Shown here: positions 1 through 64,000 of the stretch, one piece after another
How the letters are laid out: each line of letters begins with the position of its first letter
How positions within the stretch are numbered: position 1 is the first letter of the stretch
DNA from: Bilabrum cf. latius
Taxonomy: Eukaryota
NCBI GenBank assembly: GCA_965178125.1
Contig: OZ237767.1
Span: forward strand, 558,001-622,000
Length of the DNA: 64,000 nt
Direction: 5' to 3'
Notes under the pieces: model-generated
Told to the model about the DNA's origin: nothing
The model's input: the letters and a program-made list of their open reading frames with translations, nothing else
The model's database searches: none
Translations under genes and position numbers: made by a program

Positions 1-574
1 CCAGCCTGGTAGCCGTAGTAGTAGTAGTACTGCGAGCTTCCGAACATTTGGCCTGCGTTGTGAAGTGGGTGATATGGTGCGTACGTGGTGTGCTGGCGCA
101 CTGAATGTTTGGACTGAAGCAAAGCCTGTGGTCGATTTGCTCACCTTTGCTCAAGACTCCCCATTCGTAGTTAGACGAGGGGTACCTGGTCCCGTATCCC
201 ACAGCAAAGATGTAGCGATTGTACCCGCTGTTCATGTCGAGCTTGTTGATCTCGGACTGCTCTGCGCTCGACGGAATGTACTCCAGAATCGCATCACTAT
301 TTGCCCCACCAAAGCAACCAAAGGAATTCCTGTACTGGTATGGTGCCATGTATGTGTACGTGTAGTAGGGGATGCGATACTGCGTCCATGAACCTGAAGT
401 CAGCTCGGCCTTGTCTGAGTTCTTGATCGTCGTGATCCTGCGGCTCGATGTGCTCGTGTACTGGCTGAAATCGAGATGAATCTGCAAATCCACTCCAGTT
501 CCAAGGTTGTCAGACAGCGGATCATCAGCTGCTTGGGCAGATATAGACCCGAGCAGTAGAGCCAAGGCCAACAT
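1..574 (-). CDS. Partial host gene running off the left edge; probable secreted protein, likely spliced
   Basis: ATG at 574 opens MLALALLLGSISAQAADD (signal-peptide-like) and the frame stays open. A GTGAGC...ACGCAG intron candidate near 53-144 gives ...KGQMFGSSQYYYYYGYQA. No family recognised. Confidence 0.4.
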   Translation of the reverse strand, partial: MLALALLLGSISAQAADDPLSDNLGTGVDLQIHLDFSQYTSTSSRRITTIKNSDKAELTSGSWTQYRIPYYTYTYMAPYQYRNSFGCFGGANSDAILEYIPSSAEQSEINKLDMNSGYNRYIFAVGYGTRYPSSNYEWGVLSKGEQIDHRLCFSPNIQCASTPRTHHITHFTTQAKCSEARSTTTTTATRL

Positions 575-1074
575 GCTGCGACGCGCAACACTTGGGGAAA
601 ACTGGAGATAGCTGTGTGGATGCCATCGGTTCATACATTACGAGGAGTATATAAATATTCCTTACACACAAACGATAGTAGAAGGCTGGGCTGCGGCCGA
701 CAAGACGCGCAGACTGATACTCGTTCGAGACAGCGCTCGACTCGTCGCTCCTGCCAAAGTGGCACCGACTCGGAGTCCGTGACAAACATTGCCGACATCA
801 TGAACACGCTGGCCGTGGTCTGGCTCTCAGCCAGGCTGATCTCTCTAGCTTGTTGTTTATTGCTCCAGAAAGGACGCATATACTTGTGGCTGACGCTTTG
901 ATGCAAGCGCAAATTGTCGCGCTGAGAAGCACTGGAGCGACAATGCGAGAAACATTTCGGGTGGCTCCTGTTTCTATGCATCACTGTGACTGGGCAGATT
1001 TGCAGTTTACATACTTTCCGTGAAAAGCTCCATGTTGTGTTCCAAACCGGTCAGCAGAACGCCGAATGACCATT

Positions 1075-3597
1075 TCAGTGTCGCTTGGCCGCCCTCTGCG
1101 CGGCAGTGCTACTCTTCAACGTCACAACCCGGTTGAAAACCGGCTTCTCCGGCTTGCTGTCGCGATCCTGCACAAAAAATCCAAGCCGCTCGAACTGATA
1201 CCTGGCGTATTCTCCCGGCTGCGCGGCAGATGGCTCCACCAGGCCCTGGCAGACCTCTTCGGAGCCCTCGTCAAGGTCGTCCAGCCAATTGCCCGTCTGC
1301 TTGCCGGGCTCGAACACGTCAAACAGAGGCCGGTACAAACGGATCTCCGCCCACATGGGCCGGGACCTCACAGGCCCAGCCGATGCACCCCCCGTCGCGG
1401 CCCCCGCGGCCCCCAGCGCGGCGGCCCCCACTTCCACCTCCGCCTTGTCGTTGTCCGGGTCCCCCACCCAGTGCAGGTTCCCCTTGGGCTTCACGTCCCT
1501 GTCGCCCAGGTAGGTGCACCTGATCTCCTCCACGTCCTCCACGCTGGAGGAGGGCACGCCCCCCTTGAAGACAACGTCCTCGCAGGTCACCAGCCCGCCG
1601 TACCGCAGGCCCACCTTCTTGCCGCCGGGCACGAGACCGAAGAAGCTCTTGTGGTCCTCGAGCCGGAAATCGGCCCGCTCGATGTACATGACCCGGGTCA
1701 GGGGGATGGTCCTGCTGCCTGCCTCCGGGGCGGCAGGGAACAGCGGTGCCTTGAGCAGGATGGGCGCCTCTTGCGGTACGTTGGACAGCACCACGCGGAG
1801 CGGCTTGGTCACTGCGAAGGCCCGGGGGGCGGCCTCGTTGAGCTCTGCCCTCGCCTGTGCCTCCAAACGGTCCAACCGAATTAGGTTCTGCTGGCGGGTG
1901 ACTCCGACCCCCTTGCAGAAGTCGTTGATGATCGTGGGGGTGTAGCCCCTCCTCCTGAGCCCGTTGATGGTGAACAGCCTAGGGTCGTCCCACCCCCTCA
2001 CGGTCTTCTCCATGACCAGCTTGAGGATCTTGCGCTTGGACATGACGTTGTTCGTGATATTGAGGCGAGAGAACTCCCACACCTTGGGCCTCCACATGCC
2101 CAGCTGCTCCAGCAGCCAGTAGTACGAGTCTCGCTTGGCCTCGAACTCGAGCGTGCACAGCGAGTAGTCGATGTGCTCCAGCGAGTCCACGATGCAGTGA
2201 GTGAAATCATACGAGGGGTAGATGCACCACTTGTCTCCCGTCCGCGGGTGAGGCACGTACTTGATCCGGTAGGCCACTGGGTCCCACATGGAGGGGTTGG
2301 GGCTGTGCATGTCAATCTTGAGCCGGAGCGTGGCGGCCCCCGCAGCGAAGCAGCCGTCCCTCATGCGCCTGAACTCGCGCATGTTCTCTTCCGGGGTGCG
2401 GTTCCTCCACGGGCTGTTGGGGTCGCCCGTCTTATGCCTAGTGTGTTCCCTGGAGACCTCCATGTCCGCGGCGCTCTGGTGGCACACGAAGGCCTTGCCC
2501 CCCGCGATCAGGCGCTCGGCCAGCCCGTACAGAACGTCGAAGTAGTTGCTCGAAAAAGTCACCTGGGCCGGCTTCCACCCCATCCAGCGAACGTTCTCTC
2601 CCTGGTTATCGATGAACTCGTGCGATTCCGCCTCGGGGTTGGTGTCGTCGTACCGGAAGATGGTGTCCCCCTCGGAGGGGTCCTTCCCCAGCATGCGGAA
2701 GGCGAGGTCAAAGTTGAGATTCATGCTCTTCGCATGCCCGATGTGCAGGTACCCGTTCGGCTCCGGGGGGAAGCGCGTGCGCATGCGGCCGCCAGTCACC
2801 TTGTCGTGCTCCGCCAGCAGCTCCTTGCTGTTCTTGGCGCTCTGCAGGTCCCTGGCCTCGAAGGCGGTCTTCAGAGAGTCCATCGTCTCGGGTTCGCCCT
2901 CGGGTTCGCCGCCCGCACCCGACGCGGCGGCCTTCGCGGTGTCTGTGGCCCCTCCCTTGCCTCCGCCCTTCTTGCCCTTGTCCTTCCCCTTTGCCTTCTT
3001 CTTGCCCTTCGAGCGGGCTGCCTTGATCGCCTCCTCGTCGGCAGCCGTCTTAGGCCCAAGCTTGGCTTCGACAGCAGCATCCATAGCAGCCTTCACCTTG
3101 CCAAAGCCCCACTTCAGCCGGGCGTCGTTGCGGGCTCCCACGTAAACCTCTCGGTTCAGGTCGAGCGCGTAACGTTCGGCAGCCAGGCGGTCCCCAAGTC
3201 GAGCCATCGAGTCTGCGACAAACTTAGCTACCTCTTCATCGGACACTTCCACGCCAGCTCCGCACGCCAGGTCGAAGGCAGCTGCATCGACCTCTTCTGG
3301 AGATTCTGCGCCGCACGCCTGCAGGAACTTGATGGCCGCCTGCACCTGGTTCGACTCCCTCAGCTTGCCTTCAGCAATGTATCTTGCTAAAAGGGGTCTC
3401 AGGTGGGCGCATCTGGGCTTCAAAGTGGATGCAGTAACAAAAAGAAGGTTTGCCTCCGATGAGGTAGGTTCTCTGTCAGAGCATGCGGCAAGGCACTCGT
3501 CAAACACGGCTCGCAATGCCTCCTTCTTGCTCAACTGGGACAAGATGCTCTGAGGGAGGCCGAACTTGGCATACTTTGAATCACCTGCCGCAGCCAT
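1075..3597 (-). CDS. QARS: Glutaminyl-tRNA synthetase (eukaryotic type with N-terminal extension), ~840 aa
   Basis: RTRFPPEPNGYLHIGHAK (HIGH), RYDDTNP, WCIYPSYDFTHC, SLCTLEF, VMSKRK, GWDDPRL, YQFERLGFF. ATG at 3597, TGA stop. Confidence 0.95.
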   Translation of the reverse strand: MAAAGDSKYAKFGLPQSILSQLSKKEALRAVFDECLAACSDREPTSSEANLLFVTASTLKPRCAHLRPLLARYIAEGKLRESNQVQAAIKFLQACGAESPEEVDAAAFDLACGAGVEVSDEEVAKFVADSMARLGDRLAAERYALDLNREVYVGARNDARLKWGFGKVKAAMDAAVEAKLGPKTAADEEAIKAARSKGKKKAKGKDKGKKGGGKGGATDTAKAAASGAGGEPEGEPETMDSLKTAFEARDLQSAKNSKELLAEHDKVTGGRMRTRFPPEPNGYLHIGHAKSMNLNFDLAFRMLGKDPSEGDTIFRYDDTNPEAESHEFIDNQGENVRWMGWKPAQVTFSSNYFDVLYGLAERLIAGGKAFVCHQSAADMEVSREHTRHKTGDPNSPWRNRTPEENMREFRRMRDGCFAAGAATLRLKIDMHSPNPSMWDPVAYRIKYVPHPRTGDKWCIYPSYDFTHCIVDSLEHIDYSLCTLEFEAKRDSYYWLLEQLGMWRPKVWEFSRLNITNNVMSKRKILKLVMEKTVRGWDDPRLFTINGLRRRGYTPTIINDFCKGVGVTRQQNLIRLDRLEAQARAELNEAAPRAFAVTKPLRVVLSNVPQEAPILLKAPLFPAAPEAGSRTIPLTRVMYIERADFRLEDHKSFFGLVPGGKKVGLRYGGLVTCEDVVFKGGVPSSSVEDVEEIRCTYLGDRDVKPKGNLHWVGDPDNDKAEVEVGAAALGAAGAATGGASAGPVRSRPMWAEIRLYRPLFDVFEPGKQTGNWLDDLDEGSEEVCQGLVEPSAAQPGEYARYQFERLGFFVQDRDSKPEKPVFNRVVTLKSSTAAQRAAKRH

Positions 3598-3744
3598 GGT
3601 GCAAAGCGAAAGAATGGAATTGCGCCGACGAGAAATTTCGCAAATAGCACGCAACTCACTGGCAGAAAAACAAATGCTAGAAACAGCCGCAGTGCGGCCC
3701 TGATAGCACTACTATTACTGCACTTAGCACACCACAACTACGTA

Positions 3745-5345
3745 TCATATAGCAGGGTTTCGGTTCTGGTACGGCAGCTGCGAGACGAGGTTCTTCTTGG
3801 CCTCGAGCGCATCCTGCCGTTCCTCGTGCAGCGCCACCACAGGAGGGGCTATCCCCAGCTGCTCCGCGGTCACAGGGACCTCGTTGTCTTCCTTCTCTTC
3901 AGGAACAGAGTCCAGATGACCCAGTCCCCCCGCACCTCCTTGCTCCCTGGCCCTGGCCCGGGCCGCCTTCTGCCTCTCGATCACGGCCTGCACGGACCGG
4001 CTGGAATGCACCGACCGAATACTGCCAGCCGCACTCATCACACTGTGTGCAATGGACTGGGTATCACCAGGCGCGCCCCCATCTGCCCCCGGTCCACGCA
4101 TGCCCCCGCTGCCACCTACCTGCGAGTCTCCGAACGGATTCGAACCACCCTGCGGCCTCCTCCTCCTCCTCCTGCGCCTCCTCCTCCTCCCACCCCCCAT
4201 GCCACCCTCGTGCCCATCCTTGGACTCCTCCCCTGCCCCTGCCCCCGCCCCATCTCCCTCCTCCTCCCAGTCCCCAGCCCACTCCCAGTCCCCTCCAGCA
4301 CCTCCATCTGCACCCGCACCCTCCTCCCCCTCGCCCTCGTATACGTAATCCTCCTCCCATTCCGCGGCTGCCTGCTCCTCCCTCCTCACCGCTGCCTCCA
4401 TCCGCCGCCGACCCTCCTGCTCCTCCCTTGCCAGCTCGGCGATCCGGCGCTTCACCGCCTCCAGTCCAGACCGCACCTCGACGTCGTCCATGAACTGGTC
4501 CATGTCCAGCGACTCGGCGAACGCGAGCAAATCGTCAGCTTCTTGTTCCTATGCGTCCGCCGCAGCCTCTTCCGACATGGCCCACGCAGGCTTGCCTCCT
4601 TTCGACTTGCCTTTTTTTCTGCGCCGCCGCCTTTCCTATTCCTCTCGCTCCTCCCGGATGCGCGCTTCCTCATCGCCCTTGCCATCGATTACAGCTTTGC
4701 GGAGCTCAGCCTGGGTCTTCGTGAACTTCTCCTGTTTCGCTCGCTCCTTCGCTTCTAGCTCGGCTTGCTCTGATAACAGCTGATCGCGCTATGCTTGCAA
4801 TTCCTTGAGCCATGCTTTGTACTTATCGTTCGCAGTTGGTTCGCGCGTCCTCTTAGTCTGCTTCGCAAGTTCTCTTGCTCGTTTCAAATGGGTGGACTGT
4901 CCGGTCGGGTGCACCGCCTCATCAGTGGTTCCTATCCTGAACTGCTTTGCTTTCCCCGAGCCACTGCCTCCGGCTGCTGCCCCAGCGGGTCCAGCAGATA
5001 CCTAACCCGAATCTGCGAGTACACTTGAGCAGCATGTCAGTCAGTATTGGTTAAATTCGACGTATCGTTTGCAGCCTCCACCAAAAGGTACCAAACAGCG
5101 GAACGACAAAAGTATGCACGATATAAAGAGATACAAGTACTCAAAGCTTTTTGTACACGAATCTCACCTGCTCCAGCGACAAAAGGCCTGTTGCATAGCA
5201 TAACACCTTTGTAGTTGCCGATGGAAGATTGTCCCAGATCCATTCCTGACGAACTCGGAGGCCCTCCGCTCTGGCCTGTTCCTATGCTGCTGCCACCTCC
5301 AGGCCTTTCAGACATCATAACTCCTCTAGCACCACCTAGTGCCAT
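3745..5345 (-). CDS. Conserved hypothetical coiled-coil protein; one intron (5013-5167) and in-frame TAG codons
   Basis: Exon 1 ends NYKGVMLCNRPFVAGAG|GTGAGA. Acceptor CGCAG at 5013 keeps phase. The frame continues through TAGs (e.g. 4789-4791) to KPAWAM..LLAFAESLDMDQFMDDVEV..LPYQNRNPAI-TGA. Confidence 0.65.
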
Positions 5346-5508
5346 TGGACCACCCAGGACACTGTAAATTGACTGACTGCAACCACAACGGAACTGTGTA
5401 ATAAGTATTCGTTACTCTCATTTAATACAGAATTGCAAGCCCAAACGAATCACTGTAAATATGAATTGAAGCAATCGCATGTACTGGTAGCACACGGTTC
5501 AACAGCTC

Positions 5509-8500
5509 TTACCGAATGACCCGGCGGCGGGTACGCCTGAATACCCTGCCAGCGGACCCTCCTGACGAAACGGCGCGACTGGCACTGGGAGCAGCAGCAT
5601 TGGCAGGAACTACCGGTGTGCCCCAGCTTGTATTGCCCCAAGCACCCCCATTGCTTGCACCTCCACCTGATCCTTCACGCGCCCCTCCTGCGCCTGTGCC
5701 CCACGATGGGGTCAGCGAGGAACCCCCGGCAGCAGCGGCAGGGGGGGGCTTGCCCAGGAGTAGCCGAGGGATCTGGCCTCGTCGGCCCGTGTTCCCTCGG
5801 CTGACCGCCATCGTGCCCTAAACTGGACCCACAAGCACGGTGGACTACTTGGCCCCTGTAGTGCCGGCACCAGCACTCCCCTGCCCAACCTCCTCCTTGG
5901 CTCCACTCGCCTACTTACCTTCCTCTTCCTTGGCTCCACTCGCCTGCTTGCCTTCCTCTTCCTTGGCCCCAATCGCCTGCTTGCCTTCCTCTTCCTTGGC
6001 CCCAATCGCCTGCTTGCCTTCCTCTTCCTTGGCCCCAATCGCCTGCTTGCCTTCCTCTTCCTTGGCCCCAATCGCCTGCTTGCCTTCCTCTTCCTTGGCC
6101 CCAATCGCCTGCTTGCCTTCCTCCTCCCGGGAGGCCCCCTCCCCGCCGGCCCACGCACGCACCTTCAGACTCACGGGTCGCCTCTCACCCGCCGCAAGCC
6201 AACCCATCCTGAGGCCTGACAGCGCCAGCACGGGCTCCTCAACTTTCTCGTCCCAGAACGGTGTCACGCAGGGATGGGTGCAGCGCACTGCGATGCAGTA
6301 CCACTCCCCTGCGAGCAGCACGGGCTATGCATCGGCAGGCAGCCTCAGAGCCAGCTCTCTGGCCCTCCCCTCGTCCAGCACCCTGCTGGTGGTGGCGTCG
6401 GCCATGCAGCTGCATGTCACCGATGACAGCGTGTCCCACGAGCTCCCGGGCTTATCGGCGAGCCCCTTGCTCCGCTTCTCCAACTCAGCTGTCTCGCGAT
6501 CGAGCTGTGTCTACAGCAGCTGCTGGCCTGGGACCACGACGATGTGTGCCCAGTGCCTGCCCGTCCACTGGGACTCAGCTCGACCCACTGATGGCGAGTT
6601 CCGCCCACTCTCGGGCTGGGCAATGCCACTTGCGCTGTCGTCTGCAGCGGATCCACCGGGCTAATTTGAGCTGGCCCTTTCTGATTCTTTGGACTCCTCT
6701 GCTCCTGCAGCAACTGGGACATCGCCAGGCTGCAGCGCGGCGGGGGCTGGTTCTAACTCTTCTCCGTGATGATGATCGTGACCCGCAGCTGACGAATCAC
6801 CTGTAATCACCGGGCACTCCCCTGGCCAGTACATGTGCACCCCACGGAGCACCTGTGCCTCGGTGCACTGCACTGCGATGCAGTCCCAGTCATCAGGCCC
6901 CACCACCCAGCCGTACGACAGGCACCGCATGCTCCTGCCCGCATGCAGATCTCGCGAGGCAGTGCTGTTCTGCCTCCCCAGGTCCATCCGTGCCCCGCCC
7001 ACCTCCATGGATGCCTGGAATCGAAACACTGTCTGCTTGTCTGGTGAGCGCTTGCCTACGTCGACATTGCCTTCAATGTCATGCCCGATATTCTCGACCT
7101 CGCACTCACCATCAGTGTCGCTGTCTGTGTCATCCTCCAATGGTCGATCGGAAAACGATCGCAACAACTTTGGGGGTTCAGCCAGCATTTTCGGAGGGCC
7201 ATCTCCAACAGGTTGGGTAGCCGCTCCATGACCTGTCTATGTCGAAGCCAGAGACGACGTCGCTCCCGATGCATCCTCAGTGGACTGTCCACCAGAGCCT
7301 GGCTCAGATCCAGGCACAGACGCCGCAGCTGCATCAGACCCAGAGCCAGGAGCAGGAGGAGTAGTCGATGTCCCCAGTCCCCACGGGTCAGCAGCCGATC
7401 CCGTCGCTCCCGATGCATCCTCAGTGGACTGTCCACCAGAGCCTGGCTCAGATCCAGGCACAGACGCCGCAGCTGCATCAGACCCAGAGGCGGGATCAGG
7501 AGCAGGAGCAGGAGGAGTAGTCGATGTCCCCAGTCCCCACGGGTCAGCAGCCGATCCCGTCGCTCCCGATGCATCCTCAGTGGACTGTCCACCAGAGCCT
7601 GGCTCAGATCCAGGCACAGACGCCGCAGCTGCATCAGACCCAGAGCCAGGATCAGGAGGAGTAGTCGATGTCCCCAGTCCCCACGGGTCAGCAGCCGATC
7701 CCGTCGCTCCCGATGCATCCTCAGTGGACTGTCCTCCAGAGCCTGGCTCAGATCCAGGCACAGACGCCGCAGCTGCATCAGACCCAGAGGCGGGATCAGG
7801 AGCAGGAGCAGGAGGAGTAGTCGATGTCCCCAGTCCCCACGGGTCAGCAGCCGATCCCGTCGCTCCCGATGCATCCTCAGTGGACTGTCCACCAGAGCCT
7901 GGCTCAGATCCAGGCACAGACGCCGCAGCTGCATCAGACCCAGAGCCAGGATCAGGAGGAGTAGTCGATGTCCCCAGTCCCCACGGGTCAGCAGCCGATC
8001 CCGTCGCTCCCGATGCATCCTCAGTGGACTGTCCACCAGAGCCTGGCTCAGATCCAGGCACAGACGCCGCAGCTGCATCAGACCCAGAGCCAGGAGCAGG
8101 AGCAGGAGCAGGAGGAGTAGTCGATGTCCCCAGTCCCCACGGGTCAGCGGCCGATCCCGTCGCTCCCGATGCATCCTCAGTGGACTGTCCTCCAGAGCCT
8201 GGCTCAGATCCAGGCACAGACGCCGCAGCTGCATCAGACCCAGAGGCGGGATCAGGAGCAGGAGCAGGAGGAGTAGTCGATGTCCCCAGTCCCCACAGGT
8301 CAGCAGCCGATCCCGTCGCTCCCGATGCATCCTCAGTGGACTGTCCTCCAGAGCCTGGCTCAGATCCAGGCACAGACGCCGCAGCTGCATCAGACCCAGA
8401 GCCAGGAGCAGGAGCAGGAGCAGGAGGAGTAGTCGATGTCCCCAGTCCCCACGGGTCAGCGGCCGATCCCGTCGCTCCCGATGCATCCTCAGTGGACTGT

Positions 8501-10122
8501 CTTCCAGAGCCTGGCTCAGATCCAGGCACAGACGCCGCAGCTGCATCAGACCCAGAGCCAGGAGCAGGAGCAGGAGCAGTAGTCGATGTCCCCAGTCCCC
8601 ACGGGTCAGCAGCCGATCCCGTCGCTCCCGATGCATCCTCAGTGGACTGTCTTCCAGAGCCTGGCTCAGATCCAGGCACAGACGCCGCAGCTGCATCAGA
8701 CCCAGAGGCGGGATCAGGAGCAGGAGCAGGAGGAGTAGTCGATGTCCCCAGTCCCCACGGGTCAGCAGCCGATCCCGTCGCTCCCGATGCATCCTCAGTG
8801 GACTGTCCACCAGAGCCTGGCTCAGATCCAGGCACAGACGCCGCTGCTGCATCAGACCCAGAGCCAGGAGCAGGAGCAGGAGGAGTAGTCGATGTCCCAA
8901 GTCCCCACGGGTCAGCGGCCGATCCCGTCGCTCCCGATGCATCCTCAGTGGACTGTCCACCAGAGCCTGGCTCAGATCCAGGCACAGACGCCGCAGCTGC
9001 ATCAGACCCAGAGGCGGGATCAGGAGCAGGAGCAGGAGGAGTAGTCGATGTCCCCAGTCCCCACGGGTCAGCAGCCGATCCCGTCGCTCCCGATGCATCC
9101 TCAGTGGACTGTCCACCAGCGCCTGGCTCAGATCCAGGCACAGACGCCGCAGCTGCATCAGACCCAGAGCCAGGAGCAGGAGCAGGAGCAGGAGGAGTAG
9201 TCGATGTCCCAAGTCCCCACGGGTCAGCGGCCGATCCCGTCGCTCCCGATGCATCCTCAGTGGACTGTCCACCAGAGCCTGGCTCAGATCCAGGCACAGA
9301 CGCCGCAGCTGCATCAGACCCAGAGGCGGGATCAGGAGCAGGAGCAGGAGGAGTAGTCGATGTCCCCAGTCCCCACGGGTCAGCAGCCGATCCCGTCGCT
9401 CCCGATGCATCCTCAGTGGACTGTCCACCAGAGCCTGGCTCAGATCCAGGCACAGACGCATCAGACCCAGAGGCAGGAGCAGGAGCAGGAGCAGGAGCAG
9501 TAGCCGATGTCCCCAGTCCCCACGGGTCAGCGGCCGATCCCGTCGCTCCCGATGCATCCTCAGTGGACTGTCCACCAGCGCCTGGCTCAGATCCAGGCAC
9601 AGACACCGCAGCTGCATCAGACCCAGAGGCAGGCGCAGGAGCAGGAGCAGGAGCAGTAGTCGATGTCACCAGTCCCCACGGGTCAGCGGCCGATCCCGTC
9701 GCTCCCGATGCATCCTCAGTGGACTGTCCACCAGCGCCTGGCTCAGATCCAGTCACAGACGCCGCAGCTGCATCAGACCCAGAGGCAGGAGCAGGGACAG
9801 GAGCAGGAGCAGGAGCAACGTCAGCAGCCGATGCCGAAGCAGGTCCAAGCATCGCGGCTGTGCTTCTGGGATCAATCTGAAGACCCTGTAATTCGTTAGC
9901 GCTAACCGCCTGGCTTAAAAGTGCGAGCGACACAAGCTACCATGGATTCGTAGGAAGCGATGATCCGCTTTCGTCCGCAATCGCAGCTATCGCAGGCAAT
10001 CGACGCCGGATTGCAGCGCGCAATACATCCATGGAATGATGCCCAGCCCGTGTCATCCTGGAGCTATGCGAGCTATCATCGAATGGCAATTCATCTTGTT
10101 CTTGTACATTAGACGCGTTCAT
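5509..10122 (-). CDS. Large repeat-containing protein with a PHR-like domain split by insertions (TAG read through)
   Basis: Track ORFs 9937-10131, 7237-9933, 6661-7188, 5911-6321 and 5509-5811 share one frame and are separated only by TAG. Segments GWVVGPDDWDCIAVQC..LRGVHMY, PVLLAGEWYCIAV and GQIPRLLL resemble a PHR domain. Ends are uncertain (possible introns). Confidence 0.55.
5890..6126. repeat. 33-bp coding tandem repeat (GAKEEEGKQAI), ~7 copies
   Basis: ttggccccaatcgcctgcttgccttcctcttcc repeated. One copy has TAG where the others have CAG. Confidence 0.9.
7258..9790. repeat. ~140-156-bp coding tandem repeat, ~17 copies (Ser/Gly/Ala/Pro-rich, ADPWGLG motif)
   Basis: Near-identical units differing in the number of ggagca hexamers; indels preserve the reading frame. 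Confidence 0.95.
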
Positions 10123-10429
10123 CTCTCCCAACTTACTGCGATTTGCATGAATTGACTATATCATCACCGATTGAGCGAGTGAGAATCAAGTTCAAAATAG
10201 CGTTCGCGATGCTTGCCATCGCCTGGACAAGATGTAGATATGGTATACTATTCTCACAAAACATGTACTTCCGGCGAAAGTCCACATACTGGCCCTACTT
10301 TGTTGGATCCTCCTTTTTCCCGGAACGTAGAAAAAAAGCACGACTTTTGCAGCACGCAACAAAGCACCGGCGGCCAGCGTTGCTGCAGCTCATTTGCGGG
10401 CCTCTGCTGGCGGTGCCTGCCACCAACCC

Positions 10430-13400
10430 ATGGCTGCGTTCCAGTTTATTGTTACAGTACCATTCTTTGCTCTTGTTCCGGTCGAATACACGAAGGATGA
10501 GGAAGAATCTGTGGTGGAAAAGGACGCCCTTGACCCTGCTGTGACAGGCTCGGCAACTCGCGAGATAGCGAGCTCCAGCACCTCTGCCCCGGAGGAGTCG
10601 AAGGAGCCCAGCGGCAGCAACGAAGGAATTGAAGATGAACCCGAGGTTGAGTACCTCGAAATGGTGCCTATGCTTCGGGATGCGATCGCACGGAGTGATC
10701 TTCTGCGGACACTTCCCGTGACCATCTTTGAGGATGAAGCGGCCGAAAAGGCTGTGGCATTGTTCCATGTGCTTGATGCACAGGACGCTGAATAGGCACT
10801 TAATGAATTGAGCATGTTCCTGGGAATAGGCAGCGATGAGCTGCCGCAATGCGGCACAGTGGCCTTGCTAACATTGTCGACTTTGAGACCCTCGAAAGAG
10901 AGCATGCTCGATGTGGTGGAGCGCGTTGAGCTGCTTTAGCCCTCTCTTGATGCTGTGTAGTCCAGCGCAACGACCGCTGCTGATTCCCCTGGTCGTTGGG
11001 AAGCTGCCATTGGCAACGTTGGTGTGGTCGCATCGCAATCTCCAAGCGACGACCCAGAAGCCGCAGAGAAACTGCGGCTCGCGGTGGAGCTGGGCCAAGC
11101 ACCGGCACCAACCGACGGCACGGGAACCCCTGCGCAGCTCGCCGCCGACATGGCTCCTTCTGTCCGCGAGGGCCCGCGAGGCGGAGGTGGCGGGCAGCCT
11201 GCTCCCACGGAGGGTCAAGGGGGGCCGCTGCCGGGTGCCACTGGCGGTGATGGCCAGGGAACAGAGGGGACGGAGGGGGGTAACACAGTCCCGATGGCGA
11301 GGGCCTTGCCTCCTTCCATTGAGGGGAGCATGGCTGACGGGACGGTGCTGACGCTGATGGACGCAGCCTCGACAGCGGGCCCGGCCGTTGGCAGGGGGGC
11401 AGGCGACACGGGGGCGACAGAGGGGGCGACAGAGGGGGAGAGGGAGAGGGAGAGGGGGGGGGGAGGGGGAGGGGCTGCTGGCTGCTGCCAGCCCCGGTAC
11501 TGATGCGATTCGGCGATCGCACTCTCTAGCGGCGCCGCGCAATGACGGAACCGATCCCCTGGGCCTGCCTCCTCGCCGCAGCGTCTCCAGCGCGCTACAA
11601 TCCGCTCTGGACGACGGACGGGCCAGCGGAACCGAGCCGCCACGCGCGGCGCCGGGGAGCGCCCCCTCGGTCCCGCCACCAATCCCACCCCTGGCAGACG
11701 CCACGACAGGAGCAGGCGCACTGCATGCAGGTGCAGCGCCACCCACCTAGGCCTCTGGGCGCGAAGCCCAGCTGGCCGATGCCGCGTCCAGAGTGACCGT
11801 GGAGGACGACGCGGGGGGCTTGCAGACCGGGTCCAGGGAACAGCTGCAGTCGAGGGAGAGCCGCGAGGAGGCCCGGGCCCGGGCCGCGGCCTCCCGTGGC
11901 CTCTCGCAGGCCTCCTCGTTCACGGGGTCGGCGGTGGCTGCGCACGGGGAGGGTGCGCAGGGCGGGGCGATGATTCCGGGGGGCAGCAGCAGCCTCGATG
12001 GGATGGGAGCAGGACTCAAAGCCCCCCGGCGAGTGACGGTTGCAACCACCAGGGACCTCGCCGAGAAGCTGGACCGGGCAGGCATGACCTCTGCAGCCGT
12101 GGAGGCAGCGCTGGAGTCGGCTCAGCAGCAGGGGACGGGCGGGGATGGGGATGTGGATGTGGATGGGGGGGAGGAGGGAGGGGCAGAGGCAGGAGGGGGA
12201 CCCCAGGACGGCGATGCAGTGAGTGCAGGGGTGGGCGCTGACTCGAAGCCGGGAGAGGAATCCAGTGCCGTTGCAAGCGCGGCTCATGTTTCGCTCGAGG
12301 ACGCGGAAGGCAGGCCCGCGGACGAGGGCATGGGCAAGGGACAGGGGTAGGGTGAGGGGCGCGCTGACAGCGGGGCAGTGGCGGGAGGCGTAAAGGCTGT
12401 CTCGTTCGGTGGAAGCAAGCTGCACTAGGTCAGGAGTACGGTGGTTGACCCCACGGTGGGGGAGGGCACCGGGGGGGAGGGCAAGCCCGGCCCGAACGCG
12501 GGCCCCGGCTCCCGTGCGATGGCATCCAAGAGCGCGGGTCAGCAGTAGCAGAGGAAAGCCGGCAACAACTTTGGGTTCAGCTCGAGGATCCTCGTGCACC
12601 AGCTGGTGGATCAGATCAGCGCGGGTGCGGCGCTGTCTTTCGACTACGTGTGCTTGGTGGTCATCGCCAGCATCCTCGCTGCCGTGGGGCTGGCCACGGA
12701 CAACGTGGTTGTGATCGTAGCCTCGATGTTGGTCTCGCCGATCATGGGTCCCATCCTCGCCGTGTGCTTTGGGACATTCGTGTTCGATTTCGGGCTCGTG
12801 TGCCAGGGCCTCGTCACGGAGGGCATGGGCCTGCTGCTCTGCGTGCTGACGGGATTCCTCTCTGGGCTCGTGTTCGGGCCCTTCGCGCAGGACCAGGACG
12901 GGCTGTTCGCGTGGCCCACGAGCGAGATGTCCAGCAGGGGGGAGCAGGCCGGTCTCTGGCTGGGCGTGGCCATCGCAGTACCCAGCGGGCTAGGGGTGGC
13001 GCTCAGTGTCATGGGGTCGAATACCTCCTCGCTGGTGGGCGTGGCGATCAGTGCCTCGCTGCTGCCGCCTCTAGTAAACGCGGGCATGATGTGGGCGCAT
13101 GCGCTGGGCGGGAAGTACTGGATCGACCTGGACGACGGGGGCAGGGGCTTCGATGTGTGGGACTACGTGCAGATGGGCGGCTTTTCCTTCGCTCTGACGA
13201 TGGTCAATATCGCCTGCATTCTCGTGACAGGCATCTTCATGTTCTGGTTTAAGGAGGCTGCGCCCTATCAGGGCAAGAGCCCCCTGTTCCGCAGTGGGGC
13301 AGAGGTGCGGCGCCGCGCGCTGGGCCGCTCCGAGCCCCAGGGGCCCACCCCCCAGATCGCCGCCCCCCAGGAGGGGGTCAGGGGCTCGGACAGGGGCAAG

Positions 13401-15011
13401 GGTGCCGGTGGGGCGTCCTCGGTCGCGGCGCCGCGGCTCGGCGGAACCATAGACTCGCAGGACAGCGGCGTGGTGGAGCCTGGTTCACCCCGCTCCGGGA
13501 TGGGGGACCAACACTATACCAACAACTCCCTCGAGGCAGTTACTCCCGGGGCGCTCACGGCCACCATTCGTCACACCCGAGACGGTTCTTCCAGCCACAC
13601 CATGCCCTACGGGGGCGGCGCGGGGGCGGGGGCAGGGGCGGCCCTGCACTCCAGGACCAACTCGGTGCCCTCCACGGCAGGCAAGAGTCACCGGCGGGGG
13701 GGCACGGGGGTCTACGGCTCTGCCTTCTCTGCGTTCGAGGGCTGGGGGGACTCGGGGGTCGGCGAAGAAGCCGAGCCCATCACTACCCAGCTGTAGGCGG
13801 GGCCCTACGGGTCCTACTCGCTCACCTACGACCCCCGTATGGCCTCCGGGGGTGCCGGTGGATCCAGCGGGTCGCTTGCCGAAGCCGCGCGGGCGATGGC
13901 AGCCGATGAGGGCGGCGACGCGGGGCGCGGGCACGAGTGGGAGGAGGAGAAGGGTTCCGGTCTGGGCGGCAGCAGGGGCACCTTCCTGGTGCAGCGCACG
14001 CTCGGGATGAACGACCTGGCCAGCAGGCCAATGTTTGGGAGCGGCCGCGCGACCCAACGCTCCGAGCTCGAAGACGAGCTGCACGGCACGCTGGAGAGGC
14101 CGGAGGCTCTGGCCTCCCTCTTGTTCCAGGCGGATGGGGGCAGGGACGGGACCCCGAGGGCGGGGGACAGCCCCGGCGGTGGCGGAACCGGGGGCGCCGC
14201 GCACGGCAGCCGGACGATCGGCGGGGCAGGGATCGCGGGGGGGCGCAGGCGCGGGCACGGCCGGCAGCGCTCGTTGGCGGACAGCCTGTCCAAGACGGAC
14301 GCCACTGGGAACCTCAATCGTCTCCTCGCCAGGGCCAGGGCCAGGGCACGCGCGGGGGCGGGGAGTGGAGGTGGAGGTGCTACCCATGCGGGTCCTTCCA
14401 TGAGGCGAGGTAAGTCGCAGCCGAGCACACCCGCCTCCATAGCGGAGGACAGCTAGCCCCAGGGGGTCCCCAGCCCCCAGGTGGGGGGCGCTGTCTCCCT
14501 GCAGCCCCCTCCGGTGGGCAGGGGAGTCACGATCGCTGACCCGTCGTTCAGGGGCATCGGCGGACAGGGCCCCGGCTTGCTGCGGCAGACGAGTTTCCTC
14601 AGCCCGGGAGGCCGGGGGGCGGGGCGGCCTGCCCTTGGTCGCGGCATGCAGTCGGTGCGTGGGAGGGGCCGCCGGCGCAGGTCCAGCCTGGAGATGGGCA
14701 GCACTCAGGGCCCAGACACGCCCGCAATGCGCGGCGCCGCTGCGGAACTCGCGGCGCAGCGGACCCTCGGCCGATCCGGCCGCCGCAGCGACATGCTCCG
14801 GCAGATGGCGCAGTCGCACAGGGCGGCGCAGTCGCACAGGGGGGCGCAGTCGCACAGGGGGGCGCGGGTGCAGGTCCACGACTCGGAGGCTGCCGGGGCA
14901 CCGCAGGGCTCGCCCTCAAGGGCCAGCAGCAGGTCGGTGCGGCCGCACGTGAACGACGTGTTCGGGCTGGGGCTGTCGCGCATCAGCGAGGACGACGGGT
15001 CGCAGGGGTGA
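10430..15011 (+). CDS. DUF389-family multi-pass membrane protein with long low-complexity arms (TAG read through; one frame break near G-run 11454-11463)
   Basis: 12594-13260 has LATDNVVVIVASMLVSPIMGPILA and LVGVAISASLLPPLVNAG, typical of DUF389. ORFs 11388, 11793, 12594, 13839 and 14481 share one frame joined by TAG and end in TGA at 15011. The 10430-11460 part lies in another frame. Confidence 0.75.
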
Positions 15012-15310
15012 TTGCCAGTGGTGGCTTACTTTTTGTGTTGGTTGATTGGTTGCCTGTGCCAAGTGCTGGGGCTGTGTTGCTTCAGTGGTGGGGCCGGGCT
15101 AAAGGAGTGCGGGCTTGCTGAGCTCCTTATTATACCCCTCGATGACCGCTCACTGTTCGTTGCAATTGCAGTCTATGTTCAGACTCGGACAGTTTGCGAC
15201 CGCGGCGTGCCAGTGTGGTTGTGTGTGTCCGCAAGACTCATCACACATCGCGATCAACGGACCAAAAGGCAACATCCACTGCTGGGGGTGCACGATAGAT
15301 CCAAATAAGC

Positions 15311-18300
15311 ATGCGATTGCATGTTCACGTAGTCAACGGTCCATCCTTCATGCTTGCCGTTGGTGATGGGAACCAAACTGTTCGGTGGCTCGCCACTGCC
15401 GCCTCCAAGCGAGCGCAAAAATTGGCAATGGTACTCGACGGCAAGCGTGCTCGAAGCCGCGAAGTATTGTCTCGGGGTGCCAGGCATGCTGGACCAAGGT
15501 CTGTTAACATGATTGACACGCCTGCTGGGGCAAGGCTGTATGGTCCCGGTGGAATGAGTGGCTCGAGCGGAGCCCTGGCACCGACCGACTTGATCAGCAC
15601 GGTACTCCACGACGGCGAAAGCGTATTTCTTAGCTTTGGAGACAAACAGTCGCAAGATGAATCAAGTTCTGCGGGGATCACCTCAAAGCAGGGCCATTCG
15701 TTCCACGAGTCGAAGGCGGCGCGATCGCACGGAAGGTTCTCGCAGGCCGCGCTCCGGAAGCACACCAAGGCAGCCTCACCAACCATGCCCAGTAGACCAG
15801 CACGAGATTTCAGCAGTGATCCACTCAGCCGACTAACAAGCTCAAGTTCCTCCCCCTTGCGGGCGGCAGCAGGCTCGCTCCTCGACGGCGGCGCCGGACT
15901 GGCCGCTGCTCAAGCCCACGCACCGGGGGGCGGCAGCGGCAGCGGCAGATCACGGCTGTTCGTGGGAAGCTCGCGAGAGGTCCGGCGAGCACCGGGTCCT
16001 ATTGGTGGGCGAGGAACCGCCATCCAGTCAAATTTGACCACTGCCAGCAATTTGCGCCCGGCTATGTCTGAGCACCGGCAGCAGGCGGATGCCCCCTCTA
16101 GCAGCTTGAAGACGCATGCCAGGGCCAGGGGACTGGGAGCAGAGGCGGGGCGCGGGGACGGAAATGTTCCTGCATACGCGTTTGCCTCTATCGGTGCTAC
16201 TCCAGGGGCAGGGGCTGGTGGTCCAGACGAGGGTGGGGTTGGGCTGCTGGAGGCGGTCGCCGGTGTCGGCTTCGGGGAGATGCTGGGGCTGGGTGCATCG
16301 GATGCTGGTGCACCCACTACAGGTGCAGGCACAAGCACAGGCACAGGCACAGGCGTGGGTGCTAGCGAGTGGGCTAGAAATAGCGACCGCGGGAGCACGG
16401 GGACGATGGCCAACCGAGGGGTCGGGGAGGAGGAGGAGAATGAAGTGGACATGGCCATCCGAGCGGCCGGGGCGCAGCGCAGCGGGCTGGGACACGCACG
16501 AGCGGTTGCAACCAGCGACTTGTTGTCCGTAGTGCGGCTCGGAGCGGCGGAGGATGACGGCCTGCTGCTGGGTGCGGGTCGCGTGCTGGGGGCTGGAGTC
16601 AGCGGGGGGGCAGGTGCGCCTGGGGGGCTAGGGGGCAGGCGCGAGGGCAGGGGGGGCGGAGGCCGTCGGACAGGGCGCACCGCGCTTGGTGGGCACTCCA
16701 CGGGTGGGTCGGTGCCTCCTGTGGGGGGTCATACCCCTGGCGGTGCGGGGTCAGGGTCCGGCCCTGCGCTGGGCCCCCGCGCTCTCGGGGACGTGCCTCC
16801 CTCCGTTTCCGAGCTGAGCGGGGTGGTTGGTGTGACGAGTGATGGAGAGGCTGAGGGGCCCGGAATGCACGACCCCCGCATCCGGCGGGGGCGCTCAGGG
16901 GGCGAGAGGAGAAGTACGCGAGGGTTAGGGGGAGGGGCAGGGGCAGGGCAGCAGTATTCGCCCCGGCTGGCGGGCGGGCGGCAGCTCCCGGCCCGTTGGG
17001 ACCGAGCGGGCCGGTAGGCGGCGGTGGGCGGCCTGAGTCTGACAGCAGTGGTGGCAGCCATGGCAGCGGGGGACGCGAGAGCCTCTCAGCAGCTGCTGGG
17101 GGCCCGCAAGCACGCGGGGAGCACAGGGGGGGACGAAGGGGGCAGTCGGCTGCTGCGGCGGTCGGGAGGGGTACCAAACGGAGGCGGGGGTCGATCGATC
17201 GGTGCCGGTGCGGAGCAGGGGACCGGTGCCGGCGGGGCCACTAGGTCTAGCACCAGCGGGGTGGCAATGGAGATGGACGGGGCCGGTCCAGGATCTGCTC
17301 ACCTGAACGAGGCAGCGCTCGCCTCTTTGTCGGCCACTCTGGTCAAGTCGCCCCGACACCCGTTCGCGGTGAGTGCAGGCGCAGCGGCCGATGCACTTCT
17401 GCAGGCCAAGAGGGACGCAGCCGTGTTAGAGACGAATTCGCAGTGGGGCATGGGAATGGGCGCAAGCAGCGGGCCGGCATCTCTACTCCTTGACGCGTCC
17501 AGCCGATCCGCGGCGCCTGCCGGGCAGCAGCCCTCCTCTCCCCCCAGCCGGCTCTTGTCCTCGGCCTCCTCCGCATCTCTTGCGCGAGGATGGGAGCAGG
17601 GCAGGGGTGCTAACACGGGACTGGGCCCGCACGGTAATCGTGGGAGCCATGACGGGTTCGGGGCTCTTCTGGCGGGCAGCACCCCAGCGGGGATGGCAAC
17701 TCTGTTCCAGCGGTTTGCGTCGGCTGCGGCCCGCGGGCAGGAGGAGACGAGGGAGGTCCGAAGGGCGGTGACGGGGGTACACGCGCAGATCGGGGCTGCC
17801 TTCGCTGCCGACTTCGAGTGCATGGTTGGGTTCAAGGCAATGGCGCTCCCGGAGGCGTGCTTTAGGGAGTGCAGGGACGTGCTGGACATCGCAGACGAGA
17901 GATAGTCACGCGAGCGGAGTGTGCGGGAGCAGGCGCCCGGATGGTTGCAACCTCAAGGTGCAGCTGGGACCGGGGACGAGCAGGGTCACGAGCAGTAGCA
18001 GTAGCAGGGTGGGAGTCAGAGCTCCTCAGGGGAGGACGGGCAGGGCTCCGAGCAGCAACCGCAGCATCAGCCGGCGCAACCTGGCTCAGGCCGCCGGGCC
18101 AGCCGGCAGAGGGGCCGCCCTGGGGAACACAGCGGCCGGCACGGTGGCGCTGCTACTCTGCAGGAGGCCAAGGAGGAGCTAGCAGCCAGCAACGAGCGGC
18201 TGTGCGTGCTGCGAGACATGCACTAGGCCCGCGAGTCGAGCGGGGCTGTGCTAGCCGCCAGGCAACTCCTGTTCCGGCACTACCCAGCTCTGGTGGACCT

Positions 18301-21300
18301 GTTCCACCTGTTTGCCACCTGTCTCACCGTGCGGGAGGCACTGGAAGACGACGAGGTCGCTGCTGTCTACGGGGTGTCCGAGTTGGCCGTGGCGGGGGCG
18401 AGGGAGCGGTACCAGATGCAGGCCGGCATGCGGGGGCTGGACGATGACCTCAAGGAGGCCAGGGCCAGGGCGGGGGCGAGGGAGGAGGCGAGGGAGGGGG
18501 GGGTGCTTCCGGGGACGGGCATCCATGACCCCGCGGAGGGGTCATCACCGCAGTCGCAGCGGGGCTCGACAGCGCGACGCACGCACGGGCGGGGCCGCCG
18601 CCGCCCCCACGAGATCCTGGCCGAGGCATGCGAGAAGGACCCGCTGCTGCCACGGGCCCGGGTGGTGCTGGCCAGCGCGCTGCCGCCCAAGCCGGGCAAG
18701 GATCCGGGCGGAGTGGCCGCCACCGCGTGTTTCACGCACAGGCAGGTGGCTCTCATGGTGGAGCGGGCCAGGGAACAGCGAGGGGCCGGCGGGTCTAGGG
18801 CAGGCTCTCCCCTCGGCAAGGGGCCCAAGGGGATCTTCATACCGCCGAGGGACGACGGTGAGGCGGCCGAGGCGGCGCTGGCGGCCATCGAGCACGGGAC
18901 GGCGGGAATCGATGGAGTGGGGGGCGTGAAGATGACGATCGGGGGCAGCGGGGTGGGAGGGGGTTCGGAGGAGCAGCAGCGCGCCGCCCTGGCCGCTGAC
19001 CTGCGGTCCATGCACGGCCTCCCCCGCGTGCTCACCCTCGAGCAGGCCGCAAGAGCCGCGCGCGACCCCTTGCCGCCGCACATGGCCTTCGGGGCCGCCG
19101 CCGCGGCGGGCCTCAGCGGTGGGCAGCTGAAGGACGCGTTGTCCCGGGAGAGCTTGAGGCTGCTGGTGGCCGAGCTGGGGCTCCGGGACAGGGAACAAGG
19201 GCCCTCGCTGGAGGACGCCGTGGACTTCGTGCTGGTGCAGAGGGCGAGGCACGCCAGGGCAGTGCAGTCGGCTGCTGACGGGATGGGCAGCGCACTGCGG
19301 CGCGCGGCCCAGGCGCAGGAGGCTGCCGATGGCGCGCGGGGGGGATCGGGGTCCTCGCCTTCCTCTTCCTCTTCCTCCGAGTCGGCATCTGCCTCCGGGG
19401 TGAGGGGGCTGTTGCGGGCTGCAAGCAGGGCGGCCAAAAGGAGGGCAGCTGCTGCTGCTGCTGCTGCTGCCTCGTATGGTGCAGGGTCAGCAGGCAGGAT
19501 AAAGGGCCAGGCGGGGGCAGGTCGGCGTGGGAGTGCGGGGGGCCGGCGGCGGTCAATTAGTTCCCTGGGCTCGAGAGCTGGCAACCTGTCGGCCTAGGGG
19601 GCAGCTAGAGCGGGTAAGGGCAGCACCATGGGCGGGGCCGGCCTCGCGGGCGAGCTGGACGGAGAGGAGGATGAGGATGAGGTAGAGGACGAGTCCATGT
19701 TCGTGGGAGGCACGGTGACGCTGGGCGGAGTCGGTCAGGGGGAGGCTGCCAGAGACAAAGGGCTCGCGCAGCTGCGCAAGGTGGCTCAGACCGTCGACGT
19801 GCTGGACCGGGCGGCAGTTCTGGACGTGCTGTGCGTGTACTGCGCGGTGGCCGACGGGACAGCCGTGGTGCAGCAGGCGGAGGCCGCGGGGGACGTGGTG
19901 CGGTACAGCGTGGGGCTGCGGGCGGGGGGCACCCCGGCGGTTCTGCACGCTGCCGTTGTGCAGCACGGGCTAGCTCGTGTGCCGCACGAGGTGACCGATG
20001 CGTACGGAGCGGGGCCCAGCGACGCGGTGGACTGTCTCGCGCACAGGCACCAGTGGTTTGGGGCCGTGCGGCGGTGCGAGCTGCTGCCCGAGGTGTCATC
20101 TTCCCGCTGGCCCGAGTGGTCGGATCGTGCGGTGCTGGCCGAGACCAGGCAGTCACACGCAGGTGCGGCAGCAAGGGCGATCGCCAGGCGGGCTCGTGCC
20201 GAGAGGGCGCGCTGGCGGCGGGAAGACGAGGATCGGTCGGGGAACAACGGGTCGGGGAACAAGGGAGGCACAGAAGGGCCAAGGCCCGTGCCGGAGCTAG
20301 CGCGGCAGCCCACTGCTGATGCACGGGAGGCCAGCGAGCTGCGGCTTGGTGTGATGAGTGCGAGCGTCACCAAAGGTAAGACTGCGACCATGGGAGCCGG
20401 TGGGGCTTCCTCATCCGGGCCTTCGTCTCCCCTGGCTCCGGGTGCTGAGAACCGAGGATCCGGCACCGGCACCGGCACCAGCACCAGCACCAGCACCGGC
20501 ACTGGCACCAGCGCGGGCTGGGAACCCTCTGCTCTGTCCCTTCTGCGGGCCACGCTGCACCACGGTGCCCGCCCCCGCGCAGAAGCCCTGTTCGCAAGCC
20601 CGTCCCCAGCCCGCGCTGCGCTCTTCCAGGACCCCAGGGCCTTTCGCAGAGACTTGACCCCGCACGTGCCCGCGCTGCTGCGGCTGTTCCTGGCCTACTG
20701 CGAGCCGGTTGCAACCGGCACGGGGGAGGAGCACCGCTCTCTCCTGTTCCCCGAGGCGACTGTTCCCTCGGGTCCGGCTATTCGAGCCCTGGAGGGGGCG
20801 CGTTAGGGCGTGCTTGCGGCGGGTGGGACACCGCCCCCCGATGCATGGCGAGGCCGCATGGCCTCCAACGGTATCGGCGGTGGCGGTGACTTCCCGTTGC
20901 ATGTAGGGCCTGAGGTAGGGCGACGGGGCTCCGGGGGCAGTCATCTATCCGGGACGGGCCCTTCTTCTTCTTCCTCCTCCTCCTCCTCTCGGGGGGGTGT
21001 CTCCGGAGGCAGTGGAGCGGGAGCAGGAGGGGGCGGGTCGACCCACGCGGGGTCCGGGCCGGACCACCTGGTGGCAGGGCGGCTGTGGATGGGGCACGAA
21101 GCCATGGCCCGCGCCCTGGGCCTCCCGGCCGAGACATCCACCCGGAAGCACAATCCCGAGCCAGTGGGGGTCGTGGCTCTGCCAGTAGTGCGTTTCCTGG
21201 AGCACGAGGAAGTCAGAGCAGCGGAGCGGGCGCAGGAGGCCGAGGCGGAGGCAAGGAGGAGGAGGAGGAGGCAAACGCAGGATATAAAGGTGGGTGCCGG

Positions 21301-23797
21301 CGGGCCATTGCAGGGAACGGCAGCAGGGGGCCAGGCCAGCCCTTCAATCGGCGGCGAGGACCAGACGGGCCCGGCCGTGGCATCGACGTCCGGCTCCAGC
21401 AGCAGCCGCAGCGCGGGCGCAAGCAGCAGCAGAAGTGCCGGCAGCGGGAAAGGCGGGCCCCGCACTAACACTGGGAGCCGGACCCCAGGGAGCCGAGGGA
21501 GCCGGGGGAGGGCACGCCCCCGGGGAGGACTGGCGCCCAAGGTGCCCAGGAGGGACCTTCTCCTGCTCGTGAGGCTGTGCAGGGAGCGCCCGGGCGTGCC
21601 TGCGCTCGGGGGACAGCTGCCCCCCGGGTATCCTCCCGCTCCCGGTCCCCGGGGCACCGGCAGACTCCTGTGCTCCGGGGTCTCGGTGGAGGGGCTGGCA
21701 CTGTGCGCTGCCTCTTTGGGACTGGCTGCACACGTGCGCGGCTCCCTCCCTCTGCTGGACCTGCCGGCGCACCTGGAGGATATTGCCAGGGGGCACGGCT
21801 CGCCCGAGGACGGGGGTCGAGGTGGGGATAGGGAAGGTTCGCCGAGCCTCAGCGAACCGTCGCCTCGACAAGGCAGGGGTGCAGGCGGGAAGGCAGGCAC
21901 CACGCGCGCCCCTTCCCATTCCGCCTCCCCGTCTGACGTGGTGGTGCTCCCCGATCCTTACGACGACCCGGTACCCGCGCGCCCCGTTGGCCGGTGGGAA
22001 GTAGCGTGCGCTTTCTTTCTATCTCAGTTCCACGACGAGAGCACCGCCGGGCAGACCGCCGTGCGCCGGGTGCTGGCACAGGCCCAGGCAGACGCCACCG
22101 TGGCGGCCCTGAGAGGCTCCAAGCCGCCCCACGGGGCCATCGGGTATCCCACCACGGTGCAGGCGCACTCGCTCCTGAGGTTCCGCAGCAGGGGCGCCGC
22201 GCTATCCGACGTGATCAACGTGCCAACCACCTCCAAGCAACCGGGGCAGGCACCAGCCGGCACGTCTGGGCCAGGGATCGGGCCACAGGGCCCAGGAGGA
22301 GGGGGGGAAGCAGCAGGGGCTGTGGGTGGGGGTCAGGGGGCGGCTGGGCTAGCGGCGGAGGCTCGGCGCCGCGCAGCCGAGGAGGAAGCAGCCGTCCTGG
22401 TTCCGCTGGACAGGCGCGGCGGCGCCCCCGGCTTATTTCGCGGGGGGTTTCCTCTGTTTTCTGTTGTTCCCTGGGGCTCTGGGGCGGCCATAGGGACCCT
22501 CTCCGGGGAACAAAGGCGCTTGTTGGCGGCTCTGCACGCGATCGCCAACTGGGGAGGAGCTAGGGGAACAAGGGGTAGAGGCGCGGGGGCATGGGGCGGC
22601 ACGGGAGCGGCAGCAGAGGCCGCGGCGGCTCGGATGGCGCTGCTGCAGCAGCCGCCGTCTCCCCGGTCGCCCTCGAGACAGGTCCCGGATGGCGGGGGTG
22701 TGACGAGTGATGAAGCCTCTACCACCGCTGGCGCCATCGAAGCAGCCCGGGGGCTGCCGGGAGCGTCGTCCTCACCGTCACCCCCTGCCTCATCCTCATC
22801 GGTGTCGCGGCGGCGAGGCGGCCGGGACTCATCGCTGGCCTGGGACCGGGACTACCGCTCCGGATCCGTGTCATCGATCCTGCTGATGGCTGCGCGAGCT
22901 GCGGGAGAGGCCGCCGAGGTCCTCGCGAAGCAGGCAGAGCGGGAGGCAATGGAGGGGGCGGGGGGCAGGTCAGGAGCGGTGCGCTGGGAACTGAGTGGAC
23001 CGAGCGAGCCTGCGCCTCGGTCGAACAGTGCCAGCGCCCGACGCGCGGGTCTGAAGCCACTCGTCACATCCACATCGCCTGCAGGCGAGGCAACTGGTTC
23101 CGCTGGCCGCGTGCTAGCAGCCAGGGGCGTGCTGGCCCCACCCCCGCCCCCGCCTCCGCCACTGCATGCTGGTTAGGGCTAGGCCCAAGCAAGCAACAGG
23201 CAAGGGGCGGATCCGGGCACTGCTGGGCTGCTCCACCGTCTCAAGGCCTTTGCAGCTGCCCCTCGGGGGGAGGGCGGGGCCTCCGGCGGGGAACAGGACG
23301 GAGACTCGGGGCTAGAGACATCGGGGGAGGACCAGGGGCAGGGGCAGGGGCAGGGGCAGGGGCAGGGGAAGGGGCAGCGGTCCCTCCGACTCAGGCCGCC
23401 CCTGCCGCTGTCCCAGTCGGAGGAGCGGCGACTGTGTGACGAGTGCAGGGAGCTGCTGCTCTGTCGCGCGCATCGCCGGCTGACGTTCCTCCAGTTCGTC
23501 GAGGCGCTGTGGCGGGTGGGTCGCGCGCGGTGGAGCTGGGCAGGCGGGGTGAGCGACTCGGAGGTGCAGGCGAGGTGGACGGACGCGGCAGTCGTGGGGC
23601 TCTCTGCGCTGGGGAGCAGGCAGGCCCACGGGTTACTGGCAAGGGTGGCGGGGGCGAGGCAACTGGGGGGGTGGTGCGGGCTGGGGCCGGACGCGGGGGG
23701 GGCCGGGGTCGCGGGGCAGGATGCTGCCGTGAGGGGGTTCTATTCTAGATGCGGCGGGCTGGGCATTCTCCCAGTCGTGTATCGTGAGGAGGACTAA
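15311..23797 (+). CDS. Very large (~2830 aa) low-complexity hypothetical protein (TAG read through)
   Basis: ORFs 15311, 17024, 18248, 19628, 20810 and 23516 share one frame, separated only by TAG, ending TAA at 23797. Ordered-looking ends: VGDGNQTVRWLATAA at the N-terminus, LTFLQFVEALWRV near the C-terminus. Confidence 0.7.
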
Positions 23798-24105
23798 GCT
23801 GAGCACTCCAAACGCTACAACTGATGTGAGATTCAAAGATCACCAGCCCAGGCCACAGCAATGACTAGATACTTTCCTGTGCAAAGTGAAGGAAATTACG
23901 ACAATATTGAGCACACCGTGTATCCGCAACGCGCCGAACTAAGTCACAACGAGTAGTGCATGTTGCAACAAGACACGGCCGGATCAGAGGGAGATTGTGC
24001 CTGGATCGGTCGGTCGCACGCTGCCCGCGGCAGCTGCGGTGGGTGGAGAGAGAAGAAAAAAGAAAATCAGAGGGAGAAGGAAAAAAGCTCACTCAGGGAA
24101 TCCGG

Positions 24106-25404
24106 ATGCGCCCGCCGGCATCATTGGCCACCCGCACCTCCTGTGCCCTCGGCCACCCACCCACCCCCGCTACCTGGCTTCCGGTGGATGCTGGATGTGC
24201 GCCTGTCCCAGTCCCAAGCCACCGTTCAAAGCGATCCAGAACCGAAGCAACGGCACCCCGAGGCCAAGAACGAGGCGATCAAAACAATCAAGTGCCCGAG
24301 CCTTCGAGCCCCGCAAAGAAACGCCCTCATTAGGACGAGCCGCGCAGCTACCTAGAGGAGGCTGCCGCGCTCAGTCAAGACCCCACGGCAATCGACTTCG
24401 AGGACATTGATCCCAACGACGAAGCAGAGGACGAATATGACGTCGACCTTGCCGCAGCACGACAAGTGCAAGCCTTGCACGTAGCTGGGAACATTGCAGT
24501 GGCTGGTGACCTGCCGCAGAGAGTCGACCTGGAGAACAGCACGGCTATCGGCAACGCGGAATTCAGGCCATACAACTGCACCGATGCGAACGCAAAGCTG
24601 CTGGCACTGCTTCATGAGCCTGCAAGATAGTCCACCGCAGTGACTGGAATGCTTGCTGAAGTCATCATCCTGAATGCGGTGGCCAGTGCCGACCCCGAGG
24701 GTGACCACCGCGCGACCATGGACAAGCTCAGCATCCTCACTCTCCGGAAGGCCTTCAACCTAGGGAAATCGGCCTCGCAAGCTGCAGGGTGGTCCGATGA
24801 GCACACCGAGCTGGAGTACAAGGTGTATCCTGCCAGCGTAGCGCAGATCGCAGCGCTCGGAGCCTCCCCTGCCGCCTGCGGGGACGACATCTCCAGCATC
24901 CCTCTCGCGGTGCCCCACGCGTCCGGTGTGGCAGCCTGCCTCGAGGTGCACGAGAAGTTCCTACCGATCGATGGCATCGGCACAAAAATGCAAAGGCTGC
25001 ACGAGACCGCGAGGCTGGTAGGGGGCGCAAAAGAGCACTCCACGACTTTTGTGCTTGCGCACTGCGCGCACATTGCAGACGAAGAAATGCTCGAAGATGC
25101 AGTCACGGAGCACTTTGGGTCCGGATCAACCGCATGCTCTGCCCCACGAGGTGCCTATGAAGTCTACAGCGCGGCCGCCACGCGCTTCCCGACAGCTGGG
25201 GGCCGCGCGGACCCCGGCGCCAGCCCGCCCCTAACCATCAAGGATGCGTTGACTCGCGAGCCGTTTACGGAGGTCTCTGAGGAAGAGTACCAAACGGCGA
25301 GGAAGGATGCGCTGCAAATATTTGCGTCCGTGCTCGAGAGGCACACGGACGTGATCAGCGACCACGGAATCCTGACTGCTTCCGCAGAATCGGGAAAGGG
25401 CGCT

Positions 25405-25444
<40 letters not shown>

Positions 25445-27753
25445 AAGTTCTCGCCGCAGCTGGAGATGCCAGCGAAGAGGATGAAGAAGAGGACGCAGAC
25501 ACCGAATGCATGCCGCTCTGGATGCGAGCCGGTCGAATGGATGCTGCCTTGGCTAGGCTGATCGACGAGAGCGGCGTCTCGACGAGGGTCACTGCGGTCG
25601 AGCCCACGAGGGGCGATGGCGAGCCCCACGCCTACAGCATGCCGGGCGAGTCCTCATGGGAAGAGTGCGCCAGCATCTTTGCAGACTAGGCCAGGCACCT
25701 CGTACAGGCCGTGGATATCGATGAGGCAGCCTATACGTACATTCTCCGTGCTGTCAAGATCGCGCTAGAGCAGCTTGCGCAAGGCAACGGTGCCAGCCCC
25801 TTCGAGTCGGTGAGTCAACTGCGCCCCACAACTGCCGTCATACTCTCGATGCGATCCTCGACAAGGAATGCTTGCACGCCCAGAAACGCACCAGAAGACC
25901 CCATGCGCAATTGCACAGGCTGGGGCCAAGCGGGTGGTCCGACCTATAGGATGGACGGAATCCACCGCACGGTACATTCTCGTGCCGTCCGTCAGGGACA
26001 GCACCGCACGGTACATTCTCGTTCCGTCCGTCAGGGACAGCACCGCACGGTACATTCTCGTTCCGTCCGTCAGGGACAGCACCGCACGTCCGAGCATCCC
26101 TGCCCCAGCTTCACAACTGCTCACAACTGCCCACCACTGCCCGCACCCGCACCGCAGGCTTCGTACGTTGGCTACGCCATCTCGTTCACTCGCATCTTCC
26201 GCGACCACCTCATCACCATGGTGAAGGCAAGGATGGAAGGCATCGGCTCCATCATTAGCAAGCACGGCAAGGGACTGGTGCGCCGCATGCAGGAGAAGGG
26301 CTTCGATCCTGCAAACTGCGAGGTCTACGCTGGCCTATTCCGGCTGGCGTGCACCGTGTCCGAGCAGCTGCAGGCCGTGAGACTCCAGCCCGAGGACGAC
26401 GCGCACAAGCAGCTGCTTCGCATGGGCGTCACGTGGTCCGGCCCCGACGGAGCCTCCGCCGCTGGCAGGGCGCTCGTGGCCATGCAGCGGGCGCGGGTCG
26501 AGGTCGACGGCGCGTCGACGGGCGAGTGCCTTGCCTTTGCTGCCGACTGCGTCGAGGACCAGCGAGCGAGCGCTCTCAGCCTCGAGAGCATCCTCATCTT
26601 CAGCAGCACGCCACTCTTCAACGCCTTGGCGCTGGCAACCTGCGCGCTGTCGCGCGTGCAGATGAGCGAGCGCAGGGCAGCCAGGCTGGCCGGGTGCCGG
26701 CTTCCTGCAGGGGCCGCCCTCCTGCCGTACGAAGCCGCCATCCGCGCCGCGATGCAGAAACAGGCCGCATTCATCCGCTGGATGGAAGGGAATCACGTAA
26801 AAGCCATGGACATCGTCAGGGCGCTCGAGGCCTCGTCCCCAAGCGGCCGCTCTCCGCTGGGCATCTACGGAGTGATGCACGTGCAGAGAGGACGGACCGT
26901 GAGCGGGCCTGCCATCCACACCCTCTACGCCCTGTCCCAGTCCGCGGCCGGCGAGAAGCTCGCTCGGATCACGGCCGCCAAGCACGTCGGCGACCCGGAC
27001 GCGCGCCGCGCGCGGGAGCGGCTGATCGAGCTCATGCCGACGATCGAGCGCAAGCGCCTCGCAGAGCTCGTCGTCCGCCACACCCCAGGACGCAGCGACA
27101 AAGAAGGGTATCAAAAGCAGGTGCTGAAGTCCATGAACAAGCTGACGACCAGCTACAACGGCGACGTCTAGGGCACCGGCTCGCTGCTGCGCGACATCGT
27201 CGACTTCATGCTCCGCACCCAGCCAGACCACCCGCGCGCCATCCCGGCGGACGAACTTAAGCCCTGGTTCAGCAGCGAGCGGGCGTGGCGCACGGGCATG
27301 AGCAGGCACGGCCTGCACAACGACCACGCCCAGCAGCGGCTCGCCAAGGTCTACCTGGTCCTCATGGAGCAGCTCTTCGCCCAGCCGCACGTGGCCGGCC
27401 ACCTGAGGCGCGGCGCGACCCTCAAGAGCCAGTGGTTCAACAAGGACAAAGGACACCTCGACAAGTCCAAGTACATCTACCACGACATGGCCAGGCTCGT
27501 GCACAGCGACGCCTACTGGGACGCCTTCGCCCAGACCTCGATGGTCAGGAGGATCGTCCCCGGGCTCCACGTCCAGGCACGACTCCGCAAGCTCCGCCAC
27601 ACGGGCAAGCAATGGTTCCCGCTGGTCCAGGACCTTCCTACAGTGTTATTCTCGCACCCGTTCAAGCACTTGGAGGGGCTGCAGCCGGACGGCGGAGCAG
27701 GCGAAGCTCCAGGCGCTGCCACCGGAGGAGCGGCTCGCGGAGCCGGCCAGTGA
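24106..27753 (+). CDS. Orphan ~1100-1200 aa protein (4 in-frame TAGs; probable in-frame intron 25810-26157)
   Basis: ORFs 23956, 24640, 25711 and 27208 share one frame joined by TAG, ending TGA. A 348-nt GTGAGT...CCGCAG segment contains a 39-bp repeat. The start codon is uncertain. Confidence 0.65.
25963..26088. repeat. 39-bp tandem repeat x3, inside the putative intron
   Basis: caccgcacggtacattctcgttccgtccgtcagggacag at 25963 (one mismatch), 26002 and 26041. Confidence 0.9.
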
Positions 27754-28538
27754 GGCCTGCTCGCCGCCGGCCTCGGCATCATCGCCTGCGGCAGTGCGCA
27801 GACTCTTTGCTCGAGTCTTGCAATGGCCGGGGAACAAGCCCGGCGGATGCATTCCCGCTAATCTCGGTTGTTGTGCAAACGCGCTGCGGCCCGCGGGTGA
27901 ATGCGGTTGGATTGCGTGTAGTGACCTCAGTAGTACCCAGGGAGAAACAGTAAAGATATTGCATTGCCAAGCACTCACTGACCGCACTTGTGATGTATCT
28001 GTGCGCGCAGATACTAGACATCACTGTATACTGCCACATGCACGAGCCAACCCCGATCACAATCGGGTACCGACCAATCAGATATGAATTGCACTACAGG
28101 TGAGACGTGGCGTCGAGTGCAGACGTGAAAAGTCGTATCGTTACATTCAATCATCATCATCACCTTCGAGATCTCGCACCGGACCCTCGTCCAACACTTA
28201 ATCTCTGTGGCACTCATCGAGACTCCCGAGTTCACTCAGGATGATCCAGAAGCACCTATACCCCGCCGTGGTGGGGTTGTGCTGCAGCTGGAGCTCCTGG
28301 ATCCTCGGGCTCGATCTCTTGAGGAGGTGCTTCGCCAGGGTCAGCAGCTGCGACTGCTCCCCCCCGGGCTCCGCCCTGCAGGTTGAGTGCAGAAGTCGTT
28401 AATATTAAGAGGAGAAGTCGTTAACGGTTGCAACCTTTTGTTCAACGCACCAAATCTTTGAATCCATCCCACCCACCCCCCCCTGCCTGGCTTCCGGCGG
28501 ATGCTGGGTGTGCCTGGGTAGGCCGATCGCACGCTGCC

Positions 28539-30901
28539 CGAGCTCACTCTGGGCGAGGCTGTGGTGAAGTAGCTGGAGCTCCCAGCAGCCTGGGCTGCTC
28601 CTCCGTGGGGCTGGAGCCAACGCAGCGGAGCCGGATCGATGGGGGAAAAAAGAAAATTTCGAGCTCACTCTGGGCGAGGCTGTGGTGAAGTAGCTGGAGC
28701 TCCCAGCAGCCTGGGCTGCTCCTCCGTGGGGCTGAAGCCAACGCAGCGGAGCCGGATCGATGGGGGAAAAAAGAAAATTTCGAGCTCACTCTGGGCGAGG
28801 CTGTGGTGAAGTAGCTGGAGCTCCCAGCAGCCTGGGCTGCTCCTCCGTGGGGCTGGAGCCAACGCAGCGGAGCCGGATCGATGGGGGAAAAAAGAAAATT
28901 TCGAGCTCACTCTGGGCGAGGCTGTGGTGAAGTAGCTGGAGCTCCCAGCAGCCTGGGCTGCTCCTCCGTGGGGCTGGAGCCAACGCAGCGGAGCCGGATC
29001 GATGGGGGAAAAAAGAAAATTTCGAGCTCACTCTGGGCGAGGCTGTGGTGAAGTAGCTGGAGCTCCCAGCAGCCTGGGCTGCTCCTCCGTGGGGCTGGAG
29101 CCAACGCAGCGGAGCCGGATCGATGGGGGAAAAAAGAAAATTTCGAGCTCACTCTGGGCGAGGCTGTGGTGAAGTAGCTGGAGCTCCCAGCAGCCTGGGC
29201 TGCTCCTCCGTGGGGCTGGAGCCAACGCAGCGGAGCCGGATCGATGGGGGAAAAAAGAAAATTTCGAGCTCACTCTGGGCGAGGCTGTGGTGAAGTAGCT
29301 GGAGCTCCCAGCAGCCTGGGCTGCTCCTCCGTGGGGCTGGAGCCAACGCAGCGGAGCCGGATCGATGGGGGAAAAAAGAAAATTTCGAGCTCACTCTGGG
29401 CGAGGCTGTGGTGAAGTAGCTGGAGCTCCCAGCAGCCTGGGCCGCTCCTCCGTGGGGCTGGAGCCAACGCAGCGGAGCCGGATCGATGGGGGAAAAAAGA
29501 AAATTTCGAGCTCACTCTGGGCGAGGCTGTGGTGAAGTAGCTGGAGCTCCCAGCAACCTGGGCTGCTCCTCCGTGGGGCTGGAGCCAACGCAGCGGAGCC
29601 GGATCGATGGGGGAAAAAAGAAAATTTCGAGCTCACTCTGGGCGAGGCTGTGGTGAAGTAGCTGGAGCTCCCAGCAGCCTGGGCTGCTCCTCCGTGGGGC
29701 TGGAGCCAACGCAGCGGAGCCGGATCGATGGGGGAAAAAAGAAAATTTCGAGCTCACTCTGGGCGAGGCTGTGGTGAAGTAGCTGGAGCTCCCAGCAGCC
29801 TGGGCTGCTCCTCCGTGGGGCTGGAGCCAACGCAGCGGAGCCGGATCGATGGGGGAAAAAAGAAAATTTCGAGCTCACTCTTATATTCACTCTGGGCGAG
29901 GCTGTGGTGAAGTAGCTGGAGCTCCCAGCAGCCTGGGCCGCTCCTCCGTGGGGCTGGAGCCAACGCAGCGGAGCCGGATCGATGGGGGAAAAAAGAAAAT
30001 TTCGAGCTCACTCTGGGCGAGGCTGTGGTGAAGTAGCTGGAGCTCCCAGCAGCCTGGGCTGCTCCTCCGTGGGGCTGGAGCCAACGCAGCGGAGCCGGAT
30101 CGATGGGGGAAAAAAGAAAATTTCGAGCTCACTCTGGGCGAGGCTGTGGTGAAGTAGCTGGAGCTCCCAGCAGCCTGGGCTGCTCCTCCGTGGGGCTGGA
30201 GCCAACGCAGCGGAGCCGGATCGATGGGGGAAAAAAGAAAATTTCGAGCTCACTCTGGGCGAGGCTGTGGTGAAGTAGCTGGAGCTCCCAGCAGCCTGGG
30301 CTGCTCCTCCGTGGGGCTGGAGCCAACGCAGCGGAGCCGGATCGATGGGGGAAAAAAGAAAATTTCGAGCTCACTCTGGGCGAGGCTGTGGTGAAGTAGC
30401 TGGAGCTCCCAGCAGCCTGGGCTGCTCCTCCGTGGGGCTGGAGCCAACGCAGCGGAGCCGGATCGATGGGGGAAAAAAGAAAATTCCGAGCTCACTCTGG
30501 GCGAGGCTGTGGTGAAGTAGCTGGAGCTCCCAGCAGCCTGGGCTGCTCCTCCGTGGGGCTGGAGCCAACGCAGCGGAGCCGGATCGATGGGGGAAAAAAG
30601 AAAATTTCGAGCTCACTCTGGGCGAGGCTGTGGTGAAGTAGCTGGAGCTCCCAGCAGCCTGGGCCGCTCCTCCGTGGGGCTGGAGCCAACGCAGCGGAGC
30701 CGGATCGATGGGGGAAAAAAGAAAATTTCGAGCTCACTCTGGGCGAGGCTGTGGTGAAGTAGCTGGAGCTCCCAGCAACCTGGGCTGCTCCTCCGTGGGG
30801 CTGGAGCCAACGCAGCGGAGCCGGATCGATGGGGGAAAAAAGAAAATTTCGAGCTCACTCTGGGCGAGGCTGTGGTGAAGTAGCTGGAGCTCCCAGCAGC
30901 C
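28539..30901. repeat. 121-bp tandem array, left arm (~19 copies); unit contains the tRNA-Cys 3' end plus oligo-T terminator
   Basis: Unit gagctcactctgggcgaggctgtgg...gatgggggaaaaaagaaaatttc. Copies differ by a few SNPs; one 12-bp insertion at 29881. Confidence 0.97.
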
Positions 30902-31326
30902 CCCCCCGCTACGGTAATAAATAAATTTATTCCCTTCGGTTAAGGATGATTAACATCATCAATAATTACGTTCAGTCAGAGCTAAAGCTCTTCCCTCTCT
31001 CCATTCCTTTTCTCGCTAGTCGCTCCAAAAGTCAAGGTGAGCCTCTTCATACTGCTACTTCATATAACTGCTTTATCCTTCTAATTATAGAAAATCAATT
31101 ATATATAAAACTCTATACGATGACCATATCCACAAATTGCGTATTAGTATATGTATTATTTAGCAAAACGTGGATGTAGCCCTCTTGTGAAGGTGTTCTG
31201 GGACTCTAGCCATTTTCTAGCCAAAAGTTCCATCACTTTATGGGACTCCATTATTCAACCTTCTAAACTACCTTCATTATACCCCCTTATCCTCGCTTAT
31301 ACCTTCACAAATGGAACAAACGCGCT
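30902..31326 (+). repeat. Left terminal inverted repeat (~425 bp)
   Basis: Reverse complement of 57329-57749 apart from a few SNPs and a swapped hairpin at 30945-30960. Confidence 0.95.
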
Positions 31327-31348
31327 TTTATTTTTAAATTGTTATAGA

Positions 31349-31367
31349 GCGTTTAAATTGACTTAAA
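31349..31367 (+). promoter_or_regulatory. Virophage promoter-like motif, consensus GCGTTTAAAATGACTTAAA (representative copy)
   Basis: Related copies end 28-31 nt upstream of the ATGs at 31396, 32505, 45900, 46332, 47751(-), 48267, 51588(-) and 54424(-). Partial copies precede 45027 and 47844. Confidence 0.75.
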
Positions 31368-31395
31368 AAATATATTTATTATAGGTATATACAGA

Positions 31396-32415
31396 ATGGA
31401 ATTATTAAAATGGGAAAATGGAACCTTGAAAGCTACACAACCAAAAGAATATTATGAACGAAATGGATTTTAGGTTAATTTTGAAGGGAAAACCTATCAT
31501 ATAGCAATGGATAAAGATTATATAAGATGGTTTTTGAAGGACTATAAACCTTATGAAATAATAACAACATTCATAACAGATATGAGTGAAGTATTCAATG
31601 GATAGGATAAATTTAATGAACCTTTGAATACTTGGGATGTTTCAAATGTTAAGGATATGAGTTTAATGTTTCAAAGTTGTAGAAGCTTTAATCAACCATT
31701 GAGCAATTGGGATGTTTCTAAGGTTGAAAAAATGTCGTCTATGTTCTATTTTTGTTCTAAATTCAATCAATCATTGAACGATTGGAATGTTAGTAATGTT
31801 AGGGATATGAGTGGTATGTTTGGTTCTTGTTCAAGATTCAATCAACCATTGGATAATTGGGATGTTTCTAAGGTTGAAAATATGTCCTCTATGTTTAATG
31901 GATGTTGGAACTTCAATCAACCATTGGATAATTGGGATGTTTCTAACGTTGAAAATATGTCCTCTATGTTCCATTATTCTGAATTCAATCAATCATTGAA
32001 CGATTGGAATGTTAGTAATGTTAGGGATATGAGTGGTATGTTTGGTTCTTGTTCAAGATTCAATCAACCATTGGGTAATTGGGATGTTTCTAACGTTGAA
32101 TATATATCCTCTATGTTTAATGGATGTTAGAACTTCAATCAACCATTGGATAATTGGGATGTTTCCAATGTCTAGAGTAAGTTTTAGATGTTAAAAGATT
32201 GTGAAAGTTTCAATCATTTAGAGAACGGTATTAAGGGTATAAGAATTGATTATTCTACAACATTGATACCGTTGTTAGAAAGACGAAAACATAAAACCAT
32301 TAAAAAAACAAAGAAATATAGAGAGGAATTAATTGCTAAAGCGTGGCACCCTTCAAGATTAGATTGGGTATTGGATAACGAGGAGCGAGACGAGATAGAG
32401 GATAATTTTAATTAA
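31396..32415 (+). CDS. DUF285/BspA-like repeat protein 1 (~339 aa, TAG read through)
   Basis: 22-aa repeats FNQPLxNWDVSxVxxMSxMF; C-terminal EELIAKAWHPSRL; TAA stop. Confidence 0.85.
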
Positions 32416-32504
32416 TAGAATTTTAATAATATTAATGATTATTTAATATTATAGTGTGAGTTTAAAAAGGCTTAAATAATATATTTATTATAGGTATATA
32501 CAGA

Positions 32505-33302
32505 ATGGAAGTTTTAAAATGGGAAAATGGAACCTTGAAAGCTACAAAACCAAAAGAATATTATTTTAGAAAAGATAATTATATTGTGAAATTTGAAGGT
32601 AAAACATATTACGTAGCTAAAGATACAGATTTTCTTCTTCACGCATTGTAGTTTTTGAAACCTGAATTATTAGTAACAACATTTATTACGAATATGTTAA
32701 ACCTATTTGATAATATGATAATTGAATCACCAATAAATTCATGGGATGTTTCAAATGTTAAAGATATGACCGATATGTTTTATGGGTGTCATTCGTTTAA
32801 TCAACCTTTAAATAACTGGGATGTTTCAAATGTTGAAGATATGGGCGGTATGTTTAATGAGTGTCATTCGTTTAACCAACCATTGAATAATTGGAATGTT
32901 TCAAATGTTGAAGATATGAGTGAAATGTTTAATGATTGCCATTCATTTAACCAACCATTGAATAATTGGAACGTTTCAAATGTTAAAGATATGTGCGGAA
33001 TGTTTTATGATTGCCATTCACTAAATCAACCTTTAAATAACTGGGATGTTTCAAATGTTGTAGATATGGAATGTATGTTTTCTAATTGTTTTAGTTTTAA
33101 TCATTTGGAGAATGGAATTAAGGATGAACGAATTGATTATTCCACGACATTAATCCCATCATTAGAAGAGCGGAAAGATGAAACAATTGAACAAACTAAA
33201 AAAATCAAAGAAGAATTAATTTCTAGAGCGTGGCACCCTTCAAGATTAGATTGGGTATTGGATAACGAGGAGCGAGACGAGATAGAGGATAATTTTAATT
33301 AA
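32505..33302 (+). CDS. DUF285/BspA-like repeat protein 2, tandem paralog (~265 aa)
   Basis: Same N-terminus (MExLKWENGTLKAT), fewer repeats, and identical last ~75 nt to gene 1. Confidence 0.85.
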
Positions 33303-33343
33303 GTTTTATTATAATAATTATTTTATTTTTAATTATTATAGAT

Positions 33344-33691
33344 ATGGTTTATATTGTATCATTAGCGTGGGGTAGTGAATGTTATCATACACACTGGGTT
33401 AAAAAGTTTAATAATAAGGAAGAAGCACAAAAGCTTTATACTGACACTTTAAAAGACCAAGCGAAGAGAGTTGTATGGAGTGATAATTGGAAAGAAGAAT
33501 ATAAAAAGGAAGCAGAAGGTCAAGTTGAAAGTTTTAATGATGACAACGGAACCGATTTCAAACTATTGAAAGAAGAAGAAATTGATAACCTTACTAATAG
33601 TGAATTAGAAGAGTATATAGAATTATCGTTGATGTATGCTGAAGAATATGATGATTCAAATGAATGGTTTGATATTGAGTTTTTAGAATAA
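33344..33691 (+). CDS. Acidic hypothetical virophage protein (115 aa)
   Basis: Clean ATG-TAA ORF with an AT-rich leader. Confidence 0.7.
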   Translation: MVYIVSLAWGSECYHTHWVKKFNNKEEAQKLYTDTLKDQAKRVVWSDNWKEEYKKEAEGQVESFNDDNGTDFKLLKEEEIDNLTNSELEEYIELSLMYAEEYDDSNEWFDIEFLE

Positions 33692-33738
33692 ATTTTTGAA
33701 TTTTAATAATACTATTATTATTATTATTAATATATAGT

Positions 33739-34155
33739 TTAATCCTTGGGTAAGATAAAGTCATCTATAGCCTTTTTGATGATGTCATCCTTCTATTTCT
33801 TTATTGATTTCTCAATGGCTTCCTTCTCTTTTTTAACCAATAAATCTATGGCTACGGTATCATTTAAGTCTTCACTTAGGCATTCAACATTTTCTTCATT
33901 TAGCTTGTGTATTATTCTAAATGGTTGAACGAAATATGATATATAATCAATTTCTTCAAATTCACTTAATACTCTTTTTTTAAGTCGTTCATTACAATCT
34001 GGAGGGACACGAAGGTCATCAAGTTGAAAATGCTTTAACATTGATGGTTTGTGCTTCTCAACATAAATATATACGATTGACATAAAAGTGGAGATGCTTT
34101 TATTCTTGAGTACCTTTTTAACGTTGACACTTGATAACAGGAACTTAACGAACAT
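33739..34155 (-). CDS. Hypothetical virophage protein (138 aa)
   Basis: Track ORF extended through the TAG at 33793 to TAA at 33739. Confidence 0.65.
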
Positions 34156-34256
34156 ATTATAATGTAGCCCAATATTTTATTTTAATTTATTAAACCCGTT
34201 TTATAAAATTCTATAGTTTAAAAAAAATAAAAAAAATATCTAGTAATTATATATAA

Positions 34257-34628
34257 ATGGATAAATTACAAAAAGTGATTAATACCCGCTCAAAGTTAAA
34301 GAATGAATTTCTTGATATTGTAGAAGACTTTAAGAAGACCAATCGTGAATTAGAACAAAAGTTAAAGCAACTAAAAATAAAAGAGACAGAATTAAAAAAT
34401 AAAGTGAATAGTAAATTAACCGCTCTTAATGTGGAATATAAAGAGGTGAGCAAAAAGAAAGCAGAAGCTATAGCCCCTTATATGAAAACTTTAAAAGCAT
34501 TAAAAGGAAGGATGACTGGATTGACAAAGAAAGACAAGGACAAGCTGATTGACGTTCATCAAGAGATAAGGAAAATTAAAGAATAGATTAAAGTAAATGA
34601 AGCTATTAATAGGCTTTTTAATTCGTGA
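34257..34628 (+). CDS. Coiled-coil hypothetical protein (123 aa)
   Basis: K/E-rich heptads; extended through the TAG at 34584 to TGA. Confidence 0.65.
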
Positions 34629-34668
34629 ATAATTAATTTATAAATATTAAAATCAATTAATATATATA

Positions 34669-35826
34669 ATGAGTAAGAGAGGAAAGAAAAAAGATAATGA
34701 TATTAATGAGTCAAGTTTTGGATTTAATACGAAGTCTATCACGAACGATTTAATGAAGCCGATAAAGAAACCGAAAGGATTGAATTATGTTAAATATTAT
34801 AAACCTACTAAAGAGGGGCTTATCCAATAGGCTGATTTATTGTATCTCCCTTACGCTACCAAGAACGATTCAAAATATTTATTAGTTGTGATAGATACGA
34901 GCGGGTTAGCGTTAGATTTTGAAGAGTTAAAGGATAGAGGGGCGGAGGATGTGATAAAAGCTTTTCAAAAAATCTATAAAAGAAATTATTTAATGAAACC
35001 TAAAATGATACGAACAGATAAAGGGGGAGAATTTGATAATGAATTATTTAAAGAATATCTAAAGAAGAATAAGATAGAGCATATATTTTCAAGAGTGAAG
35101 CGTAAATCGTAGATGGCTTTAGTGGAGAGATTGAATGAGGAAATAGGGAGAGCTATATTTTATTATTTGAATTCATAGGAGATAAGAACGGGGACAACTA
35201 TCACGAACTGGAGACATTTAATACCAAAATTGAGGGAGATATTAAACGAGCGTTATAAAACAAGATAGGAAATGTTGAATAAGAAAAGGGAGAATCTACC
35301 ATATATACCGCCTAGATGTTAGGGTGAAGTATGTGATGTATTAAATGAGGGTGAAATGGTAAGAATAGGATTAGATTATCCTAGAAGTATAGAAGGGATA
35401 AAGGAAACCGGAGCATTTAGGGCGGGAGATATTAAATATAGCGTAAAGCCTTATAAAATTGAAAGAGTAATAATAAAACCAGATAACCCCCCATTATATA
35501 AAATTGAGGGCATACCCTATACATACTTTAATAGAGATTAGTTGTTATTAGCATCTAAACCATACGAGAATAAAGCACAAGATATATTTATAATTGAAAA
35601 ATTGATAAGAAAGAATAAAAATAATACATACAGGGTTAAATGGAAAGATTCATATGTTGATGAGGCTACTAAAAGAAAATATTAGAATGATATAGGTAAA
35701 ATAATAAAGAGAAGAAAGAATCAAGAGGGACAAGATGAATATTTAATTCAATGGAAGATAACAACGGAGCCGGCTAAAAATATATCAAAAACTCTAAAGG
35801 ATAATTTTAATAATAAGACTAAATAA
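34669..35826 (+). CDS. Retroviral-type (rve) DDE integrase with C-terminal chromodomain-like region (~385 aa)
   Basis: IQ*ADLLYLP (D), KYLLVVID, IRTDKGGEFDN (D), KS*MALVERLN (E), GEMVRI; C-terminal IEKLI..YRVKWK and IGKII..EYLIQWK..TEP. * = TAG. Confidence 0.92.
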
Positions 35827-35862
35827 ATATTATTAATTTATATTTTAATAATATTCAAATAA

Positions 35863-36480
35863 TTACACTCTGTAGGTCATATTATAGACTGACATAACCA
35901 TCTATGAAAGCCCTTCAAACGTATTATACACGCTATACTCATTAGGGTTAAAACTTTTCAAAAATTCAGCTCGTGAATGTCTTGCTACATCCTTATCTTC
36001 ATTATCTAAATCTTTATGGATTTTGCTATACAGTTTATCGCTGGGTATAGCTACGCATATGCTGGATTTTTTGAATATTTCTTGTGCTAGTTCAAAATCA
36101 CTTGTTAAAAAGACTGCTCTATGTTCTGCTTTCTATAACCAATTTTTCTTTACAGACTCAATACTTTTTTTCATAAGTTCAAATTTTAATAATTTAGCCG
36201 TTGATAAGTCCCCTCTTCGTTCTGCTTCGTTTAGGTATAAAACCTGTTTGGTGTCAGCATTAACTTTAAGGACTTCATCTAAATCAACTAATAGAATATT
36301 CGGGTCTATAGACGTTAAACTTTTGTTAAGTGAACTTTTACCTCCTTTTCGTGGAAGGACTAAACACAATTTTTTACGATTCGCAAGTGAGGAACATAAG
36401 TTCCAAAGGAAGCATCCCGCATATCCTAGAGGAACCAACACCCCACCAACCGTGCTTGCTGTTGCTACTAACTCTGCCAT
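35863..36480 (-). CDS. P-loop NTPase/kinase-like protein with hydrophobic N-terminus (~205 aa)
   Basis: LCLVLPRKGGKSSL (degenerate Walker A), ILLVDLDE. Open through two TAGs to TAA at 35863. Confidence 0.55.
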
Positions 36481-36525
36481 TATATATATCTATACAAAAC
36501 AAAATATTATTATCCTATAGACTAA

Positions 36526-38604
36526 TTATTTTAATAATCTTAGTTTTTCAAAGTGTTGATATAAGATTTGTTTTACCTTGTCCTTCACATTATGATTACC
36601 TTTACCACCGGCTATATTAAAATATTCTTGTTCAATTTGTCCTCCTTTATGCTTGCCACATCCACAACTACCGCCCCTATTCTATGTTTTTATTTTCTAA
36701 TCAATAATTAAATTAATAGCTTTCATTAACATATTATAAGGGTCTTTATTTCCAAAACCTTGAGCTGGTGGTGAATATGTCCATTGAGGCTTCCCGCTTA
36801 ATTCATATCCCGTATCGTTTAGTCTTGATTTTGCTAATGTTCTATCACTTCTGGTTGCTCTTCCTTCTGTATTTGCTCTAGCTACTAAAGACCTAACAGC
36901 ATCAGTTGATAAATTAGGTTGTAAGACTCCGGCTTTAAGCCTTCGTATAATATATTTTAAAGTGTTAATTGTTGGGCTGGCGTCTGTTGGATTTATTCCT
37001 CTTGCTTTTAACTATGATAATATTTCATTTTTATTGCCTTTAGCATTTATTGATTGTCCTATTGATTTGGCTATTTCATCATCTGTTTTCTGTGGTTCTT
37101 GTGGTTCTGCTGGTTCTTGTGCTGGTTCTGCTGGTTGTGCTTGTTGTGCTGGTTCTACGGCTTCTCCATCTCTTGGTTCTTCATCTGGGGCTCCCCTCCG
37201 TTCTCTAGCTTGTCTTTCTTTTTCTTCTTGTTGTCTTTGTGCTTCATCTCGTTCTGCCTGTGCTTGTCTTTGTCTGAATTGAACTTCTGTAAGTTGTCTT
37301 CCAAATTCATCTGTAATAGGTTCTCCATCTTCATCTACTGCCATCGCTTCACCTTTTCCTCTGTCTTGACCTGCGGGGGGTGCTTGTGGTTGTGAGCCTG
37401 TTTTTCCTGTTAAATAACTGATACCATCCATAACCGATTGTCCTAAAGAACCAAATGTGCTTTGTTGTTGTTCTGGTGATTGTCCTTGTTCTTGTTCTGG
37501 TGATTGTCCTTGTGGTTCTGGTGATGCTTGTAAGAATCCACTAGGTGGAACTGGTGCGGGTGATACTTTTGAAAACTAGCCTGATAAATTTCTACTGGCG
37601 TTCTCCCCTTCTTCTTCTTGTCCTGATGATTGTGATGCCTCTTGTTCTTGTGCTTTTTGTTTAAGTTCTGATAATTTCTTCTAAGCACTTTTTATAAAAT
37701 CAACTTTAGACCGTCCTTTTACACCTTTAACATTTGACTCTCTAAGTATTTTTGCTAGTTCGGTTTTCTTTGGTGCTTTTCTACTACTTGAAGGATTGGC
37801 GTTTGCTACTCTTTCAAGTGCTTCAATTTGTTCTTGTAGTTCTGGGCTTAATGCTTCTTGTGGTGTTGGAGGGGGTTTTGGTCTTGGTTCTGGTGGCGGT
37901 TGCGGGTTATCTGGTTCAGGTCTATCAGGTTGCGGGTCATCTCTTTGCTATTGTTGAACGGCTTCAGGAGGATTTAAAACATCCTATAAAGCATTAACAG
38001 CGTCATCAACTTTTGTTAATTGTGAAACATTCTATCCTTGGGGGGTTTTCGTGATTCCAGCTTGTCGTAAAGCGTTTCGTATTTGAACTGCTTTTAATCC
38101 TCTCATATCGCTTGGTAATTGTTCTAATACTGCGTCCCGTTGTGCTTTAGTGGTTGTAAATAATCTCATATTAATATTTTTAATTCCATCAAATACCTTT
38201 TTCTTATCGCTTGCTGGTCCTACTACCTACCTTACATTAATATTATTAATGGTATCTACAACCTATCTTTTTAATTTATCCGGTAAATCTGGATTTCTAT
38301 TTATAAATGATTGTAAATTTTCTATTTGATAAATTGGTAATTCTTTTTTAGCGTTCATAGTCTTAATATTTTTAATAATATTTTCAATTCCTTGTTGTTG
38401 TTGTTGTCTTTCAATTCTAACATCAATAGGAACATAATTAGCACGAAGGAAAGCATCATCTTTTAGGGTTTTTCTTCTGGCTTCTGCTTCATCTTCTTCT
38501 TGCTATATCATTAATCTAACTTGTGGGTCATTTTGTATCCTAAGTTGATTAGACCGTTTCTACATAATACCCTTCAGTAAATCATTAATTGTATTGTTTG
38601 ACAT
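36526..38604 (-). CDS. Large Gln/Glu/Pro-rich protein (~692 aa), possible virion core precursor
   Basis: A single frame once TAG is sense (includes CAA CAA TAG CAA). C-terminal di-glycine motifs NRGG, HKGG, IAGG. Confidence 0.7.
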
Positions 38605-38681
38605 TGTATATATATATTATTAATGATATAATTAATAATTTATAAACTTAAGAGATAATATGTCAATTGGTAGGCTGTCTT

Positions 38682-39062
38682 TTAAAATGAAATATCCTTA
38701 TTCATAAGGTCGTGTTTCTTTATAAAGGAATTGCTGGCTTTCATAGTCATTCCCTTTTGACGGCACCATTTCATTAATTTATCCCTCTTTAACTATTTAG
38801 CACTACGGGGCTTTTTAGCTTTAGGGGCTTTCTTTGAACCCTTCTTTTTTCCTCCAATATAATTAACACTACCAGCAAGGACATTAGCTGAGCCGGCAAT
38901 CAAAGCTCCCCCTTTTGTCTTTCCTTTTGTGGTTGCGTTTAATATTTGGTTTGCGGTATCTTCAACCATTTTATCAATTTCTTTTTTATAATCATTTCTG
39001 TTTATTCCAAGATGATGAAGGCTTTTATTTGTCATATCATTTATGCTCTATTTAACGCTCAT
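38682..39062 (-). CDS. Small basic core/DNA-condensing protein-like (~126 aa)
   Basis: TKGG..IAGS..LAGS..YIGG followed by a Lys-rich tract and RDKLMKWCRQKGMTMKASNSFIKKHDL, resembling a motif recalled from virophage core proteins. Confidence 0.6.
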
Positions 39063-39119
39063 ATTATTGTATATATTGGGTATATATAATTTGTTATTTA
39101 TCCATACTTATAATATATA

Positions 39120-39935
39120 ATGAAAATTAATGAATTGACACAAGCTTATTTTAATGAATACGAGAACGATATATTTGATGAGGTGAATTTTAAGAAGGGG
39201 GCTAATTTATTTTTAAATGGTTCGTATGCTATTCCTTATTATTCCTTGTTTGCTAGTGATATAGATTTATATTAGAGGGTAGAGCCTGAATTTATAAATA
39301 GTTTAATAAGATTTGTAAAGGTTTTTATAAGTTAGGTTAATTTTATTGAGGTTAAAGCTGGTAATAAAAAATACAAGACCATAAAAGCATTCATATCTAC
39401 ACCCGTTAAAACCATTTATAAATAGATATTTAGCGGAGATAAACCATACTTAAAAATTGATTTTTGGGCTTTTGATGGAAAATTTATAGATGAAATAAGC
39501 ATAATTTATCATATAAGTGATTATGAAATAGATTAGGACGAGGTAAAAGATGGATTAATAAGAGATGTAGATAAATATTTTGGTTCTAATAATTTTAAAG
39601 TATTAAAACGATTGAAGGATTTATTTAAATTAAGAGGTGAGAAGAGGAATGAAAAAAGAGTCAATGATTTAATTGATAGGGAAGCATTAGGATATTTATA
39701 TTCCATAAGAATGCGATTAGAAAGTATGCTAAGAATAAAAGGACATCAAAGCGAGAAGTCAAAATCATTTCAAAGCCTAAAAGGACTAATGAGAAAAGCA
39801 TTAGGAAATGTGGAAATAATAAAACAATTTTCAAAGTATTCTAAAGCAAATATTAATAAGATAATATCGTGGATTGACCAATACATAAATAGGAAAACAC
39901 GGGCGGAAATTAAAAATATAATTATGTCTCTATAA
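39120..39935 (+). CDS. Nucleotidyltransferase-like virophage protein (~271 aa)
   Basis: LNGSYAIPYYSLFASDIDLY (GS...DxD, Pol-beta-like), IEVKAG, LKIDF. Resembles the Sputnik V21-type 'transferase'. Confidence 0.6.
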
Positions 39936-40027
39936 CTTTTTTTGTGAGGAAGGATAGAAGAAGGAACCAACTTAATATTTTAAACCCGTGTGAATAAATG
40001 GTTTATTTTATTTTATTATTATATATA

Positions 40028-41098
40028 ATGCTATCTTTACAATATACGGAAAATAGCCATATTGTAGCTATTCAAAAATACAAAAAAACACAATAGAACC
40101 GGTTTATTTATTACGACCCGAACGCTAAAGATATTCAACACGTCAAAGCGGAAGAGATAACAGATGATGTTTTAAAATCTTATTACGGAGAAAGCCGAGT
40201 AAGATATAACGTTGATAAGGACAAGAAAAGGGAACAATTACATAAACTATTACAAGATGAATATATACGGTCAGTTTAGGAATTTGCGATTAAAGATAAT
40301 AGTCAATATTTACCTTTTCCTATGCTCTTTCCATAGGGGCGTGAATATGTGCGATTATTTGGTAAGAGTGGAAGCGGGAAAAGTCATTTAGCTTTACATT
40401 ATATAAGGATGTATAGAGGATTAAAATATAAAAATATGTATGTTATATCACCAATTCAAGACCCTAAATATAAAAGAGAAGGCGCGACCTTCATTGATAT
40501 AGATGATTTGGTTAAAGAGAATGAAAACACTTTATATAAGGAAAAAATGGCTTATTATAAAAAAATGAAATTAGAATTTAAATATAAGAAATCTTCTTTG
40601 ATGAAATCTAAACCTTTAGATGTTGTTATTGAAGCTGAAAGAAAGATAGAGGATTTGAAACCTGAGAAAGATTTAATAGAAAAAGGTTTTAAATTAAATG
40701 TTGAGTTTTTTAAAAAATTGACCGCTGAACCTAATTTATTTATTCTGGATGATTACGAAGGCTTTAAAAAAAGGAACCAGAAAGCAAAGGCTTATTTTTT
40801 ATTGGAAATCCTAGCAACTACAGGAAGGCACACAGCAAGTAGCGTTTTAGACATCACCCACAAAATAAGCGACGGTATGAAGACACGAACCATTATGAAC
40901 GAAATTACAACCCATATCATTTATAAAACAATTACAGCTAAAAGTTTAAAATATATTTTAGAAACAGTCTTAAGTTTTGACGCTCCTACTAGAAAACGAA
41001 TTAAAAAAACCCTTCATTCTCTCCCTCTCTTTGGTTATGTTGCTATTAATGTTGATAATAATTATGTAGTTAGCACAAAAAAAATATTTCTCTATTGA
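40028..41098 (+). CDS. FtsK/HerA (A32-like) genome packaging ATPase (~356 aa)
   Basis: Walker A GKSGSGKS, Walker B LFILDD, TTGRH arginine finger. N-terminus restored through TAGs. Confidence 0.9.
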
Positions 41099-41106
41099 AT
41101 ATATAA

Positions 41107-41682
41107 ATGAACATAAACGACTTAAATAGACTAGTCCAAACACCGTTATCTCCTTTAGAAATTCAAAAATTAGGTGTAGCACATTTGAATTACAAACCTA
41201 GAATAGTTATTTACGATGATATTATTAAATAGACCTCATCTATTGAACATATTTTTGATGGTTATGACGGCGTAATTATTTATTATCCTAATAAAAAGAC
41301 GGGACTAAATAGCACATACGGTCATTATTGCGCTCTTACTTAGGACGAAAATAATAAAACTATTTATTTTTTTGATAGCTATGGAGAAAAACCCGACCAA
41401 TAGAAACCATTTATTAATAGAAACCAATTGTATCAAGGAGAAGGAGAAGAGAACACACTAGTTAAATATTTATTGACGTAGAAATTACACGGCTGGAAAA
41501 TTGACTATAATAATAAACCTATTTAGAGTTATGCTAATTAGAGTGCTACTTGTGGAAGATGGGCATTATTAAGAACTGTTTTCTCATTCTTAACTAATGA
41601 TTAGTTTGTAAATGAAATGTTTAGAATATCCAAAATTATGGCTCTTAGTCCTGATTAGTTAGTGGCGTTGCTTCTACATTGA
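41107..41682 (+). CDS. Adenain/Ulp1-like capsid maturation cysteine protease (191 aa; 8 in-frame TAGs; absent from the ORF track)
   Basis: YGHYCAL (His), YFFDSYG (Asp), I*SYAN*SATCGRW (oxyanion Gln encoded by TAG 41524-41526, catalytic Cys). Confidence 0.92.
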
Positions 41683-41689
41683 ATACCCC

Positions 41690-41885
41690 GCCCTTCTAAT
41701 AAAAGGGCTAGAATAAAATAATAAAATATGATTATCTCTAAAATAAAATCCATACGATGGCTATATCCACAAATTGCGTATATATTATAGTGTTTTCTAG
41801 CAAAACGTGGATGTAGGGCCTCTTGTGAAGGTGAAATGAAGATATAAGCCCTTTTATTTAGAAAAGTTCCATCGTTTTAGAAGGG
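41690..41885 (+). repeat. Internal copy of the TIR-related non-coding element (48-bp palindromic core at 41765-41812)
   Basis: tacgatggctatatccacaaattgcgta...tagcaaaacgtggatgtag..ctcttgtgaaggtg matches TIR 31113-31245. Confidence 0.85.
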
Positions 41886-42018
41886 CTATTTTTCATCCAT
41901 CTAAATTCAATCAAACTTTTAAATATATTGGTAAAAGTGAAGGGTAAAAATCAAGGTGAAATATTAGATAAGGTTTATTAATAAATATTTATTTGTATAG
42001 CTTTAATATATAAATAAA

Positions 42019-42972
42019 ATGAGTTATAGCGATGAATTTGTAAGATTGAATTTAGTTAGTTCATCTGTCCCCCACAATTAGACGAGATAGGCGGTAGTGA
42101 ATGAAACCCGTGAAGGCTTAATATTAAAACAAAGTGAAAATTATTTAACGGCTGTTGAAGAGATGGATTTAAATAAATTTATGCTACCGGTGTTTAAACC
42201 TGAATATTAGGATGACAGCGGTAAAACCTATTTAAAATTTACTCTTGAGAATAAAACATCAGGAGCCAGAGCAGGCGATTATATAGTTCTAGGTAAAAAA
42301 GCTAAATTTTATTATTCATATTAGGATATTGTAAATGAATTTAATGAAGAGTTAAGCCGAATTTGTGATTTGGTAAGCCTTCCAAGTGGTGATAAACCAT
42401 TCTTTAAATTTGAAAATAATAAATGGAGTTTATCAACAACTGAAGATTTTAGAGATAATTATTATTTATTTGTTAATTTTGAAGCTTTTGCTTTATTTGA
42501 TAAATTTGAATATGAAGGAATAACAACCACACCGAGTGATTTATTTGCTAAACTTTCATATAATAATTCCCCTGCTAGTGGTGATTATGTTTTTATGGCT
42601 AGATAGACGAATTTAAATTCTTGGTGCCCTGTTAAATCTATTATCGTAGAAAGTGATATTCCAGTGAATAAAGAATTGGTGACCACAAAATCATCTACTG
42701 GTGGCTCTATAGCCGTCAATAAATCCCCTATATTAACCAGCTACCCGTATAATCCTAATGACAGCTCACCAATAGAAAATATATTATATGTTTCTAATCC
42801 TTACCGCTGGTATTCAATGATGAAGGATAGAAGCTTTAAGAGCGTGTCAATGGCGTTCTACTGGGTTGATAAACAAAATGAAAAGTATCCCGTAATGAAT
42901 TTTAACGGGGGTGAAGCTCACATTAAACAAGTATTTAAAAAACAAACCGATAATTTAAGTTTAGATTTTTAA
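42019..42972 (+). CDS. Minor capsid protein (penton), ~317 aa
   Basis: NETREGLIL...NYLTAV...LPVFKP, SWCPVKSIIVESDIPV, YRWYSM, FYWVDK. Located directly upstream of the MCP. Confidence 0.85.
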
Positions 42973-43043
42973 ATAAATTATAGAAGATTATAAAATATGT
43001 TTAGATATTAAAAAATTTATATCTATAGTGTATATATAAAAAA

Positions 43044-44933
43044 ATGGCTCAACAAATGGTTCAGAATTTACCAGTAAGCATTAAGGCTCCTAAAAGCCTT
43101 CAAATGATAACCCCTGAAGATGCTAGTTTAGGAACAGAACTAGGTGTTCAAAAATATACCCGCCGAGAAATTAGACCATCATCTAATCAATCTAATTCTC
43201 TTCTTCCCCTTTCTTTCCCCGTTAATCCTACTAGTAAAACCGTATCAAGGTTTATTCGTCTTCGTCATCGTATGACAGTTAGGCTACAACTAGAGCAAGC
43301 AGTACCAGCTCAAACTGCGGGAGGTGATGCTATTACCGCTCAATCTTATCTTAAATCTAGGTTTGGAACTAATTCATTACCTACCTTTAAAATGCTTCAA
43401 GGTGGTGTTTTAACAATTAATGGATAGCCTTTTACAGTAAAAGTTTATGAATGGGCTGAACCTACTGAAGTTATGAACAGTGAAGAAACCTTATCCACAA
43501 TCTCACCCGTTGGACGCCCTGACACTGTTGGTGATTATCGTGAAGTAAGTGATACCCTTAAAAATCCTTTAGCTTGGGGTTAGGATGTTGGATATAGTGC
43601 CGGTGATAGCTTTAGTTATCGTGGAGCATATGGGAATGCTTTTACGACTGTAAGTGCTGATTTCGTTGCGGGTAATAGAGACCAAATTGATTGGACTATT
43701 GATTTTCAAGAAGCTATACCACTAAAAGGAGCAGATGTTGATGTGAATGCTAAATATTTCACCGGTGTGAGAAGCCTTCAGGTTGATTTAGATTATCACG
43801 TAAATGCCATTCAAAGACTGTGTAAGGCTAGTTTTACAAAAGATAACGGAGATATTAACAAAATAACGGGTTAGTCAATTATAGGAGAAACAAATACGAC
43901 CCTTCTTGTTGATGAAGTTGAATTTTAGAGTGGATACGCCCCCCCGACTCGTTGTATGTATAATATGCCTACAATTAAATTTTAGTCTTAGGCGCCTGTC
44001 CCTGTACCTAAATCCGCAACTGAAAATTCTTTAACTTCTTTTGATTATCAATTATCCCGTGAGAATGGTATCCCTAGTGCTATTATGGTATGTGCCCGCC
44101 TTGTTGGTTGTGATGATAACCCTAACTGGGCTAATAGAACTTTACCAATTAGAAGAATAGGTTTCTCACTCAATGGAAGCGCTGAGGAATTAGGGGCTGT
44201 AGATAATCCACACGAATTATATAGAATTAGTAGAAAGAACGGATATGCTCTTCCTCCTTCATCCTTTTATGGTTCATCAATTGATGGAAGTGATGGAAAC
44301 CGCGGTACTGGTTGTTATATGATTTTAAAACCTTCAGATGTTGCTACACTTGCTGGTGTTCAATCTAATGTAAATACTGGATTTAATCTTAAAGTTAATC
44401 TTCAGTGCTTCAACCCTTATAATAAATATGCGGATGGTGCGTATGAGGATAAATACGAGATAAAAGTATGGATGTTTTATGATAATGTTCTTGTGAATGA
44501 TAACGGTGTCTATACTGAGTCTGGCGCCCTTATTGAGCCTTCTAAAGTGCTTTCTGAACTTGCTAAACGTGGTGATGCTGAAAGTGGTTCTAAAGGTTTC
44601 TAGCCTGTATTTGAGGATTTAGATAATTATGCTAATGTTATGGGTGGAAAAGGTCGTTTCTGGTCTAAGATTGGACGAGCCTTTAAACACGGATGGAACA
44701 AGGTTAAAGATTGGGCAAAAAGTGATTAGGCTAAAAACCTAGCGAAAACCATTAGGAATATAGGACCACTCAAAAGTCTAACAGGAGACAATAGCGCTAT
44801 TGGCAAAGCGGCGGCACATTATGGATATGGAAATAGTGGAGGAGAATTAAATAAATTAGGAGGGAAACTTACGATGCGTGGAGGTGCGGCAATGAAAACA
44901 GACGATCTTGAGGCCCTTTTGAGTACGAGTTGA
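43044..44933 (+). CDS. Virophage-type major capsid protein (~629 aa) with di-glycine-cleavable C-terminal extension
   Basis: One frame through TAGs. VSRFIRL, IPSAIMVCAR, LPIRRI, ELYRISRKNG and GFNLKVNL match the virophage MCP pattern. Tail VMGG-KGRFWSKIGRAFK; TGA at 44933. Confidence 0.9.
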
Positions 44934-45026
44934 ATCAAAGTCAATTATTTATATAAACTACCGCCTTTAAGTGTTTGGAAAAAAGGCGGACTTAAATGTA
45001 TATTACCATAACTAATATACATAAAA

Positions 45027-45812
45027 ATGGCGGACTATTCAAAAGGATACATCTATAGAATTGATAGCGAACATTGTGAGCTTCCATATATTGGTTCATC
45101 AATTATGAATAAAGAAAAGAGGTTTAATATTCATAAGAAGGATTACAGATATTACAACGAGGGGCGAGAGAACTCTTTTTATATTTCTAGTTATGAAGTG
45201 GTTAAATATGATGACGCAAAAATTACAGTTATTGAGGATTTCCCTTGTGAAAATAAAAAACAATTAGAAGAGCGGGAGGGCTATTGGTAGAGGCAAATAG
45301 AATGTGTGAATATTAGAATAGCAGGAAGGAGCAAAAAGCAATACAGACAAGAGGAAAAGCAAAGGATAAAGGAAGCAAGACAGAAGCACTATCTAGAGAA
45401 CAAAGAGAAAATAATTCAAAAGTGTAAAGAGTATGTAGCAAATCATAAAGAGGAGACAGCAGAGAGAAAAAGAAAATGGGCTGAAGATAATAAGGAAAAA
45501 TTGAAAGATTATAGGAAAAAATACGCAAAAGACAACGCTGAAAAGATAAAAGCGTATAGAAAAGAGAGACGGGAGCATTATAATGAATTGTAGAGAGAAA
45601 GAAGGAGAAAATAGAGAGAGGCGGAAGGTAAAGAACCAATATAGAAGCTAACCCCTGAAGAGAAAAAAGCTAGAAAAAAAGCTTAGAACAATAGAGAGGT
45701 CATTTGTGAATTTTGTGGTGCTAAGTCTAACGTAGGACATATAAGAAGACATCAAAGAACGAAGAAATGTCAAGCGATACAACAGGAATTAAAGGACAAA
45801 GAAACAAGCTAA
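45027..45812 (+). CDS. GIY-YIG nuclease-family protein with coiled region and C-terminal zinc finger (~261 aa)
   Basis: KGYIYRI...PYIGSS..KRFNIH..EREGYW; C-terminal CEFCG...RHQRTKKC. Confidence 0.85.
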
Positions 45813-45899
45813 GCAATTCAATCAATTAAATAATCCTTTAAGCTATAGAACTGCGTTTAAAATGACTTAAATATATATTAACTAACTAATATATATCAA

Positions 45900-46190
45900 A
45901 TGGAAAAGTTAAATAAAATTATTGAGAATCTACCGCCTACACACGATGTCTATATCCAGACAGAAATTGATGGAGTTTTGACCGTAATTTTTACAAACAG
46001 TGATTAGGTAAAAGAAATCACCAAGCAATTAAAAAAAGACAGTAGAGAGAAGCTATTATATCTCAAATATTCAACCTATAAATGTATTATATAGACGAGG
46101 AATAAGTATAGAGATGATGACATTGTACTTCATTATTTGGCTGTTTGTCTGTTAGAAAAGAAACCCATTCAATTATATAAGGCAAGATAA
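45900..46190 (+). CDS. Hypothetical virophage protein (96 aa)
   Basis: ATG 29 nt after the promoter motif; open through two TAGs to TAA. Confidence 0.65.
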
Positions 46191-46331
46191 TCATTTTATT
46201 AATTAATATTATGAAATTATTAATTATTATAATCATCTATATCAATAGTGTCTATTTTTTAAGCCCCTTTTTTATAATAAAACGCGTTTAAAATGACTTA
46301 AAGATTATATTATATAGATATTATATAGAGA

Positions 46332-46883
46332 ATGTGTAAAAAGTGTATTGAACAAATATAGGAACATACCGGTAATATAAAATGGATGGACATTTAGAAG
46401 AAATTAATTCATATTGGCTCAACCGTTATTCAAGGTGATAAATTGGGTAATTGTATTTGTGGGCACGAGATACGAACCGAGCACGAAATAGAGCATACCC
46501 CTAGTGGATATGTTTTTAAAGTGGGTTCTAGTTGTATAAAGTAGATGATAAAGGATAAAGAAAATCAAATTCGTAAAAAATGTTTATATTAGTGGTGTGG
46601 AATATGTAAAAAAGATGTCGCAAGAGACCGATATAATAAGCACTGTGAAGGAATAAGACATATTGAGTTAGAAAAGAAATAGAAAAAGTTAGAGGAAAAA
46701 AAGAGGAATGAAAAAAGATGTGATGTGTGTCTTTGTAAAATGCTTAGAGGTGATTGGAGGACAACCTGTAAGTCTTGTTATACGATTACAAAATATGGAA
46801 AAAAGGCGTGTAAAAAATGCGGAGTGTCTAGAATTAAAGATATGAAATATTCAATTTGTTATAAATGTCATATTGGTAAATAA
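46332..46883 (+). CDS. Multi-zinc-finger protein (183 aa)
   Basis: CICGHEI...VGSSCI, CGIC..HCEGIRH and several further CxxC pairs. Open through TAGs. Confidence 0.75.
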
Positions 46884-46949
46884 TAATTAGATATTAATGA
46901 TAAAATTAATATTTAACATATTGATGATGGGAGTTAGAAGGGGCTATAT

Positions 46950-47145
46950 TACAACCTTCTAAAGTGATGGAACTTTTGGGCTAGAAATACGTTATCAATC
47001 AAATCATCTTCATAAAACTAATCCATCCACGTTTTGCTAAATAATACATATACTAATACGCAATTTGTGGATATAGCCATCGTATGGATTTTAATATAGA
47101 GATAACCATATATATTTTAATATTCTAGCCCTTTTATTAGATGGT
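46950..47145 (-). repeat. Internal inverted copy of the TIR-related element (core 47025-47072)
   Basis: atccacgttttgctaaataatacatatactaatacgcaatttgtggat is identical to the right-TIR core 57480-57527. Confidence 0.85.
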
Positions 47146-47205
47146 CAAGGTGTTCAACTATTAATAAAGATATCATATTTAATATTAGTATAAATATTAA
47201 ATTAT

Positions 47206-47751
47206 TTAGAAATCTTTTAATGCCTCGTTTAGTTGCTCTCTAAAGGCTTCTTCATCATCATCTTCATCATCTGGTTTCTCAACATTTCTATTATTATCAC
47301 GTTTTTGTTTCTTCTTATTCCTCTTCTTAGTCTTTTTCTTGGGTCTTCTTGGTTCTTCTTCTTCTTCTGGTTCCTCTACTTCCTCGGGTATAAATTGACC
47401 GTATGACAAATTAATATATTTGATGGGTTTGTCCTTCTTTTTAATTGTCATTATGGGGTCTTTACTCTCAAAATTTCCTGTATAATAAATCGGGGGCTCA
47501 CTAGAAAACATATAAATGTATGGAACAAATGGATTTTTGGCACTGTCGGTTTTCATATCAGGGGTTAGATACAAACCATTTAATTCGTCTTCATCCACTA
47601 GTTCAAATTTATCTTCTACGGTATTATTAAAAAATATCCCTTTAAAAGTCTTAAAGAAGAATTGATTAATATATTTCTTGGCTTTCTTTACGGCTCCTTC
47701 TTCTAAAAGTTCCATTAATTCGCTTGGTTCATAACTCTAAAATTTTGACAT
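47206..47751 (-). CDS. Hypothetical protein (181 aa), possibly the N-terminal remnant of a D5/SF3 helicase
   Basis: ATG at 47751 lies 29 nt from the promoter motif. AKKYINQFFF..GIFF..YINL; no P-loop before TAA. Confidence 0.55.
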
Positions 47752-47843
47752 TCTATATATATTATAATAAAATAAAATCTTTAAGTCATTTTAAACGCGT
47801 CTATTTGGCTTAAAAATAAAATATCTATAGTATATATATAAAA

Positions 47844-48188
47844 ATGGTTAAATTACGTGATATTCAAATTGTTAGAACTCAACTTATTAAAAACAATAAG
47901 CCCGTATATAATTTCGTGTTCCCTCCTCGTCCAGATGATAATGGATTTAATGATTTAGAAATGAAGACTTTATTAAAAAAATATATCTAGAGGTTATTAA
48001 AACAAAAGCCCCATTTAAAGAATTATGATGCGTATGTTAGCTCTCTCTACCCCATAGGCTGGCGAACTGGTTCACCATTTAAATTAAAGGATGATGTAAT
48101 GTTATTCAGTCCTTCTTCTCGCTATACCTTCTTAAGTGATGAGCAAGTGAAGAGATTTATATTAATCCTCACTGCTCCGAAACAATAA
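47844..48188 (+). CDS. Hypothetical protein (114 aa) immediately upstream of pPolB
   Basis: ATG to TAA through one TAG; GWRTGSPF motif. Confidence 0.65.
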
Positions 48189-48266
48189 TTACATTTTATA
48201 ATTTAAACTTTATAATATGTGTTTAAAATGGCTTAAAAATATATTAAATATAATATACTATAGGAA

Positions 48267-49766
48267 ATGATAAATTACGAAAATGTGTTAAATCAATTAA
48301 ATATATGCTTTGGTAAAAAGTATGATAACCCCATTCAATCCGTAAAGTATCTAGAAAAGGTATTTAACGGTAAGCCCATAACTACAAAGAACCTTTATAA
48401 ACTTGTTTCAGGTCTAAAAATGGATATAGAGATTAGAGAGAAAGACGATATAAAGGTCTATTATCTAAGTAGGAAAAAAGAGAGTTTTAAAAGGGTTTGT
48501 TTAGAATATAAAGATGGTTCATTTAAAGCCGTCTAGAGGATGAAACCTTTATTTGTGCGGTGCCATAAATCTATGGTTGTTAAATTAACCGATAAAGCCG
48601 AAATAATTGAAAAAGATAAATATAGAGTTGAGAGCCTGACCGATTATCATTCAAAGAAATATTATCTTCATTACACCATTCACGAATGCCCAGAGGATGA
48701 AGATATCAAAGAATGGAGCTTAAGGCTGAGTATAGCAAGTGATGAATTACACGACGAGAACCCATCATTAGATGTAATGAAATATGGAATCAGACAAACA
48801 GCCCTTCATTTCTTTACAATGTTTAATATGATGATAGATAGCCCACCAGATATAACCCCAGAGGAAGCGGTATTTATTGAAGGTTCAACGCGTGGCGGGA
48901 TTCAATATCACAAGAAGGGACAATATGAGGAGTTTATCACCTACGATATAAATAGTCATTACCCCGCCATTATGTCATCTAATTCACTACTACCATATGG
49001 AAATCCTATTTATAAAACAATTGATAATAAATATATAAATAATAAAAACGAAATAGGGATTTATAAATGTAAGGTAAGCCGTGGAAAATGCGACCCGAAT
49101 ATCTTTCAAATGATGAAGGTATTTGAAAATGAATTTACTTATTATGTCTTTACAGATATGAATATGTTTGTTAAATATGGTTGTGAGATAGAGATGTCAA
49201 GCGACGAATTTAATTTTATGACCTATGATAAATATATCAAAAGTGAAACACTTTTTAAATCCTATGTCTCAATGTTCTACAAATTAAAAAGCAAATCATA
49301 TCTAGCAAAAGAAATATTAAATTCATTATGGGGTAAATTATGTAGTTCCTCTAAAAAGACAATTACATCAAAAGACGATAAAAAAATAAATATAGATAAA
49401 TTTGATATTGACCGTGTAGAAATGGATAATGACGGAGAATTTATTTATCATTTGAAACATAAAGTACCCTTTAAATATAGCTGGGGAAAATTGAAACCTT
49501 TTATTCTGGCATATGGAAGACAACGATTGATGAAGAAAGTGAATAAGAACAACGCTAAACATATTATACGAATTCACACCGACAGTATCACATTTAACAA
49601 AAGATTAAATTTTAAAGTAGGTAAAGAATTAGGTGAATATAAAAAAGAATAGATAAATGAAGAAGGATAGAAATTAATTATCCACGGATAGAATGATTTA
49701 ATGGTCGTAAATGAAAAAGAAGAAATTATATCAAGGAAAGGAAAAAAAGGCGGTTTAATGCTTTGA
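48267..49766 (+). CDS. Protein-primed family B DNA polymerase, compact (~499 aa)
   Basis: TRGG, motif A YDINSHYP, motif B KEILNSLWGKL, ILAYGR, motif C IHTDSI, ELGEYK. Confidence 0.9.
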
Positions 49767-49793
49767 ATTAAATATTTATTAATTATATAATAT

Positions 49794-49952
49794 ATGATTA
49801 ATATTATTAGTAATATCTTTGTTTAGTATGCTATTAAGAAGGCATTAAAGAAGGTAAAAAATAAATTAATGAAGAATCCAAATAATAAAAGACTCTATGA
49901 AGAATATAGAAAAAAAACGGCTCACGCAATTAAAAAATTATCATTTTATTAA
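49794..49952 (+). CDS. Small basic protein (52 aa)
   Basis: Fills the gap between genes; TATATA leader; one TAG. Confidence 0.4.
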
Positions 49953-49960
49953 TTATATAG

Positions 49961-50668
49961 ATGAATGATAATATACCTAATTATGTTAATAGTCCTAAAT
50001 TATGGCGTCAGGCAGTTGAGAAAGTAAATAGAACGTATAAAAAGCCTTCAGCTTATCGTTCATTAGCATATTTTGCTCGTTATAAAAAACTAGGGGGGAC
50101 ATATGATAAAATTAAATTAAATGAAGCATAGAAAAATTTACGACGATGGAAATTAGAGGATTGGAAGAATTAGAAGGGAGAAAAGGGATATTAGGAAAAA
50201 GGAGATATATATAGACCCACTAAAAGAATAAATAAAGAGACCCCTTTAACCTTTGGAGAATTAGACACGGAAGAAATAGAGGAAGCAATGAAGGAAAAAT
50301 TTAATAACGGACACGTGAAATCATTTAGACCTAAACCAGTTTTTAATTTATATAAATCAACTAAATCAAATAAAAAATATATGATTAAAGTAGTTCAAGG
50401 TAATAATATTCTGTTTACTGTTCATTTTGGTGGAATTAAGAATGATGGTACCCCTTATATGGACTTTATACAATATTATAATAAAGATGGAGAGAAGGAA
50501 GCAAACCGTAAAAAGAAAAATTATATTAAAAGACATTCAATAAATGAAGACTTTAAAGACTATAAATCCCCCGCTTTTTGGTCTAGGTTTGTATTATGGA
50601 ATGAACCAACATTAAAAGATAGCTTTATGGACGCCGTAGATAGAGCTAAAAAATTAATGAAAGTTTAA
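49961..50668 (+). CDS. Fusion of two small giant-virus/virophage domains (DUF5872-like + DUF5754-like), ~235 aa
   Basis: PSAYRS..YKKLGGTY..LRRWKLEDWKN*KG..IYRPTKRINKETPLTFGEL, then STKSNKKYM..VHFG..YIKRH..SPAFWSRFVLW. Family names are from memory. Confidence 0.65.
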
Positions 50669-50721
50669 TATTATAGGTTTGATATAAGTTTTAGTTTTTC
50701 TCTTATTTATATATACAAAAA

Positions 50722-51243
50722 ATGAGCTTAGCAAGATTATCGCAACCTAATGATATATCTATTCAATGTAAGAATGTCGCAACTGGTAGATTAGATAGTA
50801 GTGGTCTATATGTAAATGCTGTTGTGAATAGTAGTGATGTAGTTGTTAGCAACGCAGGATTACATCTTGACAGTAAGGGTATTTCTTACATCACTTCGGG
50901 TCAAGCTTTACGATTCGGTGCCAATACCGCATCTGCTGGTTTAGTTATGAGTTTTGATGAAGACGGTCACGAATGTGATTTAACCGTAAAAGGTGAAGTA
51001 GTAGCAAATAACACCGTAGCGCATAAAGGAAGGGTAAATTGGAGTGGTGGAGGTGCTACTGAATTCGCTAGTGTTCCGGGTATGACTTCTAGTGATTTGG
51101 TTTTTATTACTACAATCACCCCCGCCAGTGAGCCGGTTGAATTTTCCCACGTAGTAGCAGGAACCGATGGATTTACGATTCATTTAACGGGTGGTAATTC
51201 CTCTAATGATTGGTCGGCTAATTGGATGGTTATTAAAGGTTGA
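50722..51243 (+). CDS. Beta-rich putative fibre/spike structural protein (173 aa)
   Basis: G/S/T/V-rich ORF; C-terminal domain ..TDGFTIHL..NWMVIKG resembles fibre-tip domains. Confidence 0.5.
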   Translation: MSLARLSQPNDISIQCKNVATGRLDSSGLYVNAVVNSSDVVVSNAGLHLDSKGISYITSGQALRFGANTASAGLVMSFDEDGHECDLTVKGEVVANNTVAHKGRVNWSGGGATEFASVPGMTSSDLVFITTITPASEPVEFSHVVAGTDGFTIHLTGGNSSNDWSANWMVIKG

Positions 51244-51285
51244 AAAATCTTTTTATTTATAAAAAAAATAAATAAATAGATAAAT

Positions 51286-51588
51286 TTAAATTGATATCTC
51301 CGGTGGTTTAATCCCGCTATTAAGCAGGGTTTGATTAAGTTTCTTGATATATTCCTCTAGTATATCCTTTTTTGGTTCTTTGAGATTTTTTTGGTGTTTC
51401 TTCGTTCGTTCGTGTCTCGTTCTGTCCTTCCTTCTATAATAACAATCACACACATCGCATTTAACTTTTTCATTTCCTCTAGCTAAATATTTTTTATTCC
51501 ATTTGTCTTTGTTTGTTTTGTAATATTCCTACATATAATTAATTTTTGGTTGCTCCTCTGTATTGCTTGAACTCTAAATATCGCTCAT
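51286..51588 (-). CDS. C2H2-type zinc-finger protein (100 aa)
   Basis: KVKCDVCDCYY..RTRHERTKKH; promoter motif 28 nt upstream. Confidence 0.75.
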
Positions 51589-51646
51589 CACTATATATTA
51601 TATAAATATATAATGTTTAAGTTATTTTAAACACATAAAAAAGGTA

Positions 51647-54424
51647 TTAAATATTCTGATCTAATCGTTCGTTGGATTCCTTGTATATGTCCTTCATTTC
51701 GGGATACTAATATTTATAAACTTCATCAAATAATTCTTTCTCCTTGGTGAATTTAATTCTTAATTCTCTATCCTTTTTATCCTTTTTATTCCCCATACTC
51801 CAGGAGGTTTTAATATTTCCAAATAACTACTTATATAATTTTACTATTGCCCCGTGTAATTCACTATCGGTTTCTATTGGCTTCTATAATCTCGCCCCGC
51901 TTACTTCTACATATCTTTTACCCATTTCTATATATTTAATGGATTTCTCATTTTTACGTGTATAACTTAAATCAAATTTATTCAATTTAAGCGTCTATAA
52001 CATCTCCTACAATATGATTATTTTATTCTTTGTACTTTTTGCTTTCTCATCCTTAAAATCCTTTCTATCCTTTAATTCTGTCATTAGTTTATATTTATCT
52101 TTTCTCTTAAAATTAGCATAATTAAAATAATTCATTAATTTGTAATTATCAATTAATAACATTTTAATATCCTCCGTTATGGCTGTCTCTGGTAGCCCTA
52201 AAATTTCAATTCTTCTTTTTATATGGTCGTTCTCTACATCAAATGAATCAATCTATTCTTGTAGTACCTCCATTGTCGCCTCTTTCATCTGCTATTTATT
52301 CATTCGTTGTGGTAATTCCTTATCCACCTATACATCGGCACCCCTGTTTTTAAGAATAAGCTATAAATGAATATATTTATTTGTTTCGTATGTATCACAT
52401 TTGAAATTATATAATTTCTTGAGTGGTAAATAAACCTTATATGATGCCTCTATCATTGCTTTATGGGCTATCTCTTCATCATCTTCTCCCTCAAAAATAT
52501 CAATGTCAATATCATTCTCCTACATTATCCTTTTTTCGTATTTTTCTAATTTAGTATATAAATCTGTCTATGCGTTAATTTCCATATTTAAGGTCGTCTA
52601 TACCTCCTTTAAATTCTCATATCTTGGATAAATGGATTTTACATCTTCAAAATATATATTCATATATTCGGGATTTCTACATCTTGCCAGTTGCTACATC
52701 ATCTACGGCGGTAGAATCGTTTTTCCTTTATATAATCCATACACTGGGCGCTCCATTACACTATCTAATCCGTAAATGACTTTAGGACTAAATATAATTT
52801 TATCATATTTATCTAAGCTCACATCCTCATCAGGTAATAAATCACTAGTAATTAATTTAACGTCCTCTATACCATCTTTACATAACATTTTATAAAATGT
52901 ATCTGCGTTCTTCTTGCTATCACACGCCAGTATAAATTTATCTTCACTTTTTAATTTATCGTAAAATTTCTATTGGTCTTTTTCAAAATATACTTTTACG
53001 TCCTTAAAATGCTTATATTTATTCTTAATGAAGCTAAATTCTACTCCAGCACATTTTAAAAATTTCATCGCTATCTGGGATATGTCAGCATCTACAGCAA
53101 TAAACTATTTACACGTCCTTATCATTTTTAAAATAATAAATAATACAAGAACCCTATTATTATTCATCGTGGTAGAACTTAATATATGCTCTATAATGCT
53201 ATTGAATTCATCCAAAAATACGATGTATTTAGAAAAATCATAATTCACAATTTGGGGGATACTTTCCGGCGTAATAATAAGAGACTATCCAAAATCAAAA
53301 GTTTTATTCTGGTAGAACTCACATTTAATATCTTCATTTAAAAAGCTCTCGTATTGCTCTGTGCCTAAACATACACGGGATACAATGGATAAGAACGGCG
53401 TTTGAACCTGTTTAATGTATTTCTTAAATGCTGTTGTTTTACCTGTTCCTGTATCACTTTTTACCACATAATTATATTCATATTTAAAAAATCGTTCGGG
53501 CTTCTCTATATCATCTAATTTAGGTTTATTAATTTCTGTATACCCGTTAATATTCTCGTCATAAGGACGATAATAACACTTTGAAATATACTTATCTTTC
53601 ACAAATGCCTTTAAACTTTTATCATTCTAAATTATTGAATTAACTAAATTAAAGGTTTTTAACTTATCAAAATAATGGATAGAGTTCCACACCTTGTTAT
53701 TTTTGTGGTAGTCGTATTTATTGCCCTTCTTGCTCCACTCCTACCACTCCTTCTTAAATCCTAAATATTTACTCGCTAGGGTTGCTTTATACCAATCACT
53801 ATAATTATTTAAATATTTCTTATCTAGTCTATTTAATATAATTGACCAGTCTTTACCATTTAAAATGAATTTCATCATACAGTTATTCACATCTTGATTA
53901 TCAATTTTTGATATCCTTTTACTCGCCCCTTTTACGTTGGATTTCTTAGAGGATTTAATAATATACTTTTCATAAAATTTATAAAGCTCCTTAGGACATT
54001 TTTTTATTTCTACATTATTAATAACTTCGTATTTTGACCCATTTATGCCACTTGGTGGTGCCACTACATAAGCCCCATCATTCCTAATATCAACGTCAAT
54101 ATCTCTATTGGTGGTAGTTAATATATTCTAATCATATTTAAAATATAGATGATACCCTCCACCCGCTGTTTTAACCGTGAATGTGTTGAACCGCTTCACA
54201 AAGTCATCTGAAAATTTCTTGATGAATAAATGCTCCTTCTTATCGCTCCATTTATATGAATCAATATCAAACACGGTTATATTATTAATTTCTCCGGTGA
54301 TAATAGCCATATTCTGATTATTAAATCGTTTAGGCTCGGGTTTGGTGAGATATCGCCAGCTTTTAACATCAGGTATTTTTTGATTGTGCTTGATGGGGAA
54401 ACTAACGAGGTTTTTATTATTCAT
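51647..54424 (-). CDS. Prim-Pol (AEP) + PriCT-2 + UL9-like superfamily-2 helicase fusion (~925 aa)
   Basis: NMAIITG..VFDID, TAGGGYHLYF, DIRNDGAYVVAPPS; YSDWYK..W*EWSK; KSDTGTGKTT, SIVSR, FLDEFNS, VDAD, FSPKVIYGLD, MM*QLARCRN. Track fragments share one frame. Confidence 0.88.
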
Positions 54425-54579
54425 TTTCTATATATATTATTAGAAATATATTTTTAAACTATTTTAAACGCCATATTTAATTATAGAGGGCTTAAAGGGG
54501 CTATAATAATTAATGAAGGTAAAAGGTGATTTTTGCCATTTAGCCCTAAAAAATAGATTGTGATATGAATGGTGTATTT

Positions 54580-54775
54580 TAACACCTTCTAAAGTGATGG
54601 AACTATTTTTAAAAATTATCTAAAGGTCCCATACCACCTTCACAAGAGGCCCTACATCCACGTTTTGCTAGAAATACTATATAATTATACGCAATTTGTG
54701 GATATAGCCATCGTATAGATTTTAATATAGCGGTTATATTAAAATATTTTATTAAATTCTAGCCCGTTTATTAAG
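54580..54775 (-). repeat. Internal inverted copy of the TIR-related element (core 54656-54703)
   Basis: accttcacaagaggccctacatccacgttttgcta...tacgcaatttgtggatatagccatcgta. Confidence 0.85.
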
Positions 54776-54787
54776 TTGTAGGGGCTT

Positions 54788-55558
54788 TTAATTATAGATA
54801 TCTTGTAGTTTTTCGTGTTCGGCCTTCACATCAAGGGTCAAATATACCCGGCTATTCCAAAACTCAGGGCTGTTGATATCATCGCTATTATTAATATTAT
54901 AATTCCTTTTTATTTTTGATATCATAATTTGTAATTTACGAGGGCTAAACTATTTCTTAAGAGCCTCTACATCGGGTAAATTAATTTCACCAAAAAATAC
55001 ATCATTTCCATTTACGGACACTTTATACCTATAGTCTCCGTCTTCTAGCCTTTCTAGGTCTCCTATTATTTGTTTCTCTTCCTCAGGTATCATTTCATCA
55101 TCACTTTCTGCTTCTATCTAGTCTTGTTCGGTACTAACGCTGTTTATTTCACTTTCACTGTCAGGCTCCATACCGGTAAATTTTTCATCTATTGCGGTCT
55201 ATCTAATTAATTCTGGCGGTTGTAAATCATCTACATCATTATAAATTTTATTATTCTGTGGTTTATAGTCATTAAATTTATCTAGAATGTATGTTTGGTT
55301 AATTTCAAGCTGGTCGTTATTATCGTGTTGTATCTTCTGTTTCTCTTCTTTCTTGGGTTTTTTGACGGCTTTTTTCTCTTTAATATCACTAACTATATTT
55401 TTATTAATTAATTTAGACGTGGAAAACCTTCCACCTAAATCTACATACGTAGTAATGGTCTCTAAAATTTTTTGCGTACTATCTGTAATATGGTCTGTAG
55501 CCTTATAAATCTGCTTCATTAGGACGGGATTTTCAATGACATAATTATTAAAGTTCAT
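54788..55558 (-). CDS. Acidic hypothetical virophage protein (~256 aa)
   Basis: Track ORF extended through TAGs to TAA at 54788. Confidence 0.65.
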
Positions 55559-55870
55559 ATCTATAATACTAAGTTATAATTTTTGAGTTTTAAAAAAACG
55601 CTTAGAGGTGGGGGGGTTATGTGGGGGTTATCCCTAGCCTTTAGGCTAGGGTTATGGGTCTGGCTTCAATTATTCAATCCAATTCTCCTTCCTTTGCGGT
55701 TCCATCCGTCAGTTTATACCCTCCTGCCCTACATTTTCATCACTTCCTCGTGCTGGAACTTCTCACTGCTACCACTGGAATCGGCTATCGTCTACCACCT
55801 TCTCATCTTCATCTTCGGAACCTGTGCTACGCCAAAATTTATCTGGACCACACATAAAACACATAAAACA

Positions 55871-56338
55871 ATGGCCGGGGTTTCTACAGATGTTAATGAT
55901 GAAGTAATGAAGGCGCTTATTGCTGGTATTGAAGACATTGGAGCAGTGGGCGAGGAGTGGGACAGGGTTCTTCAATCTTTTGACGGCGAGACTGCCACGG
56001 TGAAGCTAGGCGAGGAAATCCAGACCTATGAGATTATCACCGAAGAAGAAGCAGACAAACGTTTGGACGACCACGCTACAGAGACGCTTGCTTCCTTCGT
56101 TCCTGCGTTCCTCTCGCGCTTCCTGCCTTGCGATGCCGATATCATAAGCACCGCTACCGCTGACGCGAACCACAGCGAGGCTTTAAGCGCCCTTCTTAAG
56201 TCATTTATAGTGGCTTAGGGGCGCTGGGACGACCTCATTCAGGCCTGTAAAGATGAGGACGGGCTGGGACATTTTCTAAACAGCTACGACGGGAGCACGA
56301 GCGAGCAAAATGGATACGTGGTGATGCGTGTGGATTGA
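55871..56338 (+). CDS. Hypothetical protein (155 aa) in the higher-GC terminal cassette
   Basis: ATG at 55871, one TAG (56216), C-terminal EDGLGHFLNSYDG..YVVMRVD, TGA. Confidence 0.7.
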
Positions 56339-56521
56339 TTGGATTGACTGAGACCACAAATGAAACATTGAAATGCTCTTCAATGCGGGATTCCACCCGT
56401 GTCAATGCTGGAAGCACGGTTCGTACCCTGCTACACACGACAGCGTGGCCACTCCAATATAGCCGTGTCCCTACCAATAACAAACACGACAATTTATAAT
56501 AAAAAAGGTTGTTCAACCTTC

Positions 56522-57215
56522 TCACTTCTCCATCTTGGGCTAAGAACCCGCCGTCCGGGGATAGTCCTGGATGAGATTCTCATTGCCGCGAAACCGCTTG
56601 GCTGGTGCGGCGATGCCAGATTCCAGAAGAAGCTACTTGTTGAAGTCTTGGCGGCGCTTCCTCTTCTGGTTCTTCTCCAAAACATCACCAACGAGCGATG
56701 GGATGTCATATGCTGGAAGAAATGGCTTGAGGATAGCCATTTTCTGTGCCAAGAACGCCTGTGTCTGCCTCGTCTCCGCGTAATCTCTGCCGTGATGTAG
56801 AATCTTCAGCACGCCATTAATCCGGTCAAAGTCAGCATCGGTATCGTCAAGACTCCCCTTGGGGAATATTGAAGCGATAACAGCGAGTAGAGCCTTTGAG
56901 TTGACGCCTGTCGGTTCCAATGCTCCGACCGCCTCCCGAATTGCCTTCTCCAGCGACTTCCCGGTTTGCTCAACGAGGTGCATGTCCCCTAGTAGCCTTG
57001 AATGCGCTTTCAAAAGCTTCTTGGGGTTCTTCTCGGTTTGTACGGTGTCCTGGAAGGTGAGTAGCGCTTCCGTTCCCGTTTTCTTGCGTTGGTCGGGCTT
57101 GAAGAGCTGCGTTGGCGAGCAAAACCGGTGCGATAGATACAGATACGGTCAGCAAAGCAATTTCCATATGTTGATTATCTATCCTGTGGATTCTTACCTC
57201 AATCTTGCGGTCCAT
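56522..57215 (-). CDS. Intron-containing hypothetical gene (exons 57198-57215 and 56522-57106, ~200 aa)
   Basis: ATG GAC CGC AAG ATT GAG|GTAAGA...GCTGAC...ACGCAG|CTC TTC AAG. A 91-nt phase-0 intron joins the ATG to an upstream-open frame. Confidence 0.65.
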
Positions 57216-57328
57216 ATCTATTGTTTTAGGCTGGTGAAGTGATCAGCTGGCCTACAGCGTCATCGTTCCGGGGTGTATTGAACTGTGGCGCTTGTGGTAT
57301 TGCGATGACGAGTGTAGCAAGTTGCTGT

Positions 57329-57749
57329 AGCGCGTTTGTTCCATTTGTGAAGGTATAAGCGAGGATAAGGGGGTATAATGAAGGTAGTTTAGAAGGTTGA
57401 ATAATGGAGTCCCATAAAGTGATGGAACTTTTGGCTAGAAAATGGCTAGAGTCCCATAACACCTTCACAAGAGGGCTACATCCACGTTTTGCTAAATAAT
57501 ACATATACTAATACGCAATTTGTGGATATGGTCATCGTATAGAGTTTTATATATAATTGATTTTCTATAATTAGAAGGATAAAGCAGTTATATGAAGTAG
57601 CAGTATGAAGAGGCTCACCTTGACTTTTGGAGCGACTAGCGACAAAAGGAATGGAGAGAGGGAAGAGCTTTAGCTCTGACTGAACGTAATTATTGAAACT
57701 TGTTTCCTTAACCGAAGGGAATAAATTTATTTATTACCGTAGCGGGGGG
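57329..57749 (-). repeat. Right terminal inverted repeat (~421 bp)
   Basis: Reverse complement of 30902-31326. Confidence 0.95.
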
Positions 57750-60700
57750 CAGCCTGGGCTGCTCCTCCGTGGGGCTGGAGCCAACGCAGCGGAGCCGGAT
57801 CGATGGGGGAAAAAAGAAAATTTCGAGCTCACTCTTATATTCACTCTGGGCGAGGCTGTGGTGAAGTAGCTGGAGCTCCCAGCAGCCTGGGCCGCTCCTC
57901 CGTGGGGCTGGAGCCAACGCAGCGGAGCCGGATCGATGGGGGAAAAAAGAAAATTTCGAGCTCACTCTGGGCGAGGCTGTGGTGAAGTAGCTGGAGCTCC
58001 CAGCAGCCTGGGCTGCTCCTCCGTGGGGCTGGAGCCAACGCAGCGGAGCCGGATCGATGGGGGAAAAAAGAAAATTTCGAGCTCACTCTGGGCGAGGCTG
58101 TGGTGAAGTAGCTGGAGCTCCCAGCAGCCTGGGCCGCTCCTCCGTGGGGCTGGAGCCAACGCAGCGGAGCCGGATCGATGGGGGAAAAAAGAAAATTTCG
58201 AGCTCACTCTGGGCGAGGCTGTGGTGAAGTAGCTGGAGCTCCCAGCAGCCTGGGCTGCTCCTCCGTGGGGCTGGAGCCAACGCAGCGGAGCCGGATCGAT
58301 GGGGGAAAAAAGAAAATTTCGAGCTCACTCTGGGCGAGGCTGTGGTGAAGTAGCTGGAGCTCCCAGCAGCCTGGGCCGCTCCTCCGTGGGGCTGGAGCCA
58401 ACGCAGCGGAGCCGGATCGATGGGGGAAAAAAGAAAATTTCGAGCTCACTCTGGGCGAGGCTGTGGTGAAGTAGCTGGAGCTCCCAGCAGCCTGGGCTGC
58501 TCCTCCGTGGGGCTGGAGCCAACGCAGCGGAGCCGGATCGATGGGGGAAAAAAGAAAATTCCGAGCTCACTCTGGGCGAGGCTGTGGTGAAGTAGCTGGA
58601 GCTCCCAGCAACCTGGGCTGCTCCTCCGTGGGGCTGGAGCCAACGCAGCGGAGCCGGATCGATGGGGGAAAAAAGAAAATTCCGAGCTCACTCTGGGCGA
58701 GGCTGTGGTGAAGTAGCTGGAGCTCCCAGCAGCCTGGGCTGCTCCTCCGTGGGGCTGGAGCCAACGCAGCGGAGCCGGATCGATGGGGGAAAAAAGAAAA
58801 TTTCGAGCTCACTCTGGGCGAGGCTGTGGTGAAGTAGCTGGAGCTCCCAGCAACCTGGGCTGCTCCTCCGTGGGGCTGGAGCCAACGCAGCGGAGCCGGA
58901 TCGATGGGGGAAAAAAGAAAATTTCGAGCTCACTCTTATATTCACTCTGGGCGAGGCTGTGGTGAAGTAGCTGGAGCTCCCAGCAGCCTGGGCTGCTCCT
59001 CCGTGGGGCTGGAGCCAACGCAGCGGAGCCGGATCGATGGGGGAAAAAAGAAAATTTCGAGCTCACTCTTATATTCACTCTGGGCGAGGCTGTGGTGAAG
59101 TAGCTGGAGCTCCCAGCAGCCTGGGCCGCTCCTCCGTGGGGCTGGAGCCAACGCAGCGGAGCCGGATCGATGGGGGAAAAAAGAAAATTTCGAGCTCACT
59201 CTGGGCGAGGCTGTGGTGAAGTAGCTGGAGCTCCCAGCAGCCTGGGCTGCTCCTCCGTGGGGCTGGAGCCAACGCAGCGGAGCCGGATCGATGGGGGAAA
59301 AAAGAAAATTTCGAGCTCACTCTGGGCGAGGCTGTGGTGAAGTAGCTGGAGCTCCCAGCAGCCTGGGCTGCTCCTCCGTGGGGCTGGAGCCAACGCAGCG
59401 GAGCCGGATCGATGGGGGAAAAAAGAAAATTTCGAGCTCACTCTGGGCGAGGCTGTGGTGAAGTAGCTGGAGCTCCCAGCAGCCTGGGCCGCTCCTCCGT
59501 GGGGCTGGAGCCAACGCAGCGGAGCCGGATCGATGGGGGAAAAAAGAAAATTCCGAGCTCACTCTGGGCGAGGCTGTGGTGAAGTAGCTGGAGCTCCCAG
59601 CAGCCTGGGCTGCTCCTCCGTGGGGCTGGAGCCAACGCAGCGGAGCCGGATCGATGGGGGAAAAAAGAAAATTTCGAGCTCACTCTGGGCGAGGCTGTGG
59701 TGAAGTAGCTGGAGCTCCCAGCAGCCTGGGCTGCTCCTCCGTGGGGCTGGAGCCAACGCAGCGGAGCCGGATCGATGGGGGAAAAAAGAAAATTTCGAGC
59801 TCACTCTGGGCGAGGCTGTGGTGAAGTAGCTGGAGCTCCCAGCAACCTGGGCTGCTCCTCCGTGGGGCTGGAGCCAACGCAGCGGAGCCGGATCGATGGG
59901 GGAAAAAAGAAAATTTCGAGCTCACTCTGGGCGAGGCTGTGGTGAAGTAGCTGGAGCTCCCAGCAACCTGGGCTGCTCCTCCGTGGGGCTGGAGCCAACG
60001 CAGCGGAGCCGGATCGATGGGGGAAAAAAGAAAATTTCGAGCTCACTCTGGGCGAGGCTGTGGTGAAGTAGCTGGAGCTCCCAGCAACCTGGGCTGCTCC
60101 TCCGTGGGGCTGGAGCCAACGCAGCGGAGCCGGATCGATGGGGGAAAAAAGAAAATTTCGAGCTCACTCTGGGCGAGGCTGTGGTGAAGTAGCTGGAGCT
60201 CCCAGCAGCCTGGGCTGCTCCTCCGTGGGGCTGGAGCCAACGCAGCGGAGCCGGATCGATGGGGGAAAAAAGAAAATTTCGAGCTCACTCTGGGCGAGGC
60301 TGTGGTGAAGTAGCTGGAGCTCCCAGCAGCCTGGGCTGCTCCTCCGTGGGGCTGGAGCCAACGCAGCGGAGCCGGATCGATGGGGGAAAAAAGAAAATTT
60401 CGAGCTCACTCTGGGCGAGGCTGTGGTGAAGTAGCTGGAGCTCCCAGCAGCCTGGGCTGCTCCTCCGTGGGGCTGGAGCCAACGCAGCGGAGCCGGATCG
60501 ATGGGGGAAAAAAGAAAATTTCGAGCTCACTCTGGGCGAGGCTGTGGTGAAGTAGCTGGAGCTCCCAGCAGCCTGGGCTGCTCCTCCGTGGGGCTGGAGC
60601 CAACGCAGCGGAGCCGGATCGATGGGGGAAAAAAGAAAATTTCGAGCTCACTCTGGGCGAGGCTGTGGTGAAGTAGCTGGAGCTCCCAGCAGCCTGGGCT

Positions 60701-60778
60701 GCTCCTCCGTGGGGCTGGAGCCAACGCAGCGGAGCCGGATCGATGGGGGAAAAAAGAAAATTTCGAGCTCACTCTGGG
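57750..60778. repeat. 121-bp tandem array, right arm (~25 copies), ending inside tRNA-Cys
   Basis: Resumes in phase after the TSD. The last gagctcactctggg is the 3' end of the tRNA. 12-bp insertion variants near 57835, 58936 and 59069. Confidence 0.97.
60740..60763 (-). terminator. Oligo-T RNA polymerase III terminator downstream of tRNA-Cys (repeated in every array unit)
   Basis: Minus strand reads AAATTTTCTTTTTTCCCCC just after the tRNA 3' end. Confidence 0.6.
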
Positions 60779-60837
60779 ACTTGCACCCAGGACCAACCGA
60801 ACTGCAATCGGACGCTCTACTGCTGAGCTAAGTAAGC
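60766..60837 (-). tRNA. trnC: tRNA-Cys (GCA), somewhat atypical loops
   Basis: GCTTACT TA GCTC AGCAGTA GAGC G TCCGA TTGCAGT TCGGT TGGTC CTGGG TGCAAGT CCCAG AGTGAGC T folds as a 72-nt cloverleaf with a GCA anticodon and U73 discriminator. Confidence 0.8.
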
Positions 60838-60983
60838 ATTACAACGCCAGCGGATTAAATAAGTATACGAAAGAGGTGTTTGAGATGCATTTACACGTCA
60901 TTCCTCTTTCTGTTGTATCTTGACAATTGACGTGTTTCCCGCTTCGCTCGGGTGAATACCTGTATTCTGCAGTCAGGAAATCT

Positions 60984-62854
60984 TCACTTCCGGACGTGGC
61001 TTCGCTAGAACGCTGTGAAGGCGAGCTCCGGATGTCCTGCCTGGTGAGCTCGCTAGGCAGCTGCAGGCAGCTGTCTTTCCTGTAGCATGGCACGGGCCTC
61101 TCTGGCCCGTTCCTGCCACACGCCATCCCCAACTTCTTCGATGTACTTGTTCCGTTTGGCTGCCTGCACCGTCAGCATGGGCGGCTCGTGTTGTGCCACC
61201 AATCGAGCACGCCGCCAACTTGGATCTTGCACATCTTCCTCCGAGTCGCTCCTTCCGGCGAACTACTAGCTCTGGCTTACCTCGCCTTCTTCGTCGGATG
61301 ATTCCAACTCTGCAGCTATAGCTTCGTCGTGGGCGCCGCCCCAGAGCCCCAGCGTCGCAAAGGCGGCTCCAGCGCCCGCTGCTGCCACCACGACGATCGC
61401 CATTGCCGCAACCAGGCCTGCGCGCGCGGCTGAGCGGCTCGACAGCTTGCCCTCTGCGCCTGCGCGCACCTACCGAATACCAGCGATCCAAATATCGTAG
61501 CTCGAGCCTCCAGCACTTCTGGTCCAGTTCATGCCACCACCCGCGGCACTCGCGGGCAGGATGATCCACGGATCCTCGGCCCCCCCGCCGGCCTGCCTTG
61601 AGGCGCTAGCAGCCTCCAACGGGAACCATCGATCCCTGGGATGCCCCGGGAGCGGGTGCTGACACGAGGCCCCCCCCCAGCCGGGGTCACACAGGCACCT
61701 CGCAGTGGAGGGGGTGCCTCCCGCGCACCTACCCCGGGGCCCGCACTGCAGCGCACTGCAAGGATCCCTCCGCTCCTGGACCCGCCCGAACAGCTCCAAG
61801 GCGCCGAGGGCCGCCCCCCACTCTCCCCCGGACGAGGGCCCCAGCAGCCTAACCCGGAAGAAGCTTGCCGGGGGGGGCTGCTCCGCCAGCTGCCACGCGC
61901 CCACGGCCCCTCGGTACCGCAGCGCATCGTCCCCCCGGTGCACCGCCGCCACGCGCCAGATCGACCCGTCGGTGCTCGTGTCCAGTGCCCAGCTCCGGAG
62001 GTACCCCGGCCCCGGCCCAGAGGGCGACCCATCCCGCAGGGCGTACCCCGTGAGCTCAACGGACATGTCCCGCAGCTCGACGCCCCAGACCGGCGGCGGG
62101 ATCGCCTGCTCGGCGCCATGCGCAGCAGCACTACCGTGCAATGCGCCTGCGTCGTCCACGAGCTCGTCACCCACGGCGAGCCCCGTGCCCTCTCGCGGCA
62201 ACCCGGAGACGAGGGGAACAAACACGCAGGACCAGTCGCTGCCGTTCCCAGGGGCCGTCCCCGACTCCGGCTCGGCCTGCCCCTGCCCCTGCCCCTGCAC
62301 GAGGCACCAAGGGCCCGGCCCGCTCCAGCCCTCGCTCCCGTTGGTGCTGCCTCCTTCACCCTGGGGAACAGCTCCAAGCGGGAGCCGGAACGCAAGCACC
62401 GGGGGATTGGACTGCGCCTCCGCGGTGTAGCCGGGCAACCGTGCGACGGCTGGTTCGTTGCCACCGTGCGACCCATTCCCCCCGGGCAGCCCGCCCTCCT
62501 CCGGCAATCCCCCTCCTCCTCCTCCTCCGTCGCCGAGCCCCTGCCAGCGTGCCATCACCGCCGATAGGACGCCGGTGCTGACCAGGCCCAGGCCAAACTG
62601 CTCGGGAACAGGGACCGGGATCGCGTTTCCCGCGTCTTTGACCACCCGCAGTTCCTCGTCGGATTTGCCTTCCCTGAGGTCGGACCCGGGCATGGGGAAC
62701 AGCGCCCTCCGCTCCCACGGAGGCACGTCGCACCAGAGCCCGCCCCACCCCCCCGTGCACCGGCACCATGCCCCGCCACTGCCAGGGGGGGTCGCGCTCC
62801 CATCCCGCCAGCCGGTGATCCTGCTGCTGCTGGTGCTGCTGCTGCTGGTGCTGC

Positions 62855-62886
<32 letters not shown>

Positions 62887-64000
62887 GTGCTGCTGCTGCT
62901 GCTGCTCCCCCCCGCAAGGTTGCTCTCCCCGTCCATGTGTGCCCACCTCCTGTGGCACTCCCCGTGCACCCCGCAGGACACCCTCGAGCAAGGGTCCCCC
63001 GGCAGCATCAGGCTCCCGAACAGCTCCAGTCCGGCCGCGTTCAGGTACAGTGACCCGCCCTGCGTCTCGTCTGCCTGCCTGAGCCGGAAGGCACGGAAGG
63101 CCAAAGGAAACCGTGGCTCTAGCCCAGCACCAGCACCAGCACCAGCACCAGCACCAGCACCAGCACCAGCACCAGCACCAGCACCAGCACCAGCACCAGC
63201 ACCAGCACCAGCACCAGCACCAGCACCAGCACCAGCACCAGCGCTGGCCAGACCAGCCCCGGACCCCTGCACCGCCTGCATCCAGGAAGGCACGCGGAGG
63301 CTCCAGGCAGCCGCGGCCGTGCGGTGGCCCAGGGTGGAGTCGTTGCGGTGTCGCCGCAGAGACACCCACGCGCCCCCGTGCACCTGCATGCGATGCACCA
63401 GGGACTCCATGCCGCCCACGGAATCGCTGCTGCTGCCCGCCCGACCTGGCTCGGACGATAGCTGCTGCTGCTAGGGAGCACGTGTGGTGGAAAGCAGAGG
63501 CGGGGCATCCTTCCCGACCCATGCGTCCAGGTCCCACGATGCGAGCACGTCCATCCTCCCCGAGATGGAGTCCCGCAGGCGGTATGCAGTGGGCTGCACC
63601 CTGAGCCCATCGCCCAGGTCCAGCACCCACTCGGTGCCGCGCCTGGCCCTCGAGAAGCACAGAGGACCCTCTCGCGATGCGTCCAGCAGGCAGGCAGCCC
63701 CCTGAGGAAACGGGGATGGGGGCGAGCCCGCCAGGTCCGGGGCCTCTACTCGCACGCAGGTGCGGCCCGCCCCCTCGGCGCCCACCAGGCACGACTCCGA
63801 CCCCGGGTTGAATCCGCCCGGGAAGGCCCGGGTGCCCATGTGAGTGCCCAGCCAGCGCACTACGCCAACGTCCCCCATGTCCCCCAGGGGAATTCCCCCG
63901 GAGATGCCCTCGTGGTCGAGTCGGTCCAGCTGCGCCTGGACCGTGCCCCTTGGGCGCAGCTGCAGGGGCCTCCACGCGATGGGCATGGCCAGGACGGGGC
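60984..64000 (-). CDS. Partial type-I membrane protein with discoidin/F5-8-like and EGF-like domains (TAG read through)
   Basis: WVLDLG..PTAYRLR, YLRSWALDTSTDGSIW..FFRVRLLGP..LELFG; EGF-like CGVHGEC..CRCTGGWGGLWC and CGPRGRC..CLCDPGWGGASC; TM helix LVAAMAIVVVAAA. Frames are joined by TAG, ending TGA at 60984. Confidence 0.75.
63122..63243. repeat. (CCAGCA)n microsatellite encoding a poly-(Ala-Gly) tract
   Basis: About 20 direct hexamer copies. Confidence 0.9.

What the first reader, a model, noticed from the sequence alone, without database searches (positions are those of the whole stretch)
3745..27753. Host nuclear genes also read TAG as sense (Gln) while TAA stays a stop
Seen: five long host genes here, plus 60984-64000, are chains of same-frame ORFs joined only at TAG. 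TAG sits inside Gln runs: CAG CAG TAG CAG (12540-12551), CAG TAG CAG TAG CAG (17993-18007) and TAG CAG CAG CAG (minus, 63462-63473). It also replaces CAG in one unit of the GKQA coding repeat (5911). Genes end at TGA (15011, 27753) or TAA (23797). Known: UAG-only reassignment is reported in only a few protists (e.g. Iotanema, Gln). Inference: the GC-rich, intron-poor style with an AT-rich provirophage recalls Cafeteria-like flagellates, so this could be an independent code change in that kind of lineage. The host cannot be identified from this window.
Basis: partly seen in the sequence, partly recalled or inferred. Interest (0 to 1): 0.85.

Follow-up and report, generated by a model that had tools for sequence, protein, structure and literature searches.

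The report
TAG read as glutamine in host
A GC-rich protist genome, apparently related to the flagellate Cafeteria, and the virophage integrated in it both use the stop codon TAG as an ordinary glutamine codon while TAA and TGA still end genes, a rare kind of genetic-code change.

Summary
All coordinates check. With TAG read as sense, 3745-27753 becomes five non-overlapping frames of 431-2883 codons covering 92% of it. Standard-code ORFs there reach only 947 codons; control readings with TGA or TAA as sense reach 1190 and 971. Six host frames hold 39 in-frame TAG and no internal TGA or TAA, against about 89 TGA and 11 TAA expected from their other frames. All seven host genes end at TGA (5) or TAA (2).

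Gln is the best reading. TAG replaces CAG in 1 of 7 GKQA repeat units and sits inside Gln runs. In the integrated virophage's primase-helicase, TAG falls on a Gln invariant in 146 of 146 homologues. That element has 105 TAG against 21 CAG, and 0 of 76 related viral contigs show TAG-only interruptions.

The host glutaminyl-tRNA synthetase (GlnRS) is sister to a clade containing Cafeteria.

Untested: tRNA-Gln(CUA), eRF1, mRNA and protein. No genome or RNA run was available.

This is a new lineage with a known code variant. No paper reporting it was found.

The parts
3745..5040 (-). Host frame G (431 codons, coiled-coil-like, Glu/Arg-rich). It has 4 in-frame TAG (win 5004, 4791, 4638, 4551) and ends at TGA. 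There is no ATG before codon 155.
5509..10185 (-). Host frame A (1558 codons) with long coding tandem repeats. It has 9 in-frame TAG and ends at TAA 5509-5511, followed by a 46% GC spacer.
5889..6127 (-). 33-nt coding repeat (EEEGKQAIGAK, 7 units). The Gln codon is CAG in 6 units and TAG in unit 7 (5911-5913).
11358..15011 (+). Host frame B (1217 codons), a membrane protein with a DUF389 domain (residues 457-623, E 5e-30). It has 6 in-frame TAG, including CAG CAG TAG CAG at 12540-12551, and ends at TGA.
15146..23797 (+). Host frame C (2883 codons, low-complexity, no Pfam family). It has 10 in-frame TAG, including CAG TAG CAG TAG CAG at 17993-18007 and GGT TAG GGC TAG at 23171-23182. It ends at TAA.
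23911..27753 (+). Host frame D (1280 codons, no Pfam family). It has 4 in-frame TAG and ends at TGA.
60984..63998 (-). Host frame E (1004 codons, runs off the window, weak EGF-like match). It has 6 in-frame TAG, including TAG CAG CAG CAG at 63462-63473 and TAG TAG at 61263-61268. It ends at TGA.
1075..3597 (-). Host glutaminyl-tRNA synthetase, one open frame of 840 codons. It has 20 Gln codons (19 CAG, 1 CAA), no TAG, and ends at TGA. It was used for placing the host, and it is the enzyme that would have to charge a tRNA-Gln(CUA).
30902..57749 (.). Integrated AT-rich virophage-like element with terminal inverted repeats (30902-31326 / 57329-57749) and a CAGCC target duplication. Its 25 ORFs hold 105 in-frame TAG, and all end at TAA (19) or TGA (6).
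51647..54424 (-). Element primase-helicase (925 codons, 20 TAG). The TAG codons at 53105-53107 (codon 440), 52703-52705 (574) and 52694-52696 (577) align with Gln of homologues. Codon 577 is Gln in 146 of 146.

Best explanation
The organism is a GC-rich eukaryote whose GlnRS is nearest to the Cafeteria clade. It translates UAG as glutamine in its nuclear genes and keeps UAA and UGA as terminators. This is the same table as NCBI code 15 and the Iotanema spirale code.

Shown here:
- TAG occurs at background frequency inside long, TGA/TAA-free coding frames.
- Genes end only at TGA or TAA.
- TAG exchanges with CAG in a repeat unit.
- In the resident virophage TAG sits at conserved Gln positions.

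Inferred from the known logic of such codes (PMC5304391, section 9):
- Decoding is by a tRNA-Gln with anticodon CUA, one mutation from CUG. It cannot pair with UAA, which is why UAA can remain a stop.
- It is charged by the GlnRS encoded at 1075-3597.
- An eRF1 has lost efficient recognition of UAG but not of UAA or UGA.

The virophage has evolved under this code. It prefers TAG to CAG about 5 to 1, as AT pressure would favour.
For: - Frame lengths and controls: 2883, 1558, 1280 and 1217 codons with TAG sense, against a maximum of 947 under the standard code, 1190 with TGA sense and 971 with TAA sense.
- In-frame TAG is 39 against about 39 expected from off-frames. Internal TGA is 0 against about 89, and internal TAA is 0 against about 11.
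- 7 of 7 host genes end at TGA or TAA. The sequence after the TAA of gene A turns to 46% GC with 5 stops in frame.
- Frame B contains a genuine DUF389 domain (E 5e-30).
- GKQA repeat: CAG in 6 units, TAG in 1.
- TAG lies inside Gln or Gly-Gln runs at 12546, 17996, 18002, 63473, 12348, 23174 and 23180. Gln neighbours number 7 of 78 against 3.0 expected, P = 0.035.
- Element primase-helicase: TAG 577 is Gln in 146 of 146 homologues and TAG 440 is Gln in 82 of 149. Summed log-odds are Gln +8.5 against the next best, Lys, at -2.8. Mean Gln frequency is 0.136 at TAG columns, 0.203 at CAA/CAG columns and 0.047 or less for every other class.
- Homology continues past the last TAG (codon 906) to residue 924.
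- Element codon counts are TAG 105, CAA 188 and CAG 21.
- The same DNA, with 0 differing letters, stands in contigs of runs from three other studies. 12 of the 20 TAG sites in 10200-28200 lie in listed pieces of run X5.
Against: - No suppressor tRNA is in the window. The only tRNA is Cys-GCA.
- No whole genome is held, so tRNA-Gln(CUA), absence of tRNA(UUA) and eRF1 could not be examined.
- No RNA run was listed, so retention of TAG in mRNA is not shown.
- The only two well-conserved host sequences, GlnRS and the DUF389 domain, contain no TAG. Gln identity in host genes therefore rests on one repeat unit, sequence context (P = 0.035) and the virophage.
- That no gene ends at TAG follows partly from how the frames were drawn.
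- 5 of the 39 TAG lie upstream of the first ATG of their frame.
Confidence: 0.8

Rival explanations
1. TAG has a dual meaning. It is read through as Gln inside genes but still terminates some genes, depending on context or on competition between eRF1 and a suppressor or near-cognate tRNA-Gln. This resembles the ambiguous codes of Condylostoma, karyorelict ciliates and Blastocrithidia.
For: TAG makes up only 11% of Gln-type codons in host frames (39 of 356). It is absent from the conserved GlnRS gene (0 of 20 Gln codons; P = 0.10 by chance), as expected for a less efficient codon. Whether any gene ends at TAG cannot be judged from stop-to-stop frames.
Against: - 32 of 32 ORFs examined reach a TGA or TAA.
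- In the primase-helicase, homology runs on beyond every one of the 20 TAG, including the one 19 codons from the end.
- In the virophage TAG outnumbers CAG 105 to 21, which is hard to reconcile with inefficient read-through.
Confidence: 0.1
2. TAG is a sense codon in the host but stands for an amino acid other than Gln. Leu and Ser are known for UAG in other lineages, and Glu or Lys are possible.
For: No host TAG lies at a position conserved among homologues. Many TAG columns of the virophage protein are variable, with Asp, Glu or Lys commonest.
Against: - Invariant Gln at codon 577, and Gln in the nearest homologues at codons 440 and 574.
- Log-odds favour Gln by more than 11 units over any other residue.
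- The CAG/TAG alternation in the GKQA repeat and the Gln-run contexts.
- The CAG deficit in the element is made up by TAG.
Confidence: 0.04
3. The code is standard, and the TAG are artefacts: sequencing or assembly errors, pseudogenes, tiny in-frame introns, or antisense 'shadow' frames of GC-rich genes.
For: GC-rich DNA gives long open frames on both strands. The frame antisense to GlnRS, for example, is open for 788 codons. Two frames lack an early ATG, so some introns may exist.
Against: - The interruptions are TAG only. Pseudogenes, errors or introns would bring TGA and TAA as well, with about 89 and 11 expected.
- All frames on the opposite strand of gene C hold 16-28 TGA.
- One TAG lies in an otherwise near-identical copy of a 33-nt coding repeat.
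- Contigs from other studies carry the same letters.
- The same pattern occurs in 23 of 25 ORFs of an element of quite different composition.
Confidence: 0.03

Closest known systems
Iotanema spirale (Fornicata) nuclear code: UAG = Gln, UAA and UGA stops (Panek et al. 2017, PMC5304391; abstract and section 9 read)
   Same: The same reassignment, with UAA kept as a stop. The same predicted mechanism: tRNA-Gln(CUA) derived from CUG, plus an altered eRF1.
   Different: An unrelated lineage: the host GlnRS groups with the Cafeteria clade. The genome here is 60-72% GC. The evidence here is genomic DNA, whereas for Iotanema it was a transcriptome. The eRF1 substitution T32G reported for Iotanema could not be checked here.
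Phyllopharyngean ciliates Hartmannula sinica and Trochilia petrani, and Protocruzia tuzeti: UAG = Gln with UAA as the preferred stop (McGowan et al. 2024, PMC11687900; abstract and discussion read)
   Same: UAG alone is reassigned to Gln, and UAA is fixed as a terminator.
   Different: Those are ciliates with 27-54% GC, in which 87-98% of genes end at UAA. Here TGA ends 5 of 7 host genes, and the host is not a ciliate by GlnRS affinity.
Streblomastix strix and its endogenous viral elements (Bellas et al. 2023, PMC10120064; passages read)
   Same: Integrated viral elements use the host's non-standard table, which the authors read as a sign of long association.
   Different: In S. strix both UAA and UAG are Gln. 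Here only UAG is, and the element is a virophage with a Sputnik-type penton.
Cafeteria burkhardae with its endogenous mavirus-like virophages
   Same: A GC-rich host, AT-rich integrated virophages with an rve integrase, terminal inverted repeats and a short target duplication. Cafeteria is the nearest named GlnRS.
   Different: As far as I recall, Cafeteria and mavirus are annotated with the standard code. Host GlnRS identity is only 49%.
TAG-to-Gln recoded crAss-like and other gut phages (code 15; PMC9523058, start of abstract seen in a search listing)
   Same: A virus with TAG = Gln.
   Different: There the virus alone is recoded and its bacterial host uses the standard code. Here the host genes carry TAG too.

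Membership tests
Nuclear code with UAG = Gln and UAA/UGA = stop (Iotanema type; same table as NCBI 15) | Many in-frame UAG inside genuine protein-coding frames of several genes | tested here: met
   39 TAG in six host frames (34 downstream of the first ATG). Frames are 431-2883 codons long. One frame holds a DUF389 domain.
Nuclear code with UAG = Gln and UAA/UGA = stop (Iotanema type; same table as NCBI 15) | UAG falls where homologues have conserved Gln (genes translated in this cell) | tested here: met
   Virophage primase-helicase: Gln in 146 of 146 homologues at codon 577 and in 82 of 149 at codon 440. Log-odds are Gln +8.5 against Lys -2.8.
Nuclear code with UAG = Gln and UAA/UGA = stop (Iotanema type; same table as NCBI 15) | UAG falls at conserved Gln positions in host nuclear genes themselves | tested here: inconclusive
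   Only paralogous evidence is available: 1 repeat unit with TAG against 6 with CAG, and Gln-run context, P = 0.035. GlnRS and the DUF389 domain hold no TAG. The search for orthologues of gene C found nothing.
Nuclear code with UAG = Gln and UAA/UGA = stop (Iotanema type; same table as NCBI 15) | UAA and UGA still terminate and are absent inside genes | tested here: met
   Host stops are TGA 5 and TAA 2; element stops are TAA 19 and TGA 6. Reading TAA as sense does not lengthen frames (971 against 947 codons). The spacer after the TAA of gene A is non-coding in composition.
Nuclear code with UAG = Gln and UAA/UGA = stop (Iotanema type; same table as NCBI 15) | UAG is not used as a terminator | tested here: inconclusive
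   0 of 32 ORFs end at TAG, but frames were drawn reading through TAG. Homology past the last TAG is shown for one protein only.
Nuclear code with UAG = Gln and UAA/UGA = stop (Iotanema type; same table as NCBI 15) | Cognate tRNA-Gln(CUA) present and no tRNA(UUA) | not testable with these tools
   The only tRNA in the window is Cys-GCA. No genome is held.
Nuclear code with UAG = Gln and UAA/UGA = stop (Iotanema type; same table as NCBI 15) | eRF1 N-domain altered (GTS, NIKS, YxCxxxF motifs) | not testable with these tools
   eRF1 is not in the window, and no genome is held.
Nuclear code with UAG = Gln and UAA/UGA = stop (Iotanema type; same table as NCBI 15) | UAG retained in mature mRNA and Gln found in the peptide | not testable with these tools
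   No RNA holder was listed among 8 runs. The runs that were laid are contigs that also cover spacers.
Host belongs to Bicosoecida / Cafeteria relatives (stramenopiles) | Phylogenetic placement by 18S rRNA or many genes | tested here: inconclusive
   There is no rRNA in the window. In the single-gene GlnRS tree of 38 rows, host + P0008 + P0009 are sister to a 5-row clade holding Cafeteria, with SH-aLRT 97. The only other named rows were green plants and algae, one rhizarian and one heterolobosean.
Integrated virophage (Sputnik/mavirus kind) | Virophage capsid module (major capsid protein and penton) | tested here: met
   The penton matches Pfam V18-19 at 29.2 bits (cut-off 27). The major capsid protein only touches MCP_V20_C, at 17.2 bits and below the cut-off of 27.
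Integrated virophage (Sputnik/mavirus kind) | rve integrase, terminal inverted repeats, target-site duplication | tested here: met
   rve at E 5.8e-11. TIRs of about 425 nt, 99-100% complementary. CAGCC is duplicated at both junctions within a 121-nt satellite.

The most novel reading that the evidence does not exclude
This is the first nuclear genetic-code change in stramenopiles. A Cafeteria-related, 60-72% GC flagellate lineage reassigned UAG alone to Gln, and its virophage has been rewritten to depend on the new code, with TAG five times commoner than CAG. By implication the giant virus that the virophage parasitises would depend on it too. Meanwhile 0 of 76 related environmental virophage contigs use TAG in frame. 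The code change would then act as a barrier that confines a whole virus / virophage / host triad. The GC-rich setting would also argue against AT-driven 'codon capture' as the route.
Probability: 0.45. Interest if true: 0.85.

Novelty: new member of a known kind. Interest (0 to 1): 0.7.

Why it matters
UAG-only reassignments show that the cytoplasmic apparatus can tell UAG from UAA. According to the papers read, only a handful are known:
- Iotanema, three ciliate lineages and this kind of code for Gln;
- a rhizarian and some ciliates for Leu;
- Scotinosphaera for Ser.

A case in a GC-rich genome related to a culturable model flagellate, Cafeteria, would offer several things:
- a new independent origin;
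- a comparison pair (recoded against standard relatives) for finding the eRF1 and GlnRS changes that matter;
- a natural system in which an integrated virophage has co-adapted to the host code, which bears on whether code changes restrict virus host range.

It also has a practical consequence. Standard-code gene callers cut these genes into pieces, as the 107-residue database fragment P0277 ending just before TAG 228 illustrates. The proteome of this lineage is therefore mis-annotated in public collections.

Tried and rejected
- Whole genome: none is held. Genome-wide code inference, a tRNA-Gln(CUA) search and eRF1 inspection were therefore impossible.
- RNA evidence: no RNA holder was listed among the 8 runs. 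The 4 runs laid are contigs that also cover spacers, so they say nothing about transcripts or splicing.
- Virophage major capsid protein: no match in viral contigs by patterns, in the phage collection, or in the 5.8-billion-protein word search. It could not be used for inferring the codon's meaning.
- Host gene C, search of shorter proteins for orthologous fragments: nothing scored, probably because low-complexity words swamped the candidates.
- Metagenome scan with GlnRS: 8 loci, all only 36-45% identical. No close relative was available for codon-by-codon comparison.
- DUF285 repeat proteins of the element: their TAG do not fall on the conserved FNQPL Gln, so they are uninformative.
- ARAGORN with introns allowed and a lowered threshold: 28 calls, all but the Cys gene implausible, with introns of up to 2725 nt. 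A 'Pyl (cta)' call with a 316-nt intron at 62079-62474 was rejected as noise.
- Antisense shadow frames, pseudogenes, introns and errors were considered and rejected (see rival explanations).
- Papers: six searches listed no report of a stramenopile, or any GC-rich flagellate, with UAG as a sense codon. Supplementary files were not consulted. Subscription journals are not in the library.
Full report
**Layout of the window.** GC is 58-72% in 1-30900 and 57750-64000, and 28-37% in most of 31000-55500.
- The AT-rich block is an integrated virophage-like element bounded by inverted repeats at 30902-31326 and 57329-57749.
- It sits inside a 121-nt satellite array (28539-30901 and 57841-60778), with CAGCC duplicated at the two junctions.
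- It encodes an rve integrase, a Sputnik-type penton (Pfam V18-19, 29.2 bits against a cut-off of 27), a capsid protein that only weakly touches MCP_V20_C, a Prim-Pol/PriCT primase-helicase and two DUF285 repeat proteins.
- The finding concerns the GC-rich DNA on either side of it.

**The observation.** Under the standard code the GC-rich part is a mosaic of same-frame ORFs. With TAG read as a sense codon it resolves into long frames:
- G, 3745-5040 (-), 431 codons, 4 TAG
- A, 5509-10185 (-), 1558 codons, 9 TAG
- B, 11358-15011 (+), 1217 codons, 6 TAG
- C, 15146-23797 (+), 2883 codons, 10 TAG
- D, 23911-27753 (+), 1280 codons, 4 TAG
- E, 60984-63998 (-), 1004 codons, 6 TAG, running off the window

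The first five cover 92% of 3745-27753 without overlap.

**Is it more than chance?**
- In frame C the other five frames hold 16-33 TGA and 3-6 TAA each. The reading frame holds none before its terminal TAA, yet holds 10 TAG against 9-19 in the other frames.
- Summed over the six frames, off-frame means predict about 89 TGA, 11 TAA and 39 TAG. The observed in-frame values are 0, 0 and 39.
- Stop-to-stop frames exclude TGA and TAA by construction, so the proper statistic is length. The longest frame in 3745-27753 is 947 codons under the standard code and 2883 with TAG sense. It is only 1190 with TGA sense and 971 with TAA sense.
- GC-rich genomes give long antisense 'shadow' frames; the frame opposite GlnRS is open for 788 codons. 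Here, however, all opposite-strand frames of C carry 16-28 TGA, and frame B contains a real DUF389 domain (E 5e-30).
- Directly after the TAA that ends A, GC falls to 46% and the same frame meets 2 TAA and 3 TGA within 470 nt. This is what a true terminator followed by a spacer looks like.
- All seven host genes end at TGA (B, D, E, F, G) or TAA (A, C).
- Caveat: 5 of the 39 TAG (B aa131, C aa51, G aa13, 84, 135) lie before the first in-frame ATG. The conservative count is therefore 34. Frames G and B may have upstream exons.

**Are the letters right?** Eight public runs from four coded studies hold the stretch. Four were laid on 10200-28200. Listed contig pieces from three studies other than the probable source have 0 differing letters, and the table of differing letters has no entry at any TAG site. 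12 of the 20 TAG sites in that stretch lie in listed pieces of run X5. These runs appear to be DNA. No RNA holder was listed, so nothing can be said about mRNA.

**Which amino acid? Evidence within host genes.**
- (a) The 33-nt repeat at 5889-6127 codes EEEGKQAIGAK seven times. The Gln codon is CAG in six units and TAG in the seventh, in otherwise near-identical DNA.
- (b) TAG lies in Gln or Gly-Gln runs: QQ-TAG-Q at 12546, EQ-TAG-Q-TAG-Q at 17996 and 18002, P-TAG-QQQ at 63473, GQG-TAG-G at 12348, and G-TAG-G-TAG-AQ at 23174 and 23180.
- (c) 7 of 78 codons next to a TAG are CAG or CAA, against 3.0 expected for random positions (P = 0.035). This is modest support.
- TAG is one transition away from CAG, the dominant Gln codon. 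Host counts are CAG 268, CAA 49 and TAG 39 of 8379 codons.
- The conserved GlnRS gene (840 codons, 20 Gln codons) has no TAG, which is not significant (P = 0.10).

**Which amino acid? Independent evidence from the virophage.** The element must be translated in the same cell.
- Its 25 ORFs hold 105 in-frame TAG, and all end at TAA (19) or TGA (6). Gln-type codons are CAA 188, TAG 105 and CAG 21. The CAA:CAG ratio is 9:1, whereas GAA:GAG and AAA:AAG are about 2.5:1, so TAG appears to have taken the place of CAG under AT pressure.
- The primase-helicase (51647-54424, 20 TAG) has 3972 homologues at E ≤ 0.001 among 1.84 billion representatives.
- In an alignment with the 149 best homologues, TAG 577 is Gln in 146 of 146 occupied rows and TAG 440 is Gln in 82 of 149. 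TAG 574 is Gln in 8 of the 14 nearest homologues printed.
- Summed log-odds over TAG columns give Gln +8.5, Lys -2.8 and all others lower.
- Mean Gln frequency is 0.136 at TAG columns and 0.203 at the query's CAA/CAG columns. It is 0.047 or less for every other residue class. A 10-row alignment confirms Q577 as invariant and Q440 and Q574 as nearly invariant.
- Many other TAG columns are variable, with Asp, Glu or Lys commonest. Genuine Gln columns behave the same way: their own-residue frequency is 0.20, the lowest but two.
- Homology continues to residue 924, beyond the last TAG at codon 906.
- A 107-residue database protein (P0277, 99% identical) matches residues 121-227 and stops just before TAG 228. 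This shows how standard-code gene callers fragment these genes.
- Of 76 related viral contigs fetched from IMG/VR, 73 have no in-frame stop across the matched gene, 2 have a single TAA, and 1 (L084) has all three kinds, which indicates a frame-broken match. None shows TAG-only interruptions. The element's use of TAG is therefore peculiar to this host association.

**Who is the host?**
- The gene at 1075-3597 (-) is a eukaryote-type glutaminyl-tRNA synthetase in a single exon.
- Its best matches are unnamed, at 97% and 78% identity. The nearest named one is Cafeteria, in the cluster of P0014, at 49% identity.
- In a 38-row maximum-likelihood tree, host + P0008 + P0009 are sister to a five-row clade containing Cafeteria (SH-aLRT 97).
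- This is one gene with thin named sampling, and there is no rRNA in the window. 'Cafeteria-related stramenopile' is therefore likely but not established.
- The architecture matches what I recall of Cafeteria burkhardae and its endogenous mavirus-like elements: a GC-rich compact genome and an AT-rich virophage with rve integrase, TIRs and a 5-nt target duplication. That paper was not read here.

**Mechanism.**
- Shown: TAG is tolerated and conserved as a Gln-like sense codon, and TAA and TGA terminate.
- Inferred, following section 9 of PMC5304391: a tRNA-Gln with anticodon CUA, one mutation from CUG, decodes UAG and cannot pair with UAA, so UAA can stay a stop.
- Inferred: eRF1 must have lost efficient UAG recognition. 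In Iotanema a T32G change in the GTS motif was proposed.
- Inferred: GlnRS, which uses the anticodon as an identity element, must accept CUA.
- None of these parts is in the window except GlnRS. Its sequence differs from residues that are at least 93% conserved among 118 other homologues at eight positions. This is a lead only.

**Comparison with what is known.**
- UAG = Gln with UAA as a stop is reported for Iotanema spirale (PMC5304391). It is also reported for Hartmannula sinica, Trochilia petrani and Protocruzia tuzeti (PMC11687900, discussion read).
- UAG = Leu is reported for a rhizarian and some ciliates, and UAG = Ser for Scotinosphaera.
- Viral elements sharing a host's deviant code are reported for Streblomastix strix (PMC10120064).
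- Six literature searches listed no report for stramenopiles or for a GC-rich flagellate.
- The code itself is therefore known. The lineage, the GC-rich setting and the co-adapted virophage are new as far as these searches reach.

**Verdict.** Confidence is 0.8 for 'UAG = Gln, UAA/UGA = stop in the nuclear code of this organism'. The main residual doubts are a dual meaning of TAG and the missing tRNA, eRF1 and RNA evidence.

Noticed in passing
30902-57749: A complete-looking integrated virophage of 26.8 kb, with roughly 425-nt TIRs and a CAGCC target duplication, inserted in a 121-nt satellite. It uses TAG as a sense codon in 23 of 25 ORFs (105 TAG against 21 CAG). 0 of 76 related IMG/VR contigs show TAG-only interruptions in the primase-helicase gene.
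   Followed up: yes
43044-44933: The putative major capsid protein (629 aa, 8 TAG) found no homologue in three searches (viral contigs patterns, the phage collection, the 5.8-billion-protein word search). It only touches Pfam MCP_V20_C below the cut-off, so it is a very divergent capsid.
   Followed up: partly
1075-3597: The host GlnRS lies next to the recoded genes. It differs at eight positions where at least 93% of 118 other homologues agree: Y328F, L406M, E419A, R488K, L597T, A656V, A667G and N776D. All eight are shared with P0008 and six with P0009. Whether any bears on accepting a CUA anticodon is unknown.
   Followed up: partly
55600-57300: A segment of about 50% GC lies inside the element, between the last AT-rich gene and the right TIR. 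It has ORFs 55619-56338 (+) and 56522-56983 (-) that were not searched against any family. It may be cargo or a second insertion.
   Followed up: no
31083-31200, 41679-41879, 46934-47157, 54630-54754, 57415-57573: A 45-118-nt sequence recurs in inverted orientation (73-96% complementary) in intergenic spots of the element and in its TIRs. It may be a shared regulatory or terminator module, or a small mobile insert.
   Followed up: no
3745-5040 and 11358-15011: Frames G and B stay open, and G looks coding, for 154 and 204 codons before their first ATG. This suggests upstream exons or introns, or non-ATG starts. 'Intron-poor' is shown only for GlnRS.
   Followed up: no
7258-9809: Gene A carries about 16 copies of a 156-nt (52-residue) coding repeat rich in Pro, Ala, Ser and Gly, organised in 300-nt super-units. 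All frames are open there.
   Followed up: no
60765-60837: A tRNA-Cys(GCA) gene overlaps the last 14 nt of the satellite array (which ends at 60778) and lies 147 nt from the 3' end of gene E. It is the only tRNA in the window.
   Followed up: partly
53741-53743 (codon 228 of 51647-54424): Database protein P0277 (107 aa, 99% identical) equals residues 121-227 of the primase-helicase and ends just before this TAG. A near-identical copy elsewhere in public data was evidently cut there by a standard-code gene caller.
   Followed up: partly

Follow-up and report, generated by a model that had tools for sequence, protein, structure and literature searches.

The 64,000-nucleotide stretch of DNA analysed here (the window) contains a tRNA-Cys gene, a minisatellite in which every unit carries the 3' end of that gene, and an integrating, mavirus-like virophage that splits one of the units. 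We consider it probable that the locus records two separate, stacked events, in which the minisatellite arose by DNA-level amplification and one ordinary virophage insertion then occurred in the pre-existing repeat. The locus is a clean example of a virophage in a tRNA-linked minisatellite. The place where a virophage settles in a host genome decides whether it burdens the host as a costly parasite or gives it heritable protection from giant viruses at low cost, and a repeat array that took virophages in harmlessly and could lose them again through recombination would offer an uncomplicated means of maintaining such protection. The host protist reads TAG as glutamine, and the intact virophage shares that code. 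The features are listed in Table 1.

Table 1. Features of the tRNA-Cys minisatellite and its resident provirophage (positions in the window).
Feature	Coordinates	Strand	Description and evidence
Distal array half	28539..30901	minus	Last 37 nt of the split unit + 18 x 121 bp + 1 x 133 bp + terminal 15-bp core; TRF and unit parse
Left TSD	30897..30901		CAGCC, 5 bp; junction sequence
Provirophage	30902..57749	not assigned	26,848 bp; composition, inverted repeats, ORFs, codon counts
Left TIR	30902..31326	plus	425 nt; begins CCCCCCGCTACGG
rve (DDE) integrase	34669..35826	plus	Retroviral type, chromodomain-like C-terminus; Pfam rve E=5.8e-11
P-loop protein, putative packaging ATPase	39998..41098	plus	GKSGSGKS; role suggested by gene order
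Putative cysteine protease	41107..41682	plus	H, D and C motifs by eye; position between the ATPase-like and penton genes
Penton (minor capsid)	42019..42972	plus	Pfam V18-19 (Sputnik minor capsid) E=5.4e-7, 29.2 bits vs cutoff 27
Major capsid protein (MCP), virophage type	43044..44933	plus	Family matches
Primase fused to helicase-like region	51647..54424	minus	925 aa; Prim-Pol + PriCT_2; Pfam Prim-Pol 7.5e-16, PriCT_2 3.2e-6
Right TIR	57329..57749	minus	421 nt
Right TSD	57750..57754		CAGCC, 5 bp; junction sequence
tRNA-proximal array half	57750..60778	minus	22 x 121 bp + 2 x 133 bp + first 101 nt of the split 133-bp unit (one TSD copy included); TRF and unit parse
12-bp insert	57829..57840	minus	ATATAAGAGTGA (minus-strand reading); within the tRNA-derived core of the virophage-hosting unit
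tRNA-Cys(GCA) gene	60766..60837	minus	ARAGORN 60765-60837; Rfam RF00005 60766-60837

The tRNA-Cys(GCA) gene was the sole tRNA or Rfam match within the window (ARAGORN, Rfam), with an Rfam score of 57.2 bits against a gathering score of 29. On the minus strand it continues into 44 tandem units, and the first 13 nt of unit 1 are the last 13 nt of the tRNA, CCCAGAGTGAGCT. A preliminary description of this DNA had reported about 44 tandem units of 121 bp; the count of 44 held in our unit-by-unit parse, in which 40 units are 121 bp long and 4 are 133 bp long. As that description had also stated, each unit contains about 13 nt of the tRNA 3' end, two flanking nucleotides and an oligo-T run; the 13 nt and CG stand at the start of the unit, and the run is a T4/T6. 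The array does close at 28539 on an additional copy of the 15-bp core (28539-28553), and the sequence beyond it, at 28538, is unrelated. The core, CCCAGAGTGAGCTCG, comprises the 3' strands of the T stem and acceptor stem together with the discriminator T (13 nt in total), followed by CG. Forty-one exact copies were found, every one on the minus strand and within the arrays. In the remaining four units the core is split by a 12-bp insert, which recurs outside the virophage-hosting unit at 59063-59074, 58930-58941 and 29875-29886. Contigs with and contigs without the 12 bp were both present in public runs X2 and X4.

In all units the core is followed by AAATTTTCTTTTTT, and a 106-bp spacer is common to all 44. 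The tRNA contributes 13 of the 121 nt per unit, the remaining 108 nt being its downstream flank, and the internal promoter boxes of the tRNA are absent from every unit. Tandem Repeats Finder detected a 121-bp period at 28539-30901 (19.4 copies, 98% matches) and at 57841-60778 (24.1 copies, 98% matches). The array totals 5,387 bp in the unit parse after subtraction of one copy of the target duplication. Among the 40 regular 121-bp units, 23 are identical to the consensus and 17 have one or two differing positions. No further copy of the unit was found within the window, nor was a match detected by an exact-pattern scan of metagenome contigs. A role of the 121-nt unit as structured DNA or RNA was considered and rejected, as its fold was not better than those of shuffled sequences (z = -0.71).

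The best explanation of the array is that one segment of 121 bp was amplified in tandem at the DNA level, rather than that 44 integrations took place. Every unit has genomic CG and T runs, not CCA, after the tRNA end, and the units are 98-100% alike; both features argue for amplification of DNA. A retro-copy of the core, whether tRNA-primed or made from the mature tRNA, was rejected because the discriminator is followed by CG and not by CCA. Variant units recur as multi-unit blocks in the unit parse. The 133-bp variant occurs four times, two of the occurrences being adjacent and three of them lying immediately after the same G-variant unit. As the variant units lie in blocks, the pattern points to multi-unit unequal exchange. 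The amplified segment would consist of the last 13 nt of tRNA-Cys and 108 nt of downstream sequence, the T-run terminator of the tRNA gene included, and unequal exchange or replication slippage would have raised it to 44 copies. The seed of this amplification would be a direct repeat of 15 bp, with the tRNA 3' end as its first copy, and the tRNA gene would have been left intact because the array starts past its T loop. Amplification at the tRNA 3' end, one of two origins put forward previously, agrees with this anatomy.

The origin of the seed repeat itself is probably not accounted for by plain slippage. The array has a periodicity of n x unit + 15 bp, and these 15 bp nearly coincide with the tRNA overlap (13 nt + 2). 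We estimate a chance of about 4% that the distal end would lie within 2 nt of that length if the end were arbitrary, and the seed repeat is therefore probably not accidental. It could be the scar of a single old integration at the tRNA: an element with a tyrosine recombinase would once have integrated at the T-loop/3' end of tRNA-Cys, duplicating the last 13 nt + 2 and leaving a 106-bp remnant, and unequal exchange between the two 15-bp copies would have produced the array. The array formula of (core + 106 bp) x 44 with a further core at its end is consistent with this origin, as is a core whose start coincides exactly with that of the T-stem 3' strand and whose end lies 2 nt beyond the tRNA. 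An exact 15-bp direct repeat at 106-bp spacing is also unlikely by chance, with about 0.01 such pairs estimated per 64 kb. Integrases of bacteria and archaea produce duplicated tRNA 3' ends in this att-type manner, but to our knowledge tRNA att integration is not established among eukaryotic nuclear elements of such a kind. Moreover, neither the scanned ORFs nor the 106-bp spacer yielded a recombinase gene or a recognisable remnant of an element, and fork stalling at a transcription-factor-bound B box followed by template switching could give the same duplication boundary. We therefore regard an att-type seed as a tentative possibility, with the odds somewhat against it. It covers the seed alone and is compatible with both tandem amplification and later insertion of the virophage.

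The provirophage has a GC content of about 30% compared to 60-72% in its flanks, and its two TIRs differ by two substitutions and one divergent patch (13 vs 9 nt in the left and right TIR, respectively). A loose contig end at 57329 in the public runs continues into the inner sequence of the left arm. No other copy of the TIR occurs within the window, and the TIR end was absent from viral contigs and metagenome contigs in an exact-pattern scan. Deletion of 30902-57749 plus one CAGCC regenerates a complete 133-bp unit in phase. As excision of the element and one TSD restores the unit exactly, we conclude that the array is older than the virophage. The virophage had been described as hosted by the array, and it does cleanly split one unit. 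The insertion point lies 3,016 bp beyond the tRNA 3' end, in the 25th unit counted from the tRNA, and the mavirus-like virophage integrated there after the array had formed. The long TIRs, the 5-bp TSD and the rve integrase together indicate insertion by a DDE mechanism, and the retroviral-type DDE integrase of the virophage itself would have made both the insertion and the 5-bp target duplication. On either side of the virophage stands CAGCC inside a unit, not a tRNA 3' end repeat; only the 106-bp spacers are flanked by cores. The encoded integrase is of the DDE/rve type, and a Pfam scan of 20 element ORFs detected no site-specific recombinase.

The provirophage contains about 25 closely packed genes. 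A penton match above the Pfam cutoff and matches of the MCP family to MCP_V20_C identify the element as a virophage. The MCP's own match to MCP_V20_C is weak (17-20 bits in Pfam). A word-based protein search returned no relatives of this protein, but a full HMMER search did: phmmer yielded 55 relatives, and 24 of 26 aligned members match MCP_V20_C (best 1.5e-17), while 8 match Sputnik_MCP_1st. Identity to the best full-length relative is 32%. An MCP fragment had no match in a phage collection. DNA matches in that collection were confined to genes with 26-residue repeats. The P-loop ORF and the ORF with H, D and C motifs stand in the expected virophage gene order, and neither has a significant Pfam match; the former gave weak P-loop matches on a fragment only, none on the full ORF, and no PDB relative in a sequence search. 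A polymerase-like ORF at 48267-49766 received no support from a PDB sequence search. The integrase matched the cores of foamy-virus and HTLV integrases in the PDB, and its IMG/VR relatives (11 loci) are just 29-35% identical. Its Pfam Chromo match (E=1.8e-4, 21.8 bits) lies under the cutoff of 25.1. Chromo is matched by 7 of 16 members of the integrase family (best 4.1e-15), and the aligned C-terminus of the present protein retains the Y-x-V-K-W ... E-P pattern.

The provirophage genes are open only when TAG is read as glutamine, and the host genes of the window need the same reading. With this code all 25 gene models are open, ending in TAA (17) or TGA (8), and the copy therefore looks recent and intact. 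TAG represents about a third of the virophage glutamine codons. Gene calling with the standard code fragments such genes, so that elements of this kind are easily mistaken for decayed copies. No credible suppressor tRNA was found in the window using relaxed ARAGORN settings with introns allowed. The 27 extra calls obtained with these settings were taken as false, as all but one had introns of 51-2,725 nt and the other lay within a host ORF. The FNQPL repeat motif of the DUF285 genes is uninformative on the code, since 10 of 10 motif glutamines are CAA. The best named relatives of the host GlnRS are only 40-45% identical. In the protein collection searched, none of the named relatives of the host protist was close.

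The array had been called gene-free and, in accord with this, it occupies a non-coding gap between convergent host ORFs that end at 27753 (+) and 60984 (-). The site, non-coding and between convergent genes, is harmless to the host. Such a site, possibly helped by tethering of the integrase chromodomain to silent repeat chromatin, is enough to explain an intact copy at this position. The locus does not show the array to have evolved for, or to perform, a dedicated role as landing pad or insulator, and the landing-pad idea comes down to one insertion. The T runs would stop only minus-strand Pol III, so they would not insulate Pol II genes.

An alternative to an ordinary insertion is that the integrase was steered to the array, through binding of its chromodomain to silent repeat chromatin or through proximity of the Pol III gene, and that the array is a preferred safe harbour for provirophages. 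Insertion of an element with a chromodomain integrase into a non-coding satellite adjoining a tRNA gene is the outcome that targeting would also give. Chromodomains do occur in the integrase family, but the present member carries the domain weakly, with a score under the Pfam cutoff. Chromodomain-directed integration was raised as a possibility by Hackl et al., and passages of their paper (PMC8547959) place 18 of 29 Cafeteria EMALE sites less than 10 kb from host repeats, which would allow for some repeat bias; in the same passages, however, 15 of the 22 EMALE sites classified by host context lie in genes. The many 90-99% variants of the element in contigs of runs X1-X4 suggest that several related virophage copies probably exist, but the present locus offers a single insertion. 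About 14% of the host DNA in the window (5.4 of 37.2 kb) is array, and a local insertion there is thus not improbable. Pol III targeting is recognized by a narrow, fixed and repeated distance from the tRNA gene, whereas the one insertion here lies about 3.0 kb away. Relatives likewise have no sequence or tRNA preference in the sources as excerpted: EMALEs integrate without sequence specificity and have TSDs of mostly 3-5 bp (PMC8547959), and cryptophyte PLV insertions have no tRNA genes within 1 kb (PMC12220804). On balance, targeted docking is unlikely.

A further elaboration would make the array a preferred and reversible dock, in which the chromodomain integrase steers the element into silent repeat chromatin and homologous exchange frees it again, for a virophage that, by implication together with its presumed giant-virus helper, is adapted to a host code in which TAG is glutamine. 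The array halves constitute direct repeats of 2.4 and 3.0 kb, so homologous exchange could remove the whole provirophage scarlessly as a circle with a few units. In that way virophage copies could come and go while the host's genes stayed unharmed. A literature search found no paper on a virophage with such a TAG=Gln host code. Taken jointly, reversible docking and code adaptation of virophage and helper form a reading that we consider decidedly improbable.

Repeated integration, the second origin put forward previously, would require 44 separate insertions of a small element at a regenerated tRNA 3' end, and although an att-like core is formally present in each unit, we dismiss it as scarcely credible: the spacers are the same 106 bp and near-identical throughout, without coding capacity and within a unit that folds no better than shuffles; more than half of the regular units equal the consensus; variants are common to blocks, as illustrated by a 12-bp insert within the core copied four times; a Pfam scan of 20 element and 5 host ORFs detected no tyrosine or serine recombinase; and the resident virophage has a 5-bp TSD and a DDE integrase, a type of enzyme that gives rise to target duplications instead of att repeats.

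Five public runs from two studies contain 83-86% of the sampled words of 28000-37900; all five consist of contigs and are recorded as non-RNA. The run contigs matched to 37900-57880 were many short pieces. None of the listed contigs bridges 57749/57750, and no loose contig end revealed another insertion site. Because any array unit resembles an empty site, empty alleles would be unrecognisable in short pieces. Mis-assembly of the virophage into a collapsed repeat might be suspected from the unbridged junction and from the trouble that repeats and TIRs are known to cause at such loci (in the portion of PMC8547959 on hand), but it is highly implausible, as a chimeric join would not leave a flawless 5-bp duplication and keep the units exactly in phase over 26.8 kb, and the sampled words recur in runs of both studies.

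Several known systems resemble parts of this locus. In bacterial tRNA att-site islands and tandem island arrays, too, an intact tRNA gene is followed by extra copies of its 3' end; here, in contrast, 44 copies flank a 106-bp non-coding spacer, no site-specific recombinase was detected in the scanned ORFs, and the resident virus has a target duplication on either side instead of tRNA-end repeats. Ty1 and Ty3 of yeast are mobile elements near tRNA genes whose location is read as a safe harbour. In the partial accounts used here they insert upstream of the Pol III gene, Ty3 within a narrow window, whereas the present element lies downstream inside a repeat. Chromoviruses (Ty3/gypsy) have a DDE integrase with a C-terminal chromodomain, as may the present element with its sub-cutoff match, and their chromodomain integrases direct insertion to heterochromatin (Gao et al. 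2008, as cited in an excerpt of PMC8547959); the present insertion is likewise in tandem-repeat DNA. Unlike chromoviruses, the present element is a DNA virus and not a retroelement, and it is represented by one insertion.

Endogenous mavirus-like elements (EMALEs) and mavirus provirophages of Cafeteria burkhardae share many features with the present element. As described in extracts of PMC8547959, they too are AT-rich elements in a GC-rich protist genome with long TIRs and a short TSD, and they encode an rve integrase bearing a chromodomain (a sub-cutoff match in the present element), a primase-helicase and a morphogenesis gene run of ATPase-like, protease-like, penton and MCP genes. The present host is not Cafeteria, as judged from its distant GlnRS relatives, and all genes of its virophage need TAG as glutamine. 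The MCP also lacks word-level relatives. Finally, whereas most of the EMALE sites classified by host context in those extracts are in genes, the virophage described here is inserted in a tRNA-linked minisatellite.

On the minus strand, the tRNA-Cys(GCA) gene terminates ...GTCCCAGAGTGAGCT, followed by CGAAATTTTCTTTTTTCCCCC..., and CCCAGAGTGAGCTCGAAATTTTCTTTTTT recurs 121 nt on. It was the sole tRNA identified by ARAGORN in the window, and Rfam (57.2 bits) matched nothing else across the 64 kb. Tandem Repeats Finder resolved two array halves that share a 121-bp consensus, each with 98% matches. A unit-by-unit parse yielded 40 units of 121 bp, four of 133 bp and a terminal 15-bp core with its end at 28539, beyond which the sequence was unrelated to the array. 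According to the ARAGORN cloverleaf, the core that opens each unit comprises the T-stem 3' strand CCCAG, the acceptor-stem 3' strand AGTGAGC, the discriminator T and the flanking CG. Forty-one exact cores were found in the window, every one on the minus strand and none outside the arrays; the core was split by a 12-bp insert in the remaining four units. Most regular units were identical to the consensus (23 of 40), with 1-2 differing positions in the other 17. Only 13 nt of the 121-nt unit come from the tRNA, the remainder being its downstream flank, and the tRNA internal promoter region is absent from every unit. No further copy of the unit, or of the terminal inverted repeat (TIR) of the inserted element, was present elsewhere in the window. 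The tRNA-linked 121-bp array of the preliminary description was thus borne out by ARAGORN, Rfam, Tandem Repeats Finder and the unit parse.

Coordinates of features in the window
Feature	Position	Strand	Size or copies	Method
tRNA-Cys(GCA)	60765-60837	minus		ARAGORN
tRNA-Cys(GCA)	60766-60837			Rfam
Array half	28539-30901		19.4 copies	Tandem Repeats Finder
Array half	57841-60778		24.1 copies	Tandem Repeats Finder
Inserts in core	59063-59074, 58930-58941, 57829-57840, 29875-29886		12 bp
Left TIR	30902-31326		425 nt	inverted-repeat search
Right TIR	57329-57749		421 nt	inverted-repeat search
DUF285 paralogues	31396-32415, 32505-33302	plus
Low-complexity ORF	36526-38604	minus	692 aa
Polymerase-like ORF	48267-49766
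Right-end segment	~55600-57300
Intergenic modules	31083-31200, 41679-41838, 46934-47157, 54630-54754, 57476-57573	both orientations	45-118 nt
Host GlnRS	1078-3714	minus
Host tandem repeat	7258-9806		156/300 bp, 8-16 copies

A block of ~30% GC, the inserted element at 30902-57749, lies between the array halves, with surroundings of 60-72% GC. Its TIR arms differ from each other by two substitutions and a single short divergent patch. The left flank terminates ...CCCAGCAGCC and the right flank opens CAGCCTGGGCTG...; when the element and one CAGCC were taken out, a full 133-bp unit was restored in phase. Such junctions are the mark of one cut-and-join integration, accompanied by a 5-bp target duplication, into a pre-existing array. 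The unit that hosts the virophage is one of the four with the 12-bp insert. This shared insert within the tRNA-derived core gives CCCAGAGTGA[ATATAAGAGTGA]GCTCG, a 7-bp duplication AGAGTGA around ATATA, and resembles either the footprint of transposon excision or a templated repair insertion, subsequently copied within the array.

In the units the discriminator is followed by the genomic CG and T runs rather than CCA, which excludes a copy of mature tRNA as their origin; the units are DNA-level copies of one genomic segment. Folding of the 121-nt unit was nothing special relative to shuffles (z = -0.71), and the unit cannot repeat in frame because 121 is not divisible by 3. Two of the four 133-bp variants are adjacent, and three immediately follow one and the same G-variant unit. 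This block arrangement is what multi-unit unequal exchange leaves behind, and not 44 independent integrations. Of the two routes that had been proposed, repeated integration or amplification at the tRNA 3' end, only the latter is retained: growth to 44 copies was by amplification, whatever the origin of the seed.

The array periodicity covers 44 units plus 15 bp, and these 15 bp correspond almost exactly to the tRNA overlap. The simplest seed for amplification is a pre-existing 15-bp direct repeat with copies 106 bp apart. A repeat of this kind is not expected by chance. By our estimates, about 0.01 such pairs would arise per 64 kb, and if the distal end were placed arbitrarily, it would come to lie no more than 2 nt from the tRNA overlap in about 4% of cases. 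A replication fork that stalled on a factor-bound B box and switched template would explain the seed, and the end of the B box coincides exactly with the start of the core. One old site-specific (att-type) integration at the tRNA 3' end, since reduced to 106 bp, would account for the seed as well, although this origin is judged less likely than not.

At 2.4 and 3.0 kb, the array halves constitute long direct repeats that are 98-100% alike. From this anatomy, homologous exchange between the halves would excise the provirophage scarlessly and release it as a circle, such that insertions in arrays of this kind should be short-lived unless selected. That the TIRs of the present copy are nearly identical and its genes intact fits this expectation. 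The array is a plausible scar-free exit route for the provirophage.

We also considered the hypothesis that the array is a landing pad for provirophages. The array is non-coding and flanked by convergent host ORFs with ends at 27753 and 60984, the resident provirophage is intact, and silent repeat chromatin could attract a chromodomain integrase. However, there is one insertion (n = 1), and with about 14% of the window's host DNA occupied by the array, a local hit is not improbable. Moreover, the insertion lies 3,016 bp away from the end of the tRNA instead of at a fixed Pol III-related distance, and the T runs would block only minus-strand Pol III. For the best-studied relatives, the portion of the published account used here (PMC8547959) describes no evidence for sequence-specific integration, target-site duplications (TSDs) of mostly 3-5 bp, host repeats within 10 kb at 18 of 29 sites, and, among the 22 sites for which host context was classified, 15 inside host genes. 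Insertions of cryptophyte polinton-like viruses are without tRNA genes within 1 kb in the corresponding portion of a second account (PMC12220804).

Exact matches were found neither for the array unit in metagenome contigs nor for the TIR end in metagenome or viral contigs. Five public runs contain the stretch as contigs. Those over the element were fragmented with many 90-99% variants, which suggests that several related copies exist; neither the junction nor other insertion sites were seen in them. As every array unit resembles an empty site, short pieces cannot reveal empty alleles. The right-end segment of the element has 38-52% GC compared to about 30% elsewhere, and its ORFs had no family match. 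Contig depth there was lower than over the remaining element in each of the four public runs compared (X1-X4), and in X2-X4 the contigs join differently arranged TIR-proximal sequence; this segment may represent either cargo specific to this copy or a nested insertion. Intergenic modules, 73-96% alike, occupy the TIRs and the gaps that separate divergent or adjacent virophage genes. A role as shared promoter modules is possible, and the modules produce false joints in contigs.

Read with the standard code, the element appears decayed: it has just nine ATG-started ORFs of at least 150 aa and numerous neighbouring in-frame fragments. Treating TAG as sense increased stop-to-stop frames of at least 150 aa from 2,676 to 7,728 residues, including frames of 929, 696, 659 and 509 aa, compared to 4,223 and 6,178 residues when TGA or TAA, respectively, was freed instead. 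With TAG as glutamine, about 25 closely packed genes emerged, containing 103 in-frame TAG per 7,278 codons and ending in TAA (17) or TGA (8). TAG makes up about a third of their Gln codons and CAG is scarce (24). The integrase has seven TAG positions; when it was aligned with 15 relatives, three of them fell in conserved columns, where Gln was present in 14, 13 and all 15 relatives. Because TAG aligns with these conserved Gln columns, it encodes Gln in the element. Gene calling under the standard code cuts these genes short; of the major capsid protein (MCP), database protein P0018 covers just the C-terminal 325 aa.

Across 7,228 codons, five host ORFs (1-28500 and 60984-63998) contain 26 in-frame TAG and are free of internal TAA and TGA, versus 150 TGA and 24 TAA in their other two frames. 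The host likewise reads TAG as sense, and TAA and TGA are the stops in both host and provirophage. Part of the interest of this locus lies in a TAG=Gln code common to virophage and host; no virophage paper on such a code was among those listed by literature searches. The coding frame of the host GlnRS is without in-frame TAG. Its best named relatives (plasmodiophorid, green algae, plants) are just 40-45% identical, whereas identities of 97% and 78% were seen with unnamed database proteins; the protein collection searched thus contains no close named genome of the host lineage. The large host tandem repeat (93-95% matches) lies in GC-rich DNA, is open in several frames and probably represents repetitive coding sequence of the host.

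By gene content the element is a virophage. Its penton protein matched Sputnik V18/19 in Pfam above cutoff, and the 629-aa MCP had 55 relatives in a full HMMER search, with MCP_V20_C (Pfam) matched by 24 of 26 aligned family members. The integrase matched Pfam rve (5.8e-11), its best solved relatives being foamy-virus and HTLV integrase cores. Its chromodomain-like tail gave a Chromo match below cutoff (E = 1.8e-4; 21.8 versus 25.1 bits), and 7 of 16 family members matched Chromo (best 4.1e-15), with a pattern common to the aligned C-termini. Other products are a Prim-Pol/PriCT_2 primase fused with a helicase-like region, two DUF285 repeat proteins and one DUF5872 protein. A candidate packaging ATPase (P-loop ORF) and a candidate maturation protease ORF occupy the expected place immediately upstream of the penton and MCP genes; Pfam and PDB searches returned no supporting match for either, nor for the polymerase-like ORF. 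The DUF285 paralogues consist of 26-residue repeats (E = 1e-86 and 8e-55), and in the phage collection only 'surface protein 26-residue repeat' genes matched them at the DNA level, with 39 of 42 records from Synechococcus phages. The 692-aa ORF, without family match, contains 12 TAG codons; its middle is a long low-complexity stretch rich in Pro, Gln and Glu, and GC is locally raised (0.41).

The defining features of att-site integration are absent from the element: the virus is not bounded by tRNA-end repeats, and no site-specific recombinase was found among the ORFs scanned. Those of Pol III-targeted elements are likewise absent. The element behaves as an integrating virophage of mavirus type and ranks as one by its capsid, penton, integrase, TIR and TSD. 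What sets it apart from the Cafeteria elements is its host, as judged by the distant named GlnRS relatives, its genetic code and its divergent capsid protein.

What the first reader, a model, noticed from the sequence alone, without database searches (positions are those of the whole stretch)
30891..57760. Complete, recent-looking provirus with clean TSD and unusual gene complement
Seen: perfect CAGCC duplication, array phase preserved across the insertion, near-identical TIRs, ~28 ORFs and no frameshifts detected. It combines the virophage morphogenesis block (ATPase-protease-penton-MCP, syntenic) with rve integrase, pPolB, an AEP-UL9-like helicase and a V21-like transferase. Known: mavirus (~19 kb) integrates via rve integrase with 5-6 bp TSDs and reactivates on giant-virus infection, protecting host populations. 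Inference: this is a reactivatable antiviral provirophage of a distinct lineage.
Basis: partly seen in the sequence, partly recalled or inferred. Interest (0 to 1): 0.75.

Follow-up and report, generated by a model that had tools for sequence, protein, structure and literature searches.

The report
Integrated virophage written in TAG=glutamine code
A complete, mavirus-like virophage genome sits inside a satellite repeat of a GC-rich protist, and both the virus and its host read the stop codon TAG as glutamine, so a changed genetic code has not kept viruses out.

Summary
A 26,848-bp element (30902-57749) with 32% GC interrupts a 121-bp host satellite. It has a CAGCC target-site duplication, 425-nt terminal inverted repeats (2 mismatches plus one short divergent patch), and the repeat phase is preserved across it.

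The gene content only makes sense if TAG is read as an amino acid. Under the standard code the longest ORF is 371 aa. With TAG read through there are 27 ORFs carrying 108 in-frame TAGs, all ending in TAA or TGA.

Confirmed genes:
- rve integrase
- nucleotidyltransferase
- packaging ATPase
- cysteine protease, 41% identical to mavirus PRO
- penton and major capsid protein, matching the mavirus structures
- GIY-YIG-like protein
- short protein-primed polymerase B
- AEP primase-helicase

Host genes in the flanks also carry in-frame TAG and no in-frame TAA or TGA. Alignments to standard-code relatives point to glutamine.

Fifteen of 25 AT-rich ORFs carry a Mimiviridae-type late promoter motif just before the ATG. 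Eight carry a second motif at a fixed 44-46 nt from the ATG. This suggests transcription by a giant virus.

Reactivation and antiviral effect are inferred, not shown. Junction reads could not be examined. Verdict: a new, divergent, code-adapted member of the mavirus-like endogenous virophages.

The parts
28539..30901 (.). Host 121-bp satellite array, left part (19.4 copies); the last 5 nt (30897-30901, CAGCC) are the left target-site duplication
30902..31326 (+). Left terminal inverted repeat (about 425 nt; contains one copy of the conserved hairpin module at about 31105-31270)
31396..32415 (+). DUF285 repeat protein a (339 aa, 5 TAG); early-type motif at 31351-31367
   Evidence: (PF03382 E 1e-86)
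32505..33302 (+). DUF285 repeat protein b (265 aa, 1 TAG); early-type motif at 32460-32476
   Evidence: (E 8e-55)
33344..34628 (.). Three small ORFs of unknown function: 33344-33691 (+), 33739-34155 (-), 34257-34628 (+)
   Evidence: no family
34669..35826 (+). rve integrase with a weak C-terminal chromodomain-like match (385 aa, 7 TAG); D-D-35-E residues are present by my reading of the sequence
   Evidence: (PF00665 E 5.8e-11; Chromo 1.8e-4, below cut-off)
35863..36480 (-). Conserved virophage ORF o205 (205 aa), function unknown; homologs sit at the same position in L002 and L003
36526..38604 (-). 692-aa Q/P/E-rich protein, no family (12 TAG)
38682..39062 (-). 126-aa basic protein, no family
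39120..39935 (+). Pol-beta-type nucleotidyltransferase (271 aa, 4 TAG); G-S...D-I-D and D114 invariant
   Evidence: Megavirus Mg662 NTase 4xul/4ams/4amq, probability 1.0
39998..41098 (+). Packaging ATPase (366 aa, 3 TAG; Walker A GKSGSGKS)
   Evidence: phrog_2666, 1e-6; 27% identity over 374 aa to the syntenic gene of L002, E 5e-24
41107..41682 (+). Cysteine maturation protease (191 aa, 8 TAG; H73, D90, C149 conserved)
   Evidence: (41% identity, 98% coverage to 'PRO [Cafeteriavirus-dependent mavirus]', E 1.6e-30)
41705..41870 (+). Conserved non-coding hairpin module, internal copy 1, downstream of the protease gene
42019..42972 (+). Penton (minor capsid) protein (317 aa, 5 TAG)
   Evidence: PF21507; mavirus 6g41, E 1.2e-23
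43044..44933 (+). Major capsid protein (629 aa, 8 TAG)
   Evidence: (family profile vs mavirus MCP 6g45 E 9.5e-118, Sputnik V20 1.2e-34)
45027..45812 (+). GIY-YIG-like protein (261 aa, 5 TAG). The motif was read by eye and no Pfam hit was found; homologs occur in 6 IMG/VR loci
45900..47751 (.). Small ORFs 45900-46190 (+), 46332-46883 (+, Cys-rich), 47206-47751 (-), each with the early-type motif. Hairpin module copy 2 lies at 46930-47095 between the convergent gene ends
47844..48188 (+). 114-aa ORF, unknown
48267..49766 (+). Short protein-primed-type DNA polymerase B (499 aa, 4 TAG). Motifs YDINSHYP, LNSLWG, IHTDS are present; no exonuclease domain is evident
   Evidence: (4 of 14 hits carry PF03175)
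49961..50668 (+). DUF5872 protein (235 aa)
   Evidence: E 8e-21
50722..51588 (.). ORF 50722-51243 (+, 173 aa, 41% GC, no TAG) and ORF 51286-51588 (-, 100 aa)
51647..54424 (-). AEP primase (Prim-Pol + PriCT-2) fused to an SF2-type helicase (925 aa, 20 TAG); early-type motif at 54453-54469
   Evidence: (48% identity, 99% coverage to P0001)
54610..54775 (-). Hairpin module copy 3, just downstream of ORF 54788-55558
54788..55558 (-). 256-aa ORF, unknown
55600..57328 (.). Sub-terminal segment at about 50% GC with two ORFs (55871-56338 +, 56522-56983 -) of no known family; possible foreign cargo
57329..57749 (-). Right terminal inverted repeat
57750..60778 (.). Right target-site duplication CAGCC (57750-57754) and the continuation of the 121-bp satellite

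Best explanation
This is a full-length genome of a mavirus-like virophage, integrated by its own rve integrase into a 121-bp satellite of a GC-rich, intron-poor eukaryote. That host reads TAG as glutamine, while TAA and TGA remain stops.

The virophage has evolved inside this code. One third of its glutamine codons are TAG, and none of its 27 ORFs ends in TAG. It can therefore be translated only in cells with this code.

Its genes carry virus-type rather than host-type control signals. A Mimiviridae-style late motif abuts most start codons. A second motif lies at a fixed 44-46 nt before eight genes. Conserved hairpin modules sit at gene ends.

The likely mechanism is inferred from this and not shown. 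The provirus stays silent until a giant virus of the Mimiviridae kind infects the cell. That virus would also have to be compatible with TAG=Gln. Its transcription machinery would then read these promoters, and the virophage would replicate using its primase-helicase and polymerase B. It would then package through the ATPase-protease-penton-MCP module at the giant virus's expense, as mavirus does.
For: Integration:
- CAGCC duplication, preserved satellite phase and 425-nt inverted repeats.

Virophage identity:
- The MCP family profile hits mavirus MCP 6g45 at E 9.5e-118 and Sputnik V20 at 1.2e-34.
- Penton matches mavirus 6g41 at E 1.2e-23.
- The protease is 41% identical over 98% of its length to mavirus PRO. 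It lies in a 98/97-supported clade with mavirus.
- The order o205(-)...NTase-ATPase-PRO-penton-MCP, plus INT and PolB, is shared with IMG/VR contigs L002 and L003.

TAG is a sense codon:
- The longest ORF rises from 371 to 929 codons when TAG alone is freed.
- 108 in-frame TAGs lie in 27 ORFs, which end in TAA (19) or TGA (8).
- Alignments to homologs run through at least 51 TAGs in six hallmark genes.

The host shares the code:
- Five host ORFs (6,714 codons) hold 21 TAG, 0 TAA and 0 TGA in frame, including one of about 2,832 codons.

TAG = Gln:
- Helicase TAG position 577 is Q in 60 of 60 homologs, and position 440 is Q in 36 of 60.
- Two of 8 protease TAG positions are Q in both standard-code homologs.
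- Log-odds over 26 columns give Q +10.4 bits, with the next best (K) at -15.5.
- Opposite TAG, standard-code relatives most often have Q (25% of 287 pairs). Opposite genuine CAA/CAG they have Q in 18%.
- CAG is nearly absent: 28, against 108 TAG and 193 CAA.

The relatives are not recoded: 0 stops in 10,179 aligned residues.

Control signals:
- GTTTAAAWWRRYTTAAA has 8 matches, all in the element. Each starts 44-46 nt before an ATG in gene orientation. The chance expectation is 0.01.
- The published Megamimivirinae late motif (quoted in PMC11464507) matches with at most 1 mismatch in 15 of 25 upstream regions. All matches start at -26 to -34. Shuffles give a mean of 2.0 and a maximum of 6.
Against:
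- No RNA run holding the stretch was listed, so nothing is known about expression.
- No tRNA-Gln(CUA) lies in the window and no whole genome is held, so the decoding machinery is unseen.
- Several TAG columns are dominated by other residues in homologs: helicase 228 and 380 are D (41 and 40 of 60), 906 is R (58 of 60), 724 is K (37 of 60), and protease 166 is E. In the helicase alignment K (17%) slightly exceeds Q (13%) opposite TAG. All 8 MCP TAG columns are variable and uninformative.
- The near-identical database proteins that show Q at TAG (P0121, P0180) were probably called with a TAG=Q table, so they are not independent evidence.
- The late motif is AT-rich and degenerate. It also matches the antisense of 6 upstream regions.
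- The polymerase is short (499 aa against about 600-660 aa in distant homologs) and lacks their N-terminal region, so replication competence is uncertain.
- The inverted repeats differ by a short patch near the tip.
Confidence: 0.82

Rival explanations
1. It is intact on paper but is an autonomous Polinton/Maverick-like virus-transposon. It would spread on its own and not depend on a giant virus.
For: It carries the Polinton hallmark pair of rve integrase and protein-primed-type polymerase B, plus TIRs and a 5-6 bp duplication. No helper virus is known, and dependence cannot be tested here.
Against: The capsid, penton and protease are of the virophage (mavirus/Sputnik) type. At 32% GC in a 65% GC host, the genes have uniform AT-rich upstream motifs. 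These include a Mimiviridae-style late motif in 15 of 25 ORFs, against a mean of 2.0 in shuffles. Host nuclear promoters would not be expected to look like this.
Confidence: 0.1
2. It is a real, complete-looking provirus that can no longer be reactivated, for example through a defective polymerase or termini, epigenetic silencing in the satellite, or loss of its helper virus.
For: The polymerase B is short and lacks the N-terminal region of its distant homologs. The TIR tips differ by an 8/12-nt patch. The insertion lies in satellite DNA, which is often heterochromatic; that is general knowledge and was not tested.
Against: All hallmark genes are full length against their homologs, with catalytic residues kept. 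A 62%-identical relative has the same short polymerase form (444 aa), so shortness is a lineage trait rather than a lesion. There are only 2 mismatches in about 413 aligned TIR positions.
Confidence: 0.3
3. The in-frame TAGs are real stops. The element would be a dead copy riddled with C-to-T (CAG-to-TAG, RIP-like) mutations.
For: CAG is almost absent while TAG is common. A CpA-to-TpA mutation process would produce that pattern.
Against: A RIP-like process would also turn CAA into TAA and TGG into TGA or TAG. Yet 193 CAA remain and no TAA or TGA interrupts any of the 27 ORFs. Unique GC-rich host genes also carry in-frame TAG and no TAA or TGA. TAG aligns with conserved Gln in homologs.
Confidence: 0.01
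4. It is an assembly chimera: a free virophage genome from a co-cultured or contaminating source, mis-joined into a host satellite contig.
For: Junction reads could not be inspected. Satellite arrays are hard to assemble.
Against: Both ends abut the same satellite unit in phase, with a 5-bp direct duplication, as an integrase reaction predicts. The element shares the host's rare code.
Confidence: 0.03

Closest known systems
Mavirus and the endogenous mavirus-like elements (EMALEs) of Cafeteria burkhardae
   Same: AT-rich 20-30 kb element in a GC-rich protist genome, with long TIRs, an rve integrase with a chromodomain-like tail, and a 5-6 bp duplication. It has the same ATPase-protease-penton-MCP block and a GIY-YIG-like gene. 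The protease is 41% identical to mavirus PRO, and MCP and penton match the mavirus crystal structures. The EMALE properties and the mavirus duplication size are recalled from the literature. Of Koslova et al. 2024 (PMC10945749) I saw only the search listing.
   Different: 108 TAG codons are read as Gln, whereas mavirus-clade relatives in IMG/VR show no in-frame stops. The MCP is very divergent: phmmer to 6g45 gives only E 2.5e-8, and identity to L001, which is nearly identical to mavirus in protease, is 23%. The replication module is an AEP primase-SF2 helicase plus a short polymerase B. There is an extra pair of DUF285 repeat proteins and a 692-aa low-complexity protein. Eight genes carry a distinct fixed-distance upstream motif.
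Polinton-like endogenous viruses of Streblomastix strix that use the host's TAA/TAG=Gln code (Bellas et al. 2023, PMC10120064; passages read)
   Same: An endogenous capsid-encoding DNA virus written in its host's non-standard nuclear code, interpreted as a long-term virus-host association.
   Different: Those are PLV-type MCPs in an anaerobic metamonad with both TAA and TAG reassigned. Here it is a virophage-type (mavirus-clade) element in a GC-rich host with TAG alone reassigned, seen as a complete, bounded integration.
Sputnik-type virophages
   Same: Shares the MCP V20, penton V18/19, cysteine protease, packaging ATPase and primase-helicase gene set. Genes lie behind a Mimiviridae late-type promoter motif. 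That Sputnik genes use the late promoter is recalled, not tested here.
   Different: Sputnik relatives are much more distant (the profile hits 3j26 at 1.2e-34 against 9.5e-118 for mavirus). Sputnik lacks the rve integrase and polymerase B pair (recalled).
TAG-recoded bacteriophages (crAss-like and other phages using TAG=Gln)
   Same: A virus whose genes are unreadable under the standard code because TAG encodes Gln.
   Different: Those phages differ in code from their hosts and bring suppressor tRNAs to switch the code late in infection (recalled). Here host and virus share the code, no tRNA is encoded by the element, and TAG is spread over all gene classes.
Nuclear codes with TAG alone reassigned (NCBI table 15; Iotanema spirale UAG=Gln, Panek et al. 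2017, PMC5304391, title and start of abstract seen)
   Same: TAG is a sense codon while TAA stays a stop.
   Different: The host here is a GC-rich organism whose identity I did not establish. Whether it belongs to any lineage already known to use this code is open.

Membership tests
Virophages of the mavirus type (Maveriviricetes / Lavidaviridae) | Virophage-type double jelly-roll major capsid protein | tested here: met
   A profile of the MCP and 25 homologs hits mavirus MCP 6g45 at E 9.5e-118 and Sputnik V20 3j26 at 1.2e-34. The single sequence hits 6g45 at 2.5e-8.
Virophages of the mavirus type (Maveriviricetes / Lavidaviridae) | Penton (minor capsid) protein | tested here: met
   PF21507 at 5.4e-7, above the cut-off. 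Mavirus minor capsid 6g41 at E 1.2e-23.
Virophages of the mavirus type (Maveriviricetes / Lavidaviridae) | Cysteine maturation protease with a His/Cys active site | tested here: met
   41% identity and 98% coverage to mavirus PRO. H73, D90 and C149 are conserved. It falls in a clade with mavirus at 98/97 support.
Virophages of the mavirus type (Maveriviricetes / Lavidaviridae) | FtsK/HerA-type packaging ATPase next to the protease | tested here: met
   Walker A is present. Full-length similarity (E 5e-24 and 1e-26) to the gene at the same position in virophage contigs L002 and L003. phrog_2666 terminase at 1e-6. No Pfam family reached its cut-off.
Virophages of the mavirus type (Maveriviricetes / Lavidaviridae) | Replication depends on a co-infecting giant virus | not testable with these tools
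   Indirect only: a Mimiviridae-style late motif in 15 of 25 upstream regions against a mean of 2.0 in shuffles.
Endogenous mavirus-like element (integrated provirophage) | rve integrase, long TIRs and a 5-6 bp target-site duplication at a host site | tested here: met
Endogenous mavirus-like element (integrated provirophage) | Junctions supported by reads of genomic DNA | tested here: inconclusive
   Six of 7 listed runs from 2 studies hold 0.76-0.92 of the sampled words of 30850-40000. One of them may be the source assembly.
Polinton / Maverick | rve integrase plus protein-primed polymerase B plus TIRs | tested here: met
   These features are shared with mavirus, so they do not discriminate.
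Polinton / Maverick | Polinton-type (not virophage-type) capsid proteins | tested here: not met
   The capsid proteins match the mavirus and Sputnik structures only.
Nuclear code with TAG=Gln only (NCBI table 15 type) | TAG occurs in frame in conserved genes, while TAA and TGA terminate | tested here: met
   Element: 108 TAG in frame, with ORF ends of 19 TAA and 8 TGA. Host: 21 TAG, 0 TAA and 0 TGA in 6,714 codons.
Nuclear code with TAG=Gln only (NCBI table 15 type) | TAG aligns with glutamine in homologs | tested here: met
   Q scores +10.4 bits against -15.5 for the next residue. One TAG column is invariant Q in 60 of 60 homologs. Q is the top residue opposite TAG in standard-code relatives. 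Several columns disagree.
Nuclear code with TAG=Gln only (NCBI table 15 type) | Cognate tRNA-Gln(CUA) and an altered eRF1 in the host genome | not testable with these tools
   No genome is held. The window holds only a tRNA-Cys.

The most novel reading that the evidence does not exclude
Host, virophage and a still unseen giant virus form a closed 'TAG=glutamine virosphere'.

The virophage has lived in this code long enough for TAG to become a third of its Gln codons, against about 8% in the host genes of the window. It is therefore locked to TAG=Gln hosts.

Its Mimiviridae-type promoters predict a helper giant virus that is itself TAG-recoded, or at least free of TAG stops. If so, this would be the first cell-virus-virophage system in which one can test directly whether a stop-codon reassignment acts as an antiviral firewall or merely redraws host ranges.

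The five conserved hairpin modules at gene ends and in the TIRs would then be Mimiviridae-style hairpin polyadenylation signals borrowed by the virophage.
Probability: 0.45. Interest if true: 0.8.

Novelty: new variant of a known kind. Interest (0 to 1): 0.66.

Why it matters
Endogenous virophages are thought to act as inducible defences of protists against giant viruses. Changes of the genetic code have long been proposed to shield cells from viruses.

Here a complete virophage is written throughout in its host's rare TAG=Gln code. This shows that the whole parasite chain can follow a code change. It also points to a giant virus that must be compatible with the same code.

Practically, standard-code gene callers would shred this element into fragments: 371 aa at most, where there are proteins of up to 925 aa. 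Such proviruses would then be scored as degraded.

In my searches I found no paper describing a virophage with a reassigned stop codon. The nearest precedents are two:
- PLV-type elements in Streblomastix strix.
- Metagenomic giant-virus genomes that annotate better under alternative codes.

The library does not cover most subscription journals, and the papers' supplements were not opened.

Tried and rejected
- **Sequencing runs:** no RNA holder was listed. Run X7 (same organism label as X1, other sample) holds next to none of the words. Neither result says anything about expression or absence.
- **Whole-genome search:** no genome is held.
- **ESM Atlas look-up of the polymerase:** that tool does not take recoded readings. 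I used the protein search instead.
- **MCP searches that found nothing:** IMG/VR by peptide patterns, INPHARED by tblastn and JGI metagenomes. The protease found nothing in INPHARED.
- **MCP TAG columns:** all 8 fall in variable columns and are uninformative for the code.
- **P0121, 99% identical to the MCP with Q at 4 TAG positions:** dropped as code evidence. The 100% identical P0180 on the same contig shows that the database's own gene caller read TAG as Q.
- **TCTATAG as a mavirus-like late motif:** 11 matches against 6.4 expected, so not enriched.
- **Rfam on 28000-61500:** only the host tRNA-Cys matched, with nothing for the hairpin module. RNAalifold on 4 copies gave 25 pairs, only 2 of them with compensatory changes, which is too few copies to judge.
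- **PHROGs, NCBIfam and lenient Pfam scans of the unassigned ORFs:** only sub-threshold noise.
- **AF2 single-sequence model of the ORF at 55871-56335:** pLDDT 52, unusable.
- **First MAFFT run:** timed out. It was repeated with faster settings.
- **Earlier scan notes:** none found.
- **Class-specific TAG enrichment (early versus morphogenesis genes):** considered and rejected. From the counts, TAG makes up about 45% and about 40% of Gln codons respectively, so there is no switch-like pattern.

Full report
**1. What is in the sequence**

The window is GC-rich (60-72%) apart from one block of about 27 kb at roughly 30% GC. That block interrupts a tandem array of a 121-bp unit. The array has 19.4 copies to the left (28539-30901) and 24.1 to the right (57841-60778), at 98% matches.

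- The left junction reads ...GCTCCCAGCAGCC|CCCCCCGCTACGG....
- The right junction reads ...CCGTAGCGGGGGG|CAGCCTGGGCTGCTCC....
- CAGCC (30897-30901 and 57750-57754) is therefore duplicated.
- Deleting the element and one CAGCC recreates the unbroken unit seen in neighbouring repeats.
- A 6-bp duplication (GCAGCC) is equally compatible if the right tip has five G.

The termini are inverted repeats: a 45-nt perfect tip and a 368-nt arm at 99%. A global alignment gives about 425 nt with two mismatches and one 12-nt versus 8-nt divergent patch just inside the tip. The element proper is 30902-57749, which is 26,848 bp at 32.2% GC. The non-satellite flanks are 65.3% GC.

**2. The genes can only be read with TAG as a sense codon**

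- Under the standard code the longest ORF is 371 aa, and ORFs of at least 100 codons sum to 4,848 codons.
- Freeing TAG alone gives ORFs of 929, 696, 659 and 509 codons.
- With TAG read through I list 27 ORFs of 96-925 aa, totalling 7,493 codons and covering 84% of the element.
- They contain 108 in-frame TAGs and end in TAA (19) or TGA (8), never TAG.
- TAG is only 905 of 3,986 stop triplets over all six frames of the element. Random decay would therefore have produced mainly TAA interruptions, and there are none.
- Homolog alignments run through the TAGs. The primase-helicase aligns over 99% of its length at 48% identity to a 933-aa database protein, across 20 TAGs.
- MCP, penton, protease, ATPase and integrase alignments span all of their 8, 5, 8, 3 and 7 TAGs.

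**3. The host uses the same code**

With TAA and TGA as the only stops, the flanks hold several very long ORFs:

| ORF | Length | In-frame TAG |
|---|---|---|
| 15146-23797 (+) | 2,883 codons | 10 |
| 23911-27753 (+) | 1,280 codons | 4 |
| 60984-63998 (-) | 1,004 codons | 6 |
| 11358-15011 (+), DUF389 protein | 1,217 codons | 6 |

Pfam supports the DUF389 assignment. Over five host ORFs (6,714 codons) I count 21 TAG, 0 TAA and 0 TGA. In DNA of this composition, frames that long without TAA or TGA are coding, so the TAGs are sense codons. An intronless glutaminyl-tRNA synthetase gene (1078 to about 3600, minus strand) has no TAG inside it. The window holds no suppressor tRNA, only a tRNA-Cys at 60765-60837. 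No whole genome is held.

**4. Which amino acid TAG encodes**

- In a 61-sequence alignment of the primase-helicase, TAG position 577 is Q in 60 of 60 homologs. Position 440 is Q in 36 of 60, and position 574 has Q as the plurality (17 of 60). Q is enriched 4.8-fold over background at TAG columns.
- In the protease, 2 of 8 TAG positions (99 and 140) are Q in both standard-code homologs, one of which is mavirus PRO.
- A log-odds score over 26 TAG columns gives Q +10.4 bits. The next best residue, K, scores -15.5.
- As a control I tallied what IMG/VR virophage relatives carry opposite each codon class. These relatives have no in-frame stops in 10,179 aligned residues. Opposite TAG the commonest residue is Q (25% of 287 pairs). 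Opposite genuine CAA/CAG it is Q at 18%, opposite GAA/GAG it is E at 27%, and opposite AAA/AAG it is K at 41%.
- Codon usage agrees: 193 CAA, 108 TAG and only 28 CAG.

Evidence against a clean Gln reading:
- Several helicase columns are dominated by D, R, K or F (228, 380, 906, 724, 619).
- Protease 166 is E in the aligned homologs that cover it (P0194, P0196 and P0197).
- Within the helicase alignment K (17%) edges out Q (13%) opposite TAG.
- The eight MCP TAG columns are variable.
- Near-identical database proteins that show Q at TAG (P0121, P0180) were evidently produced by a gene caller that already assumed TAG=Q, so I do not count them.

Overall, Gln is the only residue with positive support.

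**5. What the element encodes**

Gene content (Pfam results):
- Two DUF285 repeat proteins.
- An rve integrase with a sub-threshold chromodomain match.
- A penton protein (V18/19).
- A weak MCP V20_C hit.
- DUF5872.
- A Prim-Pol + PriCT-2 protein.

Capsid and protease:
- The MCP has 55 relatives at E up to 1e-3 among 1.84 billion representatives. The nearest full-length one is 32% identical.
- A profile of it and 25 relatives hits the mavirus MCP structure (6g45) at 9.5e-118 and Sputnik V20 at 1.2e-34.
- The penton hits the mavirus minor capsid protein at 1.2e-23.
- The protease is 41% identical over 98% of its length to 'PRO [Cafeteriavirus-dependent mavirus]', with His73, Asp90 and Cys149 conserved.
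- A protease tree of 40 rows was built from all tblastn hits covering at least 110 residues plus four database proteins; shorter hits were left out. It puts the element, together with a 91%-identical database protein, in a 98/97-supported clade. That clade also holds mavirus, L001, L002 and L003, and the element sits on a long branch of 0.85.

Other genes:
- The ATPase has a Walker A motif and full-length similarity to the gene at the same position in L002 and L003.
- The ORF upstream of the ATPase is a nucleotidyltransferase. G-S...D-I-D and a third Asp are invariant. A modest AF2 model (pLDDT 65, three-sequence alignment) has the Megavirus Mg662 nucleotidyltransferase as its three top Foldseek hits, at probability 1.0 and E 1e-5 to 1.6e-4.
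- The polymerase (499 aa) has 14 database relatives, of which 4 carry PF03175. The motifs YDINSxYP, LNSLWG and IHTDS are conserved. It lacks the first roughly 130 residues of the 600-660-aa relatives, as does a 62%-identical 444-aa relative.
- The helicase part gives only weak matches to herpesvirus origin-binding proteins (E 0.012). The integrase matches retroviral integrase cores (E 2e-3).
- The block o205(-)...NTase-ATPase-PRO-penton-MCP, plus integrase and polymerase, is shared in order with IMG/VR contigs L002 (21 kb) and L003 (17 kb).
- Twelve ORFs have no assignment.
- The last 1.7 kb before the right TIR (about 55600-57328) is about 50% GC. Its two ORFs have no known family; an AF2 model of one was unusable.

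**6. Control signals**

- The motif GTTTAAAWWRRYTTAAA (at most 1 mismatch) occurs 8 times in the 64-kb window. All 8 are in the element, each in gene orientation and starting 44-46 nt before an ATG. The genes are both DUF285 genes, three small ORFs, the polymerase, ORF 51286-51588 and the primase-helicase. The chance expectation is 0.01.
- Its core (AAAATGAC, once AAATTGAC) resembles but does not equal the Megamimivirinae early motif AAAATTGA quoted in PMC11464507.
- The late motif quoted in the same passage, [AT]8-T[AC]T-N4-[AT]5-[AG]TA[TG]A, was searched as there with at most 1 mismatch. It matches upstream of 15 of the 25 AT-rich ORFs, always starting at -26 to -34. Composition-preserving shuffles of the same regions give a mean of 2.0 and a maximum of 6, and the antisense strands give 6.
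- A conserved non-coding module of about 150 nt, containing a hairpin (ATATCCAC...GTGGATGT), occurs five times: once in each TIR and at 41705-41870, 46930-47095 and 54610-54775. The three internal copies all lie at 3' ends of genes.
- In Mimiviridae, transcripts end at hairpin-forming palindromes (PMC4402537, abstract seen in the listing). That makes a terminator role plausible but untested. No Rfam family matches.

**7. Most likely mechanism**

Shown:
- A complete virophage genome of the mavirus clade, integrated with an integrase-type duplication.
- Every hallmark gene is open and full length under TAG=Gln.
- The host has the same code.

Inferred:
- The provirus is transcribed by a co-infecting giant virus of the Mimiviridae kind through the late-type and fixed-distance motifs.
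- It replicates with its own primase-helicase and polymerase.
- It assembles through the conserved morphogenesis block, lowering giant-virus yield as mavirus does.
- Any such helper must itself avoid TAG as a stop.

Not shown: expression, excision or replication, particles, antiviral effect, or the age of the insertion.

**8. Rivals**

- A RIP-like decay origin of the TAGs is excluded by the absence of in-frame TAA or TGA, the retained CAA, and the host's own in-frame TAGs.
- An assembly chimera is unlikely given the in-phase flanks, the duplication and the shared code.
- An autonomous Polinton-like lifestyle cannot be excluded but fits the capsid type and promoters less well.
- An intact but no longer inducible copy remains a real possibility.

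**9. Presence elsewhere**

- Six of 7 listed sequencing runs, from 2 studies and 2 coded organism labels, hold 0.76-0.92 of the sampled 31-mers of 30850-40000. One study may be the source of the window.
- Related proteins at 99% (MCP fragment), 91% (protease) and 62% (polymerase) identity exist in public assemblies. The element therefore belongs to a small family.
- No close relative of the MCP was found in IMG/VR or JGI metagenomes by pattern search.

**10. Novelty**

- Endogenous mavirus-like virophages and their inducibility are known (PMC10945749, listing only).
- Endogenous PLVs sharing the TAA/TAG=Gln code of Streblomastix strix have been reported (PMC10120064, passages).
- An ochre-suppressor tRNA in a metagenomic virophage was read as a hint of host recoding (PMC6905037, passage).
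- A 2026 catalogue reports giant-virus MAGs that annotate better under alternative codes, code 15 among those tested (PMC13524828, passages).
- My searches found no paper describing a virophage with a reassigned stop codon. Supplements were not opened, and subscription journals are largely outside the library.

I therefore rate this a new variant of a known kind. It is an ordinary provirophage in architecture, and unusual in being thoroughly written in a TAG=Gln code shared with its host.

Noticed in passing
window 31105-31270, 41705-41870, 46930-47095, 54610-54775, and about 57385-57550: Five copies of a conserved non-coding module of about 150 nt, with long invariant blocks and a central hairpin. 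The three internal copies all lie at 3' ends of genes. It may be a terminator or polyadenylation hairpin, or a replication or packaging signal.
   Followed up: partly
window 55600-57328: A sub-terminal segment of the element at about 50% GC, against 30% for the rest. It holds two ORFs (55871-56338 + and 56522-56983 -) that match no family. It may be cargo acquired from a third source.
   Followed up: partly
window 31396-32415 and 32505-33302: Two tandem paralogous DUF285 (Mycoplasma-type repeat) proteins share nearly identical N-terminal heads and C-terminal tails (...AWHPSRLDWVLDNEERDEIEDNFN). Their role in a virophage is unknown.
   Followed up: no
window 48267-49766; P0182, P0183, P0188, P0190, P0191: The longer relatives of the short polymerase B carry an N-terminal region with a conserved GGxDxxNDCxY motif. 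The element's protein and its 62%-identical relative lack it. No exonuclease motifs were evident in either form.
   Followed up: no
window 60765-60837 (-): A host tRNA-Cys(GCA) gene sits exactly where the 121-bp satellite array ends (array end 60778).
   Followed up: no
window about 57835-57850: The first complete satellite unit to the right of the insertion carries a 12-nt extra stretch (...CTCACTCTTATATTCACTCTGGG...) that is absent from the other units.
   Followed up: no
window 7258-9809 and 5512-10185 (-): A 156/300-bp tandem repeat lies inside a long host ORF and encodes a repetitive Ser/Gly/Ala/Pro-rich protein of about 1,558 codons with 9 in-frame TAG.
   Followed up: no
window 1078-3600 (-): An intronless glutaminyl-tRNA synthetase gene (E 4e-154 to human GlnRS structures). 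This is the enzyme that would have to charge a tRNA-Gln(CUA). Its anticodon-binding domains are present, and nothing unusual was looked for.
   Followed up: no
P0195: A 121-aa database protein is 74% identical to the N-terminal half of the protease. It is preceded by an unrelated stretch annotated PF01255, which is probably a mis-called or chimeric ORF on an 873-nt contig.
   Followed up: no

What the first reader, a model, noticed from the sequence alone, without database searches (positions are those of the whole stretch)
30902..57749. Endogenous virophage written in a reassigned genetic code (UAG = Gln, UAA/UGA = stop)
Seen: nearly every viral gene is interrupted only by TAG, never by TAA, TGA or a frameshift, and the restored genes end in TAA or TGA. 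TAG occupies positions where homologues need Gln: the protease oxyanion residue (I*S..TCGRW, 41524), integrase Q*ADL and S*MALVER, helicase motif VI M*QLARCR, WKN*KG, and a CAA-CAA-TAG-CAA run. The 191-aa protease alone has 8 TAGs. Known: characterised virophages such as mavirus and Sputnik use the standard code, and split UAG/UAA meaning is rare in eukaryotes. Inference: this virus is long adapted and restricted to a recoded host, its helper giant virus must tolerate the same code, and standard pipelines would miscall it as a decayed relic.
Basis: partly seen in the sequence, partly recalled or inferred. Interest (0 to 1): 0.95.

Follow-up and report, generated by a model that had tools for sequence, protein, structure and literature searches.

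The report
Virophage provirus using TAG for glutamine
An intact virophage genome sits in the chromosome of a GC-rich protist, and both virus and host read the stop codon TAG as glutamine, so standard gene finders would wrongly call the virus dead.

Summary
Window 30902-57749 is a 26,848-bp, ~29% GC element in a 60-72% GC eukaryotic genome. It has ~425-bp terminal inverted repeats and a 5-bp target-site duplication inside a 121-bp satellite.

With TAG read as sense, 24 ORFs (7,089 codons) cover 79% of it. They hold 103 in-frame TAG and end in TAA (18) or TGA (6).

The genes are mavirus-like: capsid, penton, protease, rve integrase and primase-helicase.

TAG behaves as glutamine:
- It falls on a column that is Q in 144 of 144 aligned helicase homologues.
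- It falls on a protease column that is Q in every homologue.
- A profile test infers Q, with 29 of 31 control codons inferred correctly.
- 39 related helicase genes from metagenomes have no in-frame TAG.

The host flanks use TAG too. One 2,883-codon frame has 10 TAG and no internal TAA or TGA, and one tandem repeat has CAG six times and TAG once at the same position.

Independent assemblies from two studies carry the same TAGs.

Verdict: a probably active, EMALE-like endogenous virophage adapted to a host with UAG=Gln and UAA/UGA=stop. Endogenous viral elements in a host's variant code have one precedent (Streblomastix). My searches found no virophage and no Cafeteria-related host with this code.

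The parts
30897..30901 (.). Left copy of the 5-bp target-site duplication CAGCC
   Evidence: The satellite unit consensus has CAGCAGCCTGGGC once at this point.
30902..31326 (+). Left terminal inverted repeat (~425 nt)
   Evidence: pairs I7 (45 nt, 100%) and I1 (368 nt, 99%).
31396..32415 (+). DUF285 repeat protein, 339 aa, 5 TAG
   Evidence: PF03382, E 1.1e-86. Promoter-like motif at 31351.
32505..33302 (+). Second DUF285 repeat protein, 265 aa, 1 TAG
   Evidence: PF03382, E 8.4e-55. Motif at 32460.
34669..35826 (+). rve integrase with a weak chromodomain-like C-terminus, 385 aa, 7 TAG
   Evidence: PF00665, 43 bits against a cutoff of 32.6. Chromo E 1.8e-4, below its cutoff. PFV integrase matches in PDB.
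36526..38604 (-). 692-aa low-complexity Q/P/E-rich protein, 12 TAG, with the CAA-CAA-TAG-CAA run
   Evidence: No Pfam family.
39998..41098 (+). P-loop NTPase at the position of the virophage packaging ATPase, 366 aa, 3 TAG
   Evidence: Walker A GKSGSGKS is visible. No Pfam or PDB hit for the protein itself. Homologues on virophage-like contigs hit generic P-loop families weakly.
41107..41682 (+). Cysteine protease, 191 aa, 8 TAG
   Evidence: 39% identical to mavirus PRO, E 3.5e-29. Alignment.
42019..42972 (+). Penton (minor capsid) protein, 317 aa, 5 TAG
   Evidence: PF21507 Sputnik V18/19, 29.2 bits against a cutoff of 27.
43044..44933 (+). Major capsid protein, 629 aa, 8 TAG
   Evidence: PDB 6g45 (putative MCP; I recall it as mavirus), E 2.5e-8, residues 92-615. 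PF22031 E 0.0035, below its cutoff.
45027..45812 (+). 261-aa protein with a GIY-YIG-like N-terminus, 5 TAG
   Evidence: Motif seen by eye. A homologue on L001 hits PF01541 at E 0.0022, below its cutoff.
48267..49766 (+).
   Evidence: No Pfam or PDB hit. Motif at 48221.
49961..50668 (+). DUF5872 protein, 235 aa, 3 TAG
   Evidence: PF19197, E 8e-21. TAG positions.
51647..54424 (-). Primase-polymerase / PriCT_2 / helicase, 925 aa, 20 TAG
   Evidence: PF09250 E 7.1e-16 and PF08707 E 3.2e-6. 3,972 homologues. TAG column analysis.
55650..57328 (.). 1.7-kb mid-GC (45-55%) segment of unknown content next to the right TIR
   Evidence: ORFs there have no Pfam family.
57329..57749 (-). Right terminal inverted repeat
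57750..57754 (.). Right copy of the target-site duplication CAGCC
15146..23797 (+). Host ORF of 2,883 codons with 10 in-frame TAG, no internal TAA or TGA, ending in TAA
   Evidence: The other five frames have 16-33 TGA and 3-6 TAA.
5512..10185 (-). Host ORF whose tandem repeat EEEGKQA has CAG in six units and TAG in the seventh

Best explanation
This is an intact, recently integrated mavirus-like endogenous virophage of the EMALE kind. Its host is a GC-rich, intron-poor protist whose nuclear translation reads UAG as glutamine and keeps UAA and UGA as stops.

Shown here:
- The element's ends, target-site duplication and gene set.
- TAG is an abundant sense codon in the viral genes and also occurs in the host genes beside it.
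- TAG columns behave like Gln columns.
- Sibling copies diverge mainly at third codon positions.

Inferred:
- The rve integrase inserted the element into a 121-bp satellite.
- On infection by a helper giant virus, the virophage genes are transcribed from the repeated upstream motif. It is found 8 times, 28-46 nt before start codons.
- The mRNAs are translated by host ribosomes, with a host tRNA-Gln(CUA) and a release factor that ignores UAG.
- Because CAG to TAG is then silent, the AT-biased virus has turned most G-ending Gln codons into TAG (TAG 103, CAG 20, CAA 186).
For: Anatomy
- TIRs, TSD and a GC drop from 60-72% to about 29%.

Gene set
- MCP matches the mavirus MCP.
- Penton is above the Pfam cutoff, and the integrase and primase-helicase have Pfam families.
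- Protease is 39% identical to mavirus PRO.
- The gene order NTPase-protease-penton-MCP is the mavirus order (PMC8547959, passage).

TAG is sense
- 103 in-frame TAG in 24 ORFs.
- Alignments run across the TAGs.
- ORF cover rises from 0.29 to 0.79, against a median gain of 0.012 in 53 related loci.
- 39 of 39 related helicase genes have no in-frame TAG.

TAG is Gln
- In 145 helicase homologues, Q is enriched 4.9-fold at TAG columns. One column is Q in 144 of 144 and another in 79 of 145.
- Profile log-odds give Q 9.1, K 4.0, E 3.6, and the same method gets 29 of 31 control codons right.
- In seven other genes, Q is the commonest residue at TAG columns: 9 of 55 cells, against 13 of 69 at CAA/CAG columns and a background of 3.6%.
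- Protease columns 99 and 140 are Q in mavirus PRO and P0274.

Host
-.

Real, not an artefact
- A 4,091-nt contig from a second organism label and study covers 34600-38686 with 3 differences, none in a TAG. All 21 TAG codons in that stretch are therefore reproduced.

Selection
- Of the 40 listed differences to sibling copies (of 356), 28 lie at third codon positions and 25 are silent.
Against: - With raw profile emissions instead of log-odds, the helicase TAG columns favour K, then E, then Q. I read that as the K-rich composition of these proteins, but it shows that most TAG columns are variable polar sites. The Gln call rests on a few strongly conserved columns plus the host contexts.
- P0271, the 88% identical full-length protease with Q at 5 of the 8 TAG columns, comes from a collection whose gene caller I do not know. 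If that caller reads TAG as Q, the row is circular.
- No tRNA-Gln(CUA) is in the window, and no genome is held to look for one or for eRF1.
- Host ORF strands and gene models are unverified. Only six long frames were used.
- Activity, virion formation and dependence on a giant virus are untested.
Confidence: 0.88

Rival explanations
1. The element is a decayed relic in a standard-code host. Its TAGs are nonsense mutations from CAG-to-TAG deamination, for example of methylated CWG sites, which would also put them at former Gln codons.
For: In-frame CAG is scarce: 20, against 186 CAA and 103 TAG. That is what wholesale CAG-to-TAG conversion would leave.
Against: - CAG is not depleted out of frame: 104 and 31 in the two other frames.
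- Host ORFs beside the element also carry in-frame TAG and no TAA or TGA.
- There is no TAA, TGA or frameshift in genes that align end to end with homologues.
- The TIRs are 99-100% identical.
- Sibling differences are mostly third-position and silent.
- A truly decayed relative, L053, has all three stops in every frame.
Confidence: 0.03
2. The recoding belongs to the virus alone, as in crAss-like and Lak phages. The host would use the standard code, and a suppressor tRNA from the virophage or its giant virus would read TAG during infection.
For: TAG is about four times denser in the element (103 of 7,089 codons) than in host frames (33 of 8,447). Phages with TAG=Gln in standard-code hosts are known (PMC9523058, abstract in listing).
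Against: - Host frames hold TAG in Gln contexts, including a CAG/TAG alternation within one tandem repeat.
- The coding frame of the 2,883-codon host ORF excludes TGA and TAA but not TAG.
- No tRNA gene lies in the element.
- The density difference fits AT against GC bias.
Confidence: 0.04
3. TAG is a sense codon but stands for another residue, such as Lys, Glu or Tyr, or is read ambiguously.
For: Raw emission likelihood on the helicase ranks K first. Many TAG columns hold D, E or K in homologues.
Against: - The invariant or near-invariant columns are Q.
- Log-odds favour Q, with controls 29 of 31 correct.
- The residue spectrum at TAG columns matches that at CAA/CAG columns.
- Host TAGs lie in QQxQ and GQGxG runs and alternate with CAG.
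Confidence: 0.03
4. The TAGs are an assembly or sequencing artefact.
For: Published endogenous virophage assemblies have contained false stop codons (PMC8547959 and PMC10120064, passages).
Against: - Six runs from two studies and two organism labels hold the stretch.
- Contigs of four runs agree, with 0-14 differences per piece of 0.5-4.1 kb.
- Artefacts would not produce only TAG.
Confidence: 0.01

Closest known systems
Mavirus and the endogenous mavirus-like elements (EMALEs) of Cafeteria burkhardae (PMC8547959, abstract and passages read)
   Same: - A low-GC element in a high-GC host, with TIRs and a short TSD (EMALEs mostly 3-5 bp).
- An rve integrase and a primase/helicase.
- The ATPase-PRO-PEN-MCP order.
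- Type-specific upstream promoter motifs and many copies per genome.
- The MCP and protease here find mavirus proteins as their best named matches.
- The host's GlnRS groups with the Cafeteria clade (SH-aLRT 97, 31 rows, one gene).
   Different: - Mavirus and the EMALEs are described in the standard code. Here one third of Gln codons are TAG.
- The similarity is distant: MCP E 2.5e-8, protease 39%.
- The MCP found nothing in a 5.8-billion-protein word search or in IMG/VR.
- The host GlnRS is only 49% identical to Cafeteria's.
- No Ngaro retrotransposon was seen.
Endogenous Polinton/Maverick-type viral elements of Streblomastix strix that use the host's code (PMC10120064, passage read)
   Same: An integrated double-jelly-roll virus element written in its host's non-standard nuclear code. 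It was read there as a sign of long association.
   Different: There both TAA and TAG mean Gln, the host is an oxymonad, and the elements are Maverick-type, not virophages. Here only TAG is reassigned. That paper's supplements were not seen.
Nuclear code with UAG=Gln but UAA=stop, as in Iotanema spirale (PMC5304391, abstract read); NCBI table 15
   Same: The same split: UAG is sense (Gln), while UAA and UGA terminate.
   Different: A different lineage (Fornicata). No virus was described there. Here the evidence comes from DNA frames only, without transcripts.
Code-15 bacteriophages (crAss-like, Lak; PMC9523058, abstract in listing)
   Same: A virus genome rich in TAG=Gln that standard gene callers fragment.
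   Different: Those phages recode against a standard-code host and often carry suppressor tRNAs. Here the host shares the code, and no tRNA is in the element.

Membership tests
Virophage, mavirus-like (EMALE kind) | Virophage-type double jelly-roll major capsid protein | tested here: met
   PDB 6g45, putative major capsid protein, E 2.5e-8 over residues 92-615. Pfam MCP_V20_C reaches only E 0.0035, below its cutoff.
Virophage, mavirus-like (EMALE kind) | Penton (minor capsid) protein | tested here: met
   PF21507 V18-19, 29.2 bits against a cutoff of 27.
Virophage, mavirus-like (EMALE kind) | Maturation cysteine protease | tested here: met
   39% identity to 'PRO [Cafeteriavirus-dependent mavirus]', E 3.5e-29. 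The H and C motif regions are conserved in the alignment.
Virophage, mavirus-like (EMALE kind) | FtsK/HerA-type packaging ATPase | tested here: inconclusive
   A Walker A motif and the right position in the gene order, but no Pfam or PDB hit. Homologues hit only generic P-loop families, near or below cutoffs.
Virophage, mavirus-like (EMALE kind) | Integration module: rve integrase, TIRs and a short TSD | tested here: met
Virophage, mavirus-like (EMALE kind) | Replication depends on a co-infecting giant virus | not testable with these tools
   The only hint is a repeated upstream motif: 8 matches against 0.13 expected. Its likeness to mimivirid early promoters is recalled, not tested.
Polinton/Maverick | [quoted passage not shown] | tested here: inconclusive
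   The 499-aa ORF at 48267-49766 has no Pfam or PDB match. Polymerase-like motifs were seen by eye only.
Nuclear code UAG=Gln, UAA/UGA=stop (table 15-like) | In-frame TAG in conserved genes, at columns where homologues have Gln | tested here: met
Nuclear code UAG=Gln, UAA/UGA=stop (table 15-like) | Host nuclear genes also use TAG as sense | tested here: met
   Six long host frames hold 33 TAG and no internal TAA or TGA. Frame contrast, the CAG/TAG repeat, and neighbourhood p=0.0086. This covers the window only.
Nuclear code UAG=Gln, UAA/UGA=stop (table 15-like) | TAA and TGA still terminate | tested here: met
   24 of 24 viral ORFs end in TAA or TGA. Protein ends agree with homologues for the protease and helicase.
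Nuclear code UAG=Gln, UAA/UGA=stop (table 15-like) | tRNA-Gln with a CUA anticodon and an altered eRF1 | not testable with these tools
   No genome is held. The only tRNA in the window is tRNA-Cys.

The most novel reading that the evidence does not exclude
The host is a so far unrecognised relative of Cafeteria (bicosoecid-like stramenopile) whose nuclear code has reassigned UAG alone to glutamine. A whole three-partner system of host, giant virus and many virophage copies has moved into that code together.

With one TAG per 69 codons, the virophage could not express a single core gene in a standard-code cell. The code itself would then act as a host-range barrier that isolates this virus community from that of its standard-code relatives.
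Probability: 0.5. Interest if true: 0.8.

Novelty: new variant of a known kind. Interest (0 to 1): 0.7.

Why it matters
Codes that split UAG from UAA are rare in eukaryotic nuclei (PMC5304391, abstract). This window gives DNA-level evidence for one in a lineage whose nearest named relative is Cafeteria, the model host for the virophage and giant-virus system.

It shows a virophage fully at home in such a code. That implies the helper giant virus is translated in it too. It also offers a natural test of whether a code change isolates a host's viruses from those of its relatives.

There is a practical side as well. Gene callers that use the standard code cut this element into pieces; one such piece is already in a public protein collection (P0150). 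Surveys of endogenous viruses could therefore score active elements as dead.

Tried and rejected
Searches that found nothing or could not run
- MCP with X at TAG: no hit at E<=1e-5 among 8,000 scored candidates. No pattern match in IMG/VR.
- No whole genome is held for the window, so genome-wide code inference, tRNA and eRF1 searches, and copy counts were not possible.
Their folds and families stay open.
- PDB searches of the protease, the 499-aa ORF and the NTPase gave only chance-level hits.
- Rfam found no match at E<=0.1 in the element.
- No RNA holder was listed among the sequencing runs, so expression is unknown.

Analyses I set aside
- TCTATAG, as a candidate second promoter motif, is not enriched: 11 matches against 6.4 expected, and 7 of 100 shuffles reach 11. 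I dropped it.
- Raw-emission likelihood for TAG gave K. I replaced it with log-odds and codon controls.
- L053 first looked like a TAA-recoded relative. It is simply degraded, with all three stops in every frame.
- The DUF285 repeats were tried as an internal TAG/Q control. All 10 FNQ motifs use CAA, so they say nothing.

Literature
- Searches for a virophage with a variant code, or for a bicosoecid or stramenopile with UAG=Gln, found none.
- These searches cover open-access papers and bioRxiv only. Supplements could not be read.

Full report
WHAT IS THERE

The window is a 60-72% GC sequence with a sharp island of about 29% GC between roughly 31 and 56 kb. The island is bounded by inverted repeats at 30902-30946/57705-57749 (45 nt, 100%) and 30959-31326/57329-57696 (368 nt, 99%).

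The pentamer CAGCC stands on both sides of it. The element lies inside a 121-bp satellite array, with 19.4 copies at 28539-30901 and 24.1 copies at 57841-60778, 98% matches. The unit consensus carries that pentamer once at this point. The duplication is therefore real, and so is the integration.

THE STOP-CODON PATTERN

- Under the standard code the region gives 19 ATG-ORFs of at least 100 aa, the longest 370 aa.
- With TAG read as a residue it gives 31, the longest 925 aa, tiling the element.
- In 24 non-overlapping ORFs (7,089 codons, 21,339 of 26,848 nt) there are 103 in-frame TAG.
- 22 of the 24 ORFs carry at least one TAG.
- All 24 end in TAA (18) or TGA (6).

The absence of TAA and TGA in these ORFs is by construction, so I looked for tests that are not circular.

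- The 925-aa primase-helicase aligns in one stretch, residues 5-924, with a 933-aa homologue across all 20 of its TAGs.
- The capsid protein aligns 92-615 with PDB 6g45 across all 8 TAGs.
- The protease aligns to its last residue with mavirus PRO.
- Cover by ORFs of at least 150 codons rises from 0.29 to 0.79 when TAG is sense. For 53 related metagenome loci of at least 5 kb the median gain is 0.012 and the largest 0.175.
- In 39 of 39 related helicase genes (675-933 codons each, 21-47% GC) the matched frame has no TAG at all. The window's gene has 20.
- A truly degraded relative, L053, has all three stops in every frame.

WHAT THE ELEMENT IS

Pfam and PDB give these assignments:

- An rve integrase: 43 bits against a cutoff of 32.6.
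- A Sputnik V18/19-type penton: 29.2 bits against 27.
- A primase-polymerase with PriCT_2 and a helicase part.
- Two DUF285 repeat proteins and a DUF5872 protein.
- A capsid protein that matches the solved mavirus MCP at E 2.5e-8. The mavirus identity of 6g45 is my recollection.
- A protease 39% identical to the record named PRO of Cafeteriavirus-dependent mavirus.

The order P-loop NTPase, protease, penton, MCP (39998-44933) is the mavirus morphogenesis order described for EMALE types 4-7 (PMC8547959, passage).

The NTPase is assigned by its Walker A motif and its position only.

The low GC in a high-GC host, the TIRs, the 5-bp TSD and the many sibling copies in the sequencing runs all match the EMALE picture.

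WHICH RESIDUE TAG ENCODES

Helicase. I aligned 145 of the 150 listed homologues. Five were dropped: the 107-aa fragment P0150 and four shorter than 600 aa.

- Q is the most enriched residue at the 20 TAG columns (4.9-fold).
- Column 577 is Q in 144 of 144 sequences that have a residue there.
- Column 440 is Q in 79 of 145.
- The other columns are variable polar sites.

A profile test gave mixed results at first. With raw emissions it ranks K, then E, then Q, which reflects the K-rich composition of these proteins. With log-odds against the profile's mean composition it gives Q 9.1, K 4.0 and E 3.6. The same procedure infers 29 of 31 standard codons with at least 8 columns correctly.

The two closest relatives have Q in 9 of the 40 TAG-column cells (3 of them gaps). 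At the query's CAA/CAG columns they have Q in 8 of 30.

Protease. Columns 99 and 140 are Q in mavirus PRO and in P0274. Column 140 is Q in 4 of 4 homologues that I translated myself by the standard code from metagenome loci.

Seven genes other than the helicase. Q is the commonest residue at TAG columns, 9 of 55 cells. At CAA/CAG columns it is 13 of 69, and the background is 3.6%.

One row needs caution. P0271, an 88% identical full-length protease, has Q at 5 of the 8 TAG columns. I do not know which code its gene caller used, so it may be circular.

- The helicase and protease sites hold.
- WKN*KG is a TAG but lies on a V/I column.
- The integrase S*MALVER site has Y and Q in homologues and S in PFV integrase.

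THE HOST READS TAG TOO

With only TAA and TGA as stops, the flanks hold frames of 2,883, 1,558, 1,280, 1,217 and 1,004 codons carrying 10, 9, 4, 6 and 6 TAG.

In 15146-23797 the coding frame has no TGA, one TAA (its terminator) and 10 TAG. The other five frames have 16-33 TGA, 3-6 TAA and 9-19 TAG. Selection there removes TGA and TAA but not TAG.

Host TAGs sit in runs such as QQxQ, HEQxQxQ and GQGxG. They have a CAG or CAA within two codons in 10 of 33 cases, the highest value of any codon with at least 25 occurrences. All codons together give 13% (binomial p 0.0086).

In the tandem repeat EEEGKQA, six units have CAG and the seventh TAG at the same position.

Host usage is CAG 256, CAA 41 and TAG 33 in 8,447 codons. 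The element has CAA 186, TAG 103 and CAG 20. Both use the same code under opposite base bias.

A eukaryote-type glutaminyl-tRNA synthetase gene with no TAG lies at 1078-3597.

- Its nearest records are unnamed (97% and 78% identity).
- The best named relative is Cafeteria at 49%.
- In a quick 31-row tree the window groups with the clade that holds Cafeteria, SH-aLRT 97.

This is one gene with thin sampling, so it is a lead on the host's affinity and not a placement.

REAL, AND UNDER SELECTION

Six runs from two studies and two organism labels hold the stretch. A 4,091-nt contig of the second organism covers 34600-38686 with three differences, all silent A-to-G changes. All 21 TAG codons of that stretch are therefore reproduced.

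The runs also hold diverged sibling copies. In one run, 71 of 235 laid pieces are under 90% alike.

Of the 40 differences listed (of 356; the rest were not shown), 28 are at third codon positions and 25 are silent when scored one at a time. 36 of the 40 lie in the protease gene and come from one sibling. That same sibling changes one TAG to AAC and shows no listed change at two other TAGs lying between its changes.

This argues for purifying selection on frames that run through TAG. A full dN/dS could not be computed.

HOW IT PROBABLY WORKS

Shown:

- The integration anatomy.
- The gene set.
- The sense use of TAG in virus and host.

Inferred:

- Host ribosomes translate the virophage mRNAs using a tRNA-Gln(CUA) and a release factor blind to UAG. 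Neither could be sought, because no genome is held and no such tRNA is in the window.
- With 20 TAGs in one gene, leaky readthrough cannot give full-length protein, so decoding must be efficient.
- Since CAG to TAG is silent in this code, AT pressure explains why TAG outnumbers CAG five to one in the virus.

A 17-nt motif, GTTTAAANTGNCTTAAA, occurs 8 times with up to two mismatches, against 0.13 expected and none of 100 shuffles reaching 8. All copies are in the element, 28-46 nt upstream of start codons and on the gene's strand. It precedes the two DUF285 genes, the helicase, the 499-aa ORF and others, but not the capsid genes. I read it as a promoter for one temporal class, served by the helper virus. 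Its likeness to mimivirid early promoters is from memory.

That the helper giant virus must live with the same code follows from shared ribosomes, but it was not tested.

COMPARISON AND NOVELTY

- The split code (UAG=Gln, UAA stop) is known from Iotanema spirale (PMC5304391, abstract). I recall it also as NCBI table 15.
- Endogenous virophages are well described in Cafeteria (PMC8547959).
- Endogenous Maverick-type elements of Streblomastix strix have been reported to use their host's TAA/TAG=Gln code (PMC10120064, passage).

Each ingredient therefore has a precedent.

What I did not find in seven full-text searches is a virophage in a variant code, or a Cafeteria-like or stramenopile host with UAG=Gln. 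The searches cover open-access papers and bioRxiv only, and supplements were closed. The genomes behind the 2025 runs may also already be described elsewhere.

I rate this a new variant of a known kind, of considerable interest to people working on genetic-code evolution and on virophage, giant-virus and host systems.

Noticed in passing
28539-30901 and 57841-60778: The virophage sits inside a 121-bp satellite array: 19.4 and 24.1 copies, 98% matches. A tRNA-Cys gene follows the array at 60765-60837.
   Followed up: partly
31083-31200, 41714-41838, 47000-47157, 54630-54754, 57476-57573: A conserved element of about 110 nt occurs five times, once in each TIR and in three intergenic gaps at gene 3' ends. 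Its core folds into a stem-loop of about 60 nt with two compensatory pairs. There is no Rfam match. It may be a transcript-end or replication signal.
   Followed up: partly
55650-57328: A 1.7-kb segment of 45-55% GC lies inside the element next to the right TIR. Its ORFs have no Pfam family. Its origin is unknown; it could be cargo or a remnant of another insertion.
   Followed up: partly
1078-3597 (minus strand): A eukaryote-type glutaminyl-tRNA synthetase gene lies 27 kb from the element and has no TAG. This is the enzyme that would have to charge a tRNA-Gln with a CUA anticodon, so its anticodon-binding domain is worth comparing with standard-code relatives.
   Followed up: no
5512-10185, 11358-15011, 15146-23797, 23911-27753: The host flank is packed with very long, intron-free, low-complexity frames rich in Ala, Gly and Ser. 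They are up to 2,883 codons long and mostly have no Pfam family. One carries long repeats with a near-identical unit of about 50 aa.
   Followed up: no
Public protein record P0150 (matches window 51647-54424): A 107-aa public protein is 99% identical to helicase residues 121-227 and stops just before the TAG at codon 228. It is a standard-code miscall of this virus family that is already in a database.
   Followed up: partly
L053:1757-3566: This metagenome relative of the helicase has all three stop codons in every frame: 9 TAA, 8 TAG and 20 TGA in the matched frame. It is a truly decayed copy and useful as a contrast.
   Followed up: yes
31396-33302: Two tandem DUF285 repeat-protein genes with 75-nt internal repeats sit at the left end. 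Each is preceded by the promoter-like motif and by a near-identical 30-nt leader. This looks like duplicated cargo.
   Followed up: no

What the first reader, a model, noticed from the sequence alone, without database searches (positions are those of the whole stretch)
55580..57328. Higher-GC cassette inside the right TIR with an apparent spliceosomal intron
Seen: ~1.75 kb that is visibly more GC-rich than the rest of the virus, with two convergent genes lacking the viral promoter motif. The minus-strand gene has an 18-nt first exon and a 91-nt GTAAGA...GCTGAC...ACGCAG intron (57107-57197) whose splice sites resemble the host introns here. It also has basic NLS-like tracts (KRKRR, PAKRFR) and uses TAG. 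Known: virophage genes are transcribed in cytoplasmic giant-virus factories with no spliceosome. Inference: this module is expressed only from the nuclear provirus by host Pol II, making it a candidate latency, maintenance or sensing function, or captured cargo.
Basis: partly seen in the sequence, partly recalled or inferred. Interest (0 to 1): 0.75.

Follow-up and report, generated by a model that had tools for sequence, protein, structure and literature searches.

The report
Spliced two-gene cassette in integrated virophage
An integrated virophage carries, next to its right end, a two-gene module with its own start motif and a true spliceosomal intron that assembled sequences from two public runs show removed, so this part of the virus seems to be read by the host nucleus and not by a giant virus.

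Summary
A 26.8-kb virophage-like element (30902-57749; TIRs, 5-bp duplication) sits in a host satellite. Between its last AT-rich gene and the right TIR lies a ~1.7-kb stretch of GC 0.43-0.52, against about 0.29 for the element. It holds two convergent genes. Gene B (minus strand) has an 18-nt first coding exon and a 91-nt GT..AG intron (57107-57197). Contigs of two public runs, whose RNA nature is a guess and not on record, join 57106 to 57198 exactly. Two DNA-like runs run through the intron unspliced. Neither gene has the element's promoter motif: 8 sites, all in the AT-rich part, 0.07 expected. Both genes share the 9-mer TAAAACAAT just 5' of the ATG, where the spliced-run contigs begin. 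Host and virophage both read TAG as sense, probably Gln, and the cassette genes hold three in-frame TAGs. Gene A belongs to a widespread family of small phage proteins of unknown function. Gene B is a basic, helical orphan. Best reading: a host-transcribed, host-spliced provirus-phase module. Its function is unknown and "only from the provirus" is not shown. Virophage papers I read state that such elements lack introns and are silent when uninfected, so this is a new variant of a known kind.

The parts
30902..57749 (.). Integrated virophage-like element (context of the cassette)
   Evidence: GC drops from about 0.6 to about 0.3; TIRs. Long ORFs appear only if TAG is sense. Pfam: rve integrase plus chromo, Prim-Pol/PriCT_2, weak MCP_V20_C; Sputnik V18/19 minor capsid E 5.4e-7. 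CAGCC is duplicated at 30897-30901 and 57750-57754.
57329..57749 (.). Right terminal inverted repeat (partner 30902-31326)
   Evidence: arms 30959-31326 / 57329-57696, 368 nt, 99%; arms 30902-30946 / 57705-57749, 45 nt, 100%.
55600..57328 (.). Mid-GC cassette. Left edge is approximate (55600-55636); the right edge abuts the TIR.
   Evidence: GC 0.43-0.52. The X1 DNA-like contig 55606-57366 stands as its own 1761-nt contig. No terminal repeats or TSD of its own.
55864..55872 (+). TAAAACAAT motif 5' of gene A; it overlaps the first two bases of the ATG. The X7 contig of gene A begins at 55864.
   Evidence: exact match; record 17 (55864-56354).
55871..56341 (+). Gene A: 155 aa, acidic (pI 4.07), one in-frame TAG at 56216-56218, stop TGA
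   Evidence: Homologue P0001 is 68% identical without gaps and has Q at the TAG position. 203 remote relatives. phrog_15770. pI.
56522..57106 (-). Gene B exon 2 (194 codons plus stop TGA at 56522-56524); in-frame TAGs at 56633-56635 and 56540-56542
   Evidence: Contigs X7 56560-57106 and X8 56428-57108.
57107..57197 (-). 91-nt spliceosomal intron of gene B: GTAAGA at the 5' end, GCTGAC about 42 nt before the 3' end, ACGCAG at the 3' end
   Evidence: Sequence. Joint 57106->57198 'skips 91, CT..AC' in X7 and the matching loose end in X8; unspliced in X1 and X5.
57198..57215 (-). Gene B exon 1, coding part (ATG plus 5 codons, MDRKIE)
   Evidence: the X7 contig continues to 57227.
57220..57228 (-). 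TAAAACAAT motif 5' of gene B; the X7 contig of gene B ends at 57227
   Evidence: exact match; record 18.

Best explanation
The cassette is an accessory, provirus-phase expression module of the virophage. It is two convergent genes with their own short-leader start motif (TAAAACAAT). They are transcribed in the host nucleus, most likely by RNA polymerase II, and gene B is spliced by the host spliceosome. The rest of the element carries a different, AT-rich promoter grammar of the kind virophages use with a giant virus's transcription machinery.

The products are a small acidic protein of a phage-borne family (A) and a basic, all-helical protein with NLS-like tracts that probably enters the nucleus (B). 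They would therefore be made while the virophage is integrated.

Shown: the anatomy, the distinct composition and motifs, the use of the TAG-sense code, and precise removal of the intron in assembled sequences of two runs.

Inferred: that those runs are RNA, that Pol II is the polymerase, that the module is not also used during giant-virus infection, and that it serves the provirus (maintenance, priming or anti-silencing) and is not merely a passenger.
For: (1) Joint 57106->57198 in X7 (1 contig, depth 39.7, 30 letters beyond the joint) and the same junction as a 17-letter loose end in X8. There are 0 such joints in X1 and X5, whose contigs run through the intron (4 of 4 runs laid).

(2) In X7 and X8 the two genes stand as separate gene-sized contigs (491, 577 and 698 nt) with no mismatch. 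Depths are unequal (7.6 against 39.7), and the ends differ between the two runs. In X1 and X5 the cassette is one contig. This is the shape expected of transcripts.

(3) Both X7 contigs begin at the shared 9-mer TAAAACAAT (55864; 57227).

(4) The viral motif has 9 matches at 8 sites, all within 31351-54469, against 0.07 expected, and none in the cassette. GTTTAAA occurs in 8 of 24 and TATATA in 18 of 24 virophage upstream regions, and in 0 of 2 cassette genes.

(5) Only splicing links the ATG to the 41 codons of exon 2 that precede the first internal Met.

(6) GC3 of 0.57/0.64 lies between virus and host.

(7) There are three in-frame TAGs, and host ORFs tolerate TAG but not TAA or TGA: 10/0/0, 4/0/0, 6/0/0 and 9/0/0.

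(8) Gene A is conserved: 68% identity, no gaps, to P0001. The family model has pLDDT 88.9.

(9) From established knowledge and from passages read in PMC10945749: virophages use the giant virus's late transcription machinery.
Against: No run is on record as RNA. The tool's guess for X7 is 'RNA? (probably DNA)', and X7 holds a 51.5-kb contig. If X7 and X8 are DNA, the joined form is an intron-less DNA copy and expression is not shown.

Both spliced runs come from one study.

Contig ends cannot fix transcript starts.

The TAAAACAAT motif was not found upstream of the host ORF starts I looked at, so it is not shown to be a host promoter element.

Gene A's relatives are phage proteins, so the cassette is not simply host-like.

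Some giant viruses pass through the nucleus, so an intron does not by itself exclude use during infection (recalled).

No function could be assigned to either protein.
Confidence: 0.55

Rival explanations
1. Passenger DNA: the stretch was picked up by recombination from the host or from another virus and happens to be transcribed. It has no role for the virophage.
For: Composition unlike the rest of the element. Position at the very edge, next to the TIR. Contig depth about 0.3-0.5 of the neighbouring virophage contigs in X5 (177.9 against 448-564) and X1 (2.8 against 5.6-6.2), so probably not in every copy. Gene B has no relatives.
Against: Both reading frames are intact in a code with in-frame TAG. 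Gene A has a 68% identical, gap-free homologue. The cassette is held with few differences in runs labelled as three organisms from three studies: 2 other letters in 1761 nt in X1, 14 in about 1830 nt in X5, and 0 in X7 and X8. Both genes share one start motif.
Confidence: 0.2
2. The cassette belongs to the infection programme after all. TAAAACAAT is a promoter or initiator of another temporal class of a helper giant virus that has a nuclear phase, so that splicing is available during infection.
For: Very short leaders (7 and 12 nt or more) and a shared motif at the start resemble viral gene starts. The motif was not seen at host ORF starts. Gene A is of viral type.
Against: In one search the runs with the spliced form have contigs on the cassette and TIR only. 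The composition differs from all 24 other genes.
Confidence: 0.13
3. An independent mobile element, or a fragment of one, inserted into the virophage, as MULE transposons do in Halocafeteria virophages.
For: A GC island inside a virophage is how such insertions were recognised (passages of 10.64898/2026.07.28.741278). Depth is lower than that of the core.
Against: No terminal inverted or direct repeats and no TSD at the edges. No transposase or integrase domain: Pfam, NCBIfam and PHROGs gave nothing of that kind.
Confidence: 0.05
4. The joined contigs are DNA: a retro-copied or ancestrally intron-less gene B in another strain. The intron would still be real, but expression of the provirus copy would not be shown.
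For: The tool's own guess for X7 is 'probably DNA' and no library type is on record.
Against: The two genes, 180 nt apart, lie on separate contigs with five-fold different depth and with different ends in the two runs. In the DNA-like runs they lie on one contig.
Confidence: 0.12

Closest known systems
Endogenous mavirus-like elements (EMALEs) of Cafeteria burkhardae and other integrated virophages
   Same: Low-GC element in a high-GC host, TIRs, short TSD, rve integrase, virophage capsid genes, and conserved promoter motifs upstream of the genes (PMC8547959 passages).
   Different: PMC8547959 states that none of the EMALE genes contains introns (passage). PMC10945749 states that EMALEs are transcriptionally silent in uninfected cultures (passage). 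PMC10120064 treats endogenous viruses as intron-free (passage). Here one gene has a spliced intron, the module has its own start motif, and the element reads TAG as sense.
Punuivirus, the latent giant endogenous virus of Chlamydomonas (bioRxiv 10.64898/2026.10.09.758095; abstract and outline read)
   Same: Chimeric architecture: 'latency genes' enriched in spliceosomal introns that mirror host regulation, while virulence genes are under a conserved viral promoter.
   Different: That is a giant virus of hundreds of kb with many such genes. Here it is a 27-kb virophage with one two-gene cassette at one end, and no epigenetic or single-cell data.
phrog_15770-like small phage proteins (gene A family)
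   Same: Length 130-170 aa and the shared C-terminal DG.GHF...YD motif (A2). phmmer gave 203 hits at E<=1e-3. 7 of 10 proteins scanned match phrog_15770 (the three without a match include P0001 itself). BFVD fold matches are 4 uncharacterised viral proteins, the two named ones being an uncultured Caudovirales phage and an uncultured marine virus, at E 7.9e-10 to 8.9e-5.
   Different: Known members lie in tailed phages of bacteria, in arrays of small unnamed genes near genome ends. This copy sits in a eukaryotic virophage, uses a TAG-sense nuclear code and is paired with an intron-bearing gene. No member has a known function.
Endogenous viral elements of Streblomastix strix that use the host's TAA/TAG=Gln code (PMC10120064 passage)
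   Same: An integrated virus that shares the variant code of its host.
   Different: Here only TAG is reassigned. 18 of the 24 virophage genes end in TAA and 6 in TGA.

Membership tests
U2-type spliceosomal (GT-AG) intron | GT at the 5' end and AG at the 3' end on the coding strand | tested here: met
   Minus strand of 57107-57197 starts GTAAGA and ends ACGCAG. The joint's ends are reported as CT..AC on the + strand.
U2-type spliceosomal (GT-AG) intron | Precise removal in the mature transcript | tested here: met
   X7 contig joins 57106 to 57198; X8 contig has the matching 17-letter loose end; X1 and X5 are unspliced. Caveat: the RNA nature of X7 and X8 is a guess. If they are DNA, the precise loss still marks the segment as an intron.
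U2-type spliceosomal (GT-AG) intron | Branch-point-like sequence upstream of the acceptor | tested here: inconclusive
   GCTGAC lies about 42 nt before the AG. Its use as a branch point cannot be tested here. Host introns for comparison are only predicted.
U2-type spliceosomal (GT-AG) intron | Splicing restores a continuous reading frame | tested here: met
   91 nt is not a multiple of 3. The unspliced reading runs 81 aa in another frame. The spliced ATG exon joins the 194-codon open frame.
Virophage (integrated, mavirus-like) | Virophage-type capsid proteins | tested here: met
   PF21507 Sputnik V18/19 minor capsid, E 5.4e-7, 29.2 bits against a cut-off of 27. PF22031 MCP_V20_C is only weak: E 0.0035, 17.2 bits against 27.
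Virophage (integrated, mavirus-like) | rve-family integrase, TIRs and a target-site duplication | tested here: met
   PF00665 E 5.8e-11; TIRs; CAGCC on both sides.
Virophage (integrated, mavirus-like) | Packaging ATPase and maturation protease | tested here: inconclusive
   39998-41098 gives only weak P-loop hits below the cut-offs. 41107-41682 gives no Pfam hit. My labels for these two rest on gene order alone.
Virophage (integrated, mavirus-like) | Dependence on a giant virus for replication | not testable with these tools
   No infection data. Only a conserved promoter-like motif at 8 sites.
phrog_15770-like phage protein family (gene A) | Significant profile or sequence match over most of the length | tested here: inconclusive
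   The window's protein against phrog_15770: E 0.0027 over residues 101-145 only. Its 68% homologue P0001 has 203 phmmer hits at E<=1e-3 but matches no PHROG itself at E<=0.001; 7 of the 10 proteins scanned there match phrog_15770. Membership is by chain of similarity.
phrog_15770-like phage protein family (gene A) | Conserved motif residues (E60, F76, D130, G131, G133, H134, F135, Y139, D140 of P0001) | tested here: met
   All are among the columns invariant between P0001 and the window's protein, and they are invariant or nearly invariant in the 79-sequence alignment.
Transposon insertion (MULE or other TIR element) | Own terminal repeats, TSD and transposase | tested here: not met
   Searches show no terminal repeats or TSD at the edges. 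Searches show no transposase domain.

The most novel reading that the evidence does not exclude
Virophages can carry a dedicated lysogeny-phase programme. This is an exchangeable cassette at the TIR-proximal end whose genes are written in host grammar (own initiator motif, spliceosomal intron, intermediate GC). They are expressed from the silent provirus to keep it inducible or to prime the cell against the giant virus. Other copies would hold divergent alleles of the same cassette: the 68% homologue on a 1680-nt contig, and a second contig in X8 that joins other sequence at 57303 and starts with a similar ATG-GAC exon.
Probability: 0.3. Interest if true: 0.85.

Novelty: new variant of a known kind. 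Interest (0 to 1): 0.72.

Why it matters
Integrated virophages are discussed as an inducible defence of protists against giant viruses. How the provirus is kept intact, unsilenced and ready is unknown.

The virophage papers I read treat these elements as intron-free and silent until a giant virus arrives. A module that the host nucleus transcribes and splices gives a concrete handle on the latent phase: two small proteins to delete, tag or express.

It parallels the split between intron-rich latency genes and viral-promoter virulence genes just reported for a latent giant virus. That suggests a general way in which integrating DNA viruses of protists divide their genomes between two transcription systems.

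It also warns that prokaryote-style gene calling on such elements misses spliced genes, and here also every gene with an in-frame TAG.

Tried and rejected
- No RNA holder listed: the look-up of sequencing runs lists no run on record as RNA. X7 and X8 are guesses.
- X7 and X8 have no contigs on 40000-55365.
- I first read the X5 loose end before 57329 as a cassette-less sibling. It is the reverse complement of the left arm's continuation (31327 onward), so I rejected that reading.
- The idea that the cassette's left end is a degenerate copy of the TIR's internal repeat: short inverted matches, but blastn with word 7 found nothing significant. Rejected.
- A 28-nt match of 56493-56520 to 51236-51263 as a shared terminator hairpin: the folds are not better than shuffles (z -0.4 to -1.6). 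Rejected.
- Gene B: no Pfam or NCBIfam hit, and only a weak PHROG (E 0.03) and PDB (E 0.17) hit. No homologue among 171 candidates in the word-indexed search. The single-sequence model has pLDDT 51.4, too poor for a fold search, so none was run.
- Gene A family: no Pfam hit above threshold in 20 proteins scanned. No PADLOC hit in 4. No PDB sequence match. No PDB fold match at E<=0.001.
- No relatives of gene A in IMG/VR or JGI metagenomes. No relatives of the capsid protein in IMG/VR or in the word-indexed protein search.
- No whole genome is held, so copy number and other insertion sites could not be counted.
- No suppressor tRNA in the window. No Rfam family in 54500-57800.
- Host introns could only be predicted, so 'resembles host introns' is untested.
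- Supplements of the papers were not opened. Element tables there could hold intron or expression data that I did not see.
- Searches for a virophage with introns or with a TAG code listed no paper that describes one. I judged this from listings and from the passages cited.

Full report
**Context**

The window is GC-rich host DNA (0.6-0.75) interrupted at 30902-57749 by an element that is AT-rich (mostly 0.25-0.36) up to about 55500. The element has terminal inverted repeats: 30902-31326 and 57329-57749, with one arm pair of 368 nt at 99% and one of 45 nt at 100%. It is flanked by a duplicated CAGCC (30897-30901 and 57750-57754). It lies inside a 121-bp satellite array (28539-30901 and 57841-60778).

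Under the standard code its longest frame is 371 codons. With TAG read as sense, frames of 929, 696 and 659 codons appear. Pfam then finds:
- an rve integrase with a chromodomain-like end, a Prim-Pol/PriCT_2 helicase protein, and a weak V20 major-capsid match;
- a Sputnik V18/19 minor capsid protein and DUF285-repeat proteins.

It is therefore an integrated virophage-like element. My labels 'ATPase' and 'protease' for 39998-41098 and 41107-41682 are not supported by Pfam beyond weak P-loop hits.

**The genetic code**

In the 24 virophage genes I counted 103 TAG, 20 CAG and 186 CAA codons. All 24 end in TAA (18) or TGA (6). Four long host frames hold 10, 4, 6 and 9 TAGs but no TAA or TGA, while the other five frames of the same stretches hold many of each. 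One of these host frames carries a DUF389 domain.

So host and virus both read TAG as sense. The amino acid is probably Gln. The single TAG of cassette gene A aligns with Q in its homologue, and TAG seems to stand in for CAG in the AT-rich genes. This rests on one aligned position plus codon counts.

**The observation**

The stretch from about 55600 to 57328 has GC 0.43-0.52 and GC3 0.57/0.64. Virophage genes have GC3 0.17-0.33, and three of four host frames have 0.74-0.82. The stretch abuts the inner edge of the right TIR and is not part of the repeat; the left arm continues directly into the promoter of the first DUF285 gene.

Gene A (55871-56341, +) encodes 155 aa with one in-frame TAG.

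Gene B (-) starts at 57215 and has 18 coding nt. It then has a 91-nt segment beginning GTAAGA, with GCTGAC about 42 nt before its end, and ending ACGCAG. A 194-codon open frame with two in-frame TAGs follows, ending in TGA at 56522-56524. KRKRR and PAKRFR are there.

Without splicing the ATG runs into another frame. The exon-2 frame has a stop and no ATG upstream of the acceptor.

**Splicing**

Ten runs were listed for 52000-57700, none on record as RNA. I laid four of them on 40000-57700.

- In X1 and X5, which hold about 0.9 of the words, the cassette is one contig that includes the intron (55606-57366 and 55627-57457).
- In X7, one 577-nt contig (depth 39.7, no mismatch) covers 56560-57106 and continues at 57198-57227. 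The tool reports the joint as 'skips 91, CT..AC'.
- In X8, a 698-nt contig covers 56428-57108 and ends in 17 loose letters. These are identical to 57200-57216 (my comparison), which is the same junction given the two-letter ambiguity.
- X7 also has a 491-nt contig, 55864-56354, without mismatch. That is gene A with 7 nt before the ATG and 13 nt after the stop.

Several features have the shape of transcripts and not of genomic contigs:
- the two genes lie on separate contigs;
- the depths are unequal (7.6 and 39.7);
- the ends differ between X7 and X8;
- both X7 contigs start at the same 9-mer.

The library type is nevertheless a guess, and the tool leans to DNA for X7. Both runs are from one study. 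Even if they were DNA, a precise 91-nt absence bounded by GT..AG would mark the segment as a spliceosomal intron. What would then be lost is the evidence for expression.

**Promoters**

Upstream of the virophage genes two motifs recur (70 nt upstream of 24 genes):
- GTTTAAA(A/T)N(A/G)N(C/T)TTAAA, about 45 nt before the ATG;
- a TATATA-rich stretch next to the ATG.

GTTTAAA occurs in 8 of 24 upstream regions and TATATA in 18 of 24. The full motif has 9 matches at 8 sites in the window, all between 31351 and 54469, against 0.07 expected. Neither cassette gene has either motif.

Instead both have an exact TAAAACAAT immediately 5' of the ATG, at 55864-55872 (+) and 57220-57228 (-). Other exact copies lie only in the AT-rich virophage part, where such words are common. 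None was seen before the host ORF starts that I printed. I therefore cannot say whether it is a host or a viral start signal.

**The proteins**

Gene A:
- It has one close homologue in 5.8 billion clustered proteins: P0001, 68% identical over all 155 residues without a gap, on a 1680-nt contig.
- P0001 finds 203 proteins at E<=1e-3 among 1.84 billion representatives, mostly 130-170 aa.
- Of 10 proteins scanned (P0001 and nine top hits), 7 match phrog_15770, of unknown function. The window's own protein matches it weakly (E 0.0027).
- The family shares a C-terminal DG.GHF...YD motif.
- A model built with 79 sequences is confident (pLDDT 88.9). It has no PDB fold match at E<=0.001. It has four BFVD matches (E 7.9e-10 to 8.9e-5), all uncharacterised viral proteins; the two that carry a name are an uncultured Caudovirales phage and an uncultured marine virus.
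- In named phages (9 records) the gene lies among small unnamed genes; in the two loci I opened these sit near a genome end.
- The atlas look-alikes of P0001 are phage clusters at 0.90, which is weak.
- A is acidic (pI 4.07).

Gene B:
- It is basic (pI 9.67) and predicted all-helical at low confidence.
- It has no relative and no family.

**What it is**

The best reading is an accessory module of the virophage that is read in the nucleus. It has its own start motif, needs the spliceosome, and is made in cells from which the spliced contigs came. The other 24 genes carry promoter motifs of the kind that tie virophages to a giant virus's transcription machinery (passage in PMC10945749). I put 0.55 on this.

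Its function is not known. A nuclear basic protein plus a small acidic protein of a phage family suggests regulation or interference, not structure. That is inference only.

The rivals are:
- a transcribed passenger (0.2);
- a second viral temporal class used by a nucleus-visiting helper virus (0.13);
- an intron-less DNA copy behind the joined contigs (0.12; this overlaps with the others, because it concerns the evidence and not the nature of the cassette);
- a transposon insertion (0.05), for which no terminal repeats, TSD or transposase were found.

**Distribution**

The cassette is held, nearly identical, in runs labelled as three organisms from three studies. Its contig depth is 0.3-0.5 of the neighbouring virophage contigs in X5 and X1, so probably not every copy has it. 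Contig depth is a rough measure.

Two hints point to alternative fillings of the same slot:
- the 68% homologue of A on a contig of about cassette size;
- an X8 contig (713 nt, depth 25.8) that shares 57303-57334 and then continues in unlike sequence whose minus strand begins with ATG GAC, as gene B does.

Neither hint could be followed up.

**Comparison with what is known**

- For Cafeteria EMALEs the authors state that no gene contains introns (PMC8547959, passage).
- The authors of PMC10945749 state that the elements are silent in uninfected cultures (passage).
- A survey of protist genomes used prokaryotic gene callers because endogenous viruses 'do not contain introns'. It noted one case of elements sharing a host's TAA/TAG code (PMC10120064, passages).
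- A 2026 preprint reports, for a latent giant virus of Chlamydomonas, latency genes enriched in spliceosomal introns beside viral-promoter virulence genes (abstract). This is the closest concept.
- My searches listed no paper that describes an intron-bearing or TAG-recoded virophage. This is judged from listings and the passages named, and supplements were closed.

**Verdict**

The feature is real, the intron is genuine, and the host-mode expression is likely but rests on runs of unrecorded type. It is a new variant of a known kind. Interest 0.72.

Noticed in passing
window 1-64000 (host ORFs 5512-10185, 11358-15008, 15146-23794, 23911-27750; virophage 30902-57749): TAG is a sense codon, probably Gln, in both host and virophage. 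Host coding frames hold 4-10 TAGs and no TAA or TGA. The 24 virophage genes hold 103 TAG against 20 CAG, and they end in TAA or TGA. My searches listed no paper on a virophage with a TAG-only reassignment.
   Followed up: partly
window 28539-30901 and 57841-60778; junctions 30897-30901 / 57750-57754: The virophage is inserted in a 121-bp satellite array with a 5-bp duplication, CAGCC. Its integrase ends in a chromodomain-like stretch (Pfam Chromo E 1.8e-4, below the cut-off), which would fit targeting to repeat chromatin.
   Followed up: partly
window 31070-31290, 41660-41860, 46920-47170, 54610-54790, 57365-57585: A repeated element of about 150 nt with a highly conserved core occurs five times: once in each TIR and three times between genes. 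It contains an internal inverted repeat (ATCCAC...GTGGAT). X7 contigs also lie on the TIR copy. No Rfam match in the part searched.
   Followed up: partly
window 31351-54469 (8 sites): Promoter-like motif GTTTAAAWNRNYTTAAA about 45 nt upstream of one class of virophage genes: 9 matches against 0.07 expected. A second class of genes has TATATA-rich sequence next to the ATG.
   Followed up: yes
run X8, contig joining at window 57303: A 713-nt contig (depth 25.8) shares only 57303-57334 with the window and then continues in unlike sequence. The minus strand of that sequence starts with ATG GAC, like gene B. It may be an alternative cargo gene next to the same TIR-proximal sequence.
   Followed up: no
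window 10064-10136 (minus strand): The host ORF 5512-10185 may have a very short first coding exon (ATG plus 10 nt) followed by a GTAAGT intron of 64-73 nt. This is the same layout as cassette gene B. It is predicted only.
   Followed up: no
window 31396-32415 and 32505-33302: Two tandem paralogous genes at the left end encode DUF285 (BspA-like) repeats, Pfam E 1.1e-86 for the one scanned (31396-32415); both have nearly identical promoters and C-termini.
   Followed up: partly
window 60765-60837: A tRNA-Cys(GCA) gene lies at the outer edge of the satellite array.
   Followed up: no
window 7258-9806: A host ORF holds a long 156/300-nt tandem repeat that encodes a Pro/Ala/Ser/Gly-rich protein repeat.
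   Followed up: no
window 49961-50668: A virophage gene matches DUF5872 (E 8e-21) and, weakly, DUF5754 and DUF5900.
   Followed up: no
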